Source of the DNA: an uncultured Dehalococcoidaceae bacterium
GTDB taxonomy: Bacteria; Chloroflexota; Dehalococcoidia; Dehalococcoidales; RBG-16-60-22
Direction of reading: 5' to 3'
Length of the DNA stretch: 64,000 nucleotides
Assembly (NCBI GenBank): GCA_964615345.1
Contig: CAZTMR010000002.1
Location: 17,428-81,427 of the forward strand
Shown here: one piece after another, positions 1 through 64,000 of the stretch
Numbering within the stretch: the first letter of the stretch is position 1
Layout: each line of letters opens with the position of its first letter
The notes under the pieces: model-generated
What the model was told of the DNA's origin: nothing
The model's input: only the letters and a program-made list of their open reading frames with translations
Database searches by the model: none
Translations under genes and position numbers: made by a program

Positions 1-705
1 GTCCTGGGGGACGCCCAGCGGCTCGGTTTCCACGCCGCCGCGGCGGAAGGGAATGGTGCGGCCGAGGAACTGCACCTGCTCGTCGGTGAAAGCCGCCCCT
101 TCCGTCTGTATCGGGCCCGGGTTCACCACGTTAACGTTTATCCCGTATTTGCCTACCCATCTCGCCGCCAGCATGGTCAGGCCCATAACCCCCGCTTTAG
201 ACGCGGAGTAAGCCGGACTGGAAAAATAGCCGCCGTTCTGCCCGGCCAGCGAGCCGATGGTGATAATCTTCCCGTAGCGCCGTTCAATCATCGGTCTCAG
301 CACCGCCCGCATACAGTAGTAGACGCCGCTAAGGTCAACGGCAATCTGCTCCGCCCACTGCTCGTCGGTGGCGTCCAGGAAGGGGTTCATCTCCGCCACT
401 TTTTTCTGGCTGCCCACGGACTGGGGAAGGGTGGCGGCGTTATTGACCAAGATATCAATCTTGCCGAACTCATCCAGTACTTTCCGCACCGCCGCTTCCA
501 CCTGTGAGCTATCAGCAACGTCCGCGGTAATGGCCAGCGCTTTTCTGCCCAGGGTTTCCACCGCACGGGCGGTCTGCTGCAAAGGCGCCAGCGTCCGCCC
601 CAGGACGGTGATATCCGCCCCCTCACGCGCCAGGTTCAGGGCGATGGCCTTGCCCAGCCCCCGGCCGCCGCCGGTAATCATGGCTACTCTTTCCGGTACT
701 TCCAT
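1..705 (-). CDS. Short-chain dehydrogenase/reductase (FabG-like 3-oxoacyl reductase), C-terminus cut by window edge
   Basis: Own reverse-strand translation from ATG at 705: MEVPERVAMITGGGRGLGKAIALNLAREGADITVL (TGxxxGxG) and later YSASKAG (YxxxK). No stop inside the window, so it is absent from the ORF track. Confidence 0.85.
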   Translation of the reverse strand, partial: MEVPERVAMITGGGRGLGKAIALNLAREGADITVLGRTLAPLQQTARAVETLGRKALAITADVADSSQVEAAVRKVLDEFGKIDILVNNAATLPQSVGSQKKVAEMNPFLDATDEQWAEQIAVDLSGVYYCMRAVLRPMIERRYGKIITIGSLAGQNGGYFSSPAYSASKAGVMGLTMLAARWVGKYGINVNVVNPGPIQTEGAAFTDEQVQFLGRTIPFRRGGVETEPLGVPQD

Positions 706-780
706 TTTTCTCGCCTGCCTCCTTATAAAATCGTTTAAAAATGATGGGAAGGAAAAGGGTCCCGTCAGGGCCACGCCTGG

Positions 781-1584
781 CTACAGGACAATGAATATAT
801 AATACAGGTAGACGGCCACTCCGGCAAAGACCGGGCTGTCCATCCGGTCAAGAAAACCGCCGTGTCCCGGCAACGCGCGGCCGGAGTCCCCGGCGCCAGC
901 ATTGCGCTTGAGCAGTGACTCTACCAGGTCTCCGAGCTGTCCGAAGACGCTGACCAGAACCCCCAGGAACACCGCCTGCCCGTAGCCGACGGGCAGGGCC
1001 AGCGGCGTGTCCAGGGTGAAAAGCAGGCCCACCAGGACGGCGCCAAAAACGCCGGCAACGGCACCCTCCCGGGTCTTCTTCGGGCTGATGCGGGGAGCCA
1101 GGGGATGTCTGCCCAACCACCGGCCGATGAAGAAAGCAGCCGTATCCGACGCGAAGGTGGTGAGGAAGACAAAGAACACCCAGTTCCGGCCCGCTTCCAG
1201 CCGGAGGGCCACCAGAAAACTGAGCAGCCAGCCCACGTACAGGATGCCGGCCGTAGTTGCCGCCCAGCGAAAAAACGTACCTTCCGCCTGCGGCCGCAGG
1301 ACGAGCCATATCAGCGGCAGCACCACCGCCGAAGCCAGCAGTGCCGAAAAGGTGTAACCGTCCCTGAAGTAGGGGCTGATGATAAAGAACAGCGTCCAGA
1401 GCAGCCCGAATGCGGTGAGAGATTTCGTGCGGGAAACCGCGGTCAGCCGGTAAAATTCAAAGACGGCCAGTATTCCCCAGACCGCCGCCAGCACCGTGAA
1501 CCAGGGTAGAGGTGAATCAAACCAGATAATGACGGCCAGGACGGGAACACCTGCCAGCGCCGTGACAACCCTTTTCCTGAGCAT
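781..1584 (-). CDS. cdsA: Phosphatidate cytidylyltransferase
   Basis: ORF 781..1701; multi-TM; C-terminal CDS signature 'KRNAGAGDSGRALPGHGGFLDRMDS'. Start moved to ATG 1584 (MLRKRVV...), 7 nt after the uppS stop; the longer call overlaps uppS. Confidence 0.85.
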   Translation of the reverse strand: MLRKRVVTALAGVPVLAVIIWFDSPLPWFTVLAAVWGILAVFEFYRLTAVSRTKSLTAFGLLWTLFFIISPYFRDGYTFSALLASAVVLPLIWLVLRPQAEGTFFRWAATTAGILYVGWLLSFLVALRLEAGRNWVFFVFLTTFASDTAAFFIGRWLGRHPLAPRISPKKTREGAVAGVFGAVLVGLLFTLDTPLALPVGYGQAVFLGVLVSVFGQLGDLVESLLKRNAGAGDSGRALPGHGGFLDRMDSPVFAGVAVYLYYIFIVL

Positions 1585-1591
1585 ACCGTGT

Positions 1592-2311
1592 TCACAACAG
1601 GGCGCCGAAACGCCTTTCCCGCTGACTGTAGGCAAGCAGCGCTTCGTCGATATCACCTTTGCCAAAGTCCGGCCAGAGGACCTTGGTAAAGTAGTATTCA
1701 CTATAGGCGGTCTGCCATATCAGGAAATTGCTCAGCCGCACCTCGTCCGCGGTGCGTATCAGCAGGTCGACGTCAGGCAGGCCGGCGGTATAGAGGTAGT
1801 CAGAGACCAGTTTTTCGTCTATCTTTTCCGGAGAGATACCCGCCGCAACGATGCGGCGCACCGCATCGACGATTTCGAGACGTCCGCCGTAGTTGAAAGC
1901 GAGGCTGAGGACCATTCCCGGGTTATCCCTGGTCAGCTCTATAGCGTTATTGACCGAGTCCTGGAGCCACTGCGGCAGCTCGGCAAGACGTCCCAGGTGT
2001 TTTACCCGGACGCCTTTCCGGTGAAGTCTGGGAACGTCCTTTTCAATTCTTTCCTTCAGAATCTGAAAAAGGCCGCTTATCTCTTCTTCCGGCCGCGCCC
2101 AGTTTTCCGAGGAAAAACCGTAGAGGGTGACGTACTTCACGCCGTAATCATTGAGGTATTCAATGATGGTGCGCATATTTTTTACCCCGGAGCGGTGTCC
2201 GCGCAGCCGGGATTGCCCGCGCTGTTCCGCCCACCGCCCGTTGCCGTCCGGCACGATGGCAACGTGCGCGGGAAGGCGTTTCAGTTCTGGATTCATTTTC
2301 ACCACCGCCAT
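1592..2311 (-). CDS. uppS: Undecaprenyl-diphosphate synthase (cis-prenyltransferase)
   Basis: 'HVAIVPDGNGRWA' and 'FSSENWARP' hallmark motifs; sits in the frr-uppS-cdsA context. Alternative start at ATG 2296. Confidence 0.9.
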   Translation of the reverse strand: MAVVKMNPELKRLPAHVAIVPDGNGRWAEQRGQSRLRGHRSGVKNMRTIIEYLNDYGVKYVTLYGFSSENWARPEEEISGLFQILKERIEKDVPRLHRKGVRVKHLGRLAELPQWLQDSVNNAIELTRDNPGMVLSLAFNYGGRLEIVDAVRRIVAAGISPEKIDEKLVSDYLYTAGLPDVDLLIRTADEVRLSNFLIWQTAYSEYYFTKVLWPDFGKGDIDEALLAYSQRERRFGALL

Positions 2312-2331
2312 CCGGGAAGGCCGGAGCCGGG

Positions 2332-2889
2332 CTAGACTTCCATCAGTTCCGCTTCTTTGTCCCGCCCGATTTTTTCAATATCTTTGGTGTGGGCATCGAT
2401 GAGCGTTTGCAGTCGTTCCAGGGCGCGCTTGTGCTCGTCCTGAGATATTTCCTTGTCTTTTTCCAGTTTCTTCAGCTCGCTCATTGCCTCGTGCCTCAAG
2501 TTGCGCAGAGCCACTTTTCTCTCTTCCAGGCGCTTTCGCACTACCTTTATCATCTCCTGGCGGCGCTCTTCAGAAAGCGGGGGGATGTTTATGCGGATGA
2601 GGTTGCCGCTGACGGAGGGATTCAAGCCGAGGTCCGATTTCTGGATGGCTTTTGCAATGCCGGAGGTAACGTTCCTGTCCCAGGGCTGAATCACCAGCAG
2701 TCTGGCCTCCGGGGCAGAGATACCGGCCAGCTGGTAGAGCGGCGTGGGCACGCCGGCATAGTCAACCTTTATATGCTCGACGAGAGAAGGTGAAGCGTGT
2801 CCGGTGCGTACAGAGGCCAGGTCTTTTTTCAGACCGGTCACGGTGGCTTTCATTTTTTCTTCGGTTCGGTTAAAAGTGTCCTCAATCAT
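2332..2889 (-). CDS. frr: Ribosome recycling factor
   Basis: 185 aa with typical RRF sequence (VRTGHASPSLVEHIKVDYAGVPTPL...NLRHEA) in the pyrH-frr context. Confidence 0.95.
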   Translation of the reverse strand: MIEDTFNRTEEKMKATVTGLKKDLASVRTGHASPSLVEHIKVDYAGVPTPLYQLAGISAPEARLLVIQPWDRNVTSGIAKAIQKSDLGLNPSVSGNLIRINIPPLSEERRQEMIKVVRKRLEERKVALRNLRHEAMSELKKLEKDKEISQDEHKRALERLQTLIDAHTKDIEKIGRDKEAELMEV

Positions 2890-2893
2890 TGGC

Positions 2894-3616
2894 TTACTCG
2901 CTTGATACCAGTGTGCCGATGGTCTCCCCGTTTACCGCCTTTTCCAGGCTGCGGGGCGCTTTCAGGTCAAAGACGATTATGGGCAGCCGGTTCTCCAGGC
3001 AGAGGGATAAAGCGGTGGCGTCCATCACCGCCAGGCGCAGGTTCAGGGCTTCCATATAGGTCAGCTTATCAAATTTCCGGGCGGCGGGGTCTTCATTAGG
3101 GTCGGCGCTGTAGATGCCGTCCACGTTATTCTTGGTCATCAGCAGGACTTCAGCGCCAATCTCAATCGCCCGCAGCGCCGCTGCGGTATCGGTAGTCATA
3201 TAGGGATTGCCGGTGCCGGCGGCGAAGATAACCGCCCGGCCTTTTTCCAGGTGGCGCACCGCCCGCCGGCGGATGAAAAGCTCAGCCACCTGGCTGATGC
3301 CGATGGATGACTGCGTTCTGGTGTCCACTCCTTCCCGCTCCAGCACGTCCTGGAGAGAGAGCGCGTTTATCACCGTGGCCAGCATACCGGCGTAGTCAGC
3401 GGTCACCCGGTCCATACCGCTTGCTTCCGCCTCCGCTCCCCGCCAGATATTGCCACCCCCGACGACGATGCCTACGCCGACGCCCATCTCCCGCACCTGT
3501 TTTATCTGACGGGCGATACCGGTGAGGGTAGCGGCGTCAATACCGCGCTCTGACTTGCCCCCGAAAGCCTCTCCGCTGAGCTTGAGCAGAACACGCTTGT
3601 ACCTGGTGGCAGACAT
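2894..3616 (-). CDS. pyrH: Uridylate (UMP) kinase
   Basis: '[13 protein letters not shown]', '[10 protein letters not shown]' and '[20 protein letters not shown]' motifs. Confidence 0.95.
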
Positions 3617-3624
3617 AGTCTCGG

Positions 3625-4128
3625 TCAGTTTCCCAGCTCGAACCGGGCAAACCGTCTTACCCTGATATTTTCACCCACTTTAGCCACGGTTTCGATAATC
3701 AGGTCCCGGATGTTTATCCCGGCGTCCCGGATATAAGGTTGAAGCAGCAGGCAGGCTACTTCAGGTTCGGCGTCGGTTCCCTCCGGCATATCCGGCTCAT
3801 CAATACAGAGCGGCGCCTGCGCCGCCACCTGCATCGCCAGGTTGTGCGCCAGCTCTTTAAACTCATCGGTACGGGCGACGAAATCCGTCTCGCAGTTCAC
3901 TTCCACCATCGCTCCGATGCGTCCACCGGTGTGGATATAAGCTTCAACCAGTCCTTCAGTGGTAACCCGCTCCGCTTTTTTCTCCGCCTGGAGCAGCCCT
4001 TTCTCTTTCAGTATCTGGAGCGCTTTATCCATGTCTCCCTCGGTCTGAAGGAGGACGTTCCGGCAGTCCATCACGCCGGCGCCGCACTGCTCCCGCAACG
4101 CCTTAATCGTCTCAATCGAGATTTCCAA
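3625..4128 (-). CDS. tsf: Elongation factor Ts (short 167-aa form)
   Basis: N-terminal UBA-like '[29 protein letters not shown]' and '[13 protein letters not shown]'; directly downstream of rpsB. Confidence 0.9.
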
Positions 4129-4142
4129 GTAGCTTTCCTCCC

Positions 4143-4931
4143 TTATTCCTCTTCGGGTGTAAAAATCAGCGGCTCCGAGGTTTCGACGAGTTCCATTTCG
4201 ACACCGCTTTCTTCCGCGCTCTCTTCCTCCGACGGCACCATGCCAAAGGTGTCCTTGCCTTCCAGGACCGCATCCGCGATTTTACTGGTTATCAGCCGGA
4301 TGGCCCGGATAGCGTCATCATTGGCCGGGATGGGATAGTCAATATCATCCGGGTTGCAGTTGGTATCGACGATGGCCACCACCGGAATACTCATCCGCCG
4401 GGCTTCCGCGAGGGCGATATGTTCCCTTATGGGGTCAATAATAAAGAGGGCGCCGGGAAGAGAGGTCATCTCTTTGAATCCGCCCATCTGGCGGTTCAGC
4501 TTCTCTATCTCCTCACTTATCTTCAGGACCTCTTTCTTGGAAAGCCGACCGAATTCACCGCGGGAGAGCTGGTCTTCCATCCGGACCAGGTGATCAATGC
4601 GGGTCTGGATGGTGGCGAAATTGGTCAGCATTCCGCCCAACCAGCGCTGGTCAACGTAGTACATGCCGCAACGCTGTGCTTCTTCCACCACCGATTCCTG
4701 CGCCTGTTTCTTGGTGCCGACAAACAGGATGGTGCCGCCTTCCGAAACCAGGTCCCGGACGAACTGACAGGCCTTCTGCAGTTTGACGGCCGTCTGCTCC
4801 AGGTCAATGATGTGGATTCCGTTCCGTTTGGTGAAGATATGTTTCTTCATTCTGGGATGCCAGCGCCCGGTCTGGTGTCCGAAGTGCGCTCCGGCTTCCA
4901 GCAATTGCTTGATACTGACTGTCTCCGGCAA
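4143..4931 (-). CDS. rpsB: 30S ribosomal protein S2
   Basis: '[24 protein letters not shown]', '[13 protein letters not shown]'. TTG start preceded by an AGGGGGG SD. Confidence 0.95.
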
Positions 4932-4988
4932 ATTCTCGCCCCCCTTTGCTCCCTTTCAGACTGATAAAATGGTACTTTGCCGATTACC

Positions 4989-5017
4989 AGTATAGCACAG
5001 AGGTAAAGCGCGGGGCA
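4989..5017 (-). promoter_or_regulatory. Putative sigma70-type promoter of rpsB-tsf
   Basis: Minus strand reads TTGCCC, 17 nt, (TGc)TATACT; about 55 nt upstream of the rpsB start. Confidence 0.4.
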
Positions 5018-5044
5018 ACCGCCAGCCTCCGATAGGGACGTTAC

Positions 5045-5073
5045 TTGACAAACCAGCCGGGCGGTGTTAAACT
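5045..5073 (+). promoter_or_regulatory. Putative promoter of the Trp T-box leader / trpB2
   Basis: TTGACA (5045-5050), 17 nt, TAAACT (5068-5073). Confidence 0.45.
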
Positions 5074-5079
5074 CCCCTC

Positions 5080-5388
5080 ATAAATCCGTAAAGGCTGGGA
5101 ACAGGGCTAGTAAGCTCCAGAGCGGGGCACAGAGAGTCGGGTAAGCTGTGAGCCGATGCCAGCGCGGGAGCCGAATGGGCCTGGGAGCCGCAAACCGAAC
5201 GTTAGCCTGTGGCTGACCAGTAGGCTTTGCCGCCGGGGAAGCGTTATCAAGTCCCGGGGTACGGGGGCAAGCACAGCCGCTGTCCCTGTTCCGTAAAGAT
5301 GGCCGGTGCCTCTTCCCGGGGTGCGGCCAAGAAGGGTGGTACCGCGGAGGCTTGCCTCTCGCCCCTTTCCGGGTGAGAGGCTTTTTTG
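5080..5388 (+). promoter_or_regulatory. T-box leader (tRNA-sensing transcription attenuator), probably Trp-specific
   Basis: Canonical T-box sequence 'AAGAAGGGTGGTACCGCGG' (core 5334-5346) immediately 5' of a terminator. Stem I elements AGAGAG (5131-5136) and GCTGTGA are present. Candidate specifier 'GAA-UGG-G' at 5176-5178. The downstream gene is trpB2. Confidence 0.8.
5354..5388 (+). terminator. Intrinsic terminator of the T-box leader
   Basis: GCCTCTCGCCC / GGGTGAGAGGC form an 11-bp stem with a 6-nt loop, followed by TTTTTTG. The 5' arm can alternatively pair with the T-box sequence as an antiterminator. Confidence 0.75.
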
Positions 5389-5498
5389 TTTCTCCAGTGT
5401 ACGGGTTTAAGCGGAGGATAAGAAAACGGCCCCGGCCGGCCGGGGTAAATATCCGAACCGGGCCAAAAAAGGTTACACACAAGGAATAAGGAGGCGAA

Positions 5499-6860
5499 AT
5501 GGAAACCACCAAGTATATTCTCAGCGAAAAAGAGATGCCCACTTCCTGGTACAACGTCCTGCCCGACCTGCCCACACCTCTCCCCCCCGAACTTCACCCC
5601 GGCACCAAGGAACCCACCATCCTGCCGCCACCCCTTTTCCCGGCCGCGGTAAACGAGCAGGAGTACAGCCAGGAGCGCTACATCGAAATCCCGGAGGAGG
5701 TCCAGGAGATTTACCATATCTGGAGGCCGACCAACCTGCACCGGGCGCGCCGGCTGGAAAAAGCCCTGGATACGCCCGCCAGGATCTTCTACAAGTACGA
5801 GGGAACGAGCCCGGCGGGGAGCCACAAGCTGAACACCGCCGTGGCGCAGGCATACTACAACAAGAAAGAGGGCATTACCCGGCTGTCTACCGAGACCGGC
5901 GCCGGGCAGTGGGGCAGCGCCTTGTCCCTGGGGTGCCGGTTCTTCGGCATAGAGCTGAAAGTGTATATGGTCAAGGTCAGCTACCACCAGAAACCCTACC
6001 GGCGCATCCTGATGGAGAGCTGGGGATCCCGGGTGGTACCCAGTCCCAGCCAGGACACGGAAACCGGGCGCCGCATACTGGCGGAAGACCCGGACGCCAC
6101 CGGCAGCCTGGGAATCGCCATCAGCGAGGCAATCGAGGACGCCTTCGGACGGGATGATACTCATTACTCCATAGGCAGCGTGGCCAATCACGTCCTGCTC
6201 CACCAGACCATCATCGGGGAGGAGTCCATCAAGCAGATGGAGATGGCGGACGCTTACCCGGATATCGTCGTCGGCTGTATCGGCGGCGGCTCCAACTTCG
6301 CCGGGATGTTTTTACCCTGGATTAAAGACAAGCTCAGCGGCAAAAAGCCGGACCTGCGCATTATCTGCGCCGAGCCGCAGGCCTGCCCCACCCTGACCAG
6401 AGGCCCGTATACGTGGGACTTCGGCGATGTGGCCGGCATGGCGCCGATACTCAAGATGCACACCCTGGGGCACGCCTTTGTGCCGCCTCCGGTCCACGCC
6501 GGTGGTCTCCGCTACCACGGAATGGCGCCGATTATCTGCCACCTCTATGAGATGGGGATGGTGGAAGCCAGAGCGGAATACCAGCTTCCGGTGTTTGAGG
6601 CCGGCATCCAGTTTGCCCGGACGGAAGGCATCATTCCCGCCCCGGAACCATCCCACGCCGTCAAGGTAGCCATTGACGAAGCGCTGGCCTGCAAGCAGTC
6701 CGGTGAGGCAAAGAACATTCTGCTGGCGCTGAGCGGCCACGGCCACTTCGACCTGGGGGCTTATGATGAGTACCTTTCCGGCAATCTCCAGGACTTCGAG
6801 TTCCCCGAGGACAAGATGAAAGAGGCCCTGGCCTCCCTGCCGGAAGTGCCTCTCGGCTGA
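5499..6860 (+). CDS. trpB2: TrpB2-type tryptophan synthase beta-like PLP enzyme (stand-alone)
   Basis: 453 aa with the long N-terminal extension typical of TrpB2; '[17 protein letters not shown]', '[12 protein letters not shown]'. No other trp genes are adjacent. Confidence 0.9.
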
Positions 6861-6876
6861 TATGACAGACAGTGGC

Positions 6877-6913
6877 GGGGGCCGGGTGGTATTCTCCCCG
6901 GCTCCCGGTTTGT
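6877..6913 (+). terminator. Putative intrinsic terminator after trpB2
   Basis: GGGGGCCGGG / CCCGGCTCCC form a 10-bp stem (one G-U) with a 10-nt loop, followed by GGTTTGT (weak U tract). Confidence 0.45.
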
Positions 6914-6948
6914 CCTGCTGAAAGCGGTGTGATAAAATTGAAACAGCC

Positions 6949-8091
6949 ATGTTGAGAAGAGTCATAATTCTGGTGGCTGTTTCCCTGCTGCTGGTGCTAC
7001 CTCTCCTGGCGGGTGCCGGCTGCGCCATGCCGTATATCGATATCGAACCGGCGCCACCCACCAGCCCCGCACCGTCACCGGAACCGGCGGCGTCTCCGGA
7101 GCCGATAGACCCGGCCTGGACAGCGCCGGCTTCCGGCGTCCGGGGCCCGGAGTTGCCCAGCATCGCCGATGTCGTCGCCAGGGTCAGGCCTTCCGTAGTG
7201 GCCATCAATACCGAGGCGGTATCCTTTGACTTCTTCAATCGACCTTTCACCGAGGAAGGAGCCGGCTCCGGGTGGATACTGGACCCGGACGGTATCATCG
7301 TCACCAATAACCACGTGGTGGAAGGGGCGGACACGATAACCGTCTCCATGGGTGACGGCAGCACCTACACCGTGGATACGAGCTCCGTTTTCACCGACCA
7401 GCTGAATGACCTGGCCATTATCAAGATAGACGCCACGGGGCTTCCGGCGCTGGAGACAGGGTATTCGTCCGAGATGAGAGTAGGCGACTGGGTGGTGGCC
7501 ATCGGCAACGCTCTCGGGCAGGGGATACGGGCCACCCAGGGAATCGTCAGCCGCCACGGAGTAACCATTCCCATAAACCAGGGGCAGACCCTGTACGACC
7601 TCATCGAGACCAGCGCGGCGATCAACCCCGGTAACAGCGGCGGGCCGCTGCTGAACCTGGCCGGAGAAGTTATCGGCATCACCAGCGCCAAAATCGCTAC
7701 CGTGGGCGTGGAGGGGATGTGTTACGCCATCAGCACGGAAACCGCCCTGCCCATTATAGAGGCGCTGGTACAGAACGGATACGTGGTCCGGCCCTGGCTG
7801 GGGGTGGCCCTGTACACGGTGGACCAGTTCGCCGTATCAAGGTACGAACTGTCCGTGGACGAAGGCGTGCTGGTTACCCGGCTGGTAGCGGGAAGTCCGG
7901 CGGCCGAGGCCGGGCTGGAAGCGGGTGACGTCATTGCCAGCATTGACGGGAAAAGCGTGACCAGAGCCGAGCAGGTGATACGGCTAATCCATTCCGCGGA
8001 AGTAGGCCAGAGAATAGAGATAACCTACTGGCGCGGGGAGACGCGGCATACTACCTCCGCGGTCCTTACCGAAATCCCGCCGCCGGCCTAG
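6949..8091 (+). CDS. HtrA/DegP-family trypsin-like serine protease with C-terminal PDZ domain; probable lipoprotein
   Basis: 'TNNHVV', 'DLAIIKI', 'GNSGGPLLN' (His/Asp/Ser triad context); PDZ-like 'GSPAAEAGLEAGDVIASIDG'. Signal peptide ends 'LLAGAGC' (lipobox-like). Pro/Ala/Ser linker. Confidence 0.9.
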   Translation: MLRRVIILVAVSLLLVLPLLAGAGCAMPYIDIEPAPPTSPAPSPEPAASPEPIDPAWTAPASGVRGPELPSIADVVARVRPSVVAINTEAVSFDFFNRPFTEEGAGSGWILDPDGIIVTNNHVVEGADTITVSMGDGSTYTVDTSSVFTDQLNDLAIIKIDATGLPALETGYSSEMRVGDWVVAIGNALGQGIRATQGIVSRHGVTIPINQGQTLYDLIETSAAINPGNSGGPLLNLAGEVIGITSAKIATVGVEGMCYAISTETALPIIEALVQNGYVVRPWLGVALYTVDQFAVSRYELSVDEGVLVTRLVAGSPAAEAGLEAGDVIASIDGKSVTRAEQVIRLIHSAEVGQRIEITYWRGETRHTTSAVLTEIPPPA

Positions 8092-11000
8092 GACAGCTTT
8101 TTCACGCCCAGGACAAGGGTATTTTCGCCCAGACGGTAGCTTTCAGAAAACACCCCCTCTTCCGGCACGTTCTCCACGAGCTGTTCGGAAAGCGTTTCCT
8201 GCCTGATGTAGTCGGCGAAGCCGGTGATGACTTCTCTCAGGTAAGTATCACCGTCATAGTAGGTTATGATGTGGTCGGCGATATCGAACCCGGCGGCGCG
8301 GCGCATATTCTGTAGCCGCCGCACCACCTCCCGTGCGGCCCCTTCCGCGGCCAGTTCCGGGGTAATCTGCGTATCAATGGCCACGGCCGAGTTTCCGGAG
8401 GCGCTAAGGACGTACCTCGGCTCGCTCAGCCGGGTGATATCATCGACGGCTTCAATCTCTTTCACGTTGACCTCTTCCCTTATCTGGTAGGCAAAGCGCA
8501 GGGCCGCTTTCTGGAGCTTCTCCGGCTTGACGCTTACCGCCATGCGGGCAATCGGCTGGCGCACCTTGATGCCGGCCTTGCTCCGGGCCGCGCGGCCGAG
8601 GCTGGACAGCTCCTTGACAATCTGGACCTCCGCCATAACGTGTTTGTCAATCCGGTCCCTATCCGACACCGGAAAATCAGCCAGGTGGACGCTCTCCGGG
8701 GCCTGCGGGAACACAGTGCAGACCAGGTTCCGGTACATCTCCTCCGCGAGGAAGGGAGTAAACGGCGCCATCAGTTTGGTCAGAGTTACCAGGCAGTGAT
8801 AGAGCGTGTGGTAGGCAGCCAGTTTATCCGCGTCATTTTCACTCTTCCAGAAGCGGCGGCGGCTCCGCCGCACGTACCAGTTGGAGAGGTCATCCACGAA
8901 GCTTTCTATTTTCCGGCCGCCCTCGGTGGGATTGTAGTTTTCCAGCGCCTCATCGACATCGATGATGAGCTGGTTCAGTTCGGAGAGGACCCACCGGTCC
9001 AGCTCCGAGTGGCTTTCCGCCGGTCCCGCACCGGGAACGAAATTATCAATATTGGCATAGTTCACGAAAAAGGAGTAGACGTTCCACAGGGTGAGCAGGA
9101 AGCGGCGGGTTACTTCCGCCACCGCCTTTTCCGCGAAGCGGCGCACGTTACCCGCCGAGGTGGACGTGTAAAAGTACCAGCGCAGCGGGTCAGCCCCGTA
9201 CTTATTGATAACCTGCCAGGGCTCAATGACGTTTCCCTTTGCCTTGCTCATCTTTTCACCCCGGGCGTCCAGGATATGGCCCAGGCAGATGACGTTCTGG
9301 AAGCAGGGGCGGTCAAAAAGCAGCGTGGAGATGGCGTGCAGGCTGTAAAACCAGCCCCGGGTCTGGTCTATCGCCTCACAGATAAAATCGGCCGGGAAGC
9401 GCCCGTCCTGGAGGAGGGTCTCATTTTCAAACGGGTAGTGGTGCTGGGCCACGGGCATCGCCCCGGAATCAAACCAGCAATCGATGACCTCCGGGACCCG
9501 TTTCATCTCCCCGCCACACTTCGCGCAGTCGAAAGTCATCTCGTCGACGTAGGGGCGGTGCAGGTCCGGGGGCTCCCGCCAGCCGCGGAATCCCGGCTTC
9601 TGTTTCAGTTCTTCCGTACCCCCGATGCACTCGGTCTCTTCACAGGCAGCGCAGCGCCAGACGGGCAGCGGCGTTCCCCAGTAGCGCTCACGGGAAAACG
9701 CCCAGTCCACGTTATTTTCCAGCCAGTCCCCGAAGCGCCCGTGCTTGATGTGCTCCGGGTACCAGTTTATCTGCGCGTTGCCCGCCAGCAGGCCCTCTTT
9801 CACCGCCGTGGTGCGGATGTACCAGCTCTGCTTCACGTAATAGAGCAGGGGTGTTTCACAGCGCCAGCAGAAGGGGTAGGTGTGCCGTATCGTCTCGCTC
9901 TTGAAGAGGAGCCCCTTTTCCCGCAACGCTTCCAGCACCAGCGGGTCAGCTTCCTTGACGAACTTGCCGGCGAAAGAAAAGTTGCCGGTCATTTTCCCCT
10001 GCAGGTCCACCGGCTGGACAAAGTCCAGCCCGCGTTCCATACCCGCCTCAAAGTCAACTTCACCGAAGGCCGGCGCCGTATGCACGATGCCGGTGCCGTC
10101 CTCCAGCGAAACAAAGTCAGTATCAATCACAGGATAATTGAAAAGACCGGGTTTTTGCCGCTTAGCGTCCGGTGACGTTTTTCTTTTTCCGGTGAGGCCG
10201 GTCACCTTGACCCCGTAATCGAAGGGGTTGAACAGGGGTTCGTAGCGCAGTCCCGCCAGGTCACTGCCTTTCACCGCAGCCACCACCGGTGCCTCGCCCA
10301 GTCCCACCGCTTCCTGCCGGGCCGCCGCCAGGATGATGAACTCGTCTTCCTTTTCCACGATGACGTAATCAGCATCGGCGTTCACCGCGAGGGCGGTATT
10401 GCCGGGGAGAGTCCAGGGGGTGGTGGTCCAGGCGAGCAGATATACGGGCCGGTCCCCGGCCAGCTTCAGCAGCCAGCCGGCGAAATCCGCCACCCGGTCG
10501 CCGCAGGTCTTGCGCATCCGGGAAAGGGAGCCGGACGTCTCATAGGCCGACCTGGCCAGCTTGAACTTTATGTAAACAGACGGGTCTTCCACGTCATCCC
10601 GGTAGCCCAGGGCGACCTCATGGGAGCTGAGCGAGGTGCCGCAGCGCGGGCAGTGAGCGGCCGTCTTGTAGCCCTGATAAACCAGGCCTTTGTCCCACAT
10701 CTGCTTTATGGACCACCAGACCGTCTCTATATAGTCATTCTTCATGGTCACGTAGGGGTGCTCCAGGTCTATCCAGAAGCCGATGCGCCGGGTCATGTTT
10801 TCCCATTCTTTGAGATAGCTGAACACGCTTTCCCGGCAGCGGGCGTTGAATTTATCAATGCCGTACTCCTCAATCTGGGGCTTGGTGGGCAGGCCGAGTT
10901 GCTTCTCTATCTCCAGCTCCACCGGCAGGCCGTGCGTATCCCAGCCGGCGATGCGCGGGGTGTAATAACCTTTCATCGCCCGATGGCGCGGGATGATGTC

Positions 11001-11195
11001 TTTGAAAATACGGGCGAGCACGTGGTGGATGCCCGGACTGCCGTTAGCCGTGGGGGGGCCTTCATAAAAGACGAACCGGGGACCGCCCAGGCGGGAGTCC
11101 ACACTCCGCTCAAAGATGTGCTGGCTCTGCCACCAGTCAAGAACCGCTTCCTCCACCTGTGGCAAATTCATCTGGCTTTTTACCGGCTGGAACAT
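8088..11195 (-). CDS. ileS: Isoleucyl-tRNA synthetase
   Basis: Class I 'PPTANGSPGIHH' (HIGH) and 'KMSKAKGN' (KMSKS) motifs; about 1035 aa. Start moved to ATG 11195 (MFQPVKSQ...) because the upstream 13 codons overlap the leader terminator; GAAGGGG SD. Confidence 0.95.
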   Translation of the reverse strand: MFQPVKSQMNLPQVEEAVLDWWQSQHIFERSVDSRLGGPRFVFYEGPPTANGSPGIHHVLARIFKDIIPRHRAMKGYYTPRIAGWDTHGLPVELEIEKQLGLPTKPQIEEYGIDKFNARCRESVFSYLKEWENMTRRIGFWIDLEHPYVTMKNDYIETVWWSIKQMWDKGLVYQGYKTAAHCPRCGTSLSSHEVALGYRDDVEDPSVYIKFKLARSAYETSGSLSRMRKTCGDRVADFAGWLLKLAGDRPVYLLAWTTTPWTLPGNTALAVNADADYVIVEKEDEFIILAAARQEAVGLGEAPVVAAVKGSDLAGLRYEPLFNPFDYGVKVTGLTGKRKTSPDAKRQKPGLFNYPVIDTDFVSLEDGTGIVHTAPAFGEVDFEAGMERGLDFVQPVDLQGKMTGNFSFAGKFVKEADPLVLEALREKGLLFKSETIRHTYPFCWRCETPLLYYVKQSWYIRTTAVKEGLLAGNAQINWYPEHIKHGRFGDWLENNVDWAFSRERYWGTPLPVWRCAACEETECIGGTEELKQKPGFRGWREPPDLHRPYVDEMTFDCAKCGGEMKRVPEVIDCWFDSGAMPVAQHHYPFENETLLQDGRFPADFICEAIDQTRGWFYSLHAISTLLFDRPCFQNVICLGHILDARGEKMSKAKGNVIEPWQVINKYGADPLRWYFYTSTSAGNVRRFAEKAVAEVTRRFLLTLWNVYSFFVNYANIDNFVPGAGPAESHSELDRWVLSELNQLIIDVDEALENYNPTEGGRKIESFVDDLSNWYVRRSRRRFWKSENDADKLAAYHTLYHCLVTLTKLMAPFTPFLAEEMYRNLVCTVFPQAPESVHLADFPVSDRDRIDKHVMAEVQIVKELSSLGRAARSKAGIKVRQPIARMAVSVKPEKLQKAALRFAYQIREEVNVKEIEAVDDITRLSEPRYVLSASGNSAVAIDTQITPELAAEGAAREVVRRLQNMRRAAGFDIADHIITYYDGDTYLREVITGFADYIRQETLSEQLVENVPEEGVFSESYRLGENTLVLGVKKLS

Positions 11196-11211
11196 ATTGT
11201 AAAACCCCTTC

Positions 11212-11487
11212 TCTAACAAAAAGTCCCGTCCCAAGGGACGGGAACCAGTCAGCCCGCGGTACCACCCTATTTCCCCGGAGTTCCGGGGCGCTTTTTCCGG
11301 GGCACGCTCCGATGCCCCCGTCAGGATAACGGCTGACGCCGGCCGGGCCTAGTGAGCAGGGTTACCGTCCGCCTGCCGTTCAGCTGGCGACTCGGGAGTG
11401 ATTTTCCGGGAGGCCGGTCACGTCTGCTTCCACTGTCTCAGACTCGCTGGGTGCCAACTATTTCCCGTACTCGTCTCCGTCCACGTC
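11212..11487 (-). promoter_or_regulatory. T-box leader, Ile-specific (predicted), upstream of ileS
   Basis: Minus strand has 'AATAGGGTGGTACCGCGGG' (core = plus 11255-11267), followed by the terminator TCCCGTC/GACGGGA + CTTTTTGTT (plus 11212-11243). Candidate specifier 'GAAA-AUC-A' at plus 11400-11402. Confidence 0.8.
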
Positions 11488-11493
11488 TTTACG

Positions 11494-11522
11494 ATTAAAG
11501 GTTAGCACAATGAAGCAGGCAA
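11494..11522 (-). promoter_or_regulatory. Putative promoter of the ileS T-box leader
   Basis: Minus strand reads TTGCCT, 17 nt, TTTAAT; just downstream of the jag stop. Confidence 0.35.
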
Positions 11523-11538
11523 ATCAATCCGGAGGCGG

Positions 11539-12042
11539 TTATTCCTCTCTGGGCAGGACGACTACCTTCCGTTCTTCCCCCTCACCGGTGCTCTGCGTGG
11601 TAACATCCGGGTGTTCCGCCAGCGCCAGGTGGACCACACGCCGGTCAAAGGCGGACATCGGCTCGAGGGTAAAAGGGGTTCCCCTCGTCTTGACCTGCTC
11701 CGCTATCCGGCCGGCCAGGGAGCGCAGTGCTTCGAAGCGACGCCGTTTGTAGCCTTCCACGTCAACGATTATCGGCGGCCATTCCTGCGTCTGGTGGCCG
11801 ACCATAATCCGGATCAGGTACTGCAAACAGGAGAGAGTCTGTCCACGCCGCCCGATAAGGATACCGAGGTCATCCCCCTTGACGTCAAGGGTAACCGTCC
11901 GTTCCGCGGACGGCTCTCTTTCGTCAGCCGTGAACTCATCAACCACGGTCACCATCGTGGATACGCCCATCAGGTCAAGGAGCTCTTCCAGCATATCCCG
12001 GGCGATTTCGGCCACGTCTTTCCTGTTTCCTGATATCTCCAT
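11539..12042 (-). CDS. jag: Jag/KhpB-like RNA-binding protein (KH + R3H domains)
   Basis: 'GILIGRRGQTLSCLQYL' (KH-like GxxG) and C-terminal 'LEPMSAFDRRVVHLAL...ST GEGEERKVV' (R3H); downstream of yidC as in the classic operon. Confidence 0.85.
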   Translation of the reverse strand: MEISGNRKDVAEIARDMLEELLDLMGVSTMVTVVDEFTADEREPSAERTVTLDVKGDDLGILIGRRGQTLSCLQYLIRIMVGHQTQEWPPIIVDVEGYKRRRFEALRSLAGRIAEQVKTRGTPFTLEPMSAFDRRVVHLALAEHPDVTTQSTGEGEERKVVVLPREE

Positions 12043-12059
12043 ACGCTACCTCGCTGCAA

Positions 12060-12998
12060 TCACCGTTTCCTGGAGCGGTGACCTTTACCTTTCTTGGCCT
12101 GCCGGTCGGTCTTTCTGGACGGGGAAGCTTTTTTCCGCCTTTCTCCGTCCGCGGAAATATCGGCGCCGCTTTCTGACTCGCTGACCGTCCCGGCAACCTC
12201 AGCCGGTTTTTCCTCGGCGCGCGTAATCCGCCGGGCGTACTTCTTATCCCGCGCCGGTTTCTTGCCGGACGCCGGAGCCAGGCCGCCCCAGCCGCCGCCG
12301 ATGTAATACTGGATACCGATGGTGATGATATTTGAAATTACCCAGTAGAGGGCCAGTCCGCTGGGGAACTGCATGGTGAGAAAGGCAAACATCAGCGGCA
12401 TCATCCACAGCATCATCTGCTGCTGCGAAGCCGACTGGGAGCCGGAACCGGAAGGCATTATCATCTTCTGCTGGACCCACATGGTACCACCCACCAGGAT
12501 GGGTAACAGGATGAGCCGGTCCGGGACCGCTAGGTCAAGCCAGAGGAAATGACTGTCCGGAGGTACCAGGGTAAATACCTGGCTCCAGGACGTATAAAGG
12601 TACCGGGACAGACTGAGAAAGTCTTCCGGAGTCACCGCCAGCAGCCGGATTATGGACTGGAAAAGGGCAATCCAGATGGGCATTTGCACCAGCATGGGCA
12701 GCATACAGCCGGCCGGGCTGACTCCGGACTCTTTGTAAAGCTGCATCTGCTCCTGCGCCAGTTTCTGCTTGTCCCGGGCATGTTTTTTCTTCAGTTCCTC
12801 CAGCGCCGGTTGCAAGGCCTGCATGGCCCGGGTGGCCCGCAACTGTTTCAGGGTGAGGGGTATGGTCACTCCCCGCACCACCAGAGTCAACACCAGAATC
12901 GCCAGCCCGAGATTGTTAAACAGGTAGCCGGAGACCACGACCAGAACGTTGATCATCGGCTCCAGGATAACCAGGTCCCAAATTGCGCCTATGCTCAA
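12060..12998 (-). CDS. yidC: Membrane protein insertase YidC/Oxa1 family
   Basis: 'VRGVTIPLTLKQLRATRAMQALQPALEELKKK', 'GCMLPMLVQMPIWIALF', 'PSGLALYWVISN'; basic C-terminal tail. Confidence 0.9.
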   Translation of the reverse strand: MSIGAIWDLVILEPMINVLVVVSGYLFNNLGLAILVLTLVVRGVTIPLTLKQLRATRAMQALQPALEELKKKHARDKQKLAQEQMQLYKESGVSPAGCMLPMLVQMPIWIALFQSIIRLLAVTPEDFLSLSRYLYTSWSQVFTLVPPDSHFLWLDLAVPDRLILLPILVGGTMWVQQKMIMPSGSGSQSASQQQMMLWMMPLMFAFLTMQFPSGLALYWVISNIITIGIQYYIGGGWGGLAPASGKKPARDKKYARRITRAEEKPAEVAGTVSESESGADISADGERRKKASPSRKTDRQAKKGKGHRSRKR

Positions 12999-13012
12999 TT
13001 AATCCAACCTCG

Positions 13013-14224
13013 CTAGTCCGCTAATGACAGGTTCCAGAGCACAGCCCCGGACTGCGCCTCCAGGGCGTGCAGGGAATCATCGTCATCGTGAATATAAACC
13101 GTGCCGTCGCCGGCGGCCAGCGGCGCGTATATCTTCTCTTCCAGATTGGCCAGCTGCCGGGGTTGAATGTCCCCGGCCTGCAGGGAAAAGACCCTGCCGT
13201 CTTCGGTAGCCACAATCACCGAAGCGTCAACCACCGCCGGGGAAGAGTTGACCGGGCCGCCCAGGTCATAGACTGCCGCCTTGCTGCCGTCTGCCGCCTT
13301 CAGGGCGTATACTTTACCGTCAATCGAGCCGGCATAGATGAGGCTGTCGTCCGCCACCGGTTCCGCCCAGAACCAGTTGCCGGCCGCAGTCTTCCATTTG
13401 AGGGTGCCTTCCGCCGCGTCCAGGGCATACAGGTACCGGTCAAAAGAGCCGACGTAGACGGTGCCGTTATGCGTCAGCGGGGTGGCGGCGATGGTGCCAC
13501 CAGTTTCAAACTCCCATTTCAGGCTGCCGTCTGCGGTATTAAGGGCGTAGACTTTCTTGTCGAAAGACCCCACGTACACCGTGTCCTCACTTACCGAGGG
13601 AGTGGACCATATCTGGTCCCCGGTCTGGAAAGTCCATAGCTCATCGCCGGTGGCCGCATCCAGGGCGTAAATCCGGCCGTCAGAGCCGCCGAAAAACAGC
13701 TTCTCCCCGCCAACTACCGGCCCGCCTACGATGGGCGCCAGCTCATCTTCGCGCGGGTAGACCCACCTCAGCTTCCCGGTCTCCGAGTTAATGGCGTAAA
13801 CTTTTCCGTTATAGGCAGTGGTATATACCAGGTCATTGTAAGTCACCGGTGAACCGTAAATAGCCACTATGGTTGAACCGCGCGCACAGCTGAAAACGCT
13901 GGCCGATGGTTTGGCCTCAAAGGTCTCACTGGTCCACCGGCGCTGGCGGGTCTCCGCGTTGATGGAGACCAGCTTACCTTCCATAGAACCCAGGTAGACG
14001 TAACCGTCATCAACTACGGCACCCGACCATCCCCGGGGTATAATGCCGGTATTGGCGCAGCCCAGAATGGCCGGTCCGGTGAGCAGCACCAGGAGCATCA
14101 GTGCCAGGAGCGTTATTTTTACCAGATATTTCCGGTCAAGTCTCACCTGCTTGTATTCCTCCGCGCAAACAATCTTCAGACCGCGCCCGGTGCCGGATAA
14201 TTTCATCTCAGGGTACGGGGTCAT
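13013..14224 (-). CDS. PQQ-like (BamB-type) beta-propeller repeat protein, probable lipoprotein
   Basis: Repeated 'G.VYA(L/I)(D/N)a.tG...W' blades (at least 6 copies). The N-terminus has '[21 protein letters not shown]' (signal peptide + lipobox). Likely true start is GTG 14146 ([10 protein letters not shown]...) with a GGAGGA SD. Confidence 0.8.
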
Positions 14225-14417
14225 AACCGCCGGAATGCAGTGGGTGGCAGCGAGCCAGCCGCTTTACACCCAGCCATATCCCTTTCCAGAGGCCGAACTT
14301 ATCAATCGCCTCGTGGGTGTACTGGGAACAAGTGGGGGCATAACGGCAGGAGGGCAGCGTTACCTGGGATAAAGTAACCTGATAGAGTTTAATTAGTCCT
14401 AAGGCAAGTCTCTTCAT
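14208..14417 (-). CDS. yidD: Membrane protein insertion efficiency factor YidD
   Basis: 69 aa, '[19 protein letters not shown]...[17 protein letters not shown]' (YidD signature). Confidence 0.9.
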
Positions 14418-14751
14418 ATCTTCCTGTCAGCAAACCGGCCCGGCAGAGCAGGTCCCGGACCGATTTTTCGATATCAGCATAACGGGCCGCGGCTATCCGG
14501 GGACGGGCGATAACAACGATATCCCATCCCGGGGGCAGCGGCGTCAATCTGAGCACTTCACGGAGCCGGCGCTTGACCCGGTTCCGCACCACCGCTTTAC
14601 CCACCCGCCGGCTGACGGAAAAGCCGCAGCGGGTGAAGTCCAGGCCGTTACGCAGGACTTTTACCACCACCAGCCGGTCCACCCAGGAGCTGCCTTTCCG
14701 GTATACCAGCGCGAACTGCTCCGTTCTATTCAGGTATGTCTGCCCCCTCAT
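14389..14751 (-). CDS. rnpA: Ribonuclease P protein component
   Basis: 120 aa, basic; '[23 protein letters not shown]' RNR motif; downstream of rpmH. Confidence 0.9.
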
Positions 14752-14804
14752 CGTACCCCCCGCTTAAATCCGCCAGTTTAGCCGCCGGCACACCGGGCCC
14801 GGAT

Positions 14805-14945
14805 TCAGACTACCGTCAAGCGCACGCGCCCTTTCAGCCGTCTTGCCTTCAAGACGTTGCGGCCGCCACGGGTGCGCATTCTCTTCAGAAAGCCGTGTTC
14901 CCGCTTTCTCGGGATTTTCTTCGGTTGATAGGTTCTTTTCGGCAC
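14805..14945 (-). CDS. rpmH: 50S ribosomal protein L34
   Basis: Own translation (below the ORF-track size cutoff): GTG-start [46 protein letters not shown], 46 aa; GGGAG SD. Confidence 0.9.
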
Positions 14946-15022
14946 GCTAACTCCCTAAGGACAAACACCCTTCTCCTGACAAAACAGAGAGGTCAAGGGA
15001 AGGGCTCCTTTATGGATTTGAC

Positions 15023-15319
15023 TTAACCACGTGAACCGGCACCTTCAGTTGGGTGCATATGGGCCGCCACGTAAGGCAGCAGCGCCAGGTGCCGCGCCCT
15101 TTTTATGGCCACGGACAAAAGACGCTGATGCCTGGCACAGGTACCGCTTTTACGGCGTGGTGAAATCTTGCCCCTGTCCGAGATGTAGGGGCGCAGTTTC
15201 ACCGGTTCTTTATAATCAATAACCTTGACTTTATCCTTGCAGAAAGAACAGAACTTGCGCCGGGGGGCAAACCGGCCTCTTCCCCATCTTCTACCTCTTG
15301 ATTCTCTAACTTGCGCCAT
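15023..15319 (-). CDS. rpsR: 30S ribosomal protein S18
   Basis: '[62 protein letters not shown]'. Confidence 0.95.
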
Positions 15320-15336
15320 TTATTTTCCTTCTCTAT

Positions 15337-15771
15337 CTAGAATGGAATATCGTCCGGCTCCACATCCATCCCGCCGCTTCCTTCTGGCGACCGCTCTTCA
15401 TTGCCACCTTCATATTTATCTTCGGAGAGCGGTGCCAGTCCCCGCCGGTCCAGAAAAATCACCTTATTCGCCACTACTTCCGCGCGGGAGTGCGGCTGGC
15501 CGTCCTGCCCTTCCCAGCTCCGGGTATGGATTCTGCCTTCCGCGTAAACCAGGCGCCCTTTGGTCAGGAACTGGTTACACTGTTCTGCCAGCTTGTTCCA
15601 GGCGACCACGCTAAACCACTCGGTTTCCTGTTTTCGCTCGCCTTCGGGAGTGGTGGAGACCCAGTTTGTCGCCACGCGAAAAGAGGTTACCGGCTTGCCG
15701 CTGGGGGTGAAGCGCATTTCCGGCTCTCCGCCCACGTTACCGATGATTATCAGCTTATTCAAGCTCGGCAT
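15337..15771 (-). CDS. ssb: Single-stranded DNA-binding protein
   Basis: OB fold 'LNKLIIIGNVGGEPEMRFTPSGKPVTSFRVA'; acidic C-terminal tip 'DDIPF'. Confidence 0.95.
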   Translation of the reverse strand: MPSLNKLIIIGNVGGEPEMRFTPSGKPVTSFRVATNWVSTTPEGERKQETEWFSVVAWNKLAEQCNQFLTKGRLVYAEGRIHTRSWEGQDGQPHSRAEVVANKVIFLDRRGLAPLSEDKYEGGNEERSPEGSGGMDVEPDDIPF

Positions 15772-15836
15772 TGCCCTTTACCTCCTGTCACCCTGCCCCT
15801 GAACGGCATTCTTTCCGCGGCGGACAGCTACCCGTT

Positions 15837-16175
15837 TTAACTGCCCACTCTTATCAGAAGGTGCCGCAAGACATTCTCCGCTATTTCCAGGTTCCCTTCC
15901 AGCCCCTTGCTCCACCCCGGTTCCATCTTGAACCGCGTGAGCACGTAGTTACCTTCCTGACAGCGCTTGATGGGATAAGCCAGCCTGCGCTTGCCCCACC
16001 TCTCTTCTTCGGAGATAACACCACCGTTACCGGTAATGTATTGTTTCACATTGCCGGTGGTGTTTTCGAGAGCTTCTTCATCCACTTCCGGGCTGATAAT
16101 GTATACCAGCTCGTAATCACGCAGTCTGCCGTTTTCTTCTTGCGGGGTCTCCTGAGTTTCTTTACCAGACGTCAT
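15837..16175 (-). CDS. rpsF: 30S ribosomal protein S6
   Basis: 'YELVYIISPEVDEEA...WGKRRLAYPIKRCQEGNYVL'; rpsF-ssb-rpsR order. Confidence 0.95.
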   Translation of the reverse strand: MTSGKETQETPQEENGRLRDYELVYIISPEVDEEALENTTGNVKQYITGNGGVISEEERWGKRRLAYPIKRCQEGNYVLTRFKMEPGWSKGLEGNLEIAENVLRHLLIRVGS

Positions 16176-16201
16176 CTACTTCCCTGCAATTTTTATTGAC
16201 C

Positions 16202-16231
16202 ATTATAACACAAAGCACAAGACATAAACAA
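16202..16231 (-). promoter_or_regulatory. Putative promoter of rpsF-ssb-rpsR
   Basis: Minus strand reads TTGTTT, 18 nt, (TGt)TATAAT extended -10; about 25 nt upstream of the rpsF start. Confidence 0.45.
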
Positions 16232-16410
16232 TACTGCTCCGGGGAGGTCTCACCGGCAGCGACCGACCAGCCGGGTGATGGCAGAGAGGGGAGGAAGAAG
16301 CCGTTCCGGCAGCGGAAAGCCAGCTACAGGCCACCACGGCAACGGAACGGCAGGAGATTGCCGGCCAAAAGCGGAGAGAGCAGCGAGGCCGGCCGGGGGT
16401 ACGGCAGGAA

Positions 16411-17154
16411 CTAGCCGCTTTTTGCCCGCCACCGGCGCGGGTGCCAGCCTAACCTTCTCCGTCGCAGCCGCGTGACCGGGGCCGGTTCTGCAGCTCCGGT
16501 GGCTTCCGGCTGCACCAGGCGTACGTAGATGGCTTCCGCTATCTCCCGGTCCACAGCGAACTGTGACTCGTTAATCTTAAAGACGAAAGAAGGAAAATTC
16601 TGAATAAGGCTTATCGCCGCCCCGGGCATGATACCCATCGCCATCAGTTTCTGTAGCTGGCCCGAGTCCGGAGCGTAAACGTAGGCCACTTTACCGCTCT
16701 GCCCCGGTGCCAGCCCGGAAAGAGCGGAGACGAGCTTGCGCGCCGGCGTCCGCTCCTGCCGACAGCACCTTCCCGGCGGTATCGGCTTGCCGTGCGGACA
16801 TATCTTGGGATGACCAAGCAGGGTACAGATGCTTTCGTCCAGGCCACGGTCGAGCAGGTGCTCGAACTTGCACGCCTTCTCGTGCATCAGCGTACCTCCG
16901 GCCCCCAGGACGTCCGCCAGCAGACGTTCCGCCAGCCGGTGCCTGCGGACGACGTTGCGCGCCGCGGGACGGCCTTTTTCGGTCAGGGTTATCTTTTCAT
17001 CGGTCAGGGAGACGTAGCCGGCCCGGACCAGTTGTTCGATTGCCTCATTATCCCCGGCGTCCGTTCCTTCCCGGTCCAGAGAGCTTTCTCCGCTTTCTTC
17101 ACCGTTAATCCAGAGCGTTTCCAGGAGTTCTTCCGCTTTTTCATCAATCTGCAT
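16411..17154 (-). CDS. DtxR/IdeR/MntR-family metal-dependent regulator with C-terminal FeoA/SH3-like domain
   Basis: 'VVRRHRLAERLLADVLG', metal-site 'CKFEHLL...GHPKICPHGKPIP'; C-terminal 'GQSGKVAYV...LMAMGIMPGAAISLIQNFPSFVFKINESQFAVDREIA' (FeoA-like). Confidence 0.85.
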   Translation of the reverse strand: MQIDEKAEELLETLWINGEESGESSLDREGTDAGDNEAIEQLVRAGYVSLTDEKITLTEKGRPAARNVVRRHRLAERLLADVLGAGGTLMHEKACKFEHLLDRGLDESICTLLGHPKICPHGKPIPPGRCCRQERTPARKLVSALSGLAPGQSGKVAYVYAPDSGQLQKLMAMGIMPGAAISLIQNFPSFVFKINESQFAVDREIAEAIYVRLVQPEATGAAEPAPVTRLRRRRLGWHPRRWRAKSG

Positions 17155-17326
17155 GCCGTTTCTTCCTCCAGGCCCTGAAGGCCTTGATCAGTTTCGGTTC
17201 TTGCGGTATATCATAGCCGCAATTGGGACACCGCACCAGGTGGCAGTGCCCGGACATGGGACAACCTCCGCAGGCGCTTTTGACGCTGTTTTCCTCAAAG
17301 CGGTAACCGCAGAGCGGACATTTCAC
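17144..17326 (-). CDS. Cys-rich zinc-ribbon-like small protein (60 aa), function unknown
   Basis: MKCPLCGY...CGGCPMSGHCHLVRCPNCGY: 7 Cys plus His. Overlaps the feoB stop by 4 nt and the regulator start by 11 nt (translational coupling). Confidence 0.6.
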   Translation of the reverse strand: MKCPLCGYRFEENSVKSACGGCPMSGHCHLVRCPNCGYDIPQEPKLIKAFRAWRKKRHAD

Positions 17327-18786
17327 AGTGACACCCCCAGGTTAACCAGGACCAGGTTGAGCAGGTATCCTACCAGAAAGGCAAAGGGAAAGATAAAGGC
17401 GGTAATGCCCAGGGCGGTTTTAACGCCTCTCTCCCGCAGCATCACCAGGAACTGGGCGATGCAGGGGATGAACAGGGTCAGAATCACGGCGGTGACGACC
17501 AGGGGTACCCCTTCCAGCAGGCCGGAAGCGTGCAGGTCATAGAGGCCAGCCGCGCCAAAGTCACGCCGGAAGAACCCGTAAAGAAAGACCACCGCCGTCT
17601 CCAGAGGCAGGCCAACAGCTCTCACCAGCGGTTCCAGTGCGCTGATGACCACATTAAAAATACCGGTCAGGCTGCCCGCCCAGAGCAGGACACTGGCCAG
17701 GATAAACAGGGGAAGCACCTCTATGAAATACCACTGCAGACGAGTGTAGGTCTTGACCAGCACGTTGGCGAGCTTGGGCGGCCGCAGCGGGGGCACCTCA
17801 ATGTAGAAGCTGGCCCTTTTTCCGGGAATGATGCGGGACGCGAGGTACCCCACCAGCAGGAACACCAGCGCCACCGCGCCCATCCAGATGACCAGCGCTA
17901 GCCCGTTTCCGGACAGAATGGCGAAGATGACTCCGAGCTGTGCCGAGCAGGGAATGGCCAGGGCCAGAAGCAGGGTGGTGATGACTCTTTCCCGTTTTGT
18001 TTCCTGGGTCCGCGTCACCAGGGTGGCCATGGTATCACAGCCGAAACCGAGCACCACCGGTATCACCGCCCGTCCGCTCAGCCCGATAACTTTAAATACC
18101 CGGTCGATAAGCATCGCCAGGCGCGGCAGGTAGCCGCTGTCCTCGATTACGGAAAAAACGATAAAAAAGGTGGTCACGATGGGCAGGATGATGGCGATGG
18201 CGTAGCTCAGCCCCAGGGTGATAATCCCGTATTCACCGACGAAGAGATCACGCAGCCAGGTAACGGGTATAAAGCGGTCCGCCAGACCGGTTACCCACGG
18301 ATTGAGCCACTCCCCGAAAACGGTGCTCTCGATAAAATCTACCAGTGTGCCGGCACCAAAAACCCCGACGAACTGGTAAAGACCGAAATAAAGAATGACG
18401 AGCAGGATGGGGATACCGGTCAGCGGTCTCATCATCGCCCGGCTGAGCCGTTCGGCAAGTCCGGCGCCGGCCCTTTCCTTTTCGGTTACCGCTGACGCCA
18501 GCAACTCCCTGGCCCGGCGCTGCCGCTGCAGAGCGATGACGTAGCTGAGCGGCTGGTTGTACGCTTCGCCCGTCCCGGTGACTATGTCCCGGATGGACGC
18601 GTAGCGCGGTCCTTCCCGTTTTTTTACCTCTCGCTCCATCCAGGAATCACCCTGTAAGAGGAGCAGCGCCACCGCCCTTCCGGAAATGGCGTAGTCCCCT
18701 TTCAGCAGGTCTTCAATCCGGGCCAGCGCTGATTCCAGCGTTTGGTCATACCGGAACCGCGCCGGAGCGGTCTCTAACACACTCAA
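17323..18786 (-). CDS. feoB: Ferrous iron transporter FeoB, helical + membrane (nucleoside-recognition/gate) part
   Basis: Polytopic; 'GYLPRLAMLIDRVFKVIGLSGRAVIPVVLGFGCDTMA' and a second gate-motif region. TTG start preceded by GAGGAGG inside the 3' end of the G-domain gene. Confidence 0.9.
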   Translation of the reverse strand: MSVLETAPARFRYDQTLESALARIEDLLKGDYAISGRAVALLLLQGDSWMEREVKKREGPRYASIRDIVTGTGEAYNQPLSYVIALQRQRRARELLASAVTEKERAGAGLAERLSRAMMRPLTGIPILLVILYFGLYQFVGVFGAGTLVDFIESTVFGEWLNPWVTGLADRFIPVTWLRDLFVGEYGIITLGLSYAIAIILPIVTTFFIVFSVIEDSGYLPRLAMLIDRVFKVIGLSGRAVIPVVLGFGCDTMATLVTRTQETKRERVITTLLLALAIPCSAQLGVIFAILSGNGLALVIWMGAVALVFLLVGYLASRIIPGKRASFYIEVPPLRPPKLANVLVKTYTRLQWYFIEVLPLFILASVLLWAGSLTGIFNVVISALEPLVRAVGLPLETAVVFLYGFFRRDFGAAGLYDLHASGLLEGVPLVVTAVILTLFIPCIAQFLVMLRERGVKTALGITAFIFPFAFLVGYLLNLVLVNLGVSL

Positions 18787-19348
18787 TCAGTTTCCTCCTC
18801 AAGGTTTCCATACCCCGGCCGGTGGTGGCCACGGTACCGGCTACCGGCACACCCAGCTTCGTTTCGAGTTCAGCGGCATCAATCTCCATCCCGGCCGCTT
18901 CCACTTCATCCATCATATTCAGGTCCAGGACAACGGGCAGGCCGGCCTCGATGAGCTGAAAGGTCATCGGCAGCATCCGCTCCAGGTTCTTGGCGTCCAC
19001 CACGTGCAGGACTACCTCCGGTTTTTCTTCCAGCAGTATCAGCCGGGCTACCCGTTCTTCTTCGGTAATCGGGAGCAGGGAATACATCCCCGGTGTATCC
19101 ACAACCTCCATTTCTTTCCCTCCCAGCTTCGCCTTTCCCCGGGTGACGTTAACCGTGGTCCCGGGGTAGTTGGAGACGGTGACGTAGGCGCCGGTAAGCC
19201 GGTTAAAGATGACGCTCTTGCCCACGTTGGGGCTTCCCACGATGGCCATTTTCTCCAGGGCGCTATTTTCCCGGCGGGAGCCGTCTCCGTGACAGCCGCC
19301 GCCCGTGGCAGGGACAAACCCTCGCAATACCTGCCGCCAGCGGGACAT
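18746..19348 (-). CDS. feoB: Ferrous iron transporter FeoB, stand-alone GTPase (G) domain
   Basis: 'MAIVGSPNVGKSVIFNRLTG' (G1), 'DTPG' (G3), 'NMMD' (G4). ATG 19348 has a GGAG SD; the alternative start ATG 19249 (MAIVG...) matches canonical FeoB N-termini. Confidence 0.9.
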   Translation of the reverse strand: MSRWRQVLRGFVPATGGGCHGDGSRRENSALEKMAIVGSPNVGKSVIFNRLTGAYVTVSNYPGTTVNVTRGKAKLGGKEMEVVDTPGMYSLLPITEEERVARLILLEEKPEVVLHVVDAKNLERMLPMTFQLIEAGLPVVLDLNMMDEVEAAGMEIDAAELETKLGVPVAGTVATTGRGMETLRRKLIECVRDRSGAVPV

Positions 19349-19398
19349 TTCACTGTACTCCTTTTGCTATCGTCAAATCTTCTTCCCTTCCGTTATCA

Positions 19399-19592
19399 TC
19401 ATGTCCTGGACACCGGCCGGAAATAGCAACCGGCGCCGGCAATCAGGCTGACCAGCACCACCAGTCCGGTGCCCGTCCAGACGTGCCGGAAAGCCGTCCG
19501 GTTATCCGATTGCACCAGGTAGGCCAGGATAATCCCGAGATAAGCGCCGCTTCCAGCCCCTCTCTCAGCGTAATCAAAAGTGAACCAAGCAT
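19399..19592 (-). pseudogene. Relic of an FTR1/EfeU-family iron permease (frameshifted and truncated)
   Basis: Own translation: ATG at 19592 (GGGGGAGGAAGG SD) gives MLGSLLITLREGLEAALISG (the REGLE iron-permease motif). Homology then continues in the ORF-track frame as IILAYLVQSDNRTAFRHVWTGTGLVVLVSLIAGAGCYF. A 1-nt indel lies near the TCGGGATT run. The reading frame ends after about 65 codons, whereas this family is usually about 280 aa. Confidence 0.55.
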
Positions 19593-19672
19593 CCTCTCTT
19601 TCCTTCCTCCCCCTGCAGAAAAACCATTGTAAGGTAGTAATGCCTGTTGTTAGCAATAATCCGGGTAAAAAA

Positions 19673-20098
19673 TTACCCTTTTTTCCGGCGGCAGCGCCCG
19701 CAATAGCCGATCATATTGACCTCGGTGGCCGTAATGTCAAAGTCTTTCACCGCCGGCACGTTCTCTCTCAGGTAGTCCGATAATGGATAGTTGAACTCCA
19801 CCACCCGGCCGCAACCCAGACACTTCAGGTGATGGTGTTCCGTCGATGGTTTAGCCTCGTAGTGGTGATGGTTTTCATCGAAGTGGAGTTCGTCCACCAG
19901 TTCCAGTTCCTTCAGCACGTTCAGGGTTCGGTACACGGTGGACAGGCTCAGCCGCGGCTCCTTTTCCCGGGCCTGGCGGTAGATTTCATCAGCGTCCAGG
20001 TGCCCGTGTCCGCGCCTGATGATACTCATAATCAGGGCGCGCTGACTGGTTACCCTCCTTCCCGCGCGGTTCAACATCTTTTTTTCCGTTACCGGCAT
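19673..20098 (-). CDS. fur: Fur-family metal-responsive transcriptional regulator
   Basis: 'RVTSQRALIMSIIR...HLDADEIY', 'LSTVYRTLNVLKE', 'HHHLKCLGCGRVVEF', 'GYCGRC'. ATG 20098 chosen (GGAG SD) over the GTG at 20113. Confidence 0.85.
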   Translation of the reverse strand: MPVTEKKMLNRAGRRVTSQRALIMSIIRRGHGHLDADEIYRQAREKEPRLSLSTVYRTLNVLKELELVDELHFDENHHHYEAKPSTEHHHLKCLGCGRVVEFNYPLSDYLRENVPAVKDFDITATEVNMIGYCGRCRRKKG

Positions 20099-20125
20099 TC
20101 CGTTACACTCCACAGTTAAATATGC

Positions 20126-20144
20126 TAATGATAATCACTTGCAA
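20126..20144. promoter_or_regulatory. Fur-box-like operator
   Basis: 'gcTAATGATAATCActtgc' matches about 15/19 positions of the classical GATAATGATAATCATTATC box. It lies between the predicted -10 and the fur start codon. Confidence 0.5.
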
Positions 20145-20148
20145 TAAC

Positions 20149-20178
20149 ATTATAGAATGCCTGCCGCTTCTCTGTCAA
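20149..20178 (-). promoter_or_regulatory. Putative promoter of the fur-feoB iron operon
   Basis: Minus strand reads TTGACA, 18 nt, TATAAT. Confidence 0.5.
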
Positions 20179-20217
20179 TACCCATCCCGGAAATTTTTTA
20201 GAAGAGCCGGAAAAAGC

Positions 20218-21036
20218 TCAGAGCGATGCCAGCGCCTTCCTGATTCGCGGCATGGCTCTACCGGTGGCCTCCCTTCCCAGCCGGATACACTCATGGGTTT
20301 TGCGGAAGTCACCGGCGCTCAGGTCTTTCAGCAGCGGTTCTATGGCGACGTCAGCCCCTTCCATGCTTTCCCGCACCAGTGAATGGGCGTTAATGTACAG
20401 CGTCTGCATCAGGACGTGAATGATGCCCGGCTCTTTCCGGCGCCCCTTTTCCTCCCCCGTCCGGCGGGCACGGTCGGCAACGTCCGGCATCACGTTCACG
20501 GCGATGACGAAATCCGCCCCCATCTTCTTCACCACGCTTACCGGCACCGGGTTTACCAGACCGCCATCCACCAGGTACCGTCCGCTATTCTTCACCACCG
20601 CGAATATCGCCGGCAGCGATATGCTGGCCCGGACCGCCTCCGGCACGGAGCCGCGATTGATGACCACCTCCTCACCGGTGTCAATATCCGCCGCCACGCA
20701 GGCGAAAGGTATTTTTAAATCACTGAACCTGACATCTCCGCCGATAAAAGAGGTGATAAGGTCTTTTATTTTTTTACCCTTGATGAAGCCGCTCCGGGGC
20801 AGGGAGGGGTCAATGAAGCGGGGGAGGCGGTATTTTTCCAGCTCCAGGGCGATGCGCACCATCTCCGGAGCGGTCTTGCCGCAGGCGTAGAGCGCCCCCA
20901 CCGCCGCCCCGGCGCTGGTGCCGGCGATCATATCCACCGGGACACCTTCCCGCTCCAGGGCTTCCAGTACGCCGACGTGCGCCATCCCCCGGGCGGCGCC
21001 ACTGCCCAGCGCCAGGCCGATTTTCTTACGCCGCAT
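20218..21036 (-). CDS. Patatin-like phospholipase (RssA/YlbK-like)
   Basis: 'GLALGSGAARGMAHVGVLEAL' (oxyanion GGxR-like), 'GTSAGA' (GxSxG nucleophile), 'VDGGLVNPVP' (DGG Asp). 41 nt downstream of herA with a GAGGAAAG SD. Confidence 0.85.
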   Translation of the reverse strand: MRRKKIGLALGSGAARGMAHVGVLEALEREGVPVDMIAGTSAGAAVGALYACGKTAPEMVRIALELEKYRLPRFIDPSLPRSGFIKGKKIKDLITSFIGGDVRFSDLKIPFACVAADIDTGEEVVINRGSVPEAVRASISLPAIFAVVKNSGRYLVDGGLVNPVPVSVVKKMGADFVIAVNVMPDVADRARRTGEEKGRRKEPGIIHVLMQTLYINAHSLVRESMEGADVAIEPLLKDLSAGDFRKTHECIRLGREATGRAMPRIRKALASL

Positions 21037-21077
21037 CTTTCCTCTTCTGCGTTAACCGGTGAAACGCCTTTGTCCGG

Positions 21078-22688
21078 CTAGCCCCACAGGTCCTCGATGT
21101 CTCTTTCCGCCTGTTCCTTGTCCACCGCCGGACTGCGGGCGGCCAGTTCCCGGTAAGACTCGGCAGAGCCGTATTCCCTGGTTTTGACCACCACCGGCAT
21201 CGGCAAAGCGTGGCCGAAGATGAGCGCCTGCTGCTTGGAGTCCAGCCGGGAAAGCACCGCTTTCAGGGCGCTCTTTCCGGAGACTCCGGCCAGAACGCTA
21301 TCGATATCCCGCTCGTTGTCCAGCAGGCAGGTAATCTTGGTCCCCATCTGGGACATTACCTCGCTGTCGATACCGCTGGGACGCTGGTCAATCACCAGCA
21401 AACTGACGTTGTATTTCCGCATCTCGCGGGCGATAACCCCGAAGATGGTCTGCCCGGCCACTTCCGGATTGAGAAAGCGGTGCGCTTCCTCGATGGTTAT
21501 CACCAGCGGTGTGGGTCTGGCAGCGTCACCGCCCATCGCCTTCTCCATCCGGTCACGGTACTGGGCGTGAATGCGCCGGGTGAGCAGGTTCGCCACCAGG
21601 ATATAGGCGGTGATATCCGTGTAGCGCCCGAACTCCAGGACCACGTTCATACCCCGGTCCAGGTGGTCGATAATGCTTTTCACCGCGTTGGCCGGCGCCT
21701 TCGGCTCGATGAAGGCCAGGCGCTGGATGGTGGCCAGTCCCCGCCTCAGGTTCTGGAAAGTGCTCTCGTGGATACTCATTTCCTTCAGCAGTTCGGCGGT
21801 CTCCTCCGAGTCCGTCAGTTCCAGAGCCCGTCCCAGCCAGCTTCTGCCGAAACGACGGCGCAACTGATAGATGGCCTCGACGGCCGGCTCGGTCAGGTTA
21901 AGCGTCTGGCGCAGCAGCACCATATCCTCCGGCTCAATCTCATCGTAGCCGATACGGACCGTAAAATCGGTGCTGACTTTCCGCCGCCGGGAACTCTCTT
22001 CATCGAGGGTGAACACGGCCACACTGGACGGGAAAAGCTGCTTGAGCGCCTTGACCGAACGGCCACCCTCGCTGGTGCCTTCCCAGCCGTACTCGTTATG
22101 CATATCGAATATCAGGTTCACCGAGGCGCTTTTCTGGAGCATGCCGATAAGCAGCATCCGGGTGAGGAAAGTCTTGCCCGTCCCGCTTTTGCCGAAGATG
22201 CCGTTCGACCTTTTTACCAGCTCCGGCAGGTCGAGGCAGATTCTGGTCTCCATATCCAGCGGCGTGCCGATGTAGAACCGCCGCTCGTCCTCGCCGCCGA
22301 AGACCAGCTCCACGTCCGACTGGGAGGCGAGATTCACCGTCGAGAAGTGACTGGGCACCGTTTTTACCGGCCGGGGTCCTTCGACGAGGTCGGCCGCCTC
22401 CCCACCGATGGTCAGCATGGGCGCCACGTGCAGCGAGCCGAAAGTGCTGGTCCCGGCAAGGACCTCGGTGAGGAAGGGGTCGGATACGTCCGGCGGCGTC
22501 AGGGTGAGCCGCTGGTCCGTCACGCCCAGGCTGATATCGGTAATCATGGCAAAGAAGCGCTGTTTTTGCCCCTCGATGGTGACGTAGCGTCCCACCGCCA
22601 TATCCTCCACGGATACCTCTCCGTCCAGCTTTACTTCAACGCCGCTCTCCAGCGAGCCGGCGACGACGATGCCGAGTCGCTCGCTCAT
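21078..22688 (-). CDS. herA: HerA-like (DUF87/FtsK-HerA superfamily) hexameric ATPase
   Basis: N-terminal HAS-barrel-like 'LGIVVAGSLESGVEVKLD...VGRYVTIEGQKQRFFAMITDISL'; Walker A 'GIFGKSGTGKTF'; 'LVITIEEAHRFL' (Walker B/sensor); 'SLLVIDQRPSGID'. Confidence 0.8.
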   Translation of the reverse strand: MSERLGIVVAGSLESGVEVKLDGEVSVEDMAVGRYVTIEGQKQRFFAMITDISLGVTDQRLTLTPPDVSDPFLTEVLAGTSTFGSLHVAPMLTIGGEAADLVEGPRPVKTVPSHFSTVNLASQSDVELVFGGEDERRFYIGTPLDMETRICLDLPELVKRSNGIFGKSGTGKTFLTRMLLIGMLQKSASVNLIFDMHNEYGWEGTSEGGRSVKALKQLFPSSVAVFTLDEESSRRRKVSTDFTVRIGYDEIEPEDMVLLRQTLNLTEPAVEAIYQLRRRFGRSWLGRALELTDSEETAELLKEMSIHESTFQNLRRGLATIQRLAFIEPKAPANAVKSIIDHLDRGMNVVLEFGRYTDITAYILVANLLTRRIHAQYRDRMEKAMGGDAARPTPLVITIEEAHRFLNPEVAGQTIFGVIAREMRKYNVSLLVIDQRPSGIDSEVMSQMGTKITCLLDNERDIDSVLAGVSGKSALKAVLSRLDSKQQALIFGHALPMPVVVKTREYGSAESYRELAARSPAVDKEQAERDIEDLWG

Positions 22689-23266
22689 TTCAGCCTCCCC
22701 AGAATCGATTTCAACTGCTGGAACTGCCCGCCGAGCAGAACGGCCAGCTCTTTCCCCGCTCCCACCAGGTAGGCGCGGGGGTCATCCTGCGCCCGGCTCA
22801 TCTCCCGCAGGGTGGCGGCTACCAGTTCCTCCACGGAGACCGGGAGCCGGCTGTTCACCAGAATACCGAGGAAGTCATAAGACTGCCCGAACTCTCTTGT
22901 CTCCTCCGCGCCGCAGCGGTAGACGAAGCCGTGGATGCGGGCGGGGCGGGGAGGCAGGTAGTGATTGAACTTTTTCCCCCGCCGGTGTCCCGCCACCAGA
23001 ACACTGAACTCGCTTCTCAGTAGCTTCAAAAGCTGGGGGCTGGCGCGGTAGATATCCTCTTCACTGGCCTCGTCTCTGCCCCGCGCCAGCGGCCGCCGTC
23101 CCGGCTCCAGGCTGCCGGTGGCGGCGTGGTAAACGATTCCGTAAAGGTCAGTCTCCCCGTCCCTGGCCCTGACCAGGCTGCCCAGCGGCGGCGACTGATA
23201 AAGCTCGTAGCACTCGGCGGTGAATTCGGTACTGCTGGCCTCGATAATCTCACCGATTCTGTCCAC
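22685..23266 (-). CDS. Hypothetical 193-aa protein with HAS-barrel-like N-terminus, translationally coupled to herA
   Basis: GTG start. 'IGEIIEASSTEFTAECYELYQSPPLGSLVRARDGETDLYGIVYHA' resembles the HerA N-terminal barrel. Its stop overlaps the herA ATG (ATGA), with GGGGAGG as the herA SD. Confidence 0.7.
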   Translation of the reverse strand: MDRIGEIIEASSTEFTAECYELYQSPPLGSLVRARDGETDLYGIVYHAATGSLEPGRRPLARGRDEASEEDIYRASPQLLKLLRSEFSVLVAGHRRGKKFNHYLPPRPARIHGFVYRCGAEETREFGQSYDFLGILVNSRLPVSVEELVAATLREMSRAQDDPRAYLVGAGKELAVLLGGQFQQLKSILGRLK

Positions 23267-23376
23267 AGTTTCCGCTCTATTTTCTATGGCCCCTCACCCC
23301 CTTTATATTTCTGAAGAACACGTTCCCATTTCCCAGATGGGAAAAGGAGAATTTTGGAATCCCTCTCAGGGCCATT

Positions 23377-23544
23377 TCACCTTACCGCCATTCCCAAGAA
23401 GTACGGCCAGACCACAATGCCGAGAATAATTTTCCACCAGACCAGCCCGGCGAAAGCGATGGTGAAGAGCCAGCCAGCGAACCAGAACATCCCTGCCAGC
23501 GGAGATGTCCCCACCCCACCCCCGGTCTTGTTTTCTGGTGTCAT
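23377..23544 (-). CDS. 55-aa Trp-rich two-helix membrane peptide
   Basis: ATG 23544 is preceded by a perfect AAGGAGG SD. MTPENKTGGGVGTSPLAGMFWFAGWLFTIAFAGLVWWKIILGIVVWPYFLGMAVR has two hydrophobic helices. The track's GTG-extended 70-aa version is less likely. Confidence 0.6.
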   Translation of the reverse strand: MTPENKTGGGVGTSPLAGMFWFAGWLFTIAFAGLVWWKIILGIVVWPYFLGMAVR

Positions 23545-23579
23545 ATCGCCTCCTTCAATGAAACGCGAGTTTAGCCCAC

Positions 23580-24779
23580 CTAAACCCACCGCGTTCTTTT
23601 ACTGAAACTCTTGGCGGAGGTAAGGGTGGGAATTTTCTCTTCCAGGCAGAGTGCTTCCACCAGCCGCCAGAACTCTTCCCTGTCCGCGCCGGTGACCACT
23701 GCCTGCTCGTGGGCCTCCGCCAGCGCTACCGGGTAGCCCTGTCCGCGCCGACACTGGTCCAGCACCAGCGCGTGGGTCAGGCCGAGCACCTCTTCGTTTT
23801 CCGCCACCCAGCGCGGTACCTCCACGCGGGCAACCTCGTCCCCCGCCCGGAGATAGAAGAACTGCACCTGGTGTTCTCCGTAACGCTCCCGGATGATTCT
23901 GGACGGGCTGATGAACCGGCCGGATCTCTCGCCGTCGGCGAGCAGGTTCGAAAACAGGTCGCGGTCTCTCACTCCGGCCACGACATCGCACTCCCGCTCT
24001 TTCCCCGGCGGGCAGTTACGGTCGCAGTCGGCCGGCTCGTAGGGACAGAGCGCCACCCGCAGCGCGTTGACCACGTCAGTGCTGCGCGGGAAGCTGATAT
24101 AGCTGGCCACGGCCAGTTTCCGATCCCGGTTCAGCCTCCTGATTTCTTCCAGGCAGTCCAGGAAGCCGTCCGTGAGCAGCACTTCGGTGACGAACTCGGG
24201 ATAAGCTTCCAGCCCCCAGAGAATGAGCGAGCCATCAAGCAGCGCCAGACCGGTACTGCCCGGAGGCATGCCGGCAGCGAGCCCGGCGAGACGGCGGCAT
24301 TCCTCGACACCGCGCTTGATGCCCAGCAGCGTGCCTTCCACGGGCTGTTCCCGCCCCCGGCTGGCGGTGGGTGCAATCACCAGATCCACGTCATCGGCGT
24401 ACAGCCGGGGAGAGCTTTCCAGGGCAGCGTCCGGCTCCGCTCCGTAGCGGAGGACGGCCGACCCCACATTTATCAGGTAGCACCGCGCCGAGCGGTGGCG
24501 GTCGACATCGATATGCGAGCCGTCGGCGGCGATGACACTGAATTCATCGGGGACGGGCGGCGCCGGGTGCCGGCTGGCCAGCTTCTCCACAAGTCCGGCT
24601 ACCAGCCAGGTGGTCCGGCTTTCCGCAGCTTTTCTTTGCAGCTTCTCCAGGTCAAGCGCTCCGTCGTTGATGACTTCCATGGCGCTCTGGAGCCGCTTCT
24701 CTCTTTCTTCCCGGTCGTCCCTGAGGCGGGATACCATTCGGCCCACCTGCGGAGCGACCCTGCTCAGGTCCAGTGACAC
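23580..24779 (-). CDS. nurA: NurA-domain nuclease-like protein
   Basis: 'FSVIAADGSHIDVDRH', 'LALLDGSLILWG', 'ASYISFPRSTDVVNALR', 'DLFSNLLADGERSGRF', 'VQFFYLRAGDEVARVEVPRWV', 'GYPVALAEAHEQAVV' follow the bacterial NurA pattern as I recall it. GTG start with an AGAGGAG SD. Confidence 0.75.
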   Translation of the reverse strand: MSLDLSRVAPQVGRMVSRLRDDREEREKRLQSAMEVINDGALDLEKLQRKAAESRTTWLVAGLVEKLASRHPAPPVPDEFSVIAADGSHIDVDRHRSARCYLINVGSAVLRYGAEPDAALESSPRLYADDVDLVIAPTASRGREQPVEGTLLGIKRGVEECRRLAGLAAGMPPGSTGLALLDGSLILWGLEAYPEFVTEVLLTDGFLDCLEEIRRLNRDRKLAVASYISFPRSTDVVNALRVALCPYEPADCDRNCPPGKERECDVVAGVRDRDLFSNLLADGERSGRFISPSRIIRERYGEHQVQFFYLRAGDEVARVEVPRWVAENEEVLGLTHALVLDQCRRGQGYPVALAEAHEQAVVTGADREEFWRLVEALCLEEKIPTLTSAKSFSKRTRWV

Positions 24780-24801
24780 CGCTCTGCTCCTCTTTGAGCA
24801 A

Positions 24802-24830
24802 ATTATAATTCTTCAGGGTAACTATCTCAA
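24802..24830 (-). promoter_or_regulatory. Promoter of the nurA-herA operon
   Basis: Minus strand reads TTGAGA, 17 nt, TATAAT; about 20 nt upstream of the nurA start. Confidence 0.55.
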
Positions 24831-25094
24831 GCCGCCGTTTTCCGGATTTTATTTGCATATGGCTGTTCCGGGCTTAACTCACCCCTGGCCTTCTCCAGCC
24901 TGAAACGTCGGCGGGAGACGCCTGCTCCCGACTGGAGAGGGGAATATGGGGGGTGAGCAGGAAAAGCAAACAGAAGCAAACAGGCCATTATCCGCCCCGG
25001 TTAAGGTTTACACCGGGGAGATTCAACAGGAGGAGTAGTGCTATAATGGGTCTAAATCCAGCTTCAGGCCAGAATAAACGTTCTGTACCGGGGG

Positions 25095-25712
25095 GTGTCC
25101 GTGCTTCCGATATTACTCAGCGTGGTGGTTATCTCGCTCTCCGGGGCCATGGCCCCGGGCCCGATGTTCGCGGTTACCCTGGCCAAGAGCTACCGCTCCC
25201 CCTGGGCGGGTGCCCAGATATCCCTGGGGCACGCTATCATCGAGGTCCCGCTGATATTGCTCATCTACCTGGGTTTTTCCAGTTTCTTCGAGGCGGAAGG
25301 GTTCCAGTTCGCGCTCAGCGTCATCGGCGGCGGCATGATTATCTGGCTCGGCGTCTCCCTGTTCCGCGCCCGTAACGAGGTGGTCAGAAAAGGCAACGAG
25401 TCCCCCTACAACGCCTACGTGGCCGGCATTCTCACCAGCGGGCTCAATCCTTTCTTCCTGCTCTGGTGGGCGACCATCGGCAGCATGCTCATCATGCGGA
25501 TGGCCCCCTTCGGCATCAACGGCCTGCTCACTTTCGCCATCGTCCACTGGTCGACCGACCTGGTCTGGCTGAGCTTCATCTCCGTGCTGGTCTACCGTAC
25601 CCATGCGCTTTGGGGGCAACGGTTGCAGGAGTGGCTGTTCAGCGTCGTCAGCCTGCTGCTCGCCGGTTTCGGCGTCTGGTTCCTGGTATCGGGCATTCTG
25701 CTGGTAACATAG
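25095..25712 (+). CDS. LysE/RhtB-family amino-acid exporter
   Basis: 205 aa, 6 TM; 'ISLSGAMAPGPMFAVTL' N-terminal LysE motif, 'GILTSGLNPFFLLWWATIG'. GTG start. An extended -10 'TGCTATAAT' lies about 50 nt upstream. Confidence 0.85.
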   Translation: MSVLPILLSVVVISLSGAMAPGPMFAVTLAKSYRSPWAGAQISLGHAIIEVPLILLIYLGFSSFFEAEGFQFALSVIGGGMIIWLGVSLFRARNEVVRKGNESPYNAYVAGILTSGLNPFFLLWWATIGSMLIMRMAPFGINGLLTFAIVHWSTDLVWLSFISVLVYRTHALWGQRLQEWLFSVVSLLLAGFGVWFLVSGILLVT

Positions 25713-25722
25713 GAGGGCACAA

Positions 25723-26754
25723 ATGAGCACCGGCTACGTTTATCACCCCGTCTATCTGGAGCATGACACCGGTTACCACCCGGAGAACGCGCGCCGGCTG
25801 GAGGCGATTGTCTCCCACCTGGAAGAGACCGGCCTCACCGGGCAACTGACCCAAATCGAACCGCGGGCGGCCACCCGGGAGGAGCTTTCCCTGGTGCATT
25901 ACCCGCGGTATATCACGCGCATCGAGGAGGCAGCACGGAGCGGGGGCGGCCACCTCGATGCCGACACGGTGATGTCTGCGCGCTCTTATGAGGCGGGCCT
26001 TTATGCCGCCGGCGGCGCCCTCCGCGCCGTGGGGGCCGTGATGGACGGCACCGTGGACAGCGCCTTTGCCCTGGTCAGGCCTCCCGGCCACCACGCCACT
26101 CCCGGCCGGGCGGGCGGCTTCTGCCTGTTCAATAACATCGCCATCGCCGCGCGGTACGCGCGGGAAAAACACGGGCTGGAGCGCATCCTCATCATCGACT
26201 TCGACGTACACCACGGCAACGGCACCCAGGACGTCTTCTATGATGACCCGCAGGTGCTCTACGTCTCCACCCACCAGTACCCGCACTTCCCGGGCAGCGG
26301 GAGCGTCGGGGAAATCGGCGCCGGCCGGGCTGAGGGAGCTACCATCAACGTGCCGCTGCCGGCGGGCGCCGGGGACAACGAGTACGGGGAGGTCTTTTCC
26401 CGGATAATCGCTCCTGCTGCCGTGCGTTTCCGGCCCCAGCTCATCCTGGTATCCGCCGGCTATGACGCCCACCACCGGGACGAGCTGGCCATGATGCAGG
26501 TCAGCGTTACCGGATTCGCCGCCATGGTAAAGACGATAAAAGAACTGGCGGAACACCTGACCGGGGGACGGCTGGTCTGTTGCCTGGAAGGGGGATATCA
26601 TCTCTCCGCCCTGGCCGCCTCGGTAAAGGCCACTTTTGACGTGCTTCTCGGCAGGGAAGAAATCGAAGACCCGCTGGGAAAATCTCCGTTCACGCGGGCG
26701 CCGGATATTTCCGCGCTCCTCAGCAAGCTAGAGGAGCTTCATAGCCTGGTCTAG
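25723..26754 (+). CDS. Histone deacetylase-family (AcuC/AphA-like) deacetylase
   Basis: 'RPPGHHA', 'GFCLFNN', 'IIDFDVHHGNGTQ', 'STHQYPHFPGSG', 'LEGGY'. Confidence 0.9.
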   Translation: MSTGYVYHPVYLEHDTGYHPENARRLEAIVSHLEETGLTGQLTQIEPRAATREELSLVHYPRYITRIEEAARSGGGHLDADTVMSARSYEAGLYAAGGALRAVGAVMDGTVDSAFALVRPPGHHATPGRAGGFCLFNNIAIAARYAREKHGLERILIIDFDVHHGNGTQDVFYDDPQVLYVSTHQYPHFPGSGSVGEIGAGRAEGATINVPLPAGAGDNEYGEVFSRIIAPAAVRFRPQLILVSAGYDAHHRDELAMMQVSVTGFAAMVKTIKELAEHLTGGRLVCCLEGGYHLSALAASVKATFDVLLGREEIEDPLGKSPFTRAPDISALLSKLEELHSLV

Positions 26755-27662
26755 CGCTTCTTCTGCCGCCGCTCCGGCGGCACCGGGCATTTTTCGCAGT
26801 CCTCCCGGCACGGCTCCACGTGGATGGTCAGGCTGGCGCGCTTCAGCTTGCTCTTGACGTCCGCCTCCAGGTGGTCACACATTTTATGGGCTTCCGCCAC
26901 GCTGATATCCCGGGGCATAACCAGATGCAGGTCAATGTAGCGCCGGTTTCCCACCCGGCGGGTGCGCAGCGCGTGAAAATCCACCAGCTCACCGACGTGC
27001 TCCATAATGGCGGACCGGATGATGTTTTCTTCTTCCTCAGGCAGCTTCACATCGGTGAGATCGTAAACCGCTTCCCGCAGGGTGAGATAGGCGGTGCGCA
27101 CAATCAGCACCGCTACCAGCAGCGCCGCGATGGAATCAAGGATGCTCTGTCCGGTGAGCCGTACCAGGACCAATCCGACCAGTACCGCCACCGAACTGAG
27201 GACATCAGCGAACATATGGCGGGCGGTTGCCTCCAGGGCCATCGATTCGCTGGTCCGGGCCACCCGGTAGGCCCGGGCGGCCACCGCCCCGTTTATCACC
27301 ACCGCCGCCGCCGTCACCCAGATGCCCAGAGTCACCATTTCCAGGGTACCGCCGCTGATGAGGCGGTTTACCGCCTCGTAGGCGATGGCGCCCGCCGCCA
27401 GGAATATCAGCCCGGCGATGACGGCGCTGGCAATACTCTCCACCTTGCCATGACCGAAGCTGTGTTCCCGGTCCGGCGGTTTACTGGCAATCCGGATTCC
27501 GATATAGCCGATGATAACCCCGGAAAAATCAATCAGGCTGTGAACGGCATCGGCGCGGATGGAGATACTGCCGGTGATAACGCTGGCGGCCGCCTTAAGG
27601 GCGATGAGCAGTCCTACGGAGAGAATGGAAAGTCTGGCGACGCCGCGCGGGGTAGCAAACAC
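26751..27662 (-). CDS. Cation diffusion facilitator (CzcD/FieF-like) metal efflux transporter
   Basis: 6 TM plus a cytoplasmic domain; 'SIRADAVHSLIDF', 'HMFADVLSSVAVLVG', 'LHLVMPRDISVAEAHKMCDHLE'. Confidence 0.9.
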   Translation of the reverse strand: MFATPRGVARLSILSVGLLIALKAAASVITGSISIRADAVHSLIDFSGVIIGYIGIRIASKPPDREHSFGHGKVESIASAVIAGLIFLAAGAIAYEAVNRLISGGTLEMVTLGIWVTAAAVVINGAVAARAYRVARTSESMALEATARHMFADVLSSVAVLVGLVLVRLTGQSILDSIAALLVAVLIVRTAYLTLREAVYDLTDVKLPEEEENIIRSAIMEHVGELVDFHALRTRRVGNRRYIDLHLVMPRDISVAEAHKMCDHLEADVKSKLKRASLTIHVEPCREDCEKCPVPPERRQKKR

Positions 27663-27677
27663 TTCCGACCACCCGTT

Positions 27678-28613
27678 TCAAGCTTTTGTCCGGAGCAGGG
27701 GGAGCCAGCGCAGAAAGCGGCCCCATTCTCCTTTATCCCAGACCACCAGCAGTGTCGGCGCGATGAATACGGAACTGAAAGTGCCGGCGATAATGCCGAT
27801 GATGAGCACGGCCACGAAGTTTTGAATAGTCGCCCCGACGAAGAAGAACAGGGCCAGCACCACGATTAGCGTGGTCAGGCTGGTATTGATGGAGCGTCCC
27901 AGCGCCTCCACCAGACTGTTGTTGACTACCGTCTCGAACTTCAGGTGTTCGCTTATTTCCAGGTTTTCCCGTATCCGATCGAAGATAACCACCGTGTTGT
28001 TCACGCTGTAGCCGATAACCGCCAGGATACCGGTAATGAACATCAGGTTAATCTGCCAGTTCAGGATACCGCCCAGGATGGAGAAAACGCCCATCGCCAC
28101 CAGCGCGTCATGCGCCAGGGCGATTATGGCACAGGTACCGTAATGGAGAGGCTTGGGCATACGGCGGAAAGCCCAGGTCACGTAAAGCAGTATCCCCACC
28201 GCCGCCACCACTACGGCGATGGTTGCCGTGCGCGCCGTTTCCTCCGCAATCAAAGGCGATACCGAGGAGAACTCCAGTTCGGCGAGATTGCCGAAGCGCG
28301 CTTCCAGCCCGCTTTCCAGATCCGCCTTGCCATCGAGGTCCAGCTGGTGGGTGCGTATCAGATAATCGCCAGCCCCGGTGCGCTGGATGATGGCTTCGTC
28401 GTAGCCCAGCGCGGTCAGCTCCTCCGCCAGCTGTTCCTGGGCCACTTCCTGCTCGAAGTCCACCGTGAGCAGCGAACCGGCGCTGAACTCGATGCCGGAC
28501 TTCAGGCCCACCGTGAGCAGGGAAATCACCCCGATGAGCAGAACCACGCCGGAGATGAGAAAGAACCGAAACCTCTTACCGACAATATCAAACATCGCTC
28601 TTCTTCCTGACAC
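27678..28613 (-). CDS. secF: Protein translocase subunit SecF
   Basis: 'GIEFSAGSLL', 'GYSVNNTVVIFDRIREN'. Overlaps the secD end; alternative start ATG 28595. Confidence 0.9.
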   Translation of the reverse strand: MSGRRAMFDIVGKRFRFFLISGVVLLIGVISLLTVGLKSGIEFSAGSLLTVDFEQEVAQEQLAEELTALGYDEAIIQRTGAGDYLIRTHQLDLDGKADLESGLEARFGNLAELEFSSVSPLIAEETARTATIAVVVAAVGILLYVTWAFRRMPKPLHYGTCAIIALAHDALVAMGVFSILGGILNWQINLMFITGILAVIGYSVNNTVVIFDRIRENLEISEHLKFETVVNNSLVEALGRSINTSLTTLIVVLALFFFVGATIQNFVAVLIIGIIAGTFSSVFIAPTLLVVWDKGEWGRFLRWLPLLRTKA

Positions 28614-29913
28614 TGACGCTGAACAGCGGGGTGTGCCTCGATAGGGGAGTACCCACGAACAGGCGCAGCAGGGTACGGGTAACCACTATGGCAGTAAACA
28701 TACTCACCGTGATGCCGATGCCCAGGGTAATGGCAAAGCCTTTCACCGGCGCGCCGCCGACGATGCTGTTACCCACCCAGAACAGGATTATGCAGACGAT
28801 AATGGTGGTGATATTGCTGTCCCGGATGGCCGTCCAGGCCCGGTTAAAGCCGGCCTCGATGGCAGCGCCCAGGGTCCGGCCGGCCCTGATTTCCTCTTTC
28901 ATCCGCTCGAAAATGAGCACGTTGGCGTCTACCGCCATACCGAGGGAGACGATAAAGCCACCCAGCCCGGCCAGGGTGAGGGTTACCGGCCAGAGCTTGA
29001 AGATGGCCAGTATCAGCGCCCCGTAGAATATCAGCGCCAGGCTGGCCAGCACGCCGGAGAGACGGTAATAGGCCATCATAAACAGCATCACCAGGATTAT
29101 CCCGATTATCCCCGCCTCCACACTCATATCGATAAAGTCAGCCCCCAGAATGGGGGACACCGTCTGGTCATAGATGGGATTCAGCGGCAGCGGAATGCGC
29201 CCGGCGTTCAGCAACTGGGAAAGCTCGGTGGCTTCTTCCAGGCTCAGACCGTCTATCTGTCCGCGCTCGGTAATCCGGGAGCGCACCACGGGGGCAATCG
29301 GCTGGCCCTCGTCACCCAGCAGCGGCTCACCGCTCAGGAAAATACCCAGCGGCTCGCCGATAAGGCGTCCGGTAATCTGGCCGGAAAGCTGGCTCCCTTC
29401 CTCGTTCCATTCGAAAATCAGCAGCACCCGGCCAAAGTCATCCGTGGTGACGTAGGTGTTCTCTTCAAAGTAGGCGCTGGTGAGCTCTTTCTTCTCGCCG
29501 TCGACGATGCCGGTGGCCGGCACCCATTCCACCCCCCCGTCCGGGGTCTCTTCCAGCTCCCGGAACTCGAGCAGCGCCGTCTCGCCGATGAGGCGTTTGG
29601 CTTTCTCCGTCTCGCTGATACCGGGCAGCTCCACCAGGATGCGGTTCTCGCCCTGCTTCTGAATTACCGGTTCGGTGACACCGAAGACATCGATTCTCTT
29701 CTCGATAACGGCAATGGCGCCGTCAATAGCCTCTTCTTCCGCACCCGGCTCAATGGCAGAAAAGTCAGCCTGGTAGACCATATGGATACCGCCCTGCAGG
29801 TCAAGCCCCAGCCGCATCCCCTCGCGTCCGAACAGGGGATTAAACAGGGCGGTAACGGAAAAGGCAAAGATGGCCAGTATGATTACCAGTACCAGTGTGT
29901 TTTTGCGCATCAA
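28588..29913 (-). CDS. secD: Protein translocase subunit SecD
   Basis: 'LGLDLQGGIHMVYQAD', 'GMAVDANVLIFERMKEE'. Confidence 0.9.
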   Translation of the reverse strand: MMRKNTLVLVIILAIFAFSVTALFNPLFGREGMRLGLDLQGGIHMVYQADFSAIEPGAEEEAIDGAIAVIEKRIDVFGVTEPVIQKQGENRILVELPGISETEKAKRLIGETALLEFRELEETPDGGVEWVPATGIVDGEKKELTSAYFEENTYVTTDDFGRVLLIFEWNEEGSQLSGQITGRLIGEPLGIFLSGEPLLGDEGQPIAPVVRSRITERGQIDGLSLEEATELSQLLNAGRIPLPLNPIYDQTVSPILGADFIDMSVEAGIIGIILVMLFMMAYYRLSGVLASLALIFYGALILAIFKLWPVTLTLAGLGGFIVSLGMAVDANVLIFERMKEEIRAGRTLGAAIEAGFNRAWTAIRDSNITTIIVCIILFWVGNSIVGGAPVKGFAITLGIGITVSMFTAIVVTRTLLRLFVGTPLSRHTPLFSVSVRKKSDV

Positions 29914-31395
29914 CTATCTACCTGAACTCTTCTCATTACCGGGAAAGGATGACGCCAGCAACCGCTCCAGATAAGCCAGGGCTTCTTCCCTTGTGGACAC
30001 CTCTCCGCCGGCCTGCGCCTCGCTCACCGCCCCCAGCAGCTCCCCGATGCGCGGGCCCGGATTAAGTCCGAAACACTCCATTATATCATATCCGTCAACA
30101 ATTTTGGGGGGGACCGCCGGCGCTTCTTCGGCAAAACGCCGCTCCAGCACATAGGCCACCGTGGCCGTATGTTCCCGCCAGCCGGACTCCCGCAGGTCAG
30201 GCCCCCGTGTTGCCAGGTGGTCTGCCAAGCTGAGAAAAAGGATGTCTATGCCCGCTTCCCCGGTATCACGGAAGTAGCGGTAAATCGCCCGGCGGGAGGG
30301 AAGTCCCTCCTGGCTCATCTGGGTAGGCCGCAAATGGTTTCGCACCATCATTTCCGCCAGCTTTATCTCCCGGCTGCTAAAGCGCAGCCTCTCCAGAATA
30401 CCGGCCACGGTTCTGGCTCCCTCCCCGGGGTGACCCAGGAAACGCATCCGTCCGGAGGCATCAATAGCCCTGGTCTGGGGCTTGGCGATGTCATGGAGCA
30501 GCGCGGCCAGCTTGAGCATGGTCCCCCGGGTGCTGCCGCGGCTGACCTCCCGGTTAAAATGCGCCGCCAGTTCATCATTCCAGGGAACCGCCGCCAGGGC
30601 CTCCTCGCCGGCGTACTCCCACTCCCCCTGCCGGAGCAGGAACTCCGCGGCGCCTGCCGTCTTTATGGAGTGCTCCAGGACGCTCCAGTAATGCTCCCCG
30701 GGCTGTTCCACACCGGCCGCCGGCGCCAGCTCCGGAACTACCGCCCGGAGCAGCTTCAGCTCGTCGAGGTAGGCCAGGAAGCGGTCCGCCCCGGTGCCGG
30801 CCAGCAGCCGGAGCAGCTCGTCCCTGACCCGCTCTCCGGCGACATCTCCAATCAAACCGGCGGACTGTTTGAGCAGTCTTTCCGTCTCGCTGTCAATATT
30901 GAAACCGAGCTCCGCGGCCAGGCGCACCGCCCGGAGCAGCCGGAGCGGGTCCGCCCGGAAAGCCTCCGGGGAAACCGCCCGGATGAGCTTGCGCGCCAGG
31001 TCGTCCTGCCCGTGAAAAGGGTCTATCAGCGCCGGTGACCGCGGCCGGCGTGCAAACTCCCCGATGTCTACCGCCATAGCGTTAATGGTAAAATCGCGCC
31101 GCGCCAGGTCAGCGTCTATGCCGTCCCGGAAAGTAGTAAAATCAAGCAGCAGCTTCTCACCGGACGGCGTTACCCGTTCCCCGAGCACCACCCTGGCTAT
31201 CCGGTGCGCGCTGTCCAGGAGCACGTACCGGCCGCCAACATCCGCGGCCACTCTCCGCGCCAGCTCCGGCGCATCCGCGTCCACGGCGATGTCTATATCC
31301 GCCGTCTCCCGCTTCAGCAGCCGGTCTCGCACGAAGCCGCCCGCCAGGTACCCTTTTACCCCCTGCTGAATGAGAAAACGGTTGACTCTGGTCAT
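29914..31395 (-). CDS. cca: CCA-adding tRNA nucleotidyltransferase / poly(A) polymerase family with HD domain
   Basis: 'YLAGGFVRDRLL...DIDIAV' (nucleotidyltransferase), 'RRDFTINAMA', 'LLHDIAKP' (HD). Start set at ATG 31395 (GGAG SD); the track's longer start is 31473. Confidence 0.8.
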   Translation of the reverse strand: MTRVNRFLIQQGVKGYLAGGFVRDRLLKRETADIDIAVDADAPELARRVAADVGGRYVLLDSAHRIARVVLGERVTPSGEKLLLDFTTFRDGIDADLARRDFTINAMAVDIGEFARRPRSPALIDPFHGQDDLARKLIRAVSPEAFRADPLRLLRAVRLAAELGFNIDSETERLLKQSAGLIGDVAGERVRDELLRLLAGTGADRFLAYLDELKLLRAVVPELAPAAGVEQPGEHYWSVLEHSIKTAGAAEFLLRQGEWEYAGEEALAAVPWNDELAAHFNREVSRGSTRGTMLKLAALLHDIAKPQTRAIDASGRMRFLGHPGEGARTVAGILERLRFSSREIKLAEMMVRNHLRPTQMSQEGLPSRRAIYRYFRDTGEAGIDILFLSLADHLATRGPDLRESGWREHTATVAYVLERRFAEEAPAVPPKIVDGYDIMECFGLNPGPRIGELLGAVSEAQAGGEVSTREEALAYLERLLASSFPGNEKSSGR

Positions 31396-31536
31396 TAGCT
31401 CCGGAATACCCGCTCTGGTAGACAGTGCCAACGCCACCACCCCTCTAAAAGATGCGTACGTTTCACTATACAACGCACCGCTCGTTTTATCAAACCTGAC
31501 GGGCTGTTTCTGGTTTTATCCGGCTCTGGTCTCTGG

Positions 31537-31610
31537 CGTCATTGCAAAGAATCGGGAGACCCGGCGGCAATCCAGATTCGATAGAGATTGCTCCGCTGCG
31601 CTCGCAATGA
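31537..31610. repeat. REP-like nested inverted repeat (hairpin element)
   Basis: GTCATTGC (31537-44) pairs with GCAATGAC (31603-10). An inner hairpin pairs GCAATC (31566-71) with GATTGC (31585-90). The minus strand reads GTCATTGCGAGCGCAGCGGAGCAATCTC. Confidence 0.5.
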
Positions 31611-31700
31611 CAAACGGAAAAACAACGGCACGCAAATAAAGCCCTGTTTTCCACCACTTGCAACCCGCCCGGCAGTAGCCCATAATTACTTTCAGGGCTT

Positions 31701-32486
31701 ATGGACAGAGAGGTACTGAAAAACCGGGAGAACCGGGTGGCAGAGCTTATCACCGGCGCGGCCAGGGTGGTCTTCTTTACCGGCGCCGGAATCAGCACGG
31801 AATCAGGCATCCCTGATTTCCGCAGCCCCGGCGGTATCTGGGAGCAGCTGGACCCGGAAGACTTCACCTACCAGAAGTTTCTCAGCAGCGCCGAATCACG
31901 GAAAAAACACTGGCGGCTTCTCTGGGGCGGACGCATCGTTGCGGAAGCCCGCCCCAACCCCGCCCACATCGCCATCGCCGAGCTTTACCGCATGGGCAAA
32001 GCAGACTGCGTCATCACCCAGAACGTAGACAACCTGCACCAGCAGGCCGGCGTCCCCGGGGACAGGATATTCGAGCTGCACGGCAATATGCAGTCGGTGG
32101 TATGCCTGAACTGCGGCCGGCGCTTTTCCCTGCCGCGCATCAGGGCCCGGCTGGACAGCGGGGAAGAAACCCCTGACTGCGAGGTCTGCGGCGGCATATT
32201 GAAGCCGGATGTGGTCATGTTCGGCGAGGCGCTGCCGGAAGCGGTGCTCCGGGAAGCCGCCGCCCGCTCCCGCGAGTGTGACCTGTTTATCGTCGTCGGC
32301 TCCACGCTGGTGGTCTATCCGGCCGCCTATCTGCCCGCTTATGCCCTGGACGCGGGCGCCCGGCTGGTCATCATAAACCTCAGCCCCACCCCCTACGACG
32401 ATGACGCCGATGTCCTCATCCCGGCCCGGGCGGGAGAGACGATGAGCGCCATAGCCGAAAAGGTAAAAGCACAAACCGACGGTTGA
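31701..32486 (+). CDS. cobB: NAD-dependent protein deacylase, Sir2 family (CobB-type)
   Basis: 'FFTGAGISTESGIPDFRS', 'VITQNVDNLHQ', Zn ribbon 'CLNCG...CEVCGG', 'VVGSTLVVYPA'. Confidence 0.9.
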   Translation: MDREVLKNRENRVAELITGAARVVFFTGAGISTESGIPDFRSPGGIWEQLDPEDFTYQKFLSSAESRKKHWRLLWGGRIVAEARPNPAHIAIAELYRMGKADCVITQNVDNLHQQAGVPGDRIFELHGNMQSVVCLNCGRRFSLPRIRARLDSGEETPDCEVCGGILKPDVVMFGEALPEAVLREAAARSRECDLFIVVGSTLVVYPAAYLPAYALDAGARLVIINLSPTPYDDDADVLIPARAGETMSAIAEKVKAQTDG

Positions 32487-32557
32487 TTTGCTCCGGTGGT
32501 CTGTTCTATAATTTGACCTGCGTGTGGAAGGGAGCCAGACTCTGGCGCGCGCCAGTA

Positions 32558-33532
32558 ATGAAGCAGATGGGATTAAGCGGTAAAATACTCGCCGGAGACG
32601 TTTCCGCCGCCGCCCGGCTCATCAGCGGCATCGAAGACGAAGCGCCAGAAGCTCTCGCCGAGGTGAGCCAGCTTTATCCCCGGACCGGTAACGCCTACGT
32701 AATCGGCATTACCGGGTCTCCCGGCTCCGGCAAGAGCACGCTCACCGGTAACCTCGTCTCCCACTTCCGGACCAGGGAACTGACCGTGGGCGTGATTGCC
32801 GTGGACCCCACCAGCGCGTTTACCGGCGGGGCGATTCTGGGTGACCGGGTGAGGATGCAGGCACACGGCGCGGATAAGGGGGTTTTCATCCGCAGTCTGG
32901 CCACCCGCGGCTGGGTGGGCGGGCTGGCGCGGGCTACCCTCGGCGTCATCCGGGTAATGGATGCCATGGGCAAGGACATTATCCTGGTGGAAACGGTGGG
33001 TTCCGGACAGATAGAGGTGGATATCACCCGGGCGGCAGACAGCACCATCATCGTCCTGGTGCCGGGCGCCGGTGACGAAATCCAGATGATGAAGGCGGGC
33101 ATCCTGGAAGCCGCCGATATCTTCGTCATCAACAAGGCCGACCGTGGCGGTGCGGACGTAATGAAGACAGACCTGGAGACCATGCTCAAGGCAAAGGCAG
33201 CTTCTCCGGATACCTGGCAGCCGGACATAGTCCTGACCGAAGCCATCTATGACCGGGGTACCGCCGGGCTGGCCGCAGAAATCTTCCGCCACCGTGACTA
33301 CCTGACTTCGAGAGGTGAGCTGACCGCGCGCCGCAGAGCCAGGATTAAACTGGAGCTTATGGAGACGATAGAAGGTTTTCTCAGAGACTATATCCACGAT
33401 ATTGATGCAGGTGATTACCTGGAAAAGCTGGTAGACACTTTGATGGAGAGAAAGACGGACCCCCGCTCCGCCGCCCGGGAAATCACCGGACGCCTGGCCG
33501 GAGACCTGCGCCGCCGGCGCGGCGGCGAATAG
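32558..33532 (+). CDS. meaB: MeaB/ArgK-type G3E GTPase (B12-mutase chaperone)
   Basis: 'GITGSPGSGKSTL' (P-loop), 'VDPTSAFTGGAILGDR', 'ILVETVGSGQ', 'INKADR'. Start set at ATG 32558. Confidence 0.85.
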   Translation: MKQMGLSGKILAGDVSAAARLISGIEDEAPEALAEVSQLYPRTGNAYVIGITGSPGSGKSTLTGNLVSHFRTRELTVGVIAVDPTSAFTGGAILGDRVRMQAHGADKGVFIRSLATRGWVGGLARATLGVIRVMDAMGKDIILVETVGSGQIEVDITRAADSTIIVLVPGAGDEIQMMKAGILEAADIFVINKADRGGADVMKTDLETMLKAKAASPDTWQPDIVLTEAIYDRGTAGLAAEIFRHRDYLTSRGELTARRRARIKLELMETIEGFLRDYIHDIDAGDYLEKLVDTLMERKTDPRSAAREITGRLAGDLRRRRGGE

Positions 33533-33547
33533 CGGAAGGAGAAGAGA

Positions 33548-34693
33548 ATGGACTTCACCTTGAATGAAGAGCAGAAAATGCTGCGGACGATGGTGCGAGA
33601 CTTTGCCGAGAAGGAGCTGGAGCCGATTGCGGCGCAGATAGACGAAGACGCCGCTTTCCCGGCGGAGAGCGTCCGGAAAATGGCGGAGCTCGGCCTGATG
33701 GGTATTCCCTTTCCGGAAGAATACGGCGGCATGGGCAGCGGTATGCTCAGCTTCGCCATCGCCGTGGAGGAAATCGCCCGCGTCTGTGCCTCCACCTCGG
33801 TTATTTACTTGGTCACCGCCGGGCTCGCCGCTCAGCCCATTTACCACTTCGGTAGCGAGGAGCAGAGACGCCGCTTCGTGCCGCCGCTCGCCGGCGGAGA
33901 GAAGCTCTCCTGCTTTGCCCTTACCGAGACCGGCGCCGGCAGTGACCCGGCGGCCATGGAAACCACCGCTACCCGCAAAGACGGCGGCTACCTGCTCAAC
34001 GGCAGCAAGATTTTCATCACCAACGGCGCCGAGGCCGATATCATACTGGTCTTTGCCACCATGGACAAATCACTGCGCCACCGCGGCATCACCGCTTTCG
34101 TCGTGGAGAAAGACAGCCCGGGCTTTTCCGTGGGCAAGCATGAAAACAAGCTGGGGATAAGGGCCTCCTCCACCGTGGAGCTGGTCTTCGAAGACTGCTA
34201 CGTGCCGGAGGAAAACCGCATCGGCAACGAAGGCGACGGCTTCAAAATCGCCCTGAACGCCATCGATGAAAGCAGGGTAATCGTCGCCGCGCAGGCGCTG
34301 GGCATCGCCCAGGCCGCCTACGAGAAGGCACTTGCCTACGCCAGGGAGCGCCAGCAGTTCGGCCAGCCTATCGCCAGTTTCCAGGCCATCCAGTGGATGC
34401 TGGCCGATATGGCCACCCGGATTGACGCCGCCCGCATGCTGACCTACCGCGCCGCCTGCCTCCAGGACAGCGACCAGTTCTTCGTCAAAGAGGCGGCCAT
34501 GGCCAAGGTCTTTGCCGCCGAGACCGCCATGTGGACCGCCACCAGCGCCATCCAGATTTACGGCGGCTACGGTTACAGCAAGGAGTACCCCCTGGAACGC
34601 TACTTCCGCGACGCCAAGATAACCGAAATCTACGAGGGCACTTCCGAGATGCAGCGGCTGACCATCGCCCGCCAGATTATTCGTGAGGGATGA
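33548..34693 (+). CDS. Acyl-CoA dehydrogenase (short/branched-chain type)
   Basis: '[15 protein letters not shown]', '[10 protein letters not shown]', '[34 protein letters not shown]' (catalytic Glu context). Confidence 0.9.
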
Positions 34694-34697
34694 GGAT

Positions 34698-36458
34698 ATG
34701 AACAGCGAAAAGACCACCCGCCAGATCCTGGAAGAAAAGGCCGAACCGGGAGAGCGTATCCCTCTCTACAACCCGGAAGCGCTCAAGAAAATGGCCGGGG
34801 AATTAGAACGCTGGAAAAATAACGTGGTCAGGGAGCAGGACCGCCAGAACTGGACGTCAACTCCCCGTACCATCCTCGGTTCGGAAATCCCGCGGGAACT
34901 GCTCTACACCCCGCTCAATAACGCCGGGCTGGACTACCGGAAGGACCTGGGTTTCTCCGGAGAGGAGCCCTACACCCGCGGCATCCATCCCAATATGTAC
35001 CGTGGCCGCACCTTTACCATGCGCCAGCTCTTCGGCGCCGGCTCCCCGGAGCAGTGCAACCAGCGGATGAGAAACCTGCTGGAACACGGCGCCACCGGCA
35101 CCAACTGGGCGCTGGACCTGGCCACGGTGCAGATGTTTGACTCTGACGAGCCGGAAGCCAGGGGGCAGGTAGCCACGGTGGGGGTTCCCATCGATTGCGT
35201 GGAGGATATGGAGGTAATCTGCCGCGATATCCCCATTGATAAGGTCAGCGCCTCCATCGTCACCCACTACCCGCGGAATACCGCCATCACTTTCCCGATG
35301 TACCTGGTAATGGCGGAGCGCCGCGGCATCCCCTGGGAGCAGCTTGCCGGCAGCGTGCAGAACGATTTTATTATGGAAAGCCTGGTGCGCAGCGCTTCCG
35401 AATATATCCCGCCGCGGGACGACTTCCGCATCCAGTGCGACAACATCGAGTTTATCCGCCGGCACGTACCCAGATGGAACTACGTTACCCTGAACGGCTA
35501 CAACCTGCGGGAATGGGGCACTTCCGGCGTCACCGAGATGGCCGTGGCCTTGGCCAACGGCATCGCCATCCTGGAGGAGATGTCCCGCCGGGGCCACGAC
35601 ATCGACTGGGTGGCGGAGCGGCTGGCTTTCTTCTGGGCGCCGGCCAATGACTTCTTCGAAGAGGTAGCCCGCATCCGGGCGGTGAGAAGGCTGTGGTACA
35701 AGATAATGAAATACCGCTTCGAGGCGAAAAAGCCACGCTCGATGTGGATGCGCTGCCACGTGCAGACCTCCGGCGTCTCCCTGACCCGGGAGGAGCCGAT
35801 GAACAACGTGATACGTGCCGCCTACCACGCCCTGGCCGCCGTGCTCGGCGGGGCGCAGTCCCTGCACGTGGACTCGTACGATGAGGCCTACTCCGTCCCT
35901 TCCGAAGAAGCCTCCCTGCTCTCCCTGCGCACCCAGCAGATAATCGAGGCGGAGACCCAGGTCACCCAGGTGGTCGACCCCCTCGGCGGCTCTTTCTACG
36001 TGGAAGCGCTGACCGAGGAAATCGAAAAAAGAATTCTGGGCGAGGTGGACGAAATCGAGCGGCGGGGCGGCATCGTGGAGGTGGTGGCCAGCGGCTGGCT
36101 GCACCAGAAGGTCGTCCGGCACATAGAGCGCGAGCAGAGAATGATCGAGAGCGGCGAAATCAAGGTGGTGGGACGCAACTACCACCGCGACCCCAACCTG
36201 GAGATGCCCGATGTCCGGGTGCACGAGTACGATGAAAGCATCGCCCGGGAGATGGGGGAGAAACTGGCGAAGCTGAGAGAGCGGCGGGATAACGATAAGG
36301 TAAACCGGAGTCTGGCTGCGCTCAAAGAAGCCTGCCAGCGCGGCGACAACGTCATGGAGTACACCCTGGAATGCGCCCGGGCGGACGCCACCGAGGGCGA
36401 AATGCGCCGGGCCTTTATCGAGGCTTTCGGCTCCTGGAAGCCGCCGATCTACGTTTAG
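34698..36458 (+). CDS. Coenzyme-B12 acyl-CoA mutase, large (substrate/TIM-barrel) subunit; specificity unassigned
   Basis: By eye it aligns with methylmalonyl-CoA mutase: 'FTMRQLFGAG', 'ALDLATVQMFDSD', 'AGSVQNDFIMESLVRS', 'TLNGYNLREWG', 'HVQTSGVSLT', 'SLHVDSYDEA'. It has no fused B12 domain. Confidence 0.85.
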   Translation: MNSEKTTRQILEEKAEPGERIPLYNPEALKKMAGELERWKNNVVREQDRQNWTSTPRTILGSEIPRELLYTPLNNAGLDYRKDLGFSGEEPYTRGIHPNMYRGRTFTMRQLFGAGSPEQCNQRMRNLLEHGATGTNWALDLATVQMFDSDEPEARGQVATVGVPIDCVEDMEVICRDIPIDKVSASIVTHYPRNTAITFPMYLVMAERRGIPWEQLAGSVQNDFIMESLVRSASEYIPPRDDFRIQCDNIEFIRRHVPRWNYVTLNGYNLREWGTSGVTEMAVALANGIAILEEMSRRGHDIDWVAERLAFFWAPANDFFEEVARIRAVRRLWYKIMKYRFEAKKPRSMWMRCHVQTSGVSLTREEPMNNVIRAAYHALAAVLGGAQSLHVDSYDEAYSVPSEEASLLSLRTQQIIEAETQVTQVVDPLGGSFYVEALTEEIEKRILGEVDEIERRGGIVEVVASGWLHQKVVRHIEREQRMIESGEIKVVGRNYHRDPNLEMPDVRVHEYDESIAREMGEKLAKLRERRDNDKVNRSLAALKEACQRGDNVMEYTLECARADATEGEMRRAFIEAFGSWKPPIYV

Positions 36459-36478
36459 AAGCGAGAGGTCAAGACAAA

Positions 36479-36913
36479 ATGGCGCAGAAAAAGAGTAAAG
36501 TAAAGGTGCTCCTGGCCCAGTTCCCCCTGGAAGCGCACAACCGGGGTGTCATCACCGTGGCCGGCATGCTCAAAGATGCCGGTATGGAGGTGGTGCTCAT
36601 CGGCAACGAGTTGCCGGAGCGGATAATCGATTCCGCCATCCAGGAAGACGCGGATGTCATCGGCGTGAGCACCTACTGCGGCGGCGAGCTGGCCCTGGGT
36701 GCCGACCTTATGGCGAGCGCGGAAGAAAAGGGCATCAGGGACAGCGCCGTTTTCCTGCTCGGGGGTATCTTCCCGCCGGGGAACCGGGACAAGCTGAAAA
36801 AACTGGGCTTCAGCGGCGTTTTCCTCTCCGCCGAGCGCGACGAAATAGTCGCCTGCATCGAGGCAGCCCTGACGGAAAAGCGGGCGGCCGCTCAGTCTCC
36901 GGGCGCCTCGTAG
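36479..36913 (+). CDS. Acyl-CoA mutase small subunit (B12-binding Rossmann domain)
   Basis: 'KVLLAQFPLEAHNRGVITVAGMLKDAGMEVVLIG...DADVIGVSTYCGG...VFLLGGIFP' shows the B12-binding fold, with ExHxxG in place of DxHxxG. Start set at ATG 36479. Confidence 0.8.
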   Translation: MAQKKSKVKVLLAQFPLEAHNRGVITVAGMLKDAGMEVVLIGNELPERIIDSAIQEDADVIGVSTYCGGELALGADLMASAEEKGIRDSAVFLLGGIFPPGNRDKLKKLGFSGVFLSAERDEIVACIEAALTEKRAAAQSPGAS

Positions 36914-37329
36914 AGCCGGACCACCGTCTCCCCTTCCACCACCAGCTTACCGTCCTGATTGGCGCAGGTGGTCCTGGCGGTGACGATTCCCTTGTCCTTG
37001 CGCACGCCGATTACCTCGACCGTGGCGGTTACGGTATCCCCTATTTTCACCGGCCGGAGAAACCGGCTGGAATGGGAAAGCAGGATAACCAGACCGGGAA
37101 GCCCGGCGGCGGCCGCCGAGATGAGCGATATGGCGATAACTCCGTGGGCAATTCGCCCGCCGAACGGCGTCTTCCGGGCGAACTCCTCGTCCAGGTGCAC
37201 CGGGTTATGGTCCCCGGAGACTTCAGCAAACTGGCTAATGTCTTTCTCCGTAATCGTCTTGCGGTGCGTGGTGGTATAACCGATGTCCACGCCCAGCCTG
37301 TCCAAGATGGATGGCTCGTTTTCGGTCAC
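36892..37329 (-). CDS. MaoC-like (R)-specific enoyl-CoA hydratase / hot-dog fold
   Basis: 'FAEVSGDHNPVHLDEEFARKTPFGGRIAHGV' (hydratase 2 motif). Confidence 0.85.
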   Translation of the reverse strand: MTENEPSILDRLGVDIGYTTTHRKTITEKDISQFAEVSGDHNPVHLDEEFARKTPFGGRIAHGVIAISLISAAAAGLPGLVILLSHSSRFLRPVKIGDTVTATVEVIGVRKDKGIVTARTTCANQDGKLVVEGETVVRLYEAPGD

Positions 37330-37350
37330 GGTTCACCTCCTGCCACAGTT

Positions 37351-38139
37351 TTAATCATCCGGCACTTCCACTGATTCCCCGGCCATAATAGCCGCGCCCA
37401 GGGCGGTAACTATCTGGGGATGGGGCGGCAGCAGCAGCCTGACTCCCAGTCTTTCTTCCACCGCCCGGATAAGCCCGGTGTCCAGGCCACCGCCCCCGCT
37501 CAGGGCGCAGTCAGCCTCCAACCCCACCTTGTCCGCCAGGGCGGAAATCTTGTCCGCCAGCGCCCGGTGCACCCCGGCCAGGATGTCTTCCCGGGCGGCG
37601 CCCTCCGCCACCCGGGAGACGGCTTCCGATTCGCCGAAAACGGCGCAGCCAGTACTGAAGGCGACCGGGCTTTTTGCTTTCAGGGAAAGCGGGCCGATAT
37701 CTTTCAACTCTACCTGGAGAACGTTAGCGATTACTTCCATAAAGCGGCCGCTGCCGGCGGCGCACTTCTCGCTGACGGCAAACCCGGTCACCCGGCCGCT
37801 TCCGCCAACTTTTATCACCTGGCTGGATTGCGCCTGCACGTCGATTACCGTCCGCGCCGAAGGAAAGATGCTGTGGACACCCCGCGCGCAGCAACGGATA
37901 TCAGTGCCTCTTCCGGCCGGGAAAGGGATGTTGCCGGAACCCTGCCCGGTGGCCACCGCCGCAGCGATATCCAGCGCCGACAGCCCCATCTTGTCCAGCA
38001 GTTCTGCGCGCAGTCTGCCGGCGGCCTCTTTATAGTTCACCCCGGAAGGCAGCACGTGGCAGGCCAGGAGTTCCCCGTCCCCGATGACCACCCCCTTGCT
38101 CGTTCTCGAACCGATATCAATGCCCAGGTAATAAGCCAT
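37351..38139 (-). CDS. BcrD/BadG/HgdC-type ATPase (electron-activating subunit), copy 2
   Basis: 'YLGIDIGSRTSKGVV' (ASKHA phosphate 1); cluster-ligand cysteines 'EKCAAGSGRF' and 'STGCAVFGESE'. Confidence 0.85.
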   Translation of the reverse strand: MAYYLGIDIGSRTSKGVVIGDGELLACHVLPSGVNYKEAAGRLRAELLDKMGLSALDIAAAVATGQGSGNIPFPAGRGTDIRCCARGVHSIFPSARTVIDVQAQSSQVIKVGGSGRVTGFAVSEKCAAGSGRFMEVIANVLQVELKDIGPLSLKAKSPVAFSTGCAVFGESEAVSRVAEGAAREDILAGVHRALADKISALADKVGLEADCALSGGGGLDTGLIRAVEERLGVRLLLPPHPQIVTALGAAIMAGESVEVPDD

Positions 38140-38145
38140 TCCGCT

Positions 38146-39039
38146 TCACTCCGGCTGGAAAAAGGTCGCCTCCCCCAGCTCCCGCTCTTTCCTGGCAACC
38201 GTTTCCCCCCTGGCCAGCGCTTTCCGGACAATGTCTTTCCCCATCAGGGCTGCCCCCAGCGCGCCGCTTATCAGCGGGTCTTCCGGCACAAGGACTTCCC
38301 GGCCCAGGTTCTCCCGGACCGCCCTGACCACGCCACTGTTTTTAGCCACCCCGCCGGTAAACACCACCTCCGGCTCCACTTTCAGCTGCCGCAGCATGCC
38401 GACCGCCCGGCTGGCGATGGCGTGGTGCAGTCCGGCCACAATGTCTGCCACCGGAACGCCTTCAGTAAGACGGGCGGTGACTTCTTGCTCGGCAAAGACG
38501 GTGCAGGTATTGCTGATGCTGGCGCGGCGGGTAGATTGCAGAGAGATACTGCCCAGTTCTCCCAGCTCCAGCCCCAGTGTCCGGGCGATGACCTCCAGGA
38601 ACCGTCCGGTCCCGGCGGCGCACTTGTCATTCATCACGAAGTTAACCAGCTTGCCGCCCTGCAGCTTCATCCCTTTGGCGTCCTGCCCGCCGATGTCCAG
38701 CGCCGTCTTCACCCCGGGAAAAAGGCTGGCTATTCCCCGCGCGTGGCAGGTCAGCTCCGTTATCTGGCGGTCGGCAAAGGGCACGCTTATGCGGCCGTAG
38801 CCGGTGGCCACCACGCAAGCGATGTCCGGGAAGGGCAGTCCGGCGAGGGCCAGCGCCTCCTCCATAACCTTATTGGCCAGGCGGCGGTGCTCGGCGCCGG
38901 TATGACTTTCCACGCGGGAGAACACCCGCTCTCCGGCATCAATAATTACCACCTTCGTCATCGTCGAACCGAGGTCGATACCGGCAAAATAGAGTGGCTC
39001 CGCTTTCAATTCAGTCTCTTTCTCTGAAAAAGTTATCAC
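38146..39039 (-). CDS. BcrA/BadF/HgdC-type ATPase (electron-activating subunit), copy 1
   Basis: 'FAGIDLGSTMTKVVI', 'NDKCAAGTGRF', 'SNTCTVFAEQE'; adjacent to a second, clearly different paralogue. Confidence 0.85.
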   Translation of the reverse strand: MITFSEKETELKAEPLYFAGIDLGSTMTKVVIIDAGERVFSRVESHTGAEHRRLANKVMEEALALAGLPFPDIACVVATGYGRISVPFADRQITELTCHARGIASLFPGVKTALDIGGQDAKGMKLQGGKLVNFVMNDKCAAGTGRFLEVIARTLGLELGELGSISLQSTRRASISNTCTVFAEQEVTARLTEGVPVADIVAGLHHAIASRAVGMLRQLKVEPEVVFTGGVAKNSGVVRAVRENLGREVLVPEDPLISGALGAALMGKDIVRKALARGETVARKERELGEATFFQPE

Positions 39040-39073
39040 GCAGTATACCGCAAGGAAAGCTCCAGCCGACCGG

Positions 39074-40237
39074 TCAGCCGATTATCTCCAGGAATGCCTG
39101 CACCCTCGTCCGCAGCTGTGCCAGGGCTGCCTTGCTGTAATCGTGCTCCAGGTAAATGGACGGCAGCCCGATGTTCTCCAGATAGTCCTTCAGCGCCGGC
39201 ACTTCGTAGCCGTGGATATCACAGTAGCGCAGGGCCTGCAAAATCACCCCGTTGACGTTCCAGTCCCGGGCGTAATCACCCAGGTAGCCAAACCGGTTCT
39301 CCAGGTCTGCCTGATAGTCTTTCTTGCCGTCACTGCCGGGGCCGGTATCACGGAACGTCCGCGGGCTGCGCAGCGCCACCAGGTAGCGGTCGGCCAGCCC
39401 GTCCAGCGGGTCGTCGGTAGCTTCCACCAGCGGGAAATAGTCCCGGCTGCCTATGGTGGTATCATCCATGACCACGTTCCCGCCCAGGCTTTCCACCAGG
39501 TCAACCAGCGCCGTGTTATCGATAATGCTTCCCCACGTCATCAGCCGCGCCCCGGCCTGTGCCGGGCCGTCTCTGCGCTCCCTGACTTCAGTGATGACCT
39601 GCTCCAGAAGCCCGTTTGCCTCGGCGGCCGGCAGGCTGGCCACGGCCACCATCACCCGCACCGTTTCCACCCCGGATATCCGCGGCGGGTCAGGCTTCCT
39701 CAGATCGTACAGTTCCCGCACCAGGGAACGCTGCCGGTTATGAGTGTCCACCGCCTGCCGCAGCCTGGCCGCGGTGAGCTCCTGCCCGGTGAGGTTTTCC
39801 AGGGTACGCTTGAAATCTTCCAGCAGCACCCGGTGCTGCTGCCGGGCCGCCCGGTGGGTGGTATGCGGCGTATCAATAAAGTGAGTGTAAGCCGGTTCCA
39901 GGGACATCCGCCAGATATGGGTGGTCTTTTCGCTCACCTCGCAGCCGTGGGCAAAGACCACCCCGTCCAGAAAGTCATACTTTCCTTTCAGCCCCAGGTC
40001 CATGACACTGCGCAGGAAGGGGCAGACCACGGTGGGCAGGCAGGCGTCCGCCCGGGTGATTGTCTCGTTGATATCTCCCAGCAGGCGGTACGGCACCAGG
40101 TCGAGTGCCGTGAGCATTTCTACCACCGGGTAAATGTCCAGGTAGCCGATAACCTTTTTCCCTTCCGCCTTTAGCTCTTCAGCCCGGGCCGCCCGGCGGT
40201 CATAAATCTCTTTTACCCGTTTCAGTCCCGTGGTCAT
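39074..40237 (-). CDS. 2-hydroxyacyl-CoA dehydratase / benzoyl-CoA reductase family catalytic subunit (BcrC/HgdB-like)
   Basis: 387 aa; family-typical N-terminus 'KVIGYLDIYPVVEMLTALDLVPYRL' and conserved Cys 'LPTVVCPFLRS', 'AHGCE', 'LRYCD'. Its start overlaps the upstream subunit's stop. Confidence 0.8.
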   Translation of the reverse strand: MTTGLKRVKEIYDRRAARAEELKAEGKKVIGYLDIYPVVEMLTALDLVPYRLLGDINETITRADACLPTVVCPFLRSVMDLGLKGKYDFLDGVVFAHGCEVSEKTTHIWRMSLEPAYTHFIDTPHTTHRAARQQHRVLLEDFKRTLENLTGQELTAARLRQAVDTHNRQRSLVRELYDLRKPDPPRISGVETVRVMVAVASLPAAEANGLLEQVITEVRERRDGPAQAGARLMTWGSIIDNTALVDLVESLGGNVVMDDTTIGSRDYFPLVEATDDPLDGLADRYLVALRSPRTFRDTGPGSDGKKDYQADLENRFGYLGDYARDWNVNGVILQALRYCDIHGYEVPALKDYLENIGLPSIYLEHDYSKAALAQLRTRVQAFLEIIG

Positions 40238-41586
40238 TACCAGTCGAACCCCGCTTTTTTTCTTACTTCCCGGTAGTGGTTCATCGTCTCCTCGAACGTC
40301 TCCGCCCGGCGCAGGGCGTCCGCCGGGTCGAACAGGTTAAGGTCTACGATGTCCCCTTCCACGACCAGGGAAGGCACCTTAAACTGCTCCATAAGCTGGT
40401 TCTGCACCATCGTCAGGTGGTTGGTGGCGGTGCGGCAGGTGAGCAGCGGGTGCAGCAGTATCCCATCGCATCGGTACTCTCTGACCATTTCAAGATAGGG
40501 ATGGGCGAAATATCCCCACCAGTCCCCGGCCCGGAAAGCATCTTCAAAGTAGCCGGAAAAATACTGGTAGGTCAGCCCGGCGATGCGCTCCAGGGGGTCG
40601 CCGATTCCGCTCAGGTCCACCGGCTTCGGCGGGTGGTAAGCCCAGCTTTCGGTGACGAAGTTCCAGCCCCGCTCCGCAAGCTGGTTGAAAAACTTCAGGC
40701 TGTGCCACGGCGGCAGCTCGGCGAAGGCAAGCCGGAACTTCTCCTCCGGCACCGCCCCGGCGCCACTGTCCACCATTGCCTTCACTTCATCGTACATATC
40801 CCGGTACAGCCCGGCGGTTATCTCCGGGTCGGACGCCATATACAGGGAAGCCGGCATACTGCTCCAGAAGTCCCGCGAGTGCATCGGGCAGGGGCTCGCC
40901 TTGCGCAGCTCGTTCACCTCATACCATACCCGGTTCATCTCGATGGTATCGTCGACGACCTTCCCGAGGCGGTCCCAGTCCATTTTCCGGCCGAGCAGTT
41001 CTTCCAGGAACCGGACGAACTCTTTCAGTTCCGCCACCAGGAAGCGAATGTTATGCTCGCGGTTACCCTCGAGGCGGCTTTCCGGAACGCCGGGATGAGG
41101 CATCTCCAGCACCCAGACCGGCGCATCCAGATAACGTCCCAGCGCCTGGAACCACTTGTAGCGGGTGTCACAGAAATAGCCGGAGCCGAGCAGCAGTGTG
41201 GGCGGGGGCATGCCGCCCATCGGGGCTTCCGGAGGGATTTCCCCCAGCTCCTTCATCCGCGCCGCGTAGCCCAGGCAATTCCGGGCGTAGCCGCACATAT
41301 GAGTGGGGAAACCGTCCGAATCGGAGTAAGCCAGGTAGTCCGGCGCGGCGCCGAAGGCAGCACAGACCGCGCCGTAGTCTTCCGGGTAAATGGCGGCCAC
41401 GTCCATAGCCCGGAGCACGGCGTCACCACCCCACCAGTTGACCATGCACCAGGCCACCGGTTTCCCTTCCCGGCGGGCGGCTACCGCCTGCTGGTACGTC
41501 CCGTCCACCAGCGCCCGCAGCGGATACATCGTTTTCAGCCGGTTGATGGCTCTCCTGCTCTTCTCTTCGGACACGGTATCTACCAT
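40237..41586 (-). CDS. 2-hydroxyacyl-CoA dehydratase / benzoyl-CoA reductase family catalytic subunit (BcrB/HgdA-like)
   Basis: 449 aa; 'GKPVAWCMVNWWGGDAVLRAMDVAAIYPEDY', 'PTHMCGYARN', 'GYFCDT', 'HPLLTCR'. Confidence 0.8.
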   Translation of the reverse strand: MVDTVSEEKSRRAINRLKTMYPLRALVDGTYQQAVAARREGKPVAWCMVNWWGGDAVLRAMDVAAIYPEDYGAVCAAFGAAPDYLAYSDSDGFPTHMCGYARNCLGYAARMKELGEIPPEAPMGGMPPPTLLLGSGYFCDTRYKWFQALGRYLDAPVWVLEMPHPGVPESRLEGNREHNIRFLVAELKEFVRFLEELLGRKMDWDRLGKVVDDTIEMNRVWYEVNELRKASPCPMHSRDFWSSMPASLYMASDPEITAGLYRDMYDEVKAMVDSGAGAVPEEKFRLAFAELPPWHSLKFFNQLAERGWNFVTESWAYHPPKPVDLSGIGDPLERIAGLTYQYFSGYFEDAFRAGDWWGYFAHPYLEMVREYRCDGILLHPLLTCRTATNHLTMVQNQLMEQFKVPSLVVEGDIVDLNLFDPADALRRAETFEETMNHYREVRKKAGFDW

Positions 41587-41664
41587 CCCGTTACTTCATC
41601 TGGAAACAGTCCGGGGAACACGGCATAGTTCCGCCGTCAAGTAATCCCGGGAATAACGCCGGCA

Positions 41665-42081
41665 TCAGTCCAGCAAGCGGAAAAGGGGGCGGGCGCTCTC
41701 CCCGGCGGAATAACGGTCACCGGAGAACACTTTGCTGCCGTCTATCTTTACCTTTTTCCCGATGAGCCCCATATCGGCGGCCGCCGGGTCGGTACCCGTA
41801 AGGTTTCCCATCACCCAGGGGCCCTCGTTCATCTCCACCAGCAGAATCACGTAAGGAGCTTCGTCTTCGCGCCCCTCCGCGGCCACATTATTGCTGGTAA
41901 AGGTCTGGATGCGGCCTTCTCCGACAAGCTCGGTTATTTCCATATCGGTCCCGCCGCAGCCGCGGCAGACCATTTTGGGAGGCGTGGTGACCACCCCGCA
42001 CTGGGGACACTTCAGACCCAGCAGCCGGTTTTCTTTGAGTGCCTCGTTATATTCCTTGAAAGTCAGCCTGTATTCCATCAT
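41665..42081 (-). CDS. DUF35 OB-fold / rubredoxin-like zinc-ribbon protein (thiolase partner)
   Basis: 'LLGLKCPQCGVVTTPPKMVCRGCGG' followed by an OB-fold segment; directly downstream of the thiolase. Confidence 0.85.
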   Translation of the reverse strand: MMEYRLTFKEYNEALKENRLLGLKCPQCGVVTTPPKMVCRGCGGTDMEITELVGEGRIQTFTSNNVAAEGREDEAPYVILLVEMNEGPWVMGNLTGTDPAAADMGLIGKKVKIDGSKVFSGDRYSAGESARPLFRLLD

Positions 42082-42111
42082 TAGCCTCCGTTTTCGCTGA
42101 ATCGCTCTTCT

Positions 42112-43290
42112 CTACCAGCCGCGCTGCAGAATCATATTCACCAGCGTGCCGCCGTCTCCGCCCAGGGTATCGGTCATGCCAGTCCGGGCGCCTTCCACCA
42201 TCCGTTCCGGCTCCACCTCGCCGCGCAGCTGTTTGGTCACCTCGTAGACCTGTCCGGCCCCGGTGGCGCCGATGGGGTGCCCCTTGGACTTCAGTCCGCC
42301 GGACGCGTTAATGGCTACCTTACCGCCGATTGCCGCCTCGCCTTTCTCCCAGGCCTCGCCCGATTTACCGTATTCGAAGAAGCCGAGCCCTTCGGCGGCA
42401 ATCAGGCTGGCGATACTGAAACAGTCGTGCAGTTCGCAAAAGTCGATGTCCGCCGGCTTCACCCCGGCCATCTCGTAGGCGCGCTGAGCGGACAGCTCCC
42501 GCGCTTTCAGCCGGGGCAGATAGTCACCCTGGCTGACCAGAGGTCCGGAGGAAGCCTGCCCCACCCCGGTGATAAAGACCGGCTTATCAGTCAGCTTGCG
42601 CGCGTTTTCCTCCGTGGTGAGCACCAGAGCGGCCGCGCCATCCGAAAACGGGCAGCAGTCATGGAGCTGGAGCGGCGTGCTCACCATAAACGACTTGAGC
42701 ACCGCCGGCACGTCCACCTCTTTCCGCAGGTGCGCCTTGGGATTGTGCACCCCGTAGCGGTAGGACTGCACGGATACCGCCGCCATCTGTTCCTTGAGCT
42801 TCTCCAGGGGGATGCCGTATTTCGCCGCGTAGAGGTGGGCGAGCATGGCGAACAGGGCGGGAAAGGTAATCCCCGCCGGATACTCATAACGGCTGTCACT
42901 GAACATGGCAAAGGTGCGCGTGGCCAGAGCGGTACCCATGGTAGCCGCCCTTTCCACCCCGCCGGTCAGCACCACATCGTAAAAGCCGGAGGCAACCCAC
43001 ATAAAAGCATCCCGCACCGCCATACTTGCCGAGGCACAGGCGCCCTCGTAACGGTTGGCCGGAACATTGTAGCAGCCGATGTTTTCGGCGGCGAAAGCCT
43101 GCACCATCCCCTGCCCTTCGGAAAAGTCTCCCAGGACGTTGCCCAGGAACAGGGCCTGCATATCTTTCGGTTTCAGGTTGGATCCGCTTATAGCTTCCAT
43201 GGCCGCTTCAGCAAACAGCTCCACGCTGGTCTTTTCCTGGGCCGCCCCGAATTTGGTTTCACCCACGCCGACGACAGCTACTTTTCTCAT
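42112..43290 (-). CDS. Thiolase (SCP-x / BbsB-like, non-acetoacetyl type)
   Basis: 'MRKVAVVGVGETKFG', active-site 'YEGACASASMAV', 'CELHDCFS', 'NASGGLKSKGHPIGATG'. ATG 43290 has a GGAGGAGG SD. Confidence 0.85.
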   Translation of the reverse strand: MRKVAVVGVGETKFGAAQEKTSVELFAEAAMEAISGSNLKPKDMQALFLGNVLGDFSEGQGMVQAFAAENIGCYNVPANRYEGACASASMAVRDAFMWVASGFYDVVLTGGVERAATMGTALATRTFAMFSDSRYEYPAGITFPALFAMLAHLYAAKYGIPLEKLKEQMAAVSVQSYRYGVHNPKAHLRKEVDVPAVLKSFMVSTPLQLHDCCPFSDGAAALVLTTEENARKLTDKPVFITGVGQASSGPLVSQGDYLPRLKARELSAQRAYEMAGVKPADIDFCELHDCFSIASLIAAEGLGFFEYGKSGEAWEKGEAAIGGKVAINASGGLKSKGHPIGATGAGQVYEVTKQLRGEVEPERMVEGARTGMTDTLGGDGGTLVNMILQRGW

Positions 43291-43351
43291 CTGAAATACC
43301 TCCTCCAAAGGTTATTGACCAATACCAAGTTACTATATTCTGCCATTGCCG

Positions 43352-45409
43352 TCAATTTGCCAGCAGCTCGGCGATATCCATCACTTTTACCTTCTCTTCC
43401 ACTTCTTCCAGCTTGAGCCCGTCCTCGAACATCTGCAGGCAGTAGGGACAGGCGGTAGCCACCGTTCCGGCGTTCACCGCCATCGCCTGCTCCGCCCTCA
43501 TTTCGTTAATGCGCCGCCCTCTCTTCTGCTCTTCCAGCCAGAGGTGCCCCCCGCCCGCTCCGCAGCAGAAACCGCGCTCCCGGTTCTTTTCCATCTCCGC
43601 CAGTTTGACACCGGGCATACTGCCCAGCAACCGGCGCGGCGCATCGTAAATATCGTTGTATCGGCCCAGGTAGCAGGAGTCATGGTAGGTCACCACCCCC
43701 CCGGCAATACCTTTTCCGGCTTCCAGCCTGCCCTCCTGCATCAGGTCGGCAATAAACCCGGTGTGATGACTGACCTCGAAGTTCCCGCCGAATTGCGGGT
43801 ACTCGTGCTTCAGGGTGTTGAAACAGTGCGGACAGCCGGTGACAATATTCTTCACGCCGTAGTTCTTAAGCAGGTCAATGTTCGTCTCCGCCTGGATTTG
43901 AAAGAGGTACTCGTTGCCCAGCCGGCGGGCGGGGTCGCCGCAGCAGGTCTCTTCTACACCCAGTATGCCGAAGTTTACCCCCGCCTCCGCCAGCAGCCGG
44001 GCAATCGCCCGTGCCACCCGCGTGCTGCGCTCTTCCAGTGCTTCCGTACAGCCCACCCAGAACAATACATCTACATCACCCGCATCGGCTAAAGTCTTTA
44101 TCTCCAGCCCTTCCGTCCAGTCAGTCCGGGCCAGCGTGGTGCCGCGCCACGGATGCCCCCGCGCCTCGATGCTTTTCAGCGCTCCTTCGCCGGTCTCCGG
44201 AATGGACGCCCGTTCCATCACCAGGCTCCGCCTCATCTCCACTACCTTGGTCATCGGCTCGATGCTCACCGGACAGGCCTGGTGGCAGGCAAAGCAGGCG
44301 GTGCAGTTCCAGATCTCGTCTTCGCCGATTACTTCGCCGGGCAGCGCCCGCTCGGCCGCCTCTCCGTTTCCCCTGAGCAGCGCCGGCGCCCGCTCCAGCC
44401 AGTTCCCTTTCAGGTCCTGAATGATTTTCTTCGGGCTTAAGGGTTTGCCGCTGAGGTAGGCGGGACAGCTGTCCTGGCAGCGCCCGCACCGGGTGCAGGC
44501 GTCCAGGTCAAGCAGGTGCTTCCAGGCAAAGTCTTCAATTCTGGACGCCCCGAAGCTCTCCGCAACCTCCAGGTCGATTGGCACCAGTACTCCCTTCGGC
44601 TCCAGCGATTTGAAATAAACGTTCACCGTGGAGACGATGATATGCCACAGGCGGTTCCAGTACAGGGATACGTAAATAATGGCCCCGATGGAGAGGAGGG
44701 AATGCAGCCACCAGGTAACCCGGTGTCCGGCGAGCAGGCCGGCCTGGCTGAGTCCGCTCAACCCCCGCGCCAGGACGTAGCCGCCGGGCGACCACGGCGC
44801 CCAGCCCGGGTTGGTCTGCAGCTCAGTGGCGGCGATGCGGAAACCCTCCACGATGAATCCGGTAAGCACCACCGTGAAAATGAGCAGCAGGGCCACCAGG
44901 TCCTCGGTCTTACTGTCCAGCCGTTCCGGCCTCTGCCCGTAGCGGCGGTGCACCGCCAGTATCACCGCGATAAGCACCAGGACGCCGAAAACGTCCACCA
45001 CCGCCGAGTAAGCGAGGTAAACTCCGCCTTCCAGGAAGTGAAAGAAGTAATGGCTGACGGCGTCCAGGAAAGAGGCCAGCAAGAATATAATGCATCCGGC
45101 GAAAATCAGGAAATGGATGACACCGGGATAAAACTCCCGGGCGCGCAGGTCTCCGGCGGAAAAGCGCCGGTGGCTCAGGCCGTCAGCGATGCCAACGAAG
45201 CGGCGGTGGGTGAGCAAATCGATGACGCTGACGGCAAAGGCGCGTATTCTCTGCCAGGAGAAGGCGACGCGGCTGTCCGTCCGGCCCACCCGCCACAGCC
45301 TCACGCGCCGGTACAGCGCGTAAACAAAAACGCCGAGAGCGATTACCCCCAGCGCGTAGATGACTTCACCGTACCGGATGTTCCAGAAAATCTCTCGCGA
45401 TGCTTCCAT
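43352..45409 (-). CDS. Membrane-bound Fe-S oxidoreductase: NarI/DsrM-like N-terminal membrane domain fused to an HdrD/DsrK-like (2x[4Fe-4S] + CCG) domain
   Basis: 5-6 N-terminal TM helices with conserved His. Ferredoxin motifs 'CTRCGRCQDSCP' and 'CTACFACHQACP'. CCG motifs 'ETCCGDP' and 'GFCCGAGGG'. Confidence 0.8.
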   Translation of the reverse strand: MEASREIFWNIRYGEVIYALGVIALGVFVYALYRRVRLWRVGRTDSRVAFSWQRIRAFAVSVIDLLTHRRFVGIADGLSHRRFSAGDLRAREFYPGVIHFLIFAGCIIFLLASFLDAVSHYFFHFLEGGVYLAYSAVVDVFGVLVLIAVILAVHRRYGQRPERLDSKTEDLVALLLIFTVVLTGFIVEGFRIAATELQTNPGWAPWSPGGYVLARGLSGLSQAGLLAGHRVTWWLHSLLSIGAIIYVSLYWNRLWHIIVSTVNVYFKSLEPKGVLVPIDLEVAESFGASRIEDFAWKHLLDLDACTRCGRCQDSCPAYLSGKPLSPKKIIQDLKGNWLERAPALLRGNGEAAERALPGEVIGEDEIWNCTACFACHQACPVSIEPMTKVVEMRRSLVMERASIPETGEGALKSIEARGHPWRGTTLARTDWTEGLEIKTLADAGDVDVLFWVGCTEALEERSTRVARAIARLLAEAGVNFGILGVEETCCGDPARRLGNEYLFQIQAETNIDLLKNYGVKNIVTGCPHCFNTLKHEYPQFGGNFEVSHHTGFIADLMQEGRLEAGKGIAGGVVTYHDSCYLGRYNDIYDAPRRLLGSMPGVKLAEMEKNRERGFCCGAGGGHLWLEEQKRGRRINEMRAEQAMAVNAGTVATACPYCLQMFEDGLKLEEVEEKVKVMDIAELLAN

Positions 45410-45445
45410 ATCAGCGCTCCATCTCTCCGGCTTTTCCCCGCTCTT

Positions 45446-45940
45446 TTAACGGAGACGGGTCACGGCGACGTATATGCCCAGCCCCACCGCCAGCAGGTCA
45501 AGGACGATCCGGAACACGCCGAAAGGTATCCCCCCGAACCAAATGCCAAACCCAATGCTCACCAGATAGCTCAGCGCCACTCCCAGGCTGGCCACCGCTG
45601 CCAACCCTCGGCCGCGCTTGCGGTTAACCGCCAGTCCCACCACTTCAGCGATGGCGTAACCGACGGCCGGCCCAAGCAGGATACTGAAGAAAAAGAAGGG
45701 AATGACCCCACGCAGCACCCCCCACAGAACCCCGGTCGCCGCTGCCATCCCCAGTGCGGTGCCAACCGCTCTCAAATAATAAGGCAGGGGAACGCGGTAG
45801 GTGGGCAGCTTGTAGAGCCGGGCACACTGCGGGCACCTGGCCCCCACCGGCGTCTGCACCATGCACCTAGGGCAGATAGGTTTGCCGCACTTGCCGCAGC
45901 GCAGGTTGGTTTCCACCTCAGGATGAGCCGCGCATTTCAT
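45446..45940 (-). CDS. B-box-type zinc-finger membrane protein
   Basis: 'CAAHPEVETNLRCGKCGKPICPRCMVQTPVGARCPQC' followed by 4 TM helices. Confidence 0.65.
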   Translation of the reverse strand: MKCAAHPEVETNLRCGKCGKPICPRCMVQTPVGARCPQCARLYKLPTYRVPLPYYLRAVGTALGMAAATGVLWGVLRGVIPFFFFSILLGPAVGYAIAEVVGLAVNRKRGRGLAAVASLGVALSYLVSIGFGIWFGGIPFGVFRIVLDLLAVGLGIYVAVTRLR

Positions 45941-45945
45941 TCAGG

Positions 45946-46650
45946 CTATCTCTCCCGCCCCGGTCCGCCCGGCGGGCCCGTTTTTACCGGCCGGCGGTAC
46001 ATCCAGGCTTTCCGGTCTCCAATATCCCGGTCGAAAAGCAACCGGTTCAATAACAGCCGTCTCCGGCTGACCGTCTCCACCGGGTTGGGTGCCGTCAGCC
46101 GCTTGACCACAATCACCAGGAAAACGGCCAGGAAACTCAAAACTACCGTCACCGGTTCTCCGAAGCGCCAGCTCACCAGCGGCAGTGCCGCCGTGCCAAT
46201 AAGCACCGACACCGGGGAACTGCGCATGATAACCGAGCCGGTGAGCAGGATGAGAACAAAAATTACCGCCGGCCACGGGGTCATCCGGTTCAGTACCGGG
46301 AGTACCGCCACCACTCCGGCGGTGGTGGCGAAGCCTCTCCCTCCCTGGAAGCGGAGGAAAAGCGACCAGTTATGCCCGACGATGGCGCCCAGCCCCACCA
46401 TTATCTGCTGGGCGACGCTCAAACCGACCATTTCCGCTATCCAGACCATCAGGATTCCCTTGCCGAAATCGAAAGCGCCTACCGGCAGGCCGAGGCGCCA
46501 GGAAGTCATCCGCCACAGGTTCCCGCCTCCCACCTGACCGGTACCGTATTCCCGCAGGTCCAGCCCGCGGAACCATCTGGCAACCAGGTAAGACATGGGC
46601 AGCGAGCCCAGCACGTAGGCAACAATTATCAGTCCAATCCAGACCGCCAT
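45946..46650 (-). CDS. plsY: Glycerol-3-phosphate acyltransferase PlsY family (divergent)
   Basis: 'GSLPMSYLVARWF...DLREYGTGQVGGGN', 'DFGKG', 'GHNWSLFLRFQGGRGFATTAGV' is collinear with PlsY motifs, but motif 1 is atypical. Confidence 0.7.
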   Translation of the reverse strand: MAVWIGLIIVAYVLGSLPMSYLVARWFRGLDLREYGTGQVGGGNLWRMTSWRLGLPVGAFDFGKGILMVWIAEMVGLSVAQQIMVGLGAIVGHNWSLFLRFQGGRGFATTAGVVAVLPVLNRMTPWPAVIFVLILLTGSVIMRSSPVSVLIGTAALPLVSWRFGEPVTVVLSFLAVFLVIVVKRLTAPNPVETVSRRRLLLNRLLFDRDIGDRKAWMYRRPVKTGPPGGPGRER

Positions 46651-47526
46651 TTACTCTCCCCGGCGGCAGCCGTTTCCGGCGCCGCGTGTTTTCAGTCCGC
46701 TGCGTTCCGCCAGTTGCAGCAGGCCGTCCACCGCTTCCGCGGGCACGTCCGCATCTCCCATCATCACTTCGGCCTCGTCATCCAGACCGTGGTAATCGGT
46801 GCCGCCGGTGGTAATCAGATGGTACTTATCCGCCAGCTCCAGCAGGCGGTCTCTTTCTTCCAGCGAATAGTCTTTGTAATAGGCCTCGATACCCAGCAGC
46901 CCGGCCGCTTTGAGTTCGGCAATCATCGCTTCCGCGTCCGGTACGGTGAACGGGTGCGCCATCACCGGCAGGCCGTTACTGCGCGCCACCAGCCGCACCG
47001 CCTCGGCAGGGGTCATTTTCTCCCGCTCCACGTAAGCCGGCCCCTCGCGGGCAATGTACTTATCGAAAGCCTCTTTTATCGATTCGATATAGCCCTTTTC
47101 CAGCATCGCCCGGGCAACGTGGGGGCGCCCCACCGCACCGCCTCCGGCCAGCTCCTTCACCCGGCACCACTCGATTTTTATCCCCAGCGCCGCCAGCTTG
47201 TCAATCATCCCTTTTGCCCGGTCTTCCCGGGAACTGCGGAAACGGGCCAGGGCCGCTTTGAGCTCCTTGCGGGTATAATCGATAAAATAACCCAGGACGT
47301 GCACCTCACCCCGGGGGACGTCAGTGCTTACTTCCACGCCGGGTATCACCATCAGTCCGGGGTAGTCTCTGGCTGCCGCCAGGGCCGGCGCGATTCCATC
47401 CACCGAGTCATGGTCGGTGATGCTGATAACCCGCAGGCCACGTTCCGCCGCCCGGCGCACCACCTCCTCCGGAGAGTAGCGCCCGTCAGAAGCCGTGGTG
47501 TGCAGGTGCAGGTCCACCTGGCTCAC
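46651..47526 (-). CDS. PHP-domain metal-dependent phosphoesterase
   Basis: 'VDLHLHTTASDG', 'ISITDHDS', 'MAHP', 'TGGTDYHG'. Confidence 0.85.
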   Translation of the reverse strand: MSQVDLHLHTTASDGRYSPEEVVRRAAERGLRVISITDHDSVDGIAPALAAARDYPGLMVIPGVEVSTDVPRGEVHVLGYFIDYTRKELKAALARFRSSREDRAKGMIDKLAALGIKIEWCRVKELAGGGAVGRPHVARAMLEKGYIESIKEAFDKYIAREGPAYVEREKMTPAEAVRLVARSNGLPVMAHPFTVPDAEAMIAELKAAGLLGIEAYYKDYSLEERDRLLELADKYHLITTGGTDYHGLDDEAEVMMGDADVPAEAVDGLLQLAERSGLKTRGAGNGCRRGE

Positions 47527-48296
47527 CGTGCTTCCGCCTCCCGGCAGACGCGCTCGATTCTGACCGCCTGCCCGCCACGATCACCCGTCTCGACCATAAT
47601 CGCGTTCAGCATCGGCGTACCTTCGCCCACGGAAAGCCGGTGGGGCATACCGGTCAGAAAGCGTTCCAGGACCGATTCCACTTTGTCCCCGATAATCGAG
47701 TCCGTGGGGCCGGCCATGCCGATATCCGTCACGTAAGCCGTCCCCCGCGGCAGTATCTGGGTATCTATGGTGCCCACGTGGGTATGGGTGCCGAGCACGG
47801 CGCTGACCCGGCCGTCCAGGTAGCGCCCCATGGCCACTTTTTCCGAGGTGGCCTCGGCGTGAAAGTCAACGATAATCACCGGCGGTTTCTTTTCCGCACC
47901 CTTCAGCAACCGGTCCATCGCCTGAAAGGGGCAGTCTAGCTCGCGCATAAAAGTCCGCCCGATCACGTTGACCACCATTACCTCTCCGGTAATCAGGTAG
48001 CCCCGCCCCGGCACTCCCGGCGGATAGTTCAGCGGGCGCAGAATAGGTAACTCTCCATCCAGGTGGGGGATAATCTCGTTCTGGGCCCAGATATGATTTC
48101 CCGAAGTCAGCACGTCAACGCCGCCATCCAGCAGCTCCCGGGCAATGGCCGAAGTCAGGCCAAAGCCTCCCGCAGCGTTTTCCGCGTTGGCGATAACCAT
48201 ATCCAGGCCGTACTGCCGGCGCAGGCCCGCAACAAACTGGCGCACTGCCTGCCTTCCCGGCCGGCCGATGATATCGCCGATTACCAGAATCCGCAT
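47523..48296 (-). CDS. ymdB: YmdB-like metallophosphoesterase (2',3'-cyclic-nucleotide phosphodiesterase family)
   Basis: 'MRILVIGDIIGRPGR', 'NAENAAGGFG', 'TSGNHIW', 'DFHAEATSEK', 'GTHTHV'; downstream of rny as in Firmicutes. Confidence 0.85.
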   Translation of the reverse strand: MRILVIGDIIGRPGRQAVRQFVAGLRRQYGLDMVIANAENAAGGFGLTSAIARELLDGGVDVLTSGNHIWAQNEIIPHLDGELPILRPLNYPPGVPGRGYLITGEVMVVNVIGRTFMRELDCPFQAMDRLLKGAEKKPPVIIVDFHAEATSEKVAMGRYLDGRVSAVLGTHTHVGTIDTQILPRGTAYVTDIGMAGPTDSIIGDKVESVLERFLTGMPHRLSVGEGTPMLNAIMVETGDRGGQAVRIERVCREAEAR

Positions 48297-48326
48297 CTTT
48301 TCTCCTTGTCCGGGATACCTTCACGC

Positions 48327-49868
48327 TTACTTCGCGTATTCTACGGCGCGGGTCTCCCTGAGTACGGTGACCTTTATCTGTCCCGGGTACTCCATTCCCT
48401 CTTCTATCTTCTTGACGATATCCCGGGCCAGTCTCATTGCGGCCAGGTCATCCACCTCTTCCGGCTTGACCAGTATGCGTATCTCGCGGCCGGCCTGGAT
48501 GGCAAAGGACTTTTCCACTCCCTTGAAATTGTTGGCGATGTCTTCCAGCGCCGTCATCCGTTTCAGGTAGTTCTCCAGTGACTCCCGCCGCGCTCCCGGC
48601 CGGGCGCTGCTGATGGCGTCCGCCGCCGAGACGATAAATCCCCAGATGGTGGTGTCTTCCGTCTCGAGGTGGTGTTCGGCGATACCTCTCACCACTTCGC
48701 TCGATTTATCCCATTGCTTTACCAGGTCCGCACCGATGGCGGCATGGGTACCTTCCACTTCCCGGTCCACCGCTTTGCCCACATCGTGGAGCAGACCGGC
48801 TCTCTTGGCCAGGTCCACGTTTATCCCCAGCTCGGAGGCGAGCATCCCGGCCATATAGGCCGTCTCGATGCTGTGGGTCAGGTTGTTCTGGCCGTAACTG
48901 GTGCGGTATTTCAATCTCCCGAGCAACCTGATTAGCTCCGGACGCAGTCCGTGCACCCCGGTCTGGTAGGCCGCCTGCTCGCCGGCGCTGTAAATGGTGG
49001 CTTCCACTTCTTCCTTCGCTTTGTTGACCACTTCCTCGATGCGCGCCGGGTGGATGCGGCCGTCCAGGATGAGCTTGCTCAGCGCCACGCGGGCTATTTC
49101 CCGCCGCACCGGGTCAAAGCTGGACAGGGTCACCGCTTCCGGAGTATCGTCGATAATCAGGTCCACCCCGGTGGCCTGCTCCAGCGCCCGGATATTGCGC
49201 CCCTCGCGGCCGATGAGTCTCCCTTTCATTTCATCGGAGGGCAGGGGCACCACGGAGACCGTGGTCTCCGCCACCACCTCCGAGGCGCTGCGCTGTATCG
49301 CCCGGGAAAGAATCTCCTGGGACCTCTGGTCAGCTTCTTCCTTCAGCTTGTTTTCCCATTCCCACAGCCGCCGTGACGTCTCCTGGCGCATCTCCATTTC
49401 CATCGCTTCCACCAGTTGCGCCCTCGCTTCGTCACTGGACAGTCCGGAAATAAGCTCCAGCTGCTGCAGCTGCTTGTTTTTCAGCTCGCCCACCTGGTTC
49501 CGGATGGACTCGATTTCCCGCTCCTTGTTGACTATGCCCCGCTCCCGCTGCTCCACCCCCTCCAGCTTGCGCTCCAGCGTCTCCGTTTTCTGCAGCAGCC
49601 GGTTTTCCAGCCGCTGCACCTCGGAACGGCGCTCGCGGTACTCATTGTCCGCCGTGGCCTTGATTTTCCTGGCCTCTTCCTGGGCCTCATTCGTTATCCC
49701 CCTGGCTTCCTCCCTGGTCTCTGCCAATATCTTGGCCGCTTTCCGCTCGGCGATGCGTATCTGCCGGTTGAACATAAGCCGCCGGGAAAGGAAGGCCGCC
49801 ATACCGCCGAAGACCACCCCGATAATGAAGCTAAAAAATATTGCCAGTAGGGCTATGCCAACAGTCAC
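48327..49868 (-). CDS. rny: Ribonuclease Y
   Basis: N-terminal TM anchor, coiled coil, KH '[15 protein letters not shown]', HD '[10 protein letters not shown]'. Confidence 0.95.
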
Positions 49869-50554
49869 CTTTCACCCCCTTTTTCTACAGGGAATCTTTT
49901 TTCGGGAACGCCGGGAATTTTTTCCGCGCCGTTTCCCGGTTCCTGCCATATTCGTTCTACGGTGCTTTTTATCACCTCGTAACCAAAGCCGCGCCGTCTC
50001 AGGTACCCGGCCATTCTGCGGCGGAAGCTTTCGTAGTCAGTCCGGGGCCACCGCCGCGCCCGGCCCACCGCGGCGCGATAGGCGCTCTCCGCATCGTCAC
50101 GGTCATCAACCATCCGGTCGATGACCTCTCCCGCCACTCCTTTTCGCCTCAGCTCCTGGCCGGTCAGCCGCCGGCTCCGCGGGCTGAATGATTCGCGGTT
50201 TTCCACCCAGAAACGGGCAAAAGCCTCGTCATCCACCAGCCCCTGCTCCTTCAACCGGTCAATCACGGCGCTGACGTGCTCATCAGCAAAGCCGCGCCGC
50301 TGTAACCGGTCTCTCACTTCAGATTCGCTCCGGGGGCGGTAGGCCAGATAGCGCAGCGCCGCCTCCCGGCACCGCCGGAAGTCCTCCGCTGCCAGCAAGC
50401 CGCTAACCCGGTCACCGGACAGCTCATCGCCAACGCGCAGGCCTTCTTGCCAAACCGTCTCCGCACCCAGGCTGAAACCGAAGCTGCCGTCCAGGTAAAC
50501 GTTCATCCGCTTTTCTTTACTTCGCCCTTTCCTGAGGGCGGTTATCTTCGACAT
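49865..50554 (-). CDS. recX: Recombination regulator RecX
   Basis: '[19 protein letters not shown]', three helical repeats; immediately downstream of recA. ATG 50554 has a GGGAG SD. Confidence 0.85.
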
Positions 50555-50570
50555 CGGCGGCTCCCACCCC

Positions 50571-50603
50571 AAACAAATAAGGCTAGAGCTATGCCCCAGC
50601 CTT
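50571..50603 (-). terminator. Possible partial terminator/attenuator between recA and recX
   Basis: Minus strand reads AAGGCT, 13-nt loop, AGCCTT, followed by ATTTGTTT. Confidence 0.35.
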
Positions 50604-50643
50604 AAAAACCATCGCTTTATTCGGTTGTCCGTACCGGGTGCCC

Positions 50644-51657
50644 TTAACTGACGGGCGCCTTCTCCCGGCTGATACCGGCTGAGGCTTTGATTCTCTCTTC
50701 AATTTCTCCGGCGAGTTCAGGGTTTTGCGCCAGGTATTCCTTGGCGTTCTCCCTGCCCTGCCCCAGGCGGATTTCACCGTAAGAGAGAAAGGCTCCAGCC
50801 TTCTTGATTATTTCATATTCCACGCCCAGGTCAATCAGGTTCCCCGCCCGGCTGATGCCATGGTCGAACATAATGTCGAATTCCGCGGTCCGGAACGGAG
50901 GAGCAACCTTGTTTTTGACGACCCGCGCTTTCACCCGGCTGCCTATGGCCGAATTTCCCTGCTTGATGGTTTCCGCACGCCTTAAATCAATCCTTACCGA
51001 GCTGTAAAATTTAAGCGCCCGGCCCCCCGGTGTCACCTCCGGATTACCGAAGACGATACCCACTTTCTCCCGGAGCTGGTTGATGAATATTGCCGCCGTT
51101 CCGGACCGGCTGATGGCCGCCGCCAGCTTGCGCAGGGCCTGCGACATCAGACGGGCCTGCAGACCGACGTGAGCGTCACCCATTTCTCCTTCAATCTCCG
51201 CCCGCGGCACCAGGGCCGCCACGCTGTCCACCACCACCACGTCCACCGCCCCGCTCCGGACCAGGGCTTCCGTTATCTCCAGGGCCTGTTCCCCGGTGTC
51301 CGGTTGAGAAATGAGCAAATCGTCCACGTTTACGCCGCACCTCGCCGCGTAGGAAGGGTCCAGGGCGTGCTCTACATCGATATAGGCAACCGTACCTCCT
51401 TGTTTTTGCGCTTCAGCGATTATGTGCTGCCCCAGCGTGGTCTTCCCGGATGATTCCGGGCCGAATATTTCCGTGATTCTCCCCCGCGGGACGCCACCCA
51501 CACCCAGGGCAATGTCCATCGCCAGGGAACCGCTGGGAATCGCCGCCAGCTCTTCATTAGCGACGGATTCTCCCAGCTTCATGATGGAGCCTTTACCAAA
51601 ACGTTTTTCGATTTGGCCAATCGCCAGTTCCAGCGCCTTATCTCTCTCCGTGGTCAT
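50644..51657 (-). CDS. recA: Recombinase RecA
   Basis: '[23 protein letters not shown]', Walker A 'GPESSGKTT', 'VVVDSVAAL'. ATG 51657 chosen by similarity to canonical RecA N-termini. Confidence 0.95.
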
Positions 51658-51764
51658 TATCCACCTTACCCGCATAATATCACAATCACTTTATGAAAAA
51701 CAAGAAAAAGCGGACAAAATGACTTATTTTTCTTCCCGCCAGTCAGGCCTGGACCCCAGCTGAT

Positions 51765-51793
51765 TTGACGCTCCCGCCCCCATCCTGTATAGT
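51765..51793 (+). promoter_or_regulatory. Putative promoter of the HAD phosphatase gene
   Basis: TTGACG (51765-70), 17 nt, TATAGT (51788-93). Confidence 0.5.
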
Positions 51794-51857
51794 GAAATTA
51801 GAGCCGTTATTGCCGGTTATCCGCCTCAACCGCGGCAGACGGGAAGAAACCGTTTCC

Positions 51858-52523
51858 ATGCCAGCAAGTAACAACAAGACCATAATCCAGTGCGACTTCG
51901 ACAGCACCATCGCTGCCGAAGACGTCAGCTTTATGATTCTTGACTCCTTTGCCGACAGCTCCTGGAGAAAATACCTTGCCGAATACCGGAGCGGCCGGAT
52001 ACCGGTTGGTGTCTTCAACAGCCAGTGCTTCACCATGGTCAAAGCCGATGAGAAGACCCTGCTGAACCATATTCTGGTGCGAAACGGAATATCGATACGC
52101 CCCGGCTTTGTCGAGCTGCTCGACTACTGCGCGCAGAACGGCTTCGAGTTTGTCATCGTCAGCAATGGTCTGAGCTTCTACATCAAGGCCATTCTGAAAA
52201 AAGCCGGGCTGGAAAACATAGAGGTACATGCCGCGGAGACGGAGTTCGGTCCCGGCGGGCTCAAGGTGCGCTACGTCAGCCCGGACGGGAAGGAAATGCA
52301 GGACGGCTTCAAAAAGGCCTATACCGAGCTGTTTCTGAGCCGCGGCTACCGGGTTATCTACATCGGTGATGGCTACTCTGACATCATTCCCGCCACCCGT
52401 GCCCACCACATCTTCGCCCGGGATGACCTGCTTGCCCACTGCCGGAAAGAACGGGTCACCTGCCTTCCTTTTGATGACCTCAACGATGTGGTCAGGGGAC
52501 TGAAGCAGCTAACCAGCCGTTGA
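51858..52523 (+). CDS. HAD-IB phosphatase (MtnX / phosphoserine-phosphatase-like)
   Basis: 'IIQCDFDSTI' (DxDxT), 'VIVSNGLSFYI', 'IYIGDGYSDIIPA...FARD'. Start set at ATG 51858. Confidence 0.8.
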   Translation: MPASNNKTIIQCDFDSTIAAEDVSFMILDSFADSSWRKYLAEYRSGRIPVGVFNSQCFTMVKADEKTLLNHILVRNGISIRPGFVELLDYCAQNGFEFVIVSNGLSFYIKAILKKAGLENIEVHAAETEFGPGGLKVRYVSPDGKEMQDGFKKAYTELFLSRGYRVIYIGDGYSDIIPATRAHHIFARDDLLAHCRKERVTCLPFDDLNDVVRGLKQLTSR

Positions 52524-52532
52524 CCGTCTGCT

Positions 52533-53651
52533 CTACAGCTTTTCCGGGTTTATGCGGATAATCTGGTCATCGTCTCCGCGGGGAATGCCCCGGCCGTCCC
52601 GGTTGCTGGTGAGCAGATAAAGAAACCCGTCCGGCCCGGCCACCACCGCCCGCAGCCGGCCGAAGTTTTTCTCCAGATGCCGCCGCAGACTGACCTCACC
52701 GTCCGTTATCACTGCCTGAAACAGGCTCTGACTCCGCAGTCCGGCGAAGTACAGGGAACCACCGGCGAAAACCGCTCCGGAAGGCGCCCACGTCTGGCGG
52801 CCGCTGTGGAGAACCGGGGTTTCCATTCCGGGAGCCGTTTCCTCACCGCGGATAACCGGCCAGCCGTAGTTCCCGCCCGGCTGGATAAGGTTCAGCTCAT
52901 CGGTCGCCGCCGAACCGTGTTCGGTCGCCCACAGCCTGCCCTGACTGTCCCAAGCCAGACCCTGTGGATTGCGGTGGCCCAGAGAATAGACCGGCGAGCC
53001 GGGGAAGGGATTATCCGCCGGCACCGTGCCGTCATCATTCAGCCGCAGGATTTTCCCGGCCAGTGAGTCCGGGTCCTGGGCGGAGTCCGGCGTCCGGGCG
53101 TCACCGGTGGTGACGTAGAGCCGTCCCTGCGGGCCGAACTTTATCCGCCCCCCATCATGGTTGCCGGCGCCGGGGATACCGGAGATGATTGTTTCCGGAG
53201 CGGTCAGCGCCTGCCCCTCCATCCGGAACCGGACCACCCGGTTCCGCAGCGCGCCGTCTTCCCGGTAGGTGTAGTAGAGGTAGACCAGCCGGTTCTGCCC
53301 GAAATCCGGGTGCGCCGCGATACCGAGCAGGCCACCTTCACCGCGGTGGGTCACTTCCGTCAACACCAGAAGGGGCTCAGGGTTTAGCCCGTCCCGGGCA
53401 TCGATGATTCTCACTCTGCCCGGCCGTTCGGTGAAGATAATATCGCCTCCGGGCAGAAAGTCGAGGCCCCAGGGGATTTCCAGCCCCGCCGCTACGGAAA
53501 CGGCCATGGGCGCACCGGCGGTCGGTACTGCCGGCGGCAGGCCGGTCACCCGCTGCGCCCGGAAGTTCCACCAGAAAAGCCCGGCGAGGATGATAATCGC
53601 GGCGGCGATAACTCCGAAAATCACGGTCGTTTTCTTATCGAAACCGCTCAT
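52533..53651 (-). CDS. PQQ-dependent soluble sugar (aldose/sorbosone) dehydrogenase, YliI-like beta-propeller
   Basis: N-terminal TM/signal anchor; 'GGLLGIAAHPDF', 'HDGGRIKFGPQGRLYVTTGD', 'GHRNPQGLAWD', 'EHGSAATDELNLI..GGNYGWP'. Confidence 0.85.
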   Translation of the reverse strand: MSGFDKKTTVIFGVIAAAIIILAGLFWWNFRAQRVTGLPPAVPTAGAPMAVSVAAGLEIPWGLDFLPGGDIIFTERPGRVRIIDARDGLNPEPLLVLTEVTHRGEGGLLGIAAHPDFGQNRLVYLYYTYREDGALRNRVVRFRMEGQALTAPETIISGIPGAGNHDGGRIKFGPQGRLYVTTGDARTPDSAQDPDSLAGKILRLNDDGTVPADNPFPGSPVYSLGHRNPQGLAWDSQGRLWATEHGSAATDELNLIQPGGNYGWPVIRGEETAPGMETPVLHSGRQTWAPSGAVFAGGSLYFAGLRSQSLFQAVITDGEVSLRRHLEKNFGRLRAVVAGPDGFLYLLTSNRDGRGIPRGDDDQIIRINPEKL

Positions 53652-54748
53652 GTTTTCCTTTCCAAACGCCTTATCCGGTCCAGCCGTTTCCGGGCGCCGG
53701 TCTTCTCGCCCAGCCCGAGCTTTGCCCGGTCTACGGCCCGGGAGAGGAACTCAATGCTCTGGTCATAGGTCTTCCGGTCCACCGGGTAGGGGATTCCGTC
53801 CTTGCCGCCGTGGGCGAAGCTGTAGCGGGCGGGGTCGTGGTAGCTGGGCGCCACCCCGTGCACCAGCTCGGAAATCAGGCTCAGGGCGCGGATGGTTCTG
53901 GCGCCGATTCCGGAGAGCCCGAGCAAACGCTCGAAGTTTTCCGGCTGGCGCTCATAGGCGCTCAACAGTATGCGGACGAGACTGTCCGGGTGCAGGTCTT
54001 TTATCATTATCCGGTGGCGCGCCGGAAGGGTCAGCGTTTTCAGTTTCTTCAGTTCGGCCAGGGTCTTTTCCGGTTTTTCTCCGGCGGCAATCCCGGCGAT
54101 GGTACTCCGCGCCGGGTCGCTCTCCTTTGCCACCAGGTTGAGCGCCCGCCCTCTAGCCGCAGACTGGACGGCGGCGTGCGGCTCGTTGACAAAATCGGTT
54201 ACCGCCTCGCTCAGCCAGTGGTAGCGGCGGGCGTAGCGGTTTGACTCGTTCATGCCCTGCTGGACCACCGCCCAGCTGCCGCGAGAGGTAAAAAGAAAAT
54301 TGTGATGGTAGAGCTGGTAGCCGTCCTGTACCGCCGCGCTGTCCACCTTGGCGGACATCCGGCTGGCGTAGACCAGCGGCGCCGGTTCCAGAGCCACCTT
54401 TTCTCCCCAGTCCTCTATCTCCGCCGGCGTCCGCCGCGAAGTCCTGCCCTTACCCCCGGCGACGAAGAGGCCGATATCCCGCTCCACACCGCGGACCCCC
54501 TCTTTCAGGGCGCCGCACAGGGTGGTGGTCACCCCGCTGCTATGCCAGTCAAAGCCCAGGATACAACCGAAAGCCTGGAACCAGTGGGGACTGGATATCC
54601 GGCGCAGCATTTCTTCCGCGCCGTAGTCCGCGATGACGGCCAGCGTAATCTCGCGCGCCAGCCTGACCATACGCTGGAAAAGCCAGGGAGGCGCCTTTCC
54701 GTAGTGGAGAGGCAGATTGGCGATGCCGGTCCTGGCGGGCGCGCTCAT
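53648..54748 (-). CDS. DUF763-family protein
   Basis: 'GIANLPLHYGKAPPWLFQRMVRLAREI', 'SPHWFQAFGCILGFDWHSSGVTTT' as I recall for DUF763; helix-hairpin-helix-like 'LLGLSGIGARTIRAL'. Confidence 0.75.
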   Translation of the reverse strand: MSAPARTGIANLPLHYGKAPPWLFQRMVRLAREITLAVIADYGAEEMLRRISSPHWFQAFGCILGFDWHSSGVTTTLCGALKEGVRGVERDIGLFVAGGKGRTSRRTPAEIEDWGEKVALEPAPLVYASRMSAKVDSAAVQDGYQLYHHNFLFTSRGSWAVVQQGMNESNRYARRYHWLSEAVTDFVNEPHAAVQSAARGRALNLVAKESDPARSTIAGIAAGEKPEKTLAELKKLKTLTLPARHRIMIKDLHPDSLVRILLSAYERQPENFERLLGLSGIGARTIRALSLISELVHGVAPSYHDPARYSFAHGGKDGIPYPVDRKTYDQSIEFLSRAVDRAKLGLGEKTGARKRLDRIRRLERKT

Positions 54749-54766
54749 GACAACCGCACCTCCCGC

Positions 54767-55003
54767 TCAGGGGCCGCAGGTGCCGCAGCTACCGGCGCTG
54801 CAGCCGCCGCAGGAACTCCCCGCACCGGCGACAGAAGTGACCAGGCCGGAATCATCTTTGGAAAAGGCGGCGCAGGCGGAAACGGTCCGCGAGGCGTTCT
54901 TTTCGCAGTTCGGGCACTCGGCTGCTTCGTCCGCCTGACTGAAGGAGCGCAGCAGCTCGAACTTCGTATTGCATTCCGGGCATACGTACTCGTAAATCGG
55001 CAT
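54767..55003 (-). CDS. FmdB-family zinc-ribbon protein
   Basis: 'MPIYEYVCPECNTKFELLRSFSQADEAAECPNC' plus a Cys/Gly-rich tail 'SCGGCSAGSCGTCG'. Confidence 0.8.
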   Translation of the reverse strand: MPIYEYVCPECNTKFELLRSFSQADEAAECPNCEKNASRTVSACAAFSKDDSGLVTSVAGAGSSCGGCSAGSCGTCGP

Positions 55004-55093
55004 TGTTCTCTCCCCGTTTTCCATTTTAGGCCTTTTCCGGCGTCAGGGCAAATCAGCCGCCGCCGTGGCGCTCGCTTCCTTTTTGGTGTTAAA

Positions 55094-55966
55094 ATGAAAA
55101 CGGTTGAGATAAAAAACAGCGCCGAGGAAACTGTCTTGAGCAGACATCCTTATAAGCTTCTGGTAATCGATATCGACGGCACGCTGATCGACCGGGCCGG
55201 CCGCATTTCCGCGGCCAACCGGCGGGCGCTGGCCCGGGTGCGGGAGATGGGCATACCGGTCTCCATCTGCACCGGACGCGGCGCCCAGGCCTGCCAGGGC
55301 TACATCAAAGAACTCTCCCTGGACAGTCACCACGTCTTCTGTGACGGCGCTCTGGTAAGTAGTTCCGACCAGCGCCGGGAAATCCACGCCCGCCCCATCG
55401 GTCCGCCGCTGGTCAGGCAAATGACCGGAATGGCCCGCCAGCACGGCCTCAACCTGGAGCTTTTCTCGACCACCCGTTATCTCGTCGAGCGCGAGACCTG
55501 GTCAACCGGCGCCCACCGGGACTTTTTCGGCATCGAACCGACGATTATCGATTTTTCCCGGGCCTGGGAGAGGGAAAGAATCATCAAGGGAGGCCTGGTC
55601 ACCACCAGCCCGGATGAAGTCACCCGGGCGCGTGACTTCTGCGATTGCTTTGCGGAAACTCTCCGCTTTTCCTGGGCCACCACCCCCGCCTATCCCGGAG
55701 TTTATTTCATCAATATCCTGGACCCCGGTGCCTCCAAGGGCAGCGCCCTGCGAGCCCTGACCGCGCACCTGGGCATTTCCACGGAGGAGGTTATCGCCGT
55801 GGGCGATGGCGACAACGACATCTCGCTCCTGTCAACGGCCGGCCTGGCGGTGGCCATGGGTAACGCTCCCGAACCGGTCAAGGCGGTGGCCGACTATATA
55901 ACGCTGGACGTGGAGGAAAGCGGACTGGCAGCGGCGATTGAAAGGTTTCTGCTTCCGGCGGAGTAA
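55094..55966 (+). CDS. Cof-type HAD-IIB phosphatase
   Basis: 'LLVIDIDGTLID', 'ICTGRG', 'GASKGSAL', 'VIAVGDGDNDISLL'. Only the 3' part of the 554-aa track ORF is credible (ATG 55094). Confidence 0.85.
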   Translation: MKTVEIKNSAEETVLSRHPYKLLVIDIDGTLIDRAGRISAANRRALARVREMGIPVSICTGRGAQACQGYIKELSLDSHHVFCDGALVSSSDQRREIHARPIGPPLVRQMTGMARQHGLNLELFSTTRYLVERETWSTGAHRDFFGIEPTIIDFSRAWERERIIKGGLVTTSPDEVTRARDFCDCFAETLRFSWATTPAYPGVYFINILDPGASKGSALRALTAHLGISTEEVIAVGDGDNDISLLSTAGLAVAMGNAPEPVKAVADYITLDVEESGLAAAIERFLLPAE

Positions 55967-55994
55967 TCCGCCGGGATTCCCCGTCCGAAGCAGC

Positions 55995-56774
55995 TTACCC
56001 GGTACGGGCGCTCAGGTACATGCTGATGGCGCCGCAGACTGCCACGTTCAGGGACTCCGCCTTCTCCCGCACGATGGGAATCCTCACCCCGGCGTCAGCC
56101 ATCTCCCGCACCGCTCCGGAAAGCCCGGCGGCTTCATTCCCCAGGGCCAGCAGCAGTTTCTTCCGGTCAGGCAGCACGGAAGGCTCCGATTCTCCGTCCG
56201 GATCCGTGGCCGCCAGAAAAAAACCGTTTTCCCTCAGCCTCTGCGTCATCTCCAGGTAAGCCTCCGTCCTTCTCAGCCAGACGGACAGCACGGAGCCGGC
56301 CGTCGCCTGTACACACTTGGGGGAAAGGGGGTCGGCGCATTTCCGGCTCAAGATAACCCCGGAAAAACCAAAAGCCGCCGCCGTACGTATCAGCGTCCCC
56401 GTATTTCCCGGGTCCTGAATGTCTTCCAGCAGCAGGATTTTTTCCCCGACAGTTTCCGGCAGCCGATGGGAATAAATGCCGGCGGGCGATTTTACCACGG
56501 CCAGGACACCCTGGGGGGTGCGGGTACTGGAGATGTAATCCAGCTGGCTGCCGGTAACCGCCCGCGCCGGGAAAGCGCGGTAGGACGGAAGCATTTCTTC
56601 CCGGGCAAGTATCTCGATTATCTCCCCGGGATGGTTCTCGATGAGATGCCGGACGGCTTTCTCTCCTTCCAGCAGGAAGGCGTCCGCTTCCCGCCGGCCT
56701 TTCCCCGTAGCCAGTTTCCGGTACCACCTGAGCGGTCGCTGCGGCCCTCTGCCGCCTTCCGCTGCTGGCTTCAT
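55995..56774 (-). CDS. TrmH/SpoU-family RNA 2'-O-methyltransferase
   Basis: 'LLEDIQDPGNTGTLIRTAAAFG', 'LALGNEAAGLS', 'IPIVREKAESLNVAVCGAISMY'. Confidence 0.85.
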   Translation of the reverse strand: MKPAAEGGRGPQRPLRWYRKLATGKGRREADAFLLEGEKAVRHLIENHPGEIIEILAREEMLPSYRAFPARAVTGSQLDYISSTRTPQGVLAVVKSPAGIYSHRLPETVGEKILLLEDIQDPGNTGTLIRTAAAFGFSGVILSRKCADPLSPKCVQATAGSVLSVWLRRTEAYLEMTQRLRENGFFLAATDPDGESEPSVLPDRKKLLLALGNEAAGLSGAVREMADAGVRIPIVREKAESLNVAVCGAISMYLSARTG

Positions 56775-56831
56775 ACTACTCGCCTTTAAACCCGGCGTTG
56801 CCAGGCTGGTTTTCCGGCAACACAGACCCGG

Positions 56832-57047
56832 CTACCGGCGGAACAGCCGCTTCCACCAAGGAGTTTTGGCGCCATACCCCTTGACAACAAAGATATGTTC
56901 GCATTTTCCGCAGCGCCAGGTCTGGAACTGTTTGTTGTAATAGGTATCGGCGCTACCGCAGCGCGGACAGGTGGTCCGTATCTTGCGCGCCGTGTCCTTA
57001 TCCATGTTTTCCCAGTAACCTTCATACCACCCGGGACGAGTGGGCAT
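56832..57047 (-). CDS. 71-aa zinc-ribbon protein, unknown function
   Basis: 'CPRCGS...WRCGKCEH' form two CxxC pairs. A strong GGAGGAGG SD lies upstream of ATG 57047. Confidence 0.6.
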   Translation of the reverse strand: MPTRPGWYEGYWENMDKDTARKIRTTCPRCGSADTYYNKQFQTWRCGKCEHIFVVKGYGAKTPWWKRLFRR

Positions 57048-57133
57048 AATAGCCTCCTCCGGTCATTCCGGCACTTTTCACTGCCCGGCAGTCTCTCCTC
57101 CGGACCCGCTACAGCCGGTCATCCCTAACCCGG

Positions 57134-58111
57134 CTACATATGCAGCTCGATAACGTCGCCGTCTTCCAGGACGTGGTCCCGCTTCACCATTATACCATCG
57201 TGCTTGCCGGAACCCCACAGCCGGGCGTACTTCAGCCGGGCGCGGAAGTCCTTGTGCACGGACTCCGCGGCATCAGCCATGGTGCCGCCCCTTTCCAGGA
57301 TTATCGGTTCGGTGAAGTCCGGCTTCTGGCCGGGCGCCTTGGTATACACCCGAATAATATTCAGCAGCTCGTAGACCTGCCGCCGCAGCTCCTCCAGCCC
57401 GCTCCCTTTCAGCGCCGAGATAGCCGCCAGCGCCAGCCGCTCCCCGTACCGGCGCCTCAGCACATCATAGTTTTTCCCGGCGCCTTCCGTGTCCAGCTTA
57501 TTGCCGGCAATCAGCACCCGCTTCTCCTCCAGGATACCCTCCGCATCACCCTGCGGGATGCCTATAATCCCGATGCGCAGATTTTCCAGCTGGGAGATAA
57601 TTTCTTCCATCTGGGCCAGCGGCTTCTGGCTCAAATCCACCATTACCAGCAGCGCGTCCGCCCGCCTGAGTATGGGGGGCAGCCACCATTCAATCGCCTG
57701 CGGGGCCAGGGGCGGCGTATCAATCAACTGTATCTGGATATTTTCGAACTCCATCATCGCCGGGCTGGCCGCGTAGGTGGTGAAGGGATATTCGGCCACC
57801 ATCGGCTGGGCGTTGGTGGTGCTGGCCACCAGCTGTGATTTGCCCGCGCTGGGCAGCCCGACGACGGCCACCTGCCCGGCCCCTTCTCGCTCTATCATCA
57901 TCGAAGACCTCTGTCCGCCGCTTTTTTTGGCGGACGCCTGGGTCAGCTTTGCGATGCGGCTTCTCAGTTCGGCGCGGAGATGGTCCGTTCCCTTGTGCTT
58001 GGGCATTATCGCCAGCATCTCTTCCAGGGCAGCTATCTTCTCTCCGGGGCTTTTTGCCGCCCGGTAGACCTTTTCCGCTTCAAAGTACTGCGGGGGTAGA
58101 TTGGTCGGCAC
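57134..58111 (-). CDS. DRG/OBG-like GTPase with C-terminal TGS domain
   Basis: N-terminal 'MPKHKGTDHLRAELRSRIAKL', G1 'VVGLPSAGKSQL', G3 'DTPP', G4 'NKLD', TGS 'IRVYTKAPGQKPDF...LEDGDVIELH'. GTG start abuts the uvrC stop; GAAGGAGG SD. Confidence 0.8.
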   Translation of the reverse strand: MPTNLPPQYFEAEKVYRAAKSPGEKIAALEEMLAIMPKHKGTDHLRAELRSRIAKLTQASAKKSGGQRSSMMIEREGAGQVAVVGLPSAGKSQLVASTTNAQPMVAEYPFTTYAASPAMMEFENIQIQLIDTPPLAPQAIEWWLPPILRRADALLVMVDLSQKPLAQMEEIISQLENLRIGIIGIPQGDAEGILEEKRVLIAGNKLDTEGAGKNYDVLRRRYGERLALAAISALKGSGLEELRRQVYELLNIIRVYTKAPGQKPDFTEPIILERGGTMADAAESVHKDFRARLKYARLWGSGKHDGIMVKRDHVLEDGDVIELHM

Positions 58112-59950
58112 TTACAAAGCCTCCTTCACTGCCCGGGCCAGCGTTTCCGTAATCTTTCCCGCGGCCGCCAGCTCTGCCACCGGTGCTTCCCGGATTGCCC
58201 TTACCGAGCCGAACGCTCTCAGCAGGGCCCGTCTCCGCTTCGGCCCGATTCCCGGCACTCCTTCCAGAGCGGAGCCGAAAGTCCGGCGCCGGTGCACTTG
58301 CTGGAAATAGGTTACGGCAAAGCGGTGCGCCTCGTCCCGCAGCCGTTCCAGCAGCTGCAGGCCCGGAGAGCTACGGCTCAGCACTACCGGTTCTGGCCTG
58401 CCGGGAAGGAAGATTTCCTCATTTTCTTTGGCGAGGCTGACCACCGGCACCGAGGTCACGTCCAGCGCCGCCATGGCCGCCACCGCGGCGTTGAGCTGCC
58501 CCTTACCGCCATCGATAAGCACCAGGTCCGGCATAACCGTCCAGCCGTTGCCGCCGGGGCCTGCCCCGGCGGCACGCCGGAAACGCCGCCTGATTACCTC
58601 GCGCAGCATAGCGTAGTCGTCAGCCCCGGCCACCGTCCGGATGCTGAAGCGCCGGTAATGGGCCGGTTTCGATTTTCCGTTCTCGAAGACCACCATGCTC
58701 CCTACCGCTGACTGGCCCTGAATATTGGAGATATCATAGGCTTCCATCCGCTCCGGCAGGCCGAGCAGTCCGAGTTCTCTTTCAATCTCCTCAAGGGCGA
58801 TTTCCAGCACCCTGGGACCGCTCAACTGCTTTATTTTGAGCTGCTCCAGACCGTAGCGGGCGTTCTCGGCGACGATATCGATTAGCTGTTTTTTCACCCC
58901 GCGCCGGGGCACCTGGAGACCCACCGGGCCGCCGCGTTTGGCTTCCAGCCACTCTTTGATGACCCCGGCGTCTTCCGGGGGGTGCTGCAACAGCAGCCGC
59001 GGCGGGACCTGGGGGCTGGCGCTGTAAAACTGCTGGATGAAATCGGCCATTATCCGGGAAGGCATTTCCTGCCGGGTACCCCGCAGCACGAAACTCTCCC
59101 GCCCCGTCAGCCGGTTGTTCCGCACCAGAAAAACCTGCACGTAAGCCTGGTCCCGGTCCCGGACAAAAGCGATGGCGTCCTGTTCGCCCCGTACCGTCGC
59201 GGCTATCTTCTGCCCTTCGATTACCCCTCTTATCGATTGCACCTGGTCACGCAGTCGCGCCGCCCGCTCGAAGTCCAGTTCATCCGCCGCCCGTTTCATC
59301 TTGCGCTCCAGCTCCCGGACTATTTTTTCCTGCTTGCCTTCCAGAAAGAGGACCACCTCTTTTATCACCTCGTCGTACTCCCGGCGGTTGACCGCTCCGA
59401 TGCAGGGAGCCACGCAATGCCCGAGGTAATATTCCAGGCAGACACGCGTATCCGTACCGGTGATTTTACGGCTGCAGTTACGAAAAGGGAAAATCCGCTT
59501 GATAACTTTAAGCGTCTGCTTCAGTGACCGGGCGCTGGCAAAGGGCCCGAAATAACGCGCCCCGTCCGGCTCCAGCCGCCGGGTGCTGTAAACCCGCGGC
59601 CACTCTTCGTTGGTGCTTATCTTCAGGTAGGGAAAAGACTTGTCATCCTTGAGGTTGACGTTATAGTACGGGTGGTGCCTTTTTATCAGGGTGGCTTCCA
59701 GGATGAGCGCCTCCTGCTCGGACGAGGTTACATAGAAATCTATGTCCGCCACCCGGGACACCATGCTCTCCATCTTCGGCGTCAGCTTCTGCCCGGCACC
59801 GAAATAAGACCTCACCCGGTGGTACAGATTGGCCGCCTTCCCCACGTAGAGGATGCTTCCTGCAGCGTCACGCATCTGGTAGACACCGGGGCTGGCCGGT
59901 ATCCGGTTCAGCTGTTCTGCCACGGGGCTTTCCGCCGCCTTCACGCTCAT
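58112..59950 (-). CDS. uvrC: Excinuclease ABC subunit C
   Basis: GIY-YIG 'GVYQMRDAAGSILYVGKA..L..RV.SYF', UvrBC-interaction region, C-terminal (HhH)2 'LEGVPGIGPKRRRALLRAFGS'. Confidence 0.95.
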   Translation of the reverse strand: MSVKAAESPVAEQLNRIPASPGVYQMRDAAGSILYVGKAANLYHRVRSYFGAGQKLTPKMESMVSRVADIDFYVTSSEQEALILEATLIKRHHPYYNVNLKDDKSFPYLKISTNEEWPRVYSTRRLEPDGARYFGPFASARSLKQTLKVIKRIFPFRNCSRKITGTDTRVCLEYYLGHCVAPCIGAVNRREYDEVIKEVVLFLEGKQEKIVRELERKMKRAADELDFERAARLRDQVQSIRGVIEGQKIAATVRGEQDAIAFVRDRDQAYVQVFLVRNNRLTGRESFVLRGTRQEMPSRIMADFIQQFYSASPQVPPRLLLQHPPEDAGVIKEWLEAKRGGPVGLQVPRRGVKKQLIDIVAENARYGLEQLKIKQLSGPRVLEIALEEIERELGLLGLPERMEAYDISNIQGQSAVGSMVVFENGKSKPAHYRRFSIRTVAGADDYAMLREVIRRRFRRAAGAGPGGNGWTVMPDLVLIDGGKGQLNAAVAAMAALDVTSVPVVSLAKENEEIFLPGRPEPVVLSRSSPGLQLLERLRDEAHRFAVTYFQQVHRRRTFGSALEGVPGIGPKRRRALLRAFGSVRAIREAPVAELAAAGKITETLARAVKEAL

Positions 59951-60154
59951 TTTACCTCCCTGATTATTCTAACACAGCCCGCGGAAGAGACGAAACGCGC
60001 CCGGAGACGGCTATCCGCCACCCGGCAGGGCGAAATATGTACCCGGACTTCTTTTTTCCCGGGAAATATTATGCAAATCTGTTTACGTTATGTTAAAATA
60101 CTACCGCGGCCGGAAAAGGTCCGCCTGCCAAATAAATTATGCGAGGAGAGTGCG

Positions 60155-61096
60155 GTGATAGAAGAGATTAACAGCTTTATCAATTATCTCACCGTGGAAA
60201 AAGGTTTTTCCGGTAATACGACCGCCGCCTACTATAACGATTTGACCCAGCTCGCCGGGTTTGCCGAGCGGGAAGCCGCCGGGAAAGGCGTTATTCCGTC
60301 CTGGGCTGACTTCACCCGGCAGGACATGCTGAGCTATATGCTCGACCTCAAGGAAAGAAACTACGCGCCCACCACCCTCGCCCGCAAAATCGCCGCCACC
60401 CGGTCATTTTTCGCCTTCCTGGTAGCGGAGGGGGCTGTCAAGGCCGACCCTACCGAGAATATGGGCTCGCCCGCGGTGGGAAAATCGCTGCCCAAGCCGA
60501 TTTCCATCAGCCAGGTACGCGACCTTCTGGAGCAACCGGACAAGCTCAACACCCTGGAAGCGAAAAGGGACAAGGCGATGCTCGAGCTGCTCTACGCCAG
60601 CGGGATGAGAATCAGCGAGATGGTAGCCCTGAACCTGGGTGACGTGGACACCGCCGGCGGCTCCGTGCGCTGCTTCGGCAAGGGCCACAAGGAACGCATC
60701 GTTCCCATCCACGAACAGGCGGCCCGCGCCGTACAGCGCTACCTCGACGAGGCCCGCCCCAAAATGACCCACCGTAAAGACGAGGTGGCCCTCTTCCTCA
60801 ATCCCCGCGGCGACCGGCTCACCCGCCAGGGTTTCTGGCAGAAGCTGAAAGAGTACGCCCGGTCCGCCGGACTTGACTCCCAGATTAGCCCGCACACCCT
60901 GAGACACAGCTTTGCCACCCACATGCTCAGCGGCGGCGCGGACCTGAGAGCAGTGCAGGAGCTGCTGGGACACGCCAATATCTCCACCACGCAGATTTAC
61001 ACCCATCTCACTTCAGAACACGTCCGGCGCGCTTACGAAAAAGCCCATCCCAGGGCCAAAGCAAAGGGACCAGAAAAGTCCGCCCGGACGGATTAA
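60155..61096 (+). CDS. xerD: Tyrosine recombinase XerC/XerD type
   Basis: 'INYLTVEKGFSGNTTAAYYNDL', 'LYASGMRISEMVAL', 'HTLRHSFATHML', 'LGHANISTTQIYTH' (R-H-R-Y). GTG 60155 has a GAGGAGAG SD. XerC versus XerD cannot be resolved by eye. Confidence 0.85.
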   Translation: MIEEINSFINYLTVEKGFSGNTTAAYYNDLTQLAGFAEREAAGKGVIPSWADFTRQDMLSYMLDLKERNYAPTTLARKIAATRSFFAFLVAEGAVKADPTENMGSPAVGKSLPKPISISQVRDLLEQPDKLNTLEAKRDKAMLELLYASGMRISEMVALNLGDVDTAGGSVRCFGKGHKERIVPIHEQAARAVQRYLDEARPKMTHRKDEVALFLNPRGDRLTRQGFWQKLKEYARSAGLDSQISPHTLRHSFATHMLSGGADLRAVQELLGHANISTTQIYTHLTSEHVRRAYEKAHPRAKAKGPEKSARTD

Positions 61097-61111
61097 GGAG
61101 AAGTTTGACCG

Positions 61112-61369
61112 ATGCCGAAAAAATCACGCCGCGCGAAAACGTTAAAGCACCAGAGAAGACAGGGAAAAGCGTTTACCTCCGCCGGAGATGCACCGGCGGC
61201 TCCCGCAGAAAAGGCGCCAGCGCCGGCTGCTTCCGCCAAGGCTCCCACCCACCGCCGGACGGCCGCCGGGTCCAGGTACCCTTACGTTACCGCGGAGCTG
61301 CGCCGGATCGGCTTGCTGGCCGCCGTCATGCTGGCCGTTCTTATCCTGCTGGCGCTGATCCTTTCCTGA
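61112..61369 (+). CDS. Small basic Ala/Pro-rich protein with C-terminal TM anchor (85 aa)
   Basis: 'MPKKSRRAKTLKHQRRQGK...', then 'RRIGLLAAVMLAVLILLALILS'. Compact spacing between xerD and pcm. No family recognised. Confidence 0.45.
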   Translation: MPKKSRRAKTLKHQRRQGKAFTSAGDAPAAPAEKAPAPAASAKAPTHRRTAAGSRYPYVTAELRRIGLLAAVMLAVLILLALILS

Positions 61370-61382
61370 TTCTTACGGACAG

Positions 61383-62018
61383 TTGGACATGGAATATACC
61401 GCGGCCAGAACCAGGTTAATTGAAAGCCTCGACAGCCAGATTACGGACAAGCGGGTACTGGCGGCGATGTCCCGCGTGCCGCGGGAGCTTTTCATCCCGG
61501 AATTGAGCCGCCACCTCGCCTATGAGGATATTCCGCTGCCCATCGGGCTGGAGCAGACCATTTCCCAGCCTTTCATCATCGCCCTGATGACCCAGGCGCT
61601 GGAGCTTAGCGGCAGAGAAAAGGTGCTCGAGCTGGGCACCGGCAGCGGTTACCAGACCGCCATCCTCGCCGAACTGGCCCGGCGGGTGGTCACCGTGGAA
61701 CGCCTGCCCGCCCTCTCCGAGGCCGCCGCAAAAAAGCTTCATGAGCTGGGCTACGGTAACATAGAAACACACATTTCCACGGAAAGCCTGGGCTGGCCGA
61801 AAGAGGCCCCGTATGACGCCATCCTGGTCACCGCCGGAGCCCCCCGGGTACCCCCGGAGCTACTCGCCCAGCTGGCCATCGGCGGGCGAATGGTTATACC
61901 CGTAGGCTCCCGGTACCTGCAGGAACTGCAAAAAATCACCCGCCGGGAAAAGAACCACCTGGTGGAAAGTCTGGGGGGCTGCCGCTTTGTCTCCCTCATC
62001 GGCAAAAACGCCTGGTAA
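61383..62018 (+). CDS. pcm: Protein-L-isoaspartate O-methyltransferase
   Basis: 'QTISQPFIIALM', 'VLELGTGSGYQTA', 'PYDAILVTAGAP..P..L..QL..GGRMVIPVG'. Confidence 0.9.
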   Translation: MDMEYTAARTRLIESLDSQITDKRVLAAMSRVPRELFIPELSRHLAYEDIPLPIGLEQTISQPFIIALMTQALELSGREKVLELGTGSGYQTAILAELARRVVTVERLPALSEAAAKKLHELGYGNIETHISTESLGWPKEAPYDAILVTAGAPRVPPELLAQLAIGGRMVIPVGSRYLQELQKITRREKNHLVESLGGCRFVSLIGKNAW

Positions 62019-62045
62019 AACGAAAGAGCAAGCAAAGGAGGATTC

Positions 62046-62594
62046 ATGGAAGTTCTGGACGCTATCAAAGCCAGGAGGAGTATCCGCAAGTACAAGGCTG
62101 ACCCGGTACCCGCCGACAAACTGGAGACGGTGCTGGACGCCGCCCGGCTGGCGCCTTCCTGGGCCAATACCCAGTGTGCCCGTTTTATCGTCGTGCGGGA
62201 CGGTGACACCAAGAACAAACTTGCCGCCACCCTCTCGGAAAACAACCCGGCGGCGAACGCCATCCGGAACGCCCCCGTTACCATCGTCGCCTGTGCCGAA
62301 CTGGGTAAATCGGGTTGCTCCGGGGGCGTCCCTTCCACGGACAAGGGAGACTGGTTTATGTTTGATGTGGCCCTCGCCATGCACAATCTGGTGCTGGCGG
62401 CTCAGTCACTGGGGCTGGCCACAGTCTACGTGGGCCTTTTTGACGCCGGAGAGGCCGGCCGCATCCTGGATGTCCCCGAGGGCTTCTGCGTGGTGGCGAT
62501 GACCCCCCTCGGCTATCCCGACCAGGCACGGGACCCGCGTCCCCGCAAAGAGCTCAGCGAAATCATCTTCTACGACCGCTGGGACAAGCGGTAA
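62046..62594 (+). CDS. Nitroreductase-family flavoprotein
   Basis: 'AIKARRSIRKY', 'APSWANTQ', 'DVALAMHNLVLAAQSLGLAT'. Confidence 0.85.
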   Translation: MEVLDAIKARRSIRKYKADPVPADKLETVLDAARLAPSWANTQCARFIVVRDGDTKNKLAATLSENNPAANAIRNAPVTIVACAELGKSGCSGGVPSTDKGDWFMFDVALAMHNLVLAAQSLGLATVYVGLFDAGEAGRILDVPEGFCVVAMTPLGYPDQARDPRPRKELSEIIFYDRWDKR

Positions 62595-62600
62595 GACGCC

Positions 62601-63155
62601 GTGCTGCTGAAATACCGGGTATGGGTCCTGGCGGCAGCGGCCGTCTTCAGCGCCGGCATTGTTTCCGGCCTGGTTACGCCGGACACCGGTACGGCGTTCT
62701 TCGGAGAAGACATGGCCGCGCTCGAAGAGCTGGCCGCCCGGCTGGGGCCTTTCCAGGCCTCCACCGCGGTTTTCATTTTTCTGAAAAACGTCCTGGCACT
62801 GGCGGTCAGCTTCGTTTTCAGCCCGTTTCTTTTTCTGGCGCCGCTGCTGGCCCTGGCCGCCAACGGCTGGATCCTGGCTTACGTTTCCACCTTTGTCATC
62901 AGGGAAGAGTCACTGGGTTTCCTGCTCGCCGGATTGCTGCCTCACGGCGTCTTCGAGCTTCCGGCCATCATCATCGGCGAAGCCGCCGCCCTCAGTTTCG
63001 GCGCCGCGGTGATGACCGCCCTGTTTTCAAAGCCAAAAAGAAGCCTTATAATGGTAAATATGAGGCAGAACGCCAGGTATATGCTCATCGCCTTTGCCTT
63101 GCTTCTGCCGGCAGCGATTATCGAGACCTACATATCTCCGCTCCTGCTGTCCTGA
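62601..63155 (+). CDS. SpoIIM-like / DUF95 membrane protein
   Basis: 5 TM; 'LLPHGVFELPAIIIGEAAAL' family motif. Confidence 0.75.
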   Translation: MLLKYRVWVLAAAAVFSAGIVSGLVTPDTGTAFFGEDMAALEELAARLGPFQASTAVFIFLKNVLALAVSFVFSPFLFLAPLLALAANGWILAYVSTFVIREESLGFLLAGLLPHGVFELPAIIIGEAAALSFGAAVMTALFSKPKRSLIMVNMRQNARYMLIAFALLLPAAIIETYISPLLLS

Positions 63156-63167
63156 AGGAGGCAAGCG

Positions 63168-63653
63168 ATGTATGAGCTAGGTTTATCCGTTCCCTTCTGG
63201 ATAACCGCCCTGCTCTGGATGGCAAAAACCGTCTGGCTGACCATCATCTGCACGTTCCTGGCCTGGCTGGGCATACGGGCGCTGGATGCCCTGACCCCCC
63301 ACATTCCGCACCGCCAGCGCATCGGGGAGAGCCCGGTAGCCACGGGGCTCTTTATCGCCGGCTTCTTTATCCTGGCCGGCCTGGTCATTCACGGTGCCAT
63401 CACCGCCCCTGCCGTCATCGGCGGCCCGATTCTGAACTATTTCTTCGATTTCCGCCGCCTCGGCCTCCTCGCCCTGAGTTTTCTGGTCAGCCTGCTTATC
63501 GGGGTCGCGCTCTTTTACCTGGTCGATAAGCTGACCCCGCGGATACCTTTTGCCAGCATTGGAAAGGAGCCGGTAGCCACGGGGGTCCATGTCTTCGGCT
63601 ATCTGGTTTTCTTCGGCCTGATATTGAACGCGGCTCTGACCACGCCGCTATAG
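63168..63653 (+). CDS. DUF350 membrane protein (two repeats)
   Basis: An internal duplication carries 'GESPVATGLFIAGFFILAGLVIHGAI' and 'GKEPVATGVHVFGYLVFFGLILNAAL'. Confidence 0.75.
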   Translation: MYELGLSVPFWITALLWMAKTVWLTIICTFLAWLGIRALDALTPHIPHRQRIGESPVATGLFIAGFFILAGLVIHGAITAPAVIGGPILNYFFDFRRLGLLALSFLVSLLIGVALFYLVDKLTPRIPFASIGKEPVATGVHVFGYLVFFGLILNAALTTPL

Positions 63654-63662
63654 TTTGCAACA

Positions 63663-64000
63663 ATGAAAAAGACAACGGTGTTACCGGTTTTACTCCTGCT
63701 CCTGGCAACCCTGCTGGCAGCCACGGGGGACGCTATGGCCAGCCCCTCCCGCGAGTTCCGGGAGCAGAACGAAGATATCGCCGACGACTGGGGCATAGTC
63801 CGCACCCGGGCCGTCGGTGAAGACGGCTTCTACCAGGTATCCCGGGGCGGGTTCCGCCCGGTCATCGTCTTTGAAGGCCTGGGCGCGGAGGCGGATATCG
63901 CCTACCGGCTGGGCGAGCGGATGGCGGCCGAATACCCGGAACGCGTCCAGCGGGCGGAAAAAATCTTTCAATTCGCCCGCAACCGCGTGACCTATACGTC
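63663..64000 (+). CDS. Secreted hypothetical protein, N-terminal part (runs off the right edge)
   Basis: ATG 63663; signal peptide 'MKKTTVLPVLLLLLATLLAATGDAMA'. The open frame continues to the window end ('...AEKIFQFARNRVTYT', reminiscent of transglutaminase-like proteins). Not in the track because there is no stop. Confidence 0.6.
   Translation, partial: MKKTTVLPVLLLLLATLLAATGDAMASPSREFREQNEDIADDWGIVRTRAVGEDGFYQVSRGGFRPVIVFEGLGAEADIAYRLGERMAAEYPERVQRAEKIFQFARNRVTYT

Follow-up and report, generated by a model that had tools for sequence, protein, structure and literature searches.

A NurA–HerA locus with a predicted stand-alone HAS-barrel protein in an uncultured Dehalococcoidaceae bacterium

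Gene organization of the locus

The DNA analysed here, called the window throughout, is a stretch of 64,000 nucleotides from an uncultured Dehalococcoidaceae bacterium, and all positions are counted from its first letter. An initial annotation had pointed to a group of five co-directional genes behind a near-consensus promoter. All of the features it listed could be seen in the window; the five open reading frames are tightly spaced and all lie on the minus strand. The first gene, nurA (23580..24779, minus strand), encodes a NurA-family nuclease of 399 aa. Ahead of it lies a sigma-70-type promoter, TTGAGA-17-TATAAT (24802..24830, minus strand), which agrees with the consensus at 11 of 12 positions. 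About 17 related loci carry a similar element, TTGAG[TA]-17/18-TATA[CA]T, in the equivalent place ahead of nurA, and we therefore regard this promoter as more than a chance match.

The second gene (23377..23544, minus strand) encodes a two-helix membrane peptide of 55 aa, counted from an ATG that has the Shine-Dalgarno sequence AAGGAGG 5 nt ahead of it. It is followed by a spacer and leader (23267..23376, minus strand) 5' of the gene for a 193-aa protein, p193 (22685..23266, minus strand), which starts with GTG. The stop codon of p193 shares letters with the start codon of herA (ATGA), an overlap that couples the two genes in translation. HerA, an ATPase of the hexameric HerA/FtsK superfamily, comprises 536 aa (21078..22688, minus strand). 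Its stop codon is separated by 41 nt, as had been claimed, from the ATG of a gene for an RssA-like patatin phospholipase of 272 aa (20218..21036, minus strand). The next gene after patatin is fur (20113..19673, minus strand), the counterpart of a Pfam FUR gene found at the same place in a related locus (L003). It has a promoter of its own with a perfect consensus (TTGACA-18-TATAAT, 12 of 12 positions; 20149..20178, minus strand), which delimits the unit downstream. The upstream neighbours encode LysE, HDAC, CDF and SecDF proteins, and patatin, Fur and FeoB follow downstream.

We found no convincing terminator inside the five-gene stretch, where terminator-like sites number 7 versus 5.5±2.2 in shuffled sequences. 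It is therefore possible that all five genes are co-transcribed from the one promoter.

Comparison of the spacer with related loci revealed a hairpin and a AAATATAAAGGGGGTGAGG motif, both of which also occur upstream of the p193 gene in relatives. A Lys-rich micro-ORF present in relatives (L007 and other loci) has been lost from the window. The spacer folds no better than shuffled sequences (z +0.66).

NurA, HerA and p193

The nurA-like and herA-like assignments of the initial annotation were confirmed by profile searches. NurA matches the Pfam model PF09376 over its full length (1.7e-26; 93.7 bits, cut-off 21; model positions 2–254 of 254). It carries a helical extension about 75 residues long at the N-terminus as well as an internal insertion with four cysteines. 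The motifs DGS and EAHE are present in all 53 orthologues, and an alignment of 16 diverse orthologues showed D86 (in DGS), D93, E160, D182 and H357 (in EAHE) to be invariant, which makes them candidates for the acidic and His residues of an RNase-H-like active site. Searches of the PDB for a solved NurA gave no matches, either with the single sequence (E <= 0.01) or with a 16-sequence profile (E <= 1), and the single-sequence AlphaFold2 model reached a pLDDT of 38.6.

HerA contains an ATPase domain (DUF87, PF01935; 109.9 bits, cut-off 23.2, E 2.6e-31) and an N-terminal HAS barrel of its own (PF09378, residues 6–97; 33.8 bits against 25.2, 3.7e-8). The Walker A motif GKSGTGKT, already noted in the initial annotation and confirmed by reading, is found in 66 of 70 HerA orthologues, and the Walker B motif IEEAH in every one of the 70. 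A sequence search of the PDB returned the HerA of a Sir2–HerA system as the best solved match (6e-21), and the nearest solved relatives by sequence include the defence ATPases of both Sir2–HerA and DUF4297–HerA. The Sso and Tko HerA proteins matched at 1e-13 to 1e-18, and the chains 7wrw/7wrx (DrHerA) were absent among the matches at E <= 1e-3. None of the relevant NCBIfam cut-offs was reached: the archaeal DSB-repair HerA equivalogs NF040819 and NF040937 scored 70.7 and 74.7 bits (cut-offs 970 and 800), and the anti-phage HerA models NF042943 and NF042944 scored 78.5 and 47.7 bits (cut-offs 800 and 850). The anti-phage and repair scores are about the same and all far below their cut-offs; judged by sequence, HerA is no closer to archaeal repair HerAs than to anti-phage HerAs.

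HAS barrels are known from the N-termini of HerA and of F1-ATPase subunits. The initial annotation had called the 193-aa protein an extra HAS-barrel protein, and the predicted structure bears this out. The AlphaFold2 model of p193 (pLDDT 94.1, pTM 0.89) has an N-terminal beta-barrel, and its last 75 or so residues form a helical bundle. All of the top 50 Foldseek matches in the PDB were HerA chains, aligned over about half of the query (TMq ~0.45) in a way that fits the HerA N-terminal HAS barrel. The match of p193 itself to the Pfam HAS-barrel model is weak and under the cut-off (E 0.035); 31 of 60 family members match the model, the best at 2.5e-9. The relationship to the barrel of its own HerA is distant (hhalign E 0.15). 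By its predicted structure, p193 is a stand-alone HAS-barrel protein. Its family is large (3063 matches, 748 clusters at 50% identity), with lengths of 186–220 aa and without an ATPase domain. We found no curated entry for it in Pfam or NCBIfam and no description in the literature that could be searched. p193 appears to be a small, conserved and so far undescribed partner, shaped like the docking domain of HerA.

Conserved core and variable neighbours

A comparison of about 170 related loci showed that the conserved core across lineages consists of NurA, p193 and HerA. The gap from p193 to herA is 45 nt or less in 72 of 84 Dehalococcoidia-type loci, and the pairing also occurs in a Chloroflexi locus outside the Dehalococcoidales and in two taxonomically unassigned distant loci (L090–L092). 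Compact nurA–p193–herA operons were found in 9 further loci from other phyla. In 44 metagenomic loci of other phyla, nurA and p193 overlap or abut and herA is not nearby; 30 of these loci extend at least 3 kb downstream. Another 25 loci carry p193 with neither partner in the vicinity, and in a distant clade (at least 15 loci) a p193-like gene immediately follows RNase HII and adjoins LexA, with MutL close. The initial annotation had allowed for the accessory genes being random neighbours; for the 193-aa gene this is not the case, as it is syntenic in relatives.

The p193 gene always lies between nurA and herA. A variable slot, 122 nt to 7.7 kb in length, separates it from nurA. Its occupants in relatives include restriction-modification methylases, HicAB toxin–antitoxin pairs, HEPN/NTase modules and a transposase, as well as plainly metabolic genes (flavodoxin, nitroreductase, PNPOx, LOG). 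Because metabolic genes occupy it too, we interpret the slot as a general insertion hotspot and not as a defence island.

The 55-aa peptide is a real gene with 365 homologue clusters. Of 53 complete nurA–p193 intervals, 9 contain it, and close homologues (67–71% identical) occur in unrelated neighbourhoods (for example L093 and L094). Its proposed place in the operon is thus not borne out by synteny: it is a promiscuous small gene, one among many slot occupants, and not part of the core. The patatin domain itself is clear (Pfam Patatin 2e-32), with the GTSAG and DGG motifs seen in the initial annotation. However, its membership in the operon largely fails the synteny comparison: among 58 Dehalococcoidales loci, 37 have the gene after herA and the other 21 lack it although they retain the core, and it was found after herA in none of 88 loci of other lineages. 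Where the spacing is short, it amounts to 5–72 nt (23 loci). Patatin is a lineage-specific neighbour, possibly co-transcribed, and we take both it and the peptide to be dispensable to the module. A functional unit of five parts is not supported; only nurA, p193 and herA stay together across lineages.

These data bear on two explanations that involve all five genes. In one, they form an anti-phage or abortive-infection system, in which NurA/HerA senses or degrades invader DNA and patatin and the peptide kill via the membrane. The co-directional, tightly spaced genes without a clear internal terminator and the short herA–patatin distance in 23 loci agree with this, as do a partial match of HerA to PADLOC HerA models and weak matches of patatin to PADLOC/CBASS phospholipase effectors (1e-5 to 1e-7). 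However, the peptide is present in a minority of the intervals and has close homologues elsewhere in other genomes, and patatin is lacking in 21 of 58 Dehalococcoidales loci despite a retained core and in 88 of 88 in other lineages. Patatin also resembles RssA (NCBIfam RssA, 174 bits, below the equivalog cut-off of 272) and not the CBASS lipase CapV (22.2 bits, cut-off 200, not reached), and PADLOC gave no matches for NurA, p193 or the peptide. We consider this explanation very unlikely. The other explanation, that all five proteins build one DNA-break-processing complex with peptide and patatin as accessory subunits, seems hardly credible. The gene arrangement of the window, which a minority of relatives share, agrees with it, but the two presumed subunits are present or absent independently of the core, and we know of no link between a lipase or membrane peptide and DNA-end resection.

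The surroundings of the locus are stable. A GTDB scan matched 283 species, of which the best 80 all belong to the Dehalococcoidia, and the flanking order SecDF–CDF–HDAC–LysE … Fur–FTR1–FeoB is kept across the Dehalococcoidales. Identities to the window proteins in relatives are 69–90% for HerA, 62–84% for p193 and 59–74% for NurA. The module is vertically inherited at a fixed chromosomal position in the Dehalococcoidia. This fixed place among housekeeping genes in the species recovered is unlike the patchy, mobile distribution of defence systems, which is a further point against the five-gene anti-phage system. No matches to p193 were obtained in the phage and plasmid collections, BFVD or PHROGs.

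Proposed function and relation to known systems

As a whole, the observations are best explained by a three-gene NurA–p193–HerA module with p193 as third subunit and with peptide and patatin as dispensable neighbours, which we consider the probable arrangement. If the module works like the HerA–NurA complexes of known structure, a HerA hexamer would thread duplex DNA through its central channel using ATP, and a NurA dimer docked at the HAS-barrel face would digest the strands. Family membership suggests that the outcome could be resection or degradation of DNA ends for recombinational repair, and perhaps the removal of linear foreign DNA. In this machine p193 would be a dedicated third subunit, a copy of HerA's NurA-binding domain that diverged long ago and is joined to a small helical bundle. 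Its genomic coupling to both partners suggests that it may serve as an adaptor on which NurA docks, and so bring the nuclease to the motor or control it there. The HAS barrel is the part of HerA that mediates NurA binding (PMC9960219, PMC3326311). Two sets of loci count against this proposal: the 44 nurA–p193 loci that have no adjacent herA, so that p193 may act with NurA alone, and the 25 loci in which p193 has neither partner nearby.

A variant that seems improbable to us makes p193 an inhibitor, or decoy, that delays contact between NurA and the motor: the free HAS barrel would occupy the HerA-binding surface of NurA, or cap the HerA ring, until the nuclease is needed. The predicted fold, which is that of the HerA domain that binds NurA, would suit this role, as would the distant relationship to the barrel of its own HerA and the coupling to nurA even without adjacent herA. 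However, the ATGA overlap with herA and the tight coupling in 72 of 84 loci suggest stoichiometric co-assembly.

The initial annotation had offered two readings, DNA-break processing with accessory subunits and a membrane-coupled defence module. The former is supported with respect to p193 only, and the latter found no specific support. The syntenic chromosomal position and the absence from phages and plasmids lead us to favour housekeeping DNA-end processing over abortive infection. It should be noted that deletion of nurA or herA in Deinococcus/Thermus has only modest effects on damage resistance or even improves it (PMC9960219), so the term "repair" is insecure even for characterised bacterial systems. 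Restriction-modification and toxin–antitoxin genes sometimes sit in the slot adjoining nurA, a defence-island flavour that counts against a repair view, as does the equal similarity of HerA to anti-phage and repair HerAs.

It is also conceivable that the three-gene core serves mainly in immunity and is not a repair machine: fixed in the chromosome, it would destroy linear foreign DNA much as RecBCD does. This has a minor but real chance of being correct. Archaeal HerA–NurA has been suggested to protect against extrachromosomal DNA (PMC3326311), which fits this explanation together with the Sir2–HerA and DUF4297–HerA proteins among the nearest solved relatives of HerA and the repeated gain of defence-type genes and a transposase in the slot. 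However, the metabolic slot genes indicate a general insertion hotspot, the module is passed on vertically and strongly conserved amid syntenic housekeeping genes, no copies were found in phages or plasmids, and the distant-clade p193 family next to RNase HII, LexA and MutL lies in a repair context.

Several known systems share parts with the NurA–p193–HerA module. The patatin has the fold, the GxSxG and DGG catalytic dyad and the Gly-rich oxyanion loop in common with both RssA and the CBASS effector CapV, but it is RssA-like and has no CD-NTase nearby. A CBASS system with a CapV effector was rejected on these grounds (22.2 versus 200 bits; no CD-NTase among the neighbours). Likewise, p193 shares the fold of the Pfam HAS barrel PF09378. 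This domain is known from the N-terminus of HerA or F1-ATPase subunits, whereas p193 is free-standing, about 195 aa long and equipped with its own C-terminal helical bundle. Its gene adjoins nuclease genes (NurA, or RNase HII in the distant clade) and is not fused to an ATPase.

Sir2–HerA/Nezha, DUF4297–HerA and TdpAB also contain a HerA-family hexameric ATPase with an effector docked at the HAS-barrel face. The partner in the window, however, is NurA and not Sir2, DUF4297 or TdpB, and the module is transmitted vertically among housekeeping neighbours. When all five proteins were scanned with Pfam and PADLOC, neither a Sir2 nor a DUF4297 effector was found. We did not assign the locus to the Sir2–HerA/DUF4297–HerA class, as the cognate effector is missing and the anti-phage equivalog cut-offs are not reached.

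The archaeal HerA–NurA end-resection complex of Sulfolobus, Pyrococcus and Thermococcus (PDB 4d2i, 9x1l/9x1m) likewise combines a NurA-family nuclease with a HerA that begins with a HAS barrel and bears Walker A/B motifs. The window differs in that it has no mre11–rad50 in the cluster, an extra stand-alone HAS-barrel gene, and a strongly divergent NurA that is extended by helices at the N-terminus and carries the four-Cys insertion. With the equivalog cut-offs missed and mre11/rad50 absent among the neighbours, the archaeal DSB-repair HerA class was rejected as well.

The Deinococcus–Thermus NurA–HerA is, like the module described here, bacterial and chromosomal. It consists of two genes and two proteins that are active in vitro (in D. 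radiodurans DR_0836/0837, PDB 7wrw/7wrx; PMC9960219). The window type, in contrast, has a conserved third protein, and its nurA and herA are split by p193 and the variable slot. We did not place it in the two-gene class, since nurA is not adjacent to herA, DrHerA is not among the HerA sequence matches at E <= 1e-3, and NurA matched no solved structure, DrNurA included. Bacterial NurA–HerA has been described as occurring "in a few bacteria" (PMC9960219), whereas a single GTDB scan recovered the type represented by the window in 283 species genomes.

Gene layout and protein families of the locus

An ORF scan recovered all five co-directional minus-strand genes proposed in the initial annotation: nurA (399 aa, 24779..23580), the 55-aa peptide gene (23544..23377), p193 (193 aa, 23266..22685), herA (536 aa, 22688..21078) and a patatin gene (272 aa, 21036..20218). 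Its finer observations could likewise be read in the window sequence, namely a promoter ahead of nurA (TTGAGA-17-TATAAT, 24830..24802, minus strand, 11 of 12 consensus positions), AAGGAGG 5 nt ahead of the peptide ATG, an ATGA overlap of the p193 stop with the herA start, a 41-nt gap between herA and patatin, and the motifs of HerA (GKSGTGKT) and of the patatin (GTSAG, DGG). The promoter call is credible, because about 17 related loci keep a similar element (TTGAG[TA]-17/18-TATA[CA]T) at the same distance 5' of nurA. It is possible that all five genes share one transcript, since internal hairpins of terminator type show no excess over shuffled sequences and the spacer 5' of p193 does not fold into significant structure. 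An Rfam scan of the locus gave no RNA element.

The start codon of p193 is uncertain (window 23264-23296). The first canonical start, a GTG (23266), is preceded by a poor Shine-Dalgarno site. At position 23287, 3' of a conserved GGGGGTGAGG motif, an in-frame ATA aligns with the ATG of relatives. The nearest relative (L007) likewise reads ATA in this stretch and has no canonical start there. The next gene downstream, fur, has a perfect promoter (TTGACA-18-TATAAT, 20178..20149, minus strand), after which an AT-rich palindromic stretch (…GTGATTATCATTAGCA…, within 20120-20180, minus strand) resembles a Fur box and would suggest autoregulation of fur. Elsewhere in the window, a T-box leader (11231-11492, minus strand; Rfam RF00230, 95 bits, barely over the gathering score) lies directly 5' of a 1048-aa ORF (11234..8088) that presumably encodes an aminoacyl-tRNA synthetase.

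Pfam profiles bore out the domain assignments of NurA (1.7e-26, full model), HerA (DUF87/HerA 2.6e-31 and HAS barrel 3.7e-8 in the 536-aa protein) and the patatin (2e-32 in the 272-aa protein). As a single sequence, p193 matched the HAS-barrel family below threshold, and the 55-aa peptide had no Pfam match. Catalytic and Walker motifs are conserved across the NurA and HerA orthologues. None of the solved NurA structures was detected for this NurA, even by profile search of the PDB, and its AlphaFold2 model from the single sequence had a pLDDT of 38.6. We noticed two peculiarities of this protein. Its clade carries an internal four-cysteine insertion (CPYEPADCDRNCPPGKERECD, window 23985-24060, residues ~240-265), in which three cysteines are invariant and the fourth varies in position, which suggests a metal site; in addition, an N-terminal extension of ~75 aa, predicted to be helical (window 24555-24779, residues 1-75), precedes the Pfam NurA domain.

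Among PDB sequence matches, defence and repair HerAs are equally close to this HerA, and the NCBIfam scores of the protein for the archaeal repair and the anti-phage equivalogs are about equal, both far under the cut-off. The suggestion of a defence system found no backing in PADLOC, which returned a generic HerA match and a weak phospholipase similarity, and no match for NurA, p193 or the 55-aa peptide. A PHROGs search added nothing. By NCBIfam, the patatin is nearest to RssA (174 bits); the CBASS lipase model scored 22 bits against a cut-off of 200, and a CBASS-type effector was rejected on these scores.

Core, slot and neighbours in Dehalococcoidia

A genome scan with a five-sequence p193 alignment found relatives in 283 species genomes, the best 80 of which are all Dehalococcoidia, mostly Dehalococcoidales. 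Loci were fetched via the protein index, and all five window proteins and the flanks were placed by tblastn. In 72 of 84 loci, at most 45 nt (often 0-4 nt) separate p193 from herA; in the remaining 12 the distance is 94 nt to 6.5 kb. In the Dehalococcoidia loci nurA invariably lies 5' of p193, at a distance of 122 nt to 7.7 kb (56 loci). The order of the neighbourhood is kept, running from SecD/F, a cation-efflux protein, a deacetylase and LysE to Fur, FTR1, FeoB and DtxR. Identity to the window proteins ranges over 69-90% for HerA, 62-84% for p193 and 59-74% for NurA across relatives. Such conservation is typical of a housekeeping locus that is inherited vertically.

Patatin lies within 1.5 kb 3' of herA in 37 of the 58 loci that extend far enough, at 5-72 nt in 23 of them; in the other 14, a gene of ~170 aa stands between the two (MauE family in L005). 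In the remaining 21 of the 58 loci, herA is followed by fur or unrelated genes and nurA–p193–herA is kept, and no patatin was found in 88 loci of other lineages. The ~170-aa insert encodes a membrane protein (L005:10221-10730, and also in L009, L011, L018, L023, L025, L026, L034, L055, L056, L061, L064, L070 and L076), and in one subclade the herA–patatin spacing with this insert is constant at ~520-530 nt. The association of herA with patatin is lineage-specific synteny and not a conserved functional link; perhaps the two genes are co-transcribed.

The interval between nurA and p193, which spans 23377-23580 and 23267-23376 in the window and is here called the slot, is an insertion hotspot with unrelated cargo that varies by species. 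Besides the 55-aa peptide, it may hold an HSDR_N_2 nuclease-like protein, a LOG/SLOG protein, flavodoxin, nitroreductase, PNPOx, a 23S-rRNA-IVP protein, HicA with an adjoining small ORF (HicB-like in look, with no Pfam match), DUF2130, an N6/N4 methylase–Mrr fusion, a type I/IIG-like methylase or a transposase-like ORF. The slot of L090, a locus from another Chloroflexi, contains NTase/HEPN modules and a CoA ligase. Some inserts run on the opposite strand (L061, L076), so p193–herA must have its own promoter in such species.

The 55-aa peptide belongs to a family of 365 clusters, all of ~55 aa, and is a genuine, conserved small gene. By HMM search, only 9 of 53 complete intervals, the window among them, carry it in the slot. 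Homologues with 67-71% identity occur in unrelated contexts, between an Fe-S protein and DsrC (L093) and in a region of transposases and toxin–antitoxin genes (L094). The peptide is a passenger, not a subunit. At L059:5665-6075, two tandem copies lie in one stop-to-stop frame (HMM E 5e-44), and a listed ORF of 125 aa covers both.

We also observed, between nurA and p193 and on the same strand as these genes, a Lys-rich micro-ORF of 18-27 aa, MG[ST]KGRKN[VI]KKPK(Q/K)xKxKK…. It occurs in 51 loci (L003:7757-7819, L007:330-392, L018:7832-7888 and 48 others) and in 31 of 53 complete intervals, and it is doubled in L032 and L071. It is coding, because its variation falls mainly on third codon positions (entropy 0.19/0.10/0.84) and a Shine-Dalgarno site accompanies 50 of the 51 copies. 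In L003 and L049, the shortest intervals read through, hairpins were the only other feature seen. The micro-ORF has no Pfam or NCBIfam family and was not found outside the Dehalococcoidales set. It is absent from the window (spacer 23267-23376), where it has been lost.

The five-gene "expanded operon" of the initial annotation is thus borne out in part only: the nurA–p193–herA core is conserved, but the peptide and the patatin are not. The real unit is a conserved three-component module of NurA, HAS-barrel protein and HerA with a variable slot and lineage-specific neighbours. This corrects an over-reading: adjoining lipase and membrane-peptide genes are not evidence for a membrane-coupled defence system.

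The p193 family and its genomic partners

A search of the database clustered at 90% gave 3063 matches for the p193 family. Of the best 120, all but one (at 61%) are at least 69% identical, and the named proteins among them are Chloroflexota or Dehalococcoidia. At 50% identity the family forms 748 clusters, nearly all of 186-220 aa. A confident AlphaFold2 model built from a 60-sequence alignment (pLDDT 94.1, pTM 0.89) places a beta-barrel, interrupted by a short helical insertion, at the N-terminus and five helices after it (residues 120-192). The best 50 Foldseek matches in the PDB were HerA chains, all with probability 1.00, from archaeal, Deinococcus, Sir2–HerA, DUF4297–HerA and TdpA structures. 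The alignments cover about half of p193, which fits the HAS barrel. The HAS-barrel Pfam model was matched individually by 31 of 60 family members (best 2.5e-9), and NCBI labels some members "HAS-barrel domain-containing protein". The claim of an extra HAS-barrel protein is upheld by predicted fold and family profiles alike, and p193 is a stand-alone HAS-barrel protein.

By sequence, neither single p193 nor the 60-sequence profile gave anything meaningful in the PDB. Aligned with its own HerA by hhalign, p193 matched only weakly, in register at the N-terminus (E 0.15), so it is no recent copy of the neighbouring HerA barrel. A phage or plasmid origin was also rejected, since phage and plasmid collections and PHROGs contained no match and a viral fold search gave no significant one.

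A wider search was seeded with P0250, a distant family member 36% identical to p193, and revealed members named Ca. Dadabacteria/Thermodesulfobacteriota, Armatimonadota and other Chloroflexi. In individual loci, nurA overlaps p193 with no herA nearby (L087, L089), or the order is nurA–[inserts]–p193–herA (L090), p193–97 aa–herA (L091) or nurA–p193–herA (L092), or p193 stands alone (L088). A metagenome scan yielded 80 further loci, which were classified with HMMs built in this analysis. In 44 of them nurA adjoins or overlaps p193 and there is no herA nearby (at least 3 kb of downstream sequence is present in 30); nine have nurA–p193–herA, several of these compact, a further two show p193–herA at the edge of a contig, and 25 have p193 with neither nurA nor herA. 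In one database protein (P0203), the NurA C-terminus reads through into p193.

In the most distant clade (32-36% identity), which belongs to the set with neither nurA nor herA, the p193-like gene lies directly 3' of RNase HII (rnhB), often overlapping it, with LexA divergently upstream and MutL nearby. We found this arrangement in at least 15 loci (L161:6366-8576, with MutL 1.6 kb downstream, L163:6525-8585 and at least 13 others of L155-L174), and neither NurA nor HerA was detectable nearby. Across these contexts, the genomic partner of p193 is thus NurA in several lineages and HerA in Chloroflexota and in a handful of unassigned metagenomic clades; the distant clade couples it to a different RNase-H-fold nuclease amid repair genes.

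Proposed role and comparison with known systems

In the solved HerA–NurA systems, duplex DNA is moved along by a HerA hexamer and digested by a NurA dimer that sits on the ring of HAS barrels, the surface that binds NurA (PMC3326311, PMC9960219). What the analysis establishes is family membership, motif conservation, the p193 fold and genomic coupling. By analogy with the solved complexes, the HerA hexamer here would pump duplex DNA, and a NurA dimer on the HAS-barrel ring would digest what is translocated. We propose that p193 may be a stoichiometric third subunit that forms or modifies the nuclease docking platform, because it is a free HAS barrel and is translationally coupled to herA or nurA, depending on the lineage. 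The main alternative is that p193 acts as a decoy or inhibitor.

We favour a housekeeping role in DNA-end processing, because the locus is inherited vertically, no mobile-element copies were found and, in distant relatives, p193 stands in an RNase HII/LexA/MutL context. It is possible that the system has a RecBCD-like dual role and also acts against foreign linear DNA, as this HerA is equally close to defence and repair HerAs and the characterised bacterial systems have no clear repair phenotype (PMC9960219). Housekeeping end processing is still our preferred reading. We regard a wider generalisation as rather doubtful, namely that the p193 family is an unrecognised class of nuclease accessory. 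Free HAS barrels would then form a ring or platform that brings nucleases of the RNase-H fold to DNA (NurA in Chloroflexota, Dadabacteria-type and other lineages, RNase HII in the distant clade), together with the HerA motor in some lineages and perhaps independently of it in others, and bacterial NurA–HerA would ancestrally have had three components.

In full-text literature searches, neither a free-standing HAS-barrel protein that partners NurA–HerA (Iyer et al. 2004, in which the HAS barrel was defined, was outside their scope) nor NurA–HerA in Dehalococcoidia was found described. The p193 proposal offers a testable hypothesis of what organises or regulates the docking of nucleases on ring translocases, and the several hundred sequence clusters of the family can serve structural work.

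According to PADLOC, the locus is none of the listed defence systems. In contrast to the archaeal herA–mre11–rad50–nurA cluster, it lacks mre11 and rad50, and its scores lie below the equivalog cut-offs. Bacterial NurA–HerA has been studied in Deinococcus–Thermus alone. In those bacteria it works as a two-protein machine; its biological role is called controversial, and it is said to be present in few bacteria (PMC9960219). DrHerA was not detected by sequence from this HerA in the PDB search. The bacterial type described here differs from the Deinococcus two-gene type by a third gene between nurA and herA; it is far more widespread, with 283 species genomes in one scan, and carries a dedicated third protein predicted to have the fold of HerA's nuclease-docking domain.

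Follow-up and report, generated by a model that had tools for sequence, protein, structure and literature searches.

A B12-dependent acyl-CoA mutase and a BCR/HAD-family iron-sulfur enzyme encoded together in a Dehalococcoidia gene island and across phyla

Two converging operons in the genome of a Dehalococcoidia bacterium raise the question of why a B12-dependent mutase should be encoded beside an ATP-driven radical enzyme, and what the two might accomplish together. Within the window (the whole 64,000-nucleotide stretch of DNA analysed here), a four-gene plus-strand operon converges at 32558-45409 on an eight-gene minus-strand operon. Using ORFs, Pfam and NCBIfam, we recovered all 12 genes at the coordinates and in the families that a sequence-only reading had given them, along with the 22-nt overlap it reported (Table 1); in a related locus, L001, the same junction overlaps by 4 nt. 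Gaps between genes lie between -11 and 91 nt, their exact size varying with the start codons chosen, and each set therefore forms a tight operon. A promoter-like TTGATT-18-TATAAT at 32483-32512 lies upstream of the meaB ATG, the likely start of the mutase small subunit is preceded by the ribosome-binding site GAGAGG, and the database copy of the catalytic HGD-D subunit (P0001) starts at 41574.

Table 1. Features of the island and its upstream neighbour
Feature	Position	Strand	Evidence
Sir2/CobB-type NAD-dependent protein deacylase	31701-32486	+	Pfam SIR2 9e-51; NCBIfam PRK00481.1-3 above cutoff
MeaB (G-protein chaperone for B12 acyl-CoA mutases)	ORF 32483-33532, likely ATG 32558	+	Pfam MeaB 5.5e-83; TIGR00750 315.9 bits vs cutoff 240.75
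Short-chain (butyryl-CoA-dehydrogenase-type) acyl-CoA dehydrogenase (ACAD)	33548-34693	+	All three ACAD Pfam domains
B12 acyl-CoA mutase large subunit	34683-36458	+	Pfam MM_CoA_mutase 2.5e-162
B12-binding mutase small subunit	ORF 36371-36913, likely start 36479	+	Pfam B12-binding 1.8e-16; TIGR00640 72.8 bits vs cutoff 57.45
3'-end overlap of the converging operons	36892-36913, 22 nt		Stop-inclusive ORF coordinates
PhaJ-type (R)-specific enoyl-CoA hydratase (MaoC, single hot-dog fold)	36892-37329	-	Pfam MaoC_dehydratas 2.4e-25
ATPase subunit 2, electron-activating module	37351-38139	-	Pfam BcrAD_BadFG 6e-43
ATPase subunit 1, electron-activating module	38146-39039	-	Pfam BcrAD_BadFG 2.9e-64
HGD-D subunit, BzdN/HadC type	39074-40237	-	PDB BzdN 2.7e-48, HadC 2.9e-31
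Catalytic HGD-D subunit, BzdO/HadB type	ORF 40237-41586	-	PDB MbdO 1.7e-23, HadB 6e-23, BzdO 1.3e-19
DUF35 (zinc ribbon + OB fold), thiolase partner	41665-42081	-	Pfam OB_ChsH2_C 8.7e-15, zf-ChsH2 3.3e-11
SCP-x/archaeal-type thiolase	ORF 42112-43308; listed feature 42112-43290	-	Thiolase Pfam domains
EMO-type membrane ETF:menaquinone oxidoreductase, 685 aa	43352-45409	-	Pfam CCG x2, Fer4 domains

The two operons are functionally linked and belong together. Among GTDB loci whose HGDa is at least 58% identical, the mutase lies within 10 kb of the radical enzyme in 27 of the 32 that could be evaluated, and outside the Chloroflexota this co-location holds in every evaluable locus (14/14, from Smithella/Syntrophales, Thermodesulfobacteriota, Firmicutes and Leptospirales). 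The two occur next to each other in at least five phyla; some lineages have converging operons, others co-directional ones. In metagenomes, where mutase motifs alone served as the seed, each of the 26 evaluable loci likewise has HGD subunits, and the identities of HGDa and MutL to their window counterparts co-vary (r=0.88). The treatment of the operons as one island thus survives the test of co-conservation on which the sequence-only reading had staked it.

We compared about 150 related loci by tblastn of the window proteins and Pfam scans of selected neighbours; most lie among housekeeping genes. Across phyla, the mutase clade and MeaB are coupled genetically to the four-subunit ATP-activated BCR/HAD-family Fe-S enzyme in a module that also holds a thiolase-DUF35 pair and usually a short-chain dehydrogenase (SDR) and a PhaJ-type hydratase, the latter missing in several lineages. 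SDRs of three types and thiolase/DUF35 pairs of two types show that non-orthologous parts have been recruited into this same module, whose minimal conserved core is MeaB, SDR, thiolase, DUF35, HGDab, two ATPases and MutLS. Dehalococcoidia modules add a butyryl-CoA-dehydrogenase-type ACAD, found mainly there although one 49% ACAD also flanks L075, and the EMO membrane oxidoreductase.

The window holds no entry enzyme, as first read: Pfam scans of the island and of 30 ORFs beyond it, which take in the likely genes elsewhere in the window, detected no Etf, CoA ligase/transferase, glycyl-radical enzyme or 3-hydroxyacyl-CoA dehydrogenase, with the caveat that a generic SDR gene fragment (about 1-756, minus strand, 32 kb from the island) is cut by the window start and shares 30-35% identity with SDRs of related modules. 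In most other lineages an SDR sits inside the module and is the hydroxyacyl-CoA dehydrogenase missing from the window. The ORFs outside the island with Pfam matches are all housekeeping (CdsA, PyrH, RRF, S2, IleRS, YidC, FeoAB, HerA/NurA, SecDF, CCA enzyme, PlsY, YmdB, RNase Y, RecX, RecA, UvrC and others). It is possible but unproven that the Sir2/CobB deacylase belongs with the island. Its gene lies directly upstream of meaB here and in the Dehalococcoidia loci L001, L003, L005, L006 and L018, and in L014, where MeaB has no match, it adjoins the mutase genes, but this positional evidence is weak because the housekeeping flanks are also syntenic in those loci.

Judged by its sequence, the radical enzyme is a four-subunit ATP-dependent member of the BCR/HAD family, in agreement with the earlier assignment, with two HGD-D subunits and two BcrAD ATPases. 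Of the six double-cubane cysteines, just three remain in the BzdN/HadC-type subunit of the window lineage (BzdN Cys36, Cys263 and Cys293 are replaced by Asp, Thr and Ser in the window subunit), a loss of the distal cubane that resembles HAD enzymes; all six are kept in 60 of 73 family members. The catalytic subunit has three cluster cysteines, forming an open-site cluster common to HadB and BzdO, and equivalents of BzdO Trp46 and Glu65, with Arg replacing His131. Motifs DKCAAGTG and SNTCTVFAE of ATPase subunit 1 are kept in 40/40 aligned family members, both cluster-ligand Cys motifs of subunit 2 are conserved, and since the two subunits are 38% identical to each other they probably form a heterodimer. 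Neither the Pfam-scanned flanking genes nor the two loci for which Pfam annotation was precomputed (L001/L002, L157) contain a ferredoxin or donor-regenerating gene, which agrees with a catalytic, not a stoichiometric, use of electrons.

The mutase large subunit belongs to a distinct clade marked by the motif GYNLRE, and its best solved relative is HcmA (4r3u, 394 bits, versus 346 for methylmalonyl-CoA mutase, MCM). Its residue signature is Leu at MCM-Tyr89, Ala at HcmA-Asp117, Arg at MCM-Arg207 and Asn at MCM-His244; all window-type mutases keep the Arg, and have Leu or Ile at the Tyr89 position. In MCM this Arg binds the carboxylate of the substrate; the window mutase retains it and lacks HcmA Asp117, so that its own substrate could be a dicarboxylate or something else. 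ICM, IcmF and HCM have Gln at the MCM-Arg207 position.

For the ACAD, the best solved relatives are Clostridioides difficile Bcd (5ol2, 436 bits) and SCADs (about 405-411), with lower scores against SBCAD (335) and isobutyryl-CoA dehydrogenase (297), while the hydratase matches the (R)-specific enoyl-CoA hydratases 5cpg (2e-24) and 1iq6 (1.5e-20). The thiolase and DUF35 had been likened to BbsAB, but they lie closer to the acetoacetyl-CoA thiolase type of archaea (NCBIfam PRK06064 398.5 bits, archaeal acetyl-CoA acetyltransferase 374.6, BbsB 200.8); identity of the thiolase reaches 80% in Thermodesulfobacteriota loci. The membrane protein, with an N-terminal membrane domain, a 2x[4Fe-4S] domain and two CCG (non-cubane cluster) domains, matches M. 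smegmatis EMO (PDB 9ojn, E=3.7e-106) and shares the EMO domain architecture (bioRxiv 10.64898/2026.08.18.745454).

We tentatively propose, as a possibility somewhat short of probable, that the island is a single functional module that rearranges and cleaves short acyl-CoA esters. The Fe-S enzyme would act as a 2-hydroxyacyl-CoA dehydratase on alpha-methyl substrates, reversibly interconverting, after ATP-driven electron injection, a 2-methyl-2-enoyl-CoA and the tertiary alcohol 2-hydroxy-2-methylacyl-CoA. By a 1,2-shift of the CoA-thioester carbon, of the 2-hydroxyisobutyryl-CoA-mutase type, the mutase would turn this alcohol into a linear 3-hydroxyacyl-CoA, which an SDR would convert to the 3-oxoacyl-CoA for cleavage by thiolase/DUF35. 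In the window organism, a C4 version would lead from isobutyryl-CoA/methacrylyl-CoA through 2-hydroxyisobutyryl-CoA, 3-hydroxybutyryl-CoA and acetoacetyl-CoA to two acetyl-CoA, with ACAD electrons passing to an ETF encoded elsewhere, then to EMO and menaquinone; the route may run in either physiological direction and on another chain length. Such chemistry would make the minimal conserved core an unbroken reaction chain.

In favour of this proposal are the coupling of the two operons, the non-orthologous parts recruited to the module, the Bcd/SCAD-like ACAD with EMO as a known type of acceptor for it, the proximity of the mutase to HcmA and the motifs it shares with an acetone-type mutase, the retained HadB/BzdO open-site cluster, the distal cubane lost in the window lineage and the lack of a ferredoxin or donor-regenerating gene among the flanking genes scanned. 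Against it, the island lacks an SDR and several lineages lack the hydratase, and we know of no HAD-family enzyme that uses a tertiary 2-hydroxy-2-methylacyl-CoA; our literature search found no natural 2-hydroxyisobutyryl-CoA dehydratase. The Arg at the MCM-Arg207 position and the missing HcmA Asp117 of the mutase count against it as well. The six-Cys motif of most family members and the heterodimeric ATPase of all also speak against a dehydratase, as a double cubane and a heterodimeric ATPase are features of reductases such as BCR and DCCP (PMC11971306).

Isobutyrate could be handled more simply by an isobutyryl-CoA mutase, a further point against the proposal. The mutase of the island would in that case supply butyryl-CoA to beta-oxidation by ACAD, hydratase, SDR and thiolase with EMO as acceptor, and the BCR/HAD-type enzyme would feed the same crotonyl-CoA pool (e.g. 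from 2-hydroxybutyryl-CoA) or be unrelated. The Bcd-like ACAD is translationally coupled to the mutase, EMO is a known partner of butyryl-CoA oxidation, and "mutase plus beta-oxidation" is the usual reading in uncultured Syntrophales (PMC7382037). We nevertheless consider this route unlikely: the mutase has Arg rather than the Gln of ICM/IcmF/HCM and scores highest against HcmA, no module outside Dehalococcoidia has an ACAD except the flanking copy in L075, and the universal HGD-mutase pairing there is left unexplained.

The conserved Arg would instead suit mutase and radical enzyme acting on C5 dicarboxylyl-CoA esters, for example from mesaconyl-C1-CoA via 2-hydroxy-2-methylsuccinyl-CoA, 3-hydroxyglutaryl-CoA and 3-oxoglutaryl-CoA to acetyl-CoA and malonyl-CoA, or by a 2-hydroxyglutaryl-CoA/glutaconyl-CoA route. 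2-Hydroxyglutaryl-CoA dehydratase is itself an HGD-D enzyme, and MaoC enzymes include mesaconyl-CoA hydratases. However, the second carboxylate ligand of MCM, Tyr89, is Leu or Ile here, the ACAD is not glutaryl- or methylsuccinyl-CoA-dehydrogenase-like, the module holds no decarboxylase or CoA-transferase, and the nearest relatives of the thiolase are acetoacetyl-CoA thiolases, which together make a dicarboxylate substrate improbable. We give as little weight to acetone or butanone degradation as in sulfate reducers, with ketone-activating genes elsewhere in the genome. Mutase, thiolase (71%), DUF35 and HGDab (about 50%) are homologous to those of L061/L062, the acetone-type cluster in our locus set, and such proteins are acetone-induced in sulfate reducers, but the window holds no TPP enzyme, radical-SAM activase or HMGL-like gene. 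In L061, genes for a TPP enzyme and a radical-SAM protein are present; its TPP enzyme has no tblastn match in the window or in the other genome-scan loci of L001-L076, save one of 34% in Bathyarchaeota L048, and the Pfam-scanned neighbours hold no such enzyme. The module moreover lies among housekeeping genes, and the mutase pocket differs from the acetone type (Arg versus Gly, Ala versus Leu).

The sequence-only reading leaned towards a dearomatising or alicyclic reductase like class I benzoyl-CoA reductase, followed by modified beta-oxidation. Consistent with this are the four-subunit architecture, BzdN as best PDB match of the BzdN-like subunit, the double-cubane cysteines of most relatives and the Trp46 and Glu65 equivalents. 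Yet every BCR equivalog model scores far under its cutoff, the catalytic subunit is equally distant from BzdO/MbdO and HadB, Arg stands in for His131 and the distal cubane is gone in the window lineage. Neither in the window nor among the Pfam-scanned neighbours of related loci did we find a dienoyl-CoA hydratase, ring hydrolase, ferredoxin or aromatic CoA ligase, and ACAD, thiolase and mutase indicate C4-C6 substrates; we regard such a reductase as very unlikely. The suggested resemblance to fumarate-adduct, alicyclic and aromatic acid pathways is not supported: such genes appeared in none of the roughly 150 related loci compared. We found nothing in support of an aromatic or hydrocarbon pathway in general; the ACAD is butyryl-CoA-dehydrogenase-like, the mutase is nearest 2-hydroxyisobutyryl-CoA mutase and the membrane protein is an ETF:menaquinone oxidoreductase.

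More doubtful still is a BCR/HAD-like complex that reductively (re)activates the mutase cobalamin with ATP rather than acting on CoA esters: co-location of mutase and HGD is strict, and ATP-dependent reductive activators of corrinoid enzymes offer a precedent (PMC7317905, PMC6739815), but the known corrinoid activators belong to another protein family, repair of AdoCbl mutases goes through MeaB and an adenosyltransferase, and the catalytic subunit retains its open-site cluster and the BzdO/HadB residues for acyl-CoA binding and catalysis. That two unrelated operons are neighbours by inherited synteny only is barely credible: housekeeping flanks are also syntenic within Dehalococcoidia, which would fit it, but the cross-phylum co-location, with rearranged gene orders and different flanks, contradicts it.

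Should the proposed rearrangement and cleavage module hold, mutase and radical enzyme may explain how some anaerobes rearrange CoA esters of short branched fatty acids; it could also underlie the elusive propionate dismutation pathway of Smithella, whose genome has this module too. The literature we searched holds no description of a joint chemistry for the two enzymes. The island was said to match no textbook cluster, but a match outside the textbooks exists in L061/L062: its closest studied relatives are the acetone/ketone-induced clusters of sulfate reducers, in which a 2-hydroxyisobutyryl-CoA mutase, shown as such in D. biacutus, accompanies a "benzoyl-CoA reductase-like" protein without assigned role, and acetone co-induces BCR/HGD-like subunits in four sulfate reducers (PMC8084838, PMC7888143, PMC4103992). 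Our proposal leaves the HGD enzyme without an evident function in acetone degraders, in which a TPP enzyme presumably makes 2-hydroxyisobutyryl-CoA, and this counts against it. Pocket differences aside, the window and L061 mutases have both the GYNLRE and the QNDFIME motif in common.

Every gene that the sequence-only reading had named was recovered at its coordinates in the ORF list and in Pfam and NCBIfam scans. The 22-nt overlap reported between the convergent operons likewise stands, the stop-inclusive ORFs sharing 36892-36913; within the operons, spacing ranges from an 11-nt overlap up to 91 nt, varying with the choice of start codon. Scans of 30 further ORFs assigned the window outside the island to housekeeping functions. 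As had also been noted, the ORF scans found no Etf, CoA ligase or transferase, glycyl-radical enzyme or hydroxyacyl-CoA dehydrogenase in the window, with the caveat of a short-chain dehydrogenase (SDR) fragment at the window start, 32 kb from the island. With no more than 30-35% identity to the SDRs found in related modules, the fragment probably has nothing to do with the island. A promoter and terminator scan gave counts at chance level.

Features of the island and of the flanking DNA, in window coordinates
Feature	Position	Strand	Remarks
SDR gene fragment	1-756	-	generic; runs off the window start
DtxR-type iron repressor fused to FeoA domain, adjoining split FeoB	16411-19348	-	
FeoB, membrane ORF	17323-18786	-	overlaps GTPase ORF by ~40 nt
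FeoB, N-terminal GTPase ORF	18746-19348	-	
HerA-type helicase/ATPase and NurA nuclease pair	21078-24779	-	193-aa ORF between them, no Pfam match
Deacetylase, Zn-type	25723-26754	+	second deacetylase, 6 kb upstream
Sir2/CobB-type protein deacylase	31701-32486	+	directly upstream of MeaB
MeaB	likely ATG at 32558	+	first gene of plus-strand operon
Acyl-CoA dehydrogenase (ACAD)	33548-34693	+	ORF list, Pfam/NCBIfam
Mutase large subunit (MutL)	34683-36458	+	ORF list, Pfam/NCBIfam
B12-binding small subunit (MutS)	likely 36479-36913	+	ORF list, Pfam/NCBIfam
Membrane Fe-S protein, 685 aa	43352-45409	-	first in minus operon transcription order
Thiolase		-	next in transcription order
DUF35 protein		-	follows thiolase
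Two HGD-D subunits (HGDab)	second (beta) subunit 39074-40237	-	follow DUF35
Two BcrAD-type ATPases		-	follow HGD-D subunits
MaoC hydratase	36892-37329	-	last gene of minus operon
164-aa zinc-ribbon protein	45446-45940	-	between PlsY and membrane Fe-S protein genes

Two of the flanking genes keep their positions in Dehalococcoidia. One encodes the 164-aa protein, which combines an N-terminal Cys-rich zinc ribbon (a weak B-box Pfam match) with several predicted membrane helices and is without a family assignment. The other encodes the Sir2/CobB-type deacylase. CobB removes lysine 2-hydroxyisobutyrylation, and such a deacylase beside MeaB may fit a pathway that proceeds via 2-hydroxyisobutyryl-type CoA esters; plain synteny is the alternative.

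We next consider whether the two operons belong together. Exact look-ups of HGDa, the catalytic HGD-D subunit, for both possible start codons matched none of the indexed contigs, and homologues were used instead; the close ones are annotated as proteins of Chloroflexota or Dehalococcoidia metagenome-assembled genomes (MAGs). A search through GTDB with a single genome for each species, using an alignment of the catalytic subunit as query, returned 74 loci, with which all window proteins were compared by tblastn. In Dehalococcoidia the entire neighbourhood is syntenic, housekeeping flanks included, and this synteny by itself proves little about functional coupling. Outside Chloroflexota, a mutase lies within 10 kb of a window-type HGDa (at least 58% identity) in all 14 evaluable loci, which come from Smithella and other Syntrophales, Thermodesulfobacteriota, one Firmicute and one Leptospirales MAG; overall, the same holds for 27 of 32 evaluable loci. 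The layout is convergent in Dehalococcoidia and Syntrophales and co-directional, in the order thiolase-DUF35-HGDab-ATPases-mutase, in five other loci (L020, L023, L026, L055 and L064), and the flanking genes vary between lineages. The identities of HGDa and MutL to the window proteins co-vary (r=0.88). In a reverse scan of metagenome contigs seeded on two mutase motifs only, HGD subunits were present in 26/26 evaluable loci; because these loci are all closely related (78-92% identity across an 85-residue query), this co-occurrence test is phylogenetically shallow.

The core kept across lineages comprises MeaB, the mutase, HGDab, the two ATPases and thiolase/DUF35, with an SDR directly upstream of the thiolase in most lineages other than Dehalococcoidia. 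Three non-orthologous SDR types occupy that position and two types the thiolase/DUF35 position, which argues for selection on function. The ACAD is found mainly in Dehalococcoidia, with one 49% identical copy also flanking L075, and the membrane oxidoreductase in Dehalococcoidia only. The recurrence of mutase and HGD subunits in different layouts bears out the idea of a single island more strongly than the sequence alone could, and we regard it with high confidence as one functional module. Some relatives depart in their ATPase genes: four loci (L014, L100, L107 and L144), together with L061 of a Desulfobacterium MAG, carry HGDab beside the mutase with no ATPase genes at the locus, and in the Desulfobacterium genome the ATPases sit with a second HGDab copy ~20 kb away (L062). 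A four-subunit enzyme is also encoded in a Bathyarchaeota MAG (L048, 10001-14259), where HGDa is 57% and the ATPases are 55-60% identical to those of the window.

By Pfam, the radical enzyme consists of two HGD-D subunits and two different BcrAD-type ATPases encoded by four adjacent genes. Since the two ATPases share just 38% identity and have each retained the cluster cysteines, a heterodimer in the style of benzoyl-CoA reductase (BCR) is implied. No equivalog model for BCR or 2-hydroxyacyl-CoA dehydratase (HAD) came near its cutoff: the scores were 182.7 against 453.8 for BzdN, 82.6 against 448.6 for BzdO, and 174.7 and 143.5 against 380.2 for BzdQ, and those for HadB and HadC were also far under cutoff. 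MbdO, HadB and BzdO all lie at a similar distance from the catalytic subunit (E 1e-19 to 1e-23; HadB 6e-23). Among 50%-identity clusters, only two full-length representatives reach 45% identity to this subunit, apart from a few higher-scoring fragments, and the full-length proteins that come next are at ~35-41%. Equivalents of the BzdO residues Cys95, Cys128, Cys380, Trp46 and Glu65 are present, and His131 is replaced by Arg; MbdO also lacks this His. There is no aromatic-pathway context, and the earlier leaning towards aromatic or hydrocarbon degradation finds no support.

In BzdN, six cysteines (Cys36/73/100/263/293/327) hold an [8Fe-9S] double cubane, and HAD beta subunits keep one cluster (PMC11971306). 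In the window beta subunit, Cys36, Cys263 and Cys293 are replaced by Asp, Thr and Ser, so that the six-Cys set is incomplete. All six cysteines are kept in 60 of 73 family members, including the Smithella, Firmicute and acetone-type copies and most of those from Dehalococcoidia. Loss of three of the six is limited to the window's own Dehalococcoidia subclade (L003, L005, L006, L007, L011, L012, L015, L080, L111 and L119), in which GYLC has become GYLD, DDxC has become DDxT/S/V/A/F, and KCPRTF has become RSPRTF or QNPRTF; in L071 and L065 the loss is partial. The subclade seems to have repeated, recently and independently, the cubane loss proposed for the origin of HAD. In this respect the window beta subunit is HAD-like, a reading that does not extend to the family, since most relatives in the alignment keep all six cysteines. 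The family is, on these sequence comparisons, a third branch of BCR/HAD enzymes with BCR-like hardware in most members. Among the flanking genes checked, no ferredoxin or donor-regenerating gene was found; this, with the survival of the module after cubane loss, leads us to lean towards catalytic one-electron chemistry over stoichiometric two-electron reduction.

The best solved relative of MutL is HcmA, the large subunit of 2-hydroxyisobutyryl-CoA mutase (HCM) from Aquincola tertiaricarbonis (PDB 4r3u), at 394 bits as opposed to 346 for methylmalonyl-CoA mutase (MCM), and the window mutase scored 445 against a cutoff of 876 with the MCM equivalog NF006944. Like HCM, it is an AdoCbl enzyme with separate large and small subunits and a MeaB chaperone. 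The MCM pocket residues are Tyr89, Arg207 and His244, and HcmA and isobutyryl-CoA mutase (ICM) have Gln at the Arg207 position; the HcmA pocket reportedly comprises Ile90, Asp117 and Gln208 (Kurteva-Yaneva 2015). The window pocket is a hybrid of the two. It resembles HcmA in having an aliphatic residue, Leu, at the MCM-Tyr89/HcmA-Ile90 position and differs from it in having Ala for Asp117, Arg for Gln208 with two extra residues inserted behind it, and Asn in place of the GYH His, so that the HcmA set is not matched; of the MCM residues only the Arg is kept, Tyr being replaced by Leu and His by Asn. To judge from these residues, the window mutase is not a canonical HCM. Asp117 is also missing from the acetone-type mutase of L061. 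The motifs GYNLRE and QNDFIME are common to all window-type mutases and the L061 mutase and are absent from HcmA and MCM. Pocket residues are bulky (Phe/Trp) in the Dehalococcoidia subclade versus Ser/Ala/Leu in Syntrophales, which, speculatively, hints at a smaller substrate in the former. One Smithellaceae locus (L040) has two B12-binding small-subunit genes, at 14953-15606 and 15947-16333 (both on the minus strand), beside a single large subunit.

The ACAD is closest to clostridial butyryl-CoA dehydrogenase (Bcd) and short-chain ACADs, with branched-chain ACADs further away. The membrane protein matches the solved ETF:menaquinone oxidoreductase (EMO) of Mycobacterium smegmatis (9ojn) with E=3.7e-106 and carries a membrane domain, a 2x[4Fe-4S] domain and two CCG/non-cubane domains in one chain. 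Taken together, the Bcd-like ACAD and EMO-like protein therefore form the usual pair for oxidation at the butyryl-CoA level, with the ETF predicted to be encoded elsewhere. The hydratase is of the PhaJ-like, (R)-specific type. Thiolase and DUF35 had been likened to BbsAB, and this comparison fails: BbsA scored 30.2 against a cutoff of 250 and BbsB 200.8 against 750, whereas generic and archaeal thiolase models gave 375-398, placing the pair nearer to the archaeal acetoacetyl-CoA thiolase type.

We tentatively propose a chemistry that would turn the conserved core into an unbroken reaction chain. The Fe-S enzyme would reversibly interconvert a 2-methyl-2-enoyl-CoA and a tertiary 2-hydroxy-2-methylacyl-CoA, which is the HAD reaction on an alpha-branched substrate; the mutase would then move the thioester carbon onto the methyl group to give a linear 3-hydroxyacyl-CoA, as in the HCM reaction, and the SDR followed by thiolase/DUF35 would finish the cleavage. 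In the window, with its Bcd-like ACAD and EMO, isobutyryl-/methacrylyl-CoA would proceed via 2-hydroxyisobutyryl-CoA and 3-hydroxybutyryl-CoA to two acetyl-CoA. A literature search found no precedent for an HAD acting on such a tertiary substrate. Against the proposal stand the double-cubane and heterodimeric-ATPase hardware of most relatives, the MCM-like Arg in the mutase, the greater simplicity of a plain isobutyryl-CoA mutase route, and the lack, under this scheme, of an evident role for the HGD enzyme in acetone degraders.

A more specific assignment, which we consider unlikely, would equate the module (SDR, thiolase/DUF35, HGDab with two ATPases, PhaJ-type hydratase, and GYNLRE-clade mutase with MeaB) with the route by which Smithella dismutates propionate. 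Dismutation via a six-carbon intermediate has been proposed for Smithella propionica, with the enzymes still unidentified in 2021 and 2026 (PMC8892533, PMC13248872). All four Smithella/Smithellaceae species genomes returned by the scan (L039, L040, L042 and L069) carry the module in full, SDR and hydratase included, and one member sequence occurs on 106 contigs, including those of Smithellaceae MAGs, with close sequences of the same cluster labelled Smithella sp. Two propionyl-CoA would condense to 2-methyl-3-oxopentanoyl-CoA, which reduction and dehydration would convert to 2-methylpent-2-enoyl-CoA; the radical enzyme would rehydrate the alpha-carbon to give 2-hydroxy-2-methylpentanoyl-CoA, the mutase would produce linear 3-hydroxyhexanoyl-CoA, and oxidation with thiolysis would release butyryl-CoA and acetyl-CoA, the whole being redox-neutral. 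Oxidation of the butyryl-CoA would then, in Dehalococcoidia, fall to the additional Bcd-type ACAD and EMO. Propionate C1 would thus label acetate C1 and, via butyrate C2, acetate C2, and C3 would label acetate C2 and butyrate C4 only. These fates agree with the 13C labelling reportedly found by de Bok et al. in 2001; the agreement is not specific, since the labels would be identical for every route that includes this 1,2-shift. Against this assignment, the module is far more widespread than known propionate dismutation.

Three other routes were rejected. An acrylate pathway with a natural lactoyl-CoA mutase would leave the thiolase, DUF35, SDR and hydratase without a role. If the mutase acted on 3-hydroxy-2-methylacyl-CoA to give a 4-hydroxyacyl-CoA, a step resembling that of 4-hydroxyacyl-CoA dehydratase would have to follow, and HAD/BCR chemistry begins by reduction, not oxidation. 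With an alicyclic substrate (cyclohex-1-ene-1-carboxyl-CoA), alpha-hydration and shift would merely recreate the ordinary beta-hydroxy product.

Literature searches for Dehalococcoidia together with BCR/HGD and mutase found nothing, and one for the signature residues of the mutase yielded only irrelevant papers. The finding varies a gene association that is already known but lacks an explanation, and two uncharacterised and widely mis-annotated enzyme clades form its basis; public databases label the proteins 'benzoyl-CoA reductase subunit B' or '2-hydroxyacyl-CoA dehydratase', which invites wrong claims of aromatics degradation by subsurface Dehalococcoidia and Syntrophales. The evidence defines a compact, laterally mobile module that obligatorily pairs an uncharacterised branch of BCR/HAD radical enzymes with an uncharacterised branch of B12 acyl-CoA mutases. 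Its chemistry, once solved, would give a function to the acetone-induced 'BCR-like' proteins of sulfate reducers and could give the HAD/BCR family a new type of reaction, in which a hydroxyl group is shifted on alpha-branched acyl-CoA esters. The module also offers a concrete gene set for propionate dismutation in Smithella, a key organism in anaerobic digesters, and the lineage-specific cubane loss is a natural experiment in how double-cubane reductases became single-cluster dehydratases.

Among known systems, class I BCR of the Bzd type (BzdNOPQ, PDB 8s02) shares with the window enzyme the combination of two HGD-D subunits and two different ATPases, and the BzdN-like subunit scores 2.7e-48; the remote catalytic subunit (1e-19), with its Arg for His131, and the non-aromatic gene context set the two apart. 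As regards HAD (HadBC with HadI, HgdAB with HgdC), the only cysteines left in the window beta subunit are the three that HadC keeps; by sequence, a heterodimer of a three-Cys open-site [4Fe-4S] alpha subunit and a single-cluster beta subunit is predicted for the window lineage only. The reaction proposed here, in which an alpha-hydroxyl group is eliminated or added by way of a ketyl radical, is that of HAD. Unlike HAD, the operon has two distinct ATPase genes instead of a single-gene homodimeric activator, most relatives carry the double-cubane motif, and genes for a 2-hydroxyacid dehydrogenase or CoA-transferase are missing. The EMO shows the three-domain architecture described for the ETF:(methyl)menaquinone oxidoreductase of Syntrophus aciditrophicus and shared with M. 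smegmatis, but in a setting with no etfAB adjacent or elsewhere in the window.

The nearest known system is the acetone-induced cluster of sulfate reducers. In Desulfococcus biacutus, Desulfosarcina cetonica, Desulfotomaculum arcticum and D. geothermicum, acetone induces a TPP enzyme, a B12 mutase (cited as 2-hydroxyisobutyryl-CoA mutase in D. biacutus), an SDR and a thiolase, with MeaB and DUF35 each reported from one of the four species (PMC8084838, PMC7888143, PMC4103992). The Desulfobacterium loci L061/L062 represent a cluster of exactly this kind, in which genes for a TPP enzyme and a radical-SAM protein are present, and L060 reproduces 'cluster B' of D. biacutus. Identities between L061/L062 and the window are 71% for thiolase, 57% for DUF35, 50% for HGDa and 48% for MutL. 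L061-type and window-type mutases are 42-48% identical, the same range as reported between D. biacutus and Desulfotomaculum mutases, which is compatible with, but no proof of, the latter being window-type. A plain acetone pathway was rejected for the window-type loci, since a search of their large flanking ORFs for a TPP enzyme gave only acyl-CoA synthetases, an aldehyde:ferredoxin oxidoreductase and housekeeping proteins; no ketone-activating genes were found beside the loci scanned, nor did Pfam or tblastn with the L061 genes detect a TPP enzyme or radical-SAM/PFL-AE-like gene in the window. The window module is thus related to the acetone cluster without belonging to it. The two share a GYNLRE-clade mutase, MeaB, thiolase, DUF35 and BCR/HGD-like subunits, whereas neither the TPP-dependent ketone-activating enzyme nor the radical-SAM activase nor the HMGL-like gene occurs in the window module, which has Arg rather than Gly at the MCM-Arg207 position and Ala rather than Leu at the HcmA-Asp117 position of its mutase, and adds a Bcd-type ACAD and an EMO.

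Follow-up and report, generated by a model that had tools for sequence, protein, structure and literature searches.

Within the 64,000-nucleotide stretch of Dehalococcoidaceae DNA analyzed here (the window), two adjacent genes encode a B12-dependent mutase that, as far as its sequence can tell, is probably an RCM-type (R)-3-hydroxybutyryl-CoA/2-hydroxyisobutyryl-CoA mutase. It belongs to a mutase family with a common residue pattern and conserved synteny, and members of this family are acetone-induced in published proteomes or are encoded beside an orthologue of 2-hydroxyisobutyrate-CoA ligase. An AdoCbl-dependent enzyme of the RcmAB type, helped by the MeaB encoded upstream, would let the CoA-thioester group migrate reversibly from C2 to the methyl carbon, so that 2-hydroxyisobutyryl-CoA and (R)-3-hydroxybutyryl-CoA are converted into each other, with Leu111, Arg231, and Asn269 as the normal active-site set of its family. 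The original prediction of a divergent two-subunit B12 acyl-CoA mutase, distinct from methylmalonyl-CoA mutase (MCM), isobutyryl-CoA mutase (ICM), and HcmA-type 2-hydroxyisobutyryl-CoA mutase (HCM), is borne out by signature residues and NCBIfam cut-offs. Its substrate had been called unassigned, a description that no longer fits, because the protein falls in substance inside a characterized clade (acetone-induced mutases, ligase-linked subclade, RcmA likeness).

Table 1. Genes of the mutase operon and of the convergent operon facing it (window positions)
Feature	Position	Strand	Evidence
SIR2/CobB-type NAD-dependent protein deacylase, opening gene of the plus-strand operon	31701..32486	+	Pfam SIR2 172.8 bits; NCBIfam CobB models
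MeaB/MeaH-type G-protein chaperone of the mutase	32555..33532	+	Pfam MeaB (PF03308) 279 bits; TIGR00750 315.9 vs cut-off 240.75
Short-chain acyl-CoA dehydrogenase (ACAD)/enoyl-CoA reductase, YEG catalytic motif	33548..34693	+	Three ACAD Pfam domains
Acyl-CoA mutase large subunit, RcmA-like, 586 aa	34698..36458	+	PF01642 541.5 bits
B12-binding small subunit, RcmB-like, 144 aa	36479..36913	+	PF02310 61.4 bits; TIGR00640 73.7 bits
MaoC-type (R)-specific enoyl-CoA hydratase, final gene of the convergent operon	36892..37329	-	PF01575 89 bits
BcrAD/BadFG-family electron-activating ATPase, subunit 1	37351..38139	-	PF01869 147.7 bits; TIGR00241 198.9 bits
BcrAD/BadFG-family electron-activating ATPase, subunit 2	38146..39039	-	PF01869 217.6 bits; TIGR00241 262.7 bits
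BzdN/HadC-like subunit, BCR/2-hydroxyacyl-CoA dehydratase family	39074..40237	-	PF06050 256 bits; PDB: BzdN (8S02_B) 168 bits (best), HadC 112
BzdO/HadB-like catalytic subunit	40237..41586	-	PF06050 170.8 bits; PDB: MbdO 86.6, HadB 84.7, BzdO 73.8 bits
DUF35 (zinc ribbon + OB fold), thiolase partner	41665..42081	-	PF12172 + PF01796
SCP-x/archaeal-type thiolase, probably acetoacetyl-CoA thiolase	42112..43308	-	Thiolase Pfam domains
Membrane Fe-S oxidoreductase, two CCG domains, HdrD/GlpC-like	43352..45409	-	PF02754 + 4Fe-4S dicluster domains

meaB and the ACAD gene, originally placed in one operon with the mutase, lie directly upstream of it on the same strand; the mechanically called open reading frame of meaB starts at 32483, and orthologues in relatives have 325 aa. 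A SIR2 gene adjoins the MeaB-mutase genes in many Dehalococcoidia loci, and the 3' end of maoC overlaps the mutase small-subunit gene by 22 nt. The top NCBIfam model for the ACAD is the acryloyl-CoA reductase AcrC (511 bits, below the cut-off of 640), and the best PDB matches of the thiolase are the acetoacetyl-CoA thiolases 7YVY (242 bits) and 6ESQ (238), with BbsB at 183. The mutase thus has short-chain, C4-type neighbors in MaoC, the Bcd/AcrC-like ACAD, and the acetoacetyl-CoA-type thiolase; MaoC, the thiolase/DUF35 pair, and the ACAD would join 3-hydroxybutyryl-CoA to crotonyl-CoA, acetoacetyl-CoA, and acetyl-CoA. The Fe-S oxidoreductase, kept at the same place in related loci L006, L008, L010, L012, and L027, probably links the ACAD and ETF to the membrane by electron transfer.

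The window mutase and its MeaB partner have the domains that mark the acyl-CoA mutase superfamily (PF01642 and PF02310 in the mutase, PF03308 in MeaB), and TIGR00641 and TIGR00640 score above their cut-offs. Residues were paired by phmmer against PDB chains and in a 174-sequence MAFFT alignment, and both agree (PDB chain indices run 1 below the literature numbers in 1REQ and 11 above them in 4R3U). In MCM numbering, TMRQLFGAG pairs with TIRQYAGFS, placing Leu111 (nt 35028-35030) at Tyr89; NGYNLREWG pairs with SGYHMQEAG, placing Asn269 (nt 35502-35504) at His244; and ESLVRSASEY pairs with EFMVRNTYIY, where Arg207 is retained as Arg231 (nt 35388-35390). The by-eye alignment behind the original prediction, with Tyr89 replaced by Leu, His244 by Asn, and Arg207 kept, is therefore correct at all three sites and not shifted. 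These residues and His190 are the key residues of the large subunit. More substitutions surround the active site, again in MCM numbering: Tyr75His, Thr77Asn, Ala90Phe, Phe92Ala, Ser114Asn, Val115Trp, Phe117Leu, Ala248Trp, Trp334Val, and Asn366Asp.

The combination of Leu or Ile at 89 with Arg207 and Asn244 recurs in all 84 of 84 related genome and metagenome loci (55-89% identity); it is far from chance and is a fixed family trait. In the phylogeny we built, the family stands apart from other mutase clusters, to which full-length identity is at most about 44%, and is monophyletic in 45 of 45 bootstraps. An insertion carrying Val-x-His is unique to it among 150 superfamily representatives. A dead or regulatory paralogue, comparable to the MCM beta subunit and with Tyr89, His244, and the B12-motif Asp lost by decay, is hardly credible: two residues important in MCM catalysis are replaced, but the family is very strongly conserved (78-100% identity over 120 clusters), every CoA- or cobalamin-contact residue checked is kept (Arg82, Arg87, Gln197, Tyr243, Arg283, His328, Gln330, and Glu370), the protein comes with a B12 subunit and a MeaB of its own, and proteomes show its orthologues to be abundant and induced.

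Several known mutases were compared and rejected. MCM (P. shermanii 1REQ, human 2XIJ) has the same fold and shares the CoA- and adenosyl-contact residues, Arg207, Gln197, Tyr243, and a MeaB partner; however, it is 36-37% identical, its Tyr89/Arg207/His244 set is Leu/Arg/Asn in the window, and the NCBIfam equivalog NF006944 reaches 445 where its cut-off is 876. ICM and IcmF have Phe89 and Gln207 (and a fused GTPase in IcmF) where the window protein has Leu and Arg, and NF045497 reaches 199, short of its cut-off of 1500; the FAQH (isobutyryl-CoA mutase-type) clusters sit elsewhere in the tree. The (S)-specific 2-hydroxyisobutyryl-CoA mutase HcmAB, from Aquincola tertiaricarbonis (4R3U), has split subunits like the window enzyme. 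By full-chain score, no solved protein comes closer to the large subunit than HcmA (394 bits, 39% identity), and HcmB ranks second for the small subunit (73.7 bits, after 2YXB at 76.2), a kinship that supports the RCM-type reading. Yet Ile90, Asp117, Gln208, and His of HcmA are Leu111, Ala138, Arg231, and Asn269 in the window, HcmB reads DGHDRG at its B12 motif, and HcmA is without the family insertion.

RcmAB forms (R)-3-hydroxybutyryl-CoA from 2-hydroxyisobutyryl-CoA in Kyrpidia tusciae and Bacillus massiliosenegalensis (Weichler 2015 and Rohde 2017, as cited in PMC7176365 and PMC11599936), and it shares two subunits and a MeaB/MeaH chaperone with the window mutase. Ten B. massiliosenegalensis RcmA residues named in the literature map onto the window protein at a constant offset of +16, and seven of the ten are identical. 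This collinearity, which concerns ten residues, their spacing, and length, includes the Val172-x-His174 segment, which falls inside the family-specific insertion, and the spacing of Ile95, Tyr252, and Phe296. The equivalents of Tyr89 and Tyr243 are 157 residues apart in both proteins, as opposed to 154 in MCM and HCM, and the 569 aa of RcmA plus 16 come near the window's 586. Among the same cited residues, RcmA Ile95, Val122, and Val92 are Leu, Ala, and Met in the window. In HcmA, Asp117 makes polar contact with the hydroxyl of the substrate. Its site holds Val in RcmA and Ala138 in the window (Leu, Ile, or Val in other subclades), so an aliphatic residue here may be a trait in common with RcmA. 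The polar contact may have shifted to the Arg207/Asn244 side in the RCM-type family, which would suit the opposite (R) stereochemistry.

The hcl-rcmAB organization described in PMC7176365 combines hcl, which encodes the 2-HIBA-CoA ligase, with meaH and a gene for a GntR regulator. In a sister subclade that retains Arg207 and Asn244, a ligase gene directly follows the mutase small subunit in 21 loci, and this ligase is a clear HCL orthologue, scoring 553 bits to the 2-hydroxyisobutyryl-CoA synthetase 6HDW versus 235 to phenylacetate-CoA ligases; a GntR-FCD regulator lies upstream in L064. These loci match the published hcl-rcmAB organization. The window, unlike that operon, has meaB but neither hcl nor a GntR gene beside the mutase. 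Identity of its large subunit to the sister-subclade members measured (L064 and L050) and to the acetone-induced mutases L058 and L069 is 62-65%.

Two cultured Desulfotomaculum-type bacteria, Desulfotruncus arcticus DSM 17038 and Desulfoscipio geothermicus DSM 3669, have B12 mutases that are induced by acetone and have been proposed to be 2-hydroxyisobutyryl-CoA mutases (PMC8084838). L069 and L058 are these mutases of D. arcticum and D. geothermicum, as gene order agrees with PMC8084838 and BLAST identity of the large subunits is 84.354% versus the published 84.35%. Their large subunits are 62-63% identical to that of the window, share His75/Asn77/Leu89/Arg207/Asn244/Asp366 and a Glu-type E-x-H-x-x-G motif with it, and have the same neighbors gene by gene: MaoC, two HGD-D genes, two ATPases, thiolase, and DUF35. 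The MaoC orthologue of D. arcticum is itself acetone-induced and annotated as "3-hydroxybutyryl-CoA dehydratase 04029" (PMC8084838). The D. biacutus 2-hydroxyisobutyryl-CoA mutase is reported to have been verified in vitro (Frey 2018) and is termed "RcmAB-like" in PMC7176365; it is ~47% identical to the Desulfotomaculum mutases, whose assignment rests on analogy to it. The Desulfotomaculum-type clusters add a TDP-dependent (acetolactate-synthase-like) enzyme, an HMGL-like protein, and other candidates for acetone activation. None of these is in the 64-kb window, and phmmer found neither of the first two in the other loci it covered, up to 10 kb away. The 64 kb thus hold no hcl, TDP-dependent lyase, or HMGL-like gene that would account for 2-hydroxyisobutyryl-CoA in the window organism, which counts against the RCM-type reading.

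Positions 90, 92, 115-117, and 248 differ between the window and Desulfotomaculum-type mutases. These six near-active-site positions are Phe112, Ala114, Trp137, Ala138, Leu139, and Trp273 in the window subclade and Thr/Val, Phe, Val/Ile/Leu, Leu, Phe, and Phe in the acetone- and ligase-linked subclades, an observation that also counts against the RCM-type reading. They also set the window subclade apart in a way that could reflect a shifted specificity within the same RCM-type family, for example towards a 2-hydroxy-2-methylacyl-CoA with a longer chain, such as the 2-hydroxy-2-methylbutyryl-CoA that butanone-type ketones would give, or towards some other acyl-CoA that is small, polar, and branched. 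The Desulfotomaculum-type cluster is induced by butanone too (PMC8084838), and subclades without dehydratase-like genes have yet another residue set at 115-117, namely Cys-Ile-Leu in L001 and L032 and Cys-Ile-Phe in L013. We nonetheless regard such a shift as unlikely, given a gene neighborhood equal to that of the acetone-induced cluster, unchanged first-shell residues (Leu89, Arg207, Tyr243, Asn244, and Gln197), and substitutions that resemble compensating swaps of aromatic and small residues.

Arg207 is otherwise typical of carboxylate-binding mutases, which is a further observation against the RCM-type reading; among the 150 superfamily representatives it occurs mostly in MCM-type proteins with Tyr89 and His244. 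From the retained Arg, the original prediction had suggested a carboxylated substrate, such as an alkyl- or aryl-succinyl/malonyl-CoA (compare IaaGH and the alkylsuccinyl-CoA mutases), with Arg231 holding the carboxylate and Leu111 giving the substituent room. This would agree with the presence of the Arg in every one of the 84 family members, and Bbs-like genes (SDR, ECH, thiolase with DUF35, ACAD) together with a BCR-like enzyme would suit an arylsuccinate-type beta-oxidation. However, the same Arg/Asn signature is found in the ligase-linked and acetone-induced enzymes tied to 2-hydroxyisobutyryl-CoA, and the ACAD, thiolase, and hydratase resemble short-chain C4 enzymes. Neither the CoA-transferase IaaL nor the hydantoinase-like IaaCE was found in the window or the annotated flanks of related loci, and there are no glycyl-radical genes among the annotated neighbors. 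The IaaGH phenylsuccinyl/benzylmalonyl-CoA pathway in particular was rejected, as the ACAD motif is IYEGTSE, with YEG instead of the GGG of the decarboxylating IaaF. A carboxylated substrate is thus quite improbable, and the signature in these enzymes, with the likeness to RcmA, makes Arg207 compatible with a non-carboxylated 2-hydroxyacyl-CoA.

Across the family, the mutase is linked to an ATP-dependent enzyme of the BCR/2-hydroxyacyl-CoA dehydratase family, as well as to MaoC, thiolase, and DUF35, and in some genomes the genes of this partner lie between rcmB and hcl. With two HGD-D subunits and BcrAD-type ATPases, it is built like BzdNOPQ and HadBC/HgdAB, though its similarity to any characterized BCR or dehydratase is low (74-168 bits). 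The window's BzdN-like subunit retains three of the six double-cubane cysteines (D-C-C-T-S-C), while 27 of 35 BzdN-like orthologues have all six (C-C-C-C-C-C); a class I BCR double cubane [8Fe-9S] was rejected for the window copy, which lacks the full six. Loss of the three cysteines makes this subunit HadC-like, and the two ATPase genes are as in BCR. The BzdO/HadB-like subunit keeps the equivalents of Cys95, Cys128, Cys380, Glu65, and Trp46, with His131 replaced by Arg.

If the window enzyme is an RCM-type mutase, the ATP-dependent partner would most likely act on its other product, 2-hydroxyisobutyryl-CoA; it may dehydrate or hydrate this tertiary 2-hydroxyacyl-CoA by radical chemistry, in a 2-methyl homologue of the lactoyl-CoA/acryloyl-CoA pathway. 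Tentatively, and with some doubt, mutase and partner may define an undescribed anaerobic route, isobutyryl-CoA ↔ methacrylyl-CoA ↔ 2-hydroxyisobutyryl-CoA ↔ (R)-3-hydroxybutyryl-CoA ↔ acetoacetyl-CoA ↔ 2 acetyl-CoA, completed by the Bcd/AcrC-like ACAD, the (R)-hydratase, and the thiolase/DUF35 pair. CobB is a known lysine de-2-hydroxyisobutyrylase, and such a route would fit the co-encoded CobB. It would also account for the otherwise unexplained acetone-induced "benzoyl-CoA reductase" proteins. In addition, 2-hydroxyisobutyrate, whose origin in nature is described as unsettled (PMC7176365), would find a natural place in the way subsurface Dehalococcoidia, Syntrophales, and Bathyarchaeia metabolize valine and isobutyrate. 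The proposed conversion of 2-hydroxyisobutyryl-CoA to methacrylyl-CoA by the partner enzyme is directly testable because of its operon place between rcmB and hcl in some genomes.

Thousands of "methylmalonyl-CoA mutase" genes in MAGs of Dehalococcoidia, Syntrophales, Thermodesulfobacteriota, Bathyarchaeia, and Actinomycetota belong to this RCM-like family, and they should not count as evidence for a methylmalonyl-CoA (propionate) pathway. The rule of thumb that reads substrates from Tyr/Phe/Ile and Arg/Gln fails for the family, whose hydroxy-acyl-linked members combine the "carboxylate" Arg with an Asn that replaces the general-acid His.

The separate B12 subunit was correctly recognized in the original prediction, although its length of 145 aa is corrected to 144 aa, with the start at ATG 36479 (not 36476), equal to the database protein P0271. 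Its LEAHNRG (motif nt 36530-36547) pairs with LDGHDRG of 2YXB and 4R3U_C, so that the predicted Glu indeed stands where the canonical D-x-H-x-x-G has Asp, and His and Gly are kept. The canonical Asp hydrogen-bonds the cobalt-ligating His. The Glu had been considered unusual, and the PDB B12 domains in the matches listed do lack it; however, of the 120 small subunits nearest to it, 119 carry E-x-H-x-x-G (the exception reads ESHSRA), and the acetone-induced L069 and L058 have ETHNRG, while the Thermodesulfobacteriota and Actinomycetota subclades of the family retain Asp. As Glu and Asp alternate within one family and the Glu enzymes are expressed in growing cultures, the Glu is a lineage variant with no sign of new chemistry.

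Structural searches with phmmer and MAFFT alignment with methylmalonyl-CoA mutase (MCM) and 2-hydroxyisobutyryl-CoA mutase (HCM) references agree with the residue pairings that had been made by eye in the original prediction. Tyr89 (MCM literature numbering for positions 75–370) is Leu111 in the window's large subunit, His244 is Asn269, and Arg207 is retained as Arg231. The Glu reported for the cobalamin motif of the small subunit also stands, with EAHNRG in the window versus DGHDRG in 2YXB and 4R3U_C. The alignment adds further changes near the active site (Tyr75His, Thr77Asn, Ala90Phe, Phe92Ala, Ser114Asn, Val115Trp, Phe117Leu, Ala248Trp, Trp334Val, and Asn366Asp), while all CoA- and adenosyl-contact residues checked are retained (Arg82, Arg87, Gln197, Tyr243, Arg283, His328, Gln330, and Glu370). 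Of the 120 closest small subunits, 119 carry E-x-H-x-x-G and the last one reads ESHSRA, and the mutase family also includes Thermodesulfobacteriota and Actinomycetota subclades that keep Asp (DVHNRG); therefore, Glu and Asp alternate within one family. Enzymes of the Glu type are abundant in acetone-grown cells, so the motif is compatible with function.

The 120 closest protein clusters share 78–100% identity with the large subunit; the organisms named among them are Chloroflexota or Dehalococcoidales MAGs, and the sole function name is "methylmalonyl-CoA mutase". When 50%-identity representatives of 1.84 billion proteins were searched, the best match had 57% identity (732 bits), and the next full-length match just 41% (462 bits). 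Scanning one genome per GTDB species yielded 80 loci (58–89% identity) from Dehalococcoidia, Syntrophales, Thermodesulfobacteriota, Desulfobacteraceae, Bathyarchaeia, Actinomycetota, and Bacillota, three of them from cultured hosts (Desulfoscipio geothermicus DSM 3669, Desulfotruncus arcticus DSM 17038, and Desulfotomaculum copahuensis). His75, Asn77, Leu/Ile89, Arg207, Asn244, and Asp366 are common to all 84 related loci from genomes and metagenomes. Neighbour-joining analysis of 160 sequences recovered the family as monophyletic in 45 of 45 bootstraps, with MCM and HCM references outside, and the bootstraps settled no sister group (P0130, a superfamily representative, in 6 of 45). Signatures among 150 superfamily representatives were those of MCM (52), ICM (11), HcmA (2), and other combinations (about 70), so non-canonical mutases are generally common. 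These roughly 70 of the 150 representatives (P0121–P0270, the nearest 50%-identity clusters) are non-canonical at positions 89, 116, 207, and 244, with His244 replaced by Asn, Gln, Cys, Val, or Asp in many clusters, and represent a large uncharacterised diversity. A profile search with three loci (L052, L067, and L079) returned MAG proteins only. In a groundwater Chloroflexi MAG (L015, 1–2166), a second, distant pair of mutase large and small subunits lies directly upstream of the MeaB-ACAD-mutase genes.

Acetone and butanone support growth of the sulfate reducers D. arcticum and D. geothermicum, and one gene cluster, encoding a TDP-dependent enzyme, an HMGL-like protein, and both B12 mutase subunits, is induced in both; in D. 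arcticum, an enoyl-CoA hydratase, DUF35, Xaa-Pro peptidase, and threonine dehydrogenase are also induced (Frey, Kassner and Schink 2021, PMC8084838). Gene for gene, this cluster is our locus L069 (and L058), and the large subunits of the two species share 84.354% identity here and 84.35% in PMC8084838. The mutases of both loci are 62–63% identical to that of the window, share its Leu/Arg/Asn signature, and have a Glu-type motif, ETHNRG. The mutase of D. biacutus was reportedly verified in vitro in work by Frey from 2018. It is by analogy with this enzyme, at 47% identity, that mutase function was assigned in PMC8084838, and Rohwerder and co-workers term it "RcmAB-like" and describe hcl-rcmAB/hcmAB-meaH clusters with a GntR regulator (PMC7176365). 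DebiaDRAFT_04574 is read differently in PMC7176365 and PMC4103992, by one as a TDP-dependent lyase candidate and by the other as a mutase N-terminal subunit; the genome paper gives the TDP enzyme as 04566.

A second line of evidence comes from 21 loci of the Asp-type subclade, in which a ligase gene of 467–481 aa follows the small subunit. The ligase of one of these (L064) matches 2-hydroxyisobutyryl-CoA synthetase 6HDW at 553 bits versus phenylacetate-CoA ligases at 235 bits, and a GntR-FCD regulator lies upstream; the ligase-linked mutases also have Arg207 and Asn244. In RcmA, Val reportedly replaces the hydroxyl-binding Asp117 of HcmA, according to work by Weichler from 2015. Ten residues are named for B. 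massiliosenegalensis RcmA (V92, I95, E102, V122, E137, P163, V172, H174, Y252, and F296; PMC11599936 supplement), and a single uniform shift of +16 aligns these with M, L, E, A, E, P, V, H, Y, and F of the window protein. The His equivalent to H174 sits in an insertion exclusive to this family among the 150 representatives, and the Tyr89 and Tyr243 equivalents are 157 residues apart in RcmA and the family versus 154 in MCM and HCM. RcmA is 569 aa long, and 569 + 16 is near the window's 586.

Judged from sequence, the window enzyme is most likely an RCM-type mutase, which would be AdoCbl-dependent and MeaB-assisted and act on 2-hydroxyisobutyryl-CoA and (R)-3-hydroxybutyryl-CoA, its polar substrate contact having presumably moved to the Arg207/Asn244 side. 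The original prediction had left the substrate unassigned, which the acetone-induced relatives and the subclade linked to 2-hydroxyisobutyrate-CoA ligase (HCL) argue against, and had suggested that it may be carboxylated, which is countered by Arg207 and Asn244 in those same mutases; given an RCM-type hydroxyacyl substrate, the retained Arg would thus be no evidence for a carboxylate. Specificity may have shifted within the RCM-type family in the window's own subclade, which differs at six near-active-site positions from the subclades with functional evidence. Arg207, PaaK-like ligases, and BCR-like genes had raised an alkyl- or aryl-succinyl-CoA mutase (IaaGH-like); we rejected this because the acyl-CoA dehydrogenase (ACAD) has YEG, not GGG, no iaa-type neighbours were found in the window or in the related loci with annotated flanking genes, and the "PaaK-like" ligase is an HCL orthologue. 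Mutases of glutaryl-CoA/methylsuccinyl-CoA, of 2-methyl-3-oxoacyl-CoA/4-oxoacyl-CoA, and of lactoyl-CoA/3-hydroxypropionyl-CoA were also considered, but gave way to the evidence from acetone induction and HCL. Smithella dismutates propionate through a C6 intermediate with enzymes that are still unknown (PMC8892533, PMC13248872); this reading was dropped, as no specific link was found. The window gene is a new uncultured-lineage representative of a known, little-studied mutase family, and the remaining novelty lies in a conserved radical-enzyme partner and in the family's breadth in subsurface anaerobes.

Positions of the mutase operon, the partner enzyme, and other features in the window
Feature	Positions	Strand	Remark
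Class I aminoacyl-tRNA synthetase	8088-11234		1048 aa
T-box leader	11231-11492	-	RF00230, 95.2 bits
HerA-like helicase and NurA nuclease	21078-22688 and 23580-24779	-	
SIR2/CobB deacylase	31701-32486	+	first gene of meaB-mutase operon
MeaB	32555-33532	+	
Acyl-CoA dehydrogenase (ACAD)	33548-34693	+	YEG motif
Mutase large subunit	34698-36458	+	586 aa
B12-binding small subunit	36479-36913	+	144 aa
Overlap of small-subunit and MaoC genes	36892-36913		22 nt
Partner enzyme	37351-41586	-	two HGD-D, two BcrAD-type ATPases
BzdN-like subunit	39074-40237	-	

In members from different phyla, whose clusters follow three gene orders, the mutase is accompanied by two HGD-D genes (subunits of the BCR/2-hydroxyacyl-CoA dehydratase family), in most cases two BcrAD-type ATPases, and genes for a MaoC hydratase and a thiolase–DUF35 pair, with SDR/3HCDH, crotonase, or ACAD genes as variable extras; the most divergent member (P0121) shows the same linkage. 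Some Dehalococcoidia (L001, L032) have a minimal cluster of SIR2, MeaB, mutase, and DUF35-thiolase only. The genes around the mutase in the window are consistent with C4 chemistry, encoding an (R)-specific hydratase, a Bcd/AcrC-like ACAD, and a thiolase whose nearest counterparts are acetoacetyl-CoA thiolases of archaea. The membrane protein with CCG Fe-S domains is of the kind taking electrons from ETF and would presumably do so here. Neither hcl nor genes for a TDP-dependent enzyme or an HMGL-like protein lie in the 64-kb window, and no cobalamin riboswitch was found within it. In Actinomycetota, a phosphotransacylase gene adjoins MeaB and the mutase, which suggests substrate-level phosphorylation from the product acyl-CoA. 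Phosphate acetyl/butyryl-transferase genes stand beside the mutase genes in L072, L073, L081, L083, and L084, and next to MeaB in the last three. A SIR2/CobB gene also leads the operon in many other Dehalococcoidia (L001, L002, L005, L008, L010, L013, L018, L027, and L030); CobB is a known lysine de-2-hydroxyisobutyrylase, which would suit a cluster processing 2-hydroxyisobutyryl-CoA. The small-subunit and MaoC genes are convergent and overlap at their 3' ends.

With regard to the partner enzyme, BzdN holds an [8Fe-9S] double cubane by six cysteines, and dehydratase beta subunits keep one cluster only (Fuchs et al. 2025, PMC11971306). Only three of the six remain in the BzdN-like subunit of the window (D-C-C-T-S-C), and likewise in its four nearest relatives; all six are present in 27 of 35 BzdN-like orthologues linked to the mutase family (the compared orthologues include L003, L011, L021–L038, and others), and the BzdO-like subunit retains its Cys triad, Glu65, and Trp46. 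From these sequences, the cysteine loss looks like a recent switch in which a BCR/DCCP-like cofactor set gave way to a dehydratase-like one. A benzoate-type pathway was rejected, with no Dch, Had, or Oah set present and no double cubane in the window's BzdN-like subunit. In L041, L042, and L070, two HGD-D genes lie between the small-subunit gene and hcl, and in such operons 2-hydroxyisobutyryl-CoA is the only 2-hydroxyacyl-CoA; L045 carries this HGD-D pair plus two ATPase genes downstream of its small-subunit gene, on a contig that ends before any hcl. Most parsimoniously, the partner would dehydrate 2-hydroxyisobutyryl-CoA to methacrylyl-CoA, or else remove the hydroxyl reductively, with the ACAD acting next. 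Acetone induces the partner-enzyme proteins, for which no role is known according to PMC8084838.

Elsewhere in the window, the T-box leader lies upstream of the aminoacyl-tRNA synthetase gene. The HerA-like helicase and NurA nuclease genes stand close together, a pairing mostly known from archaea and from some bacteria.
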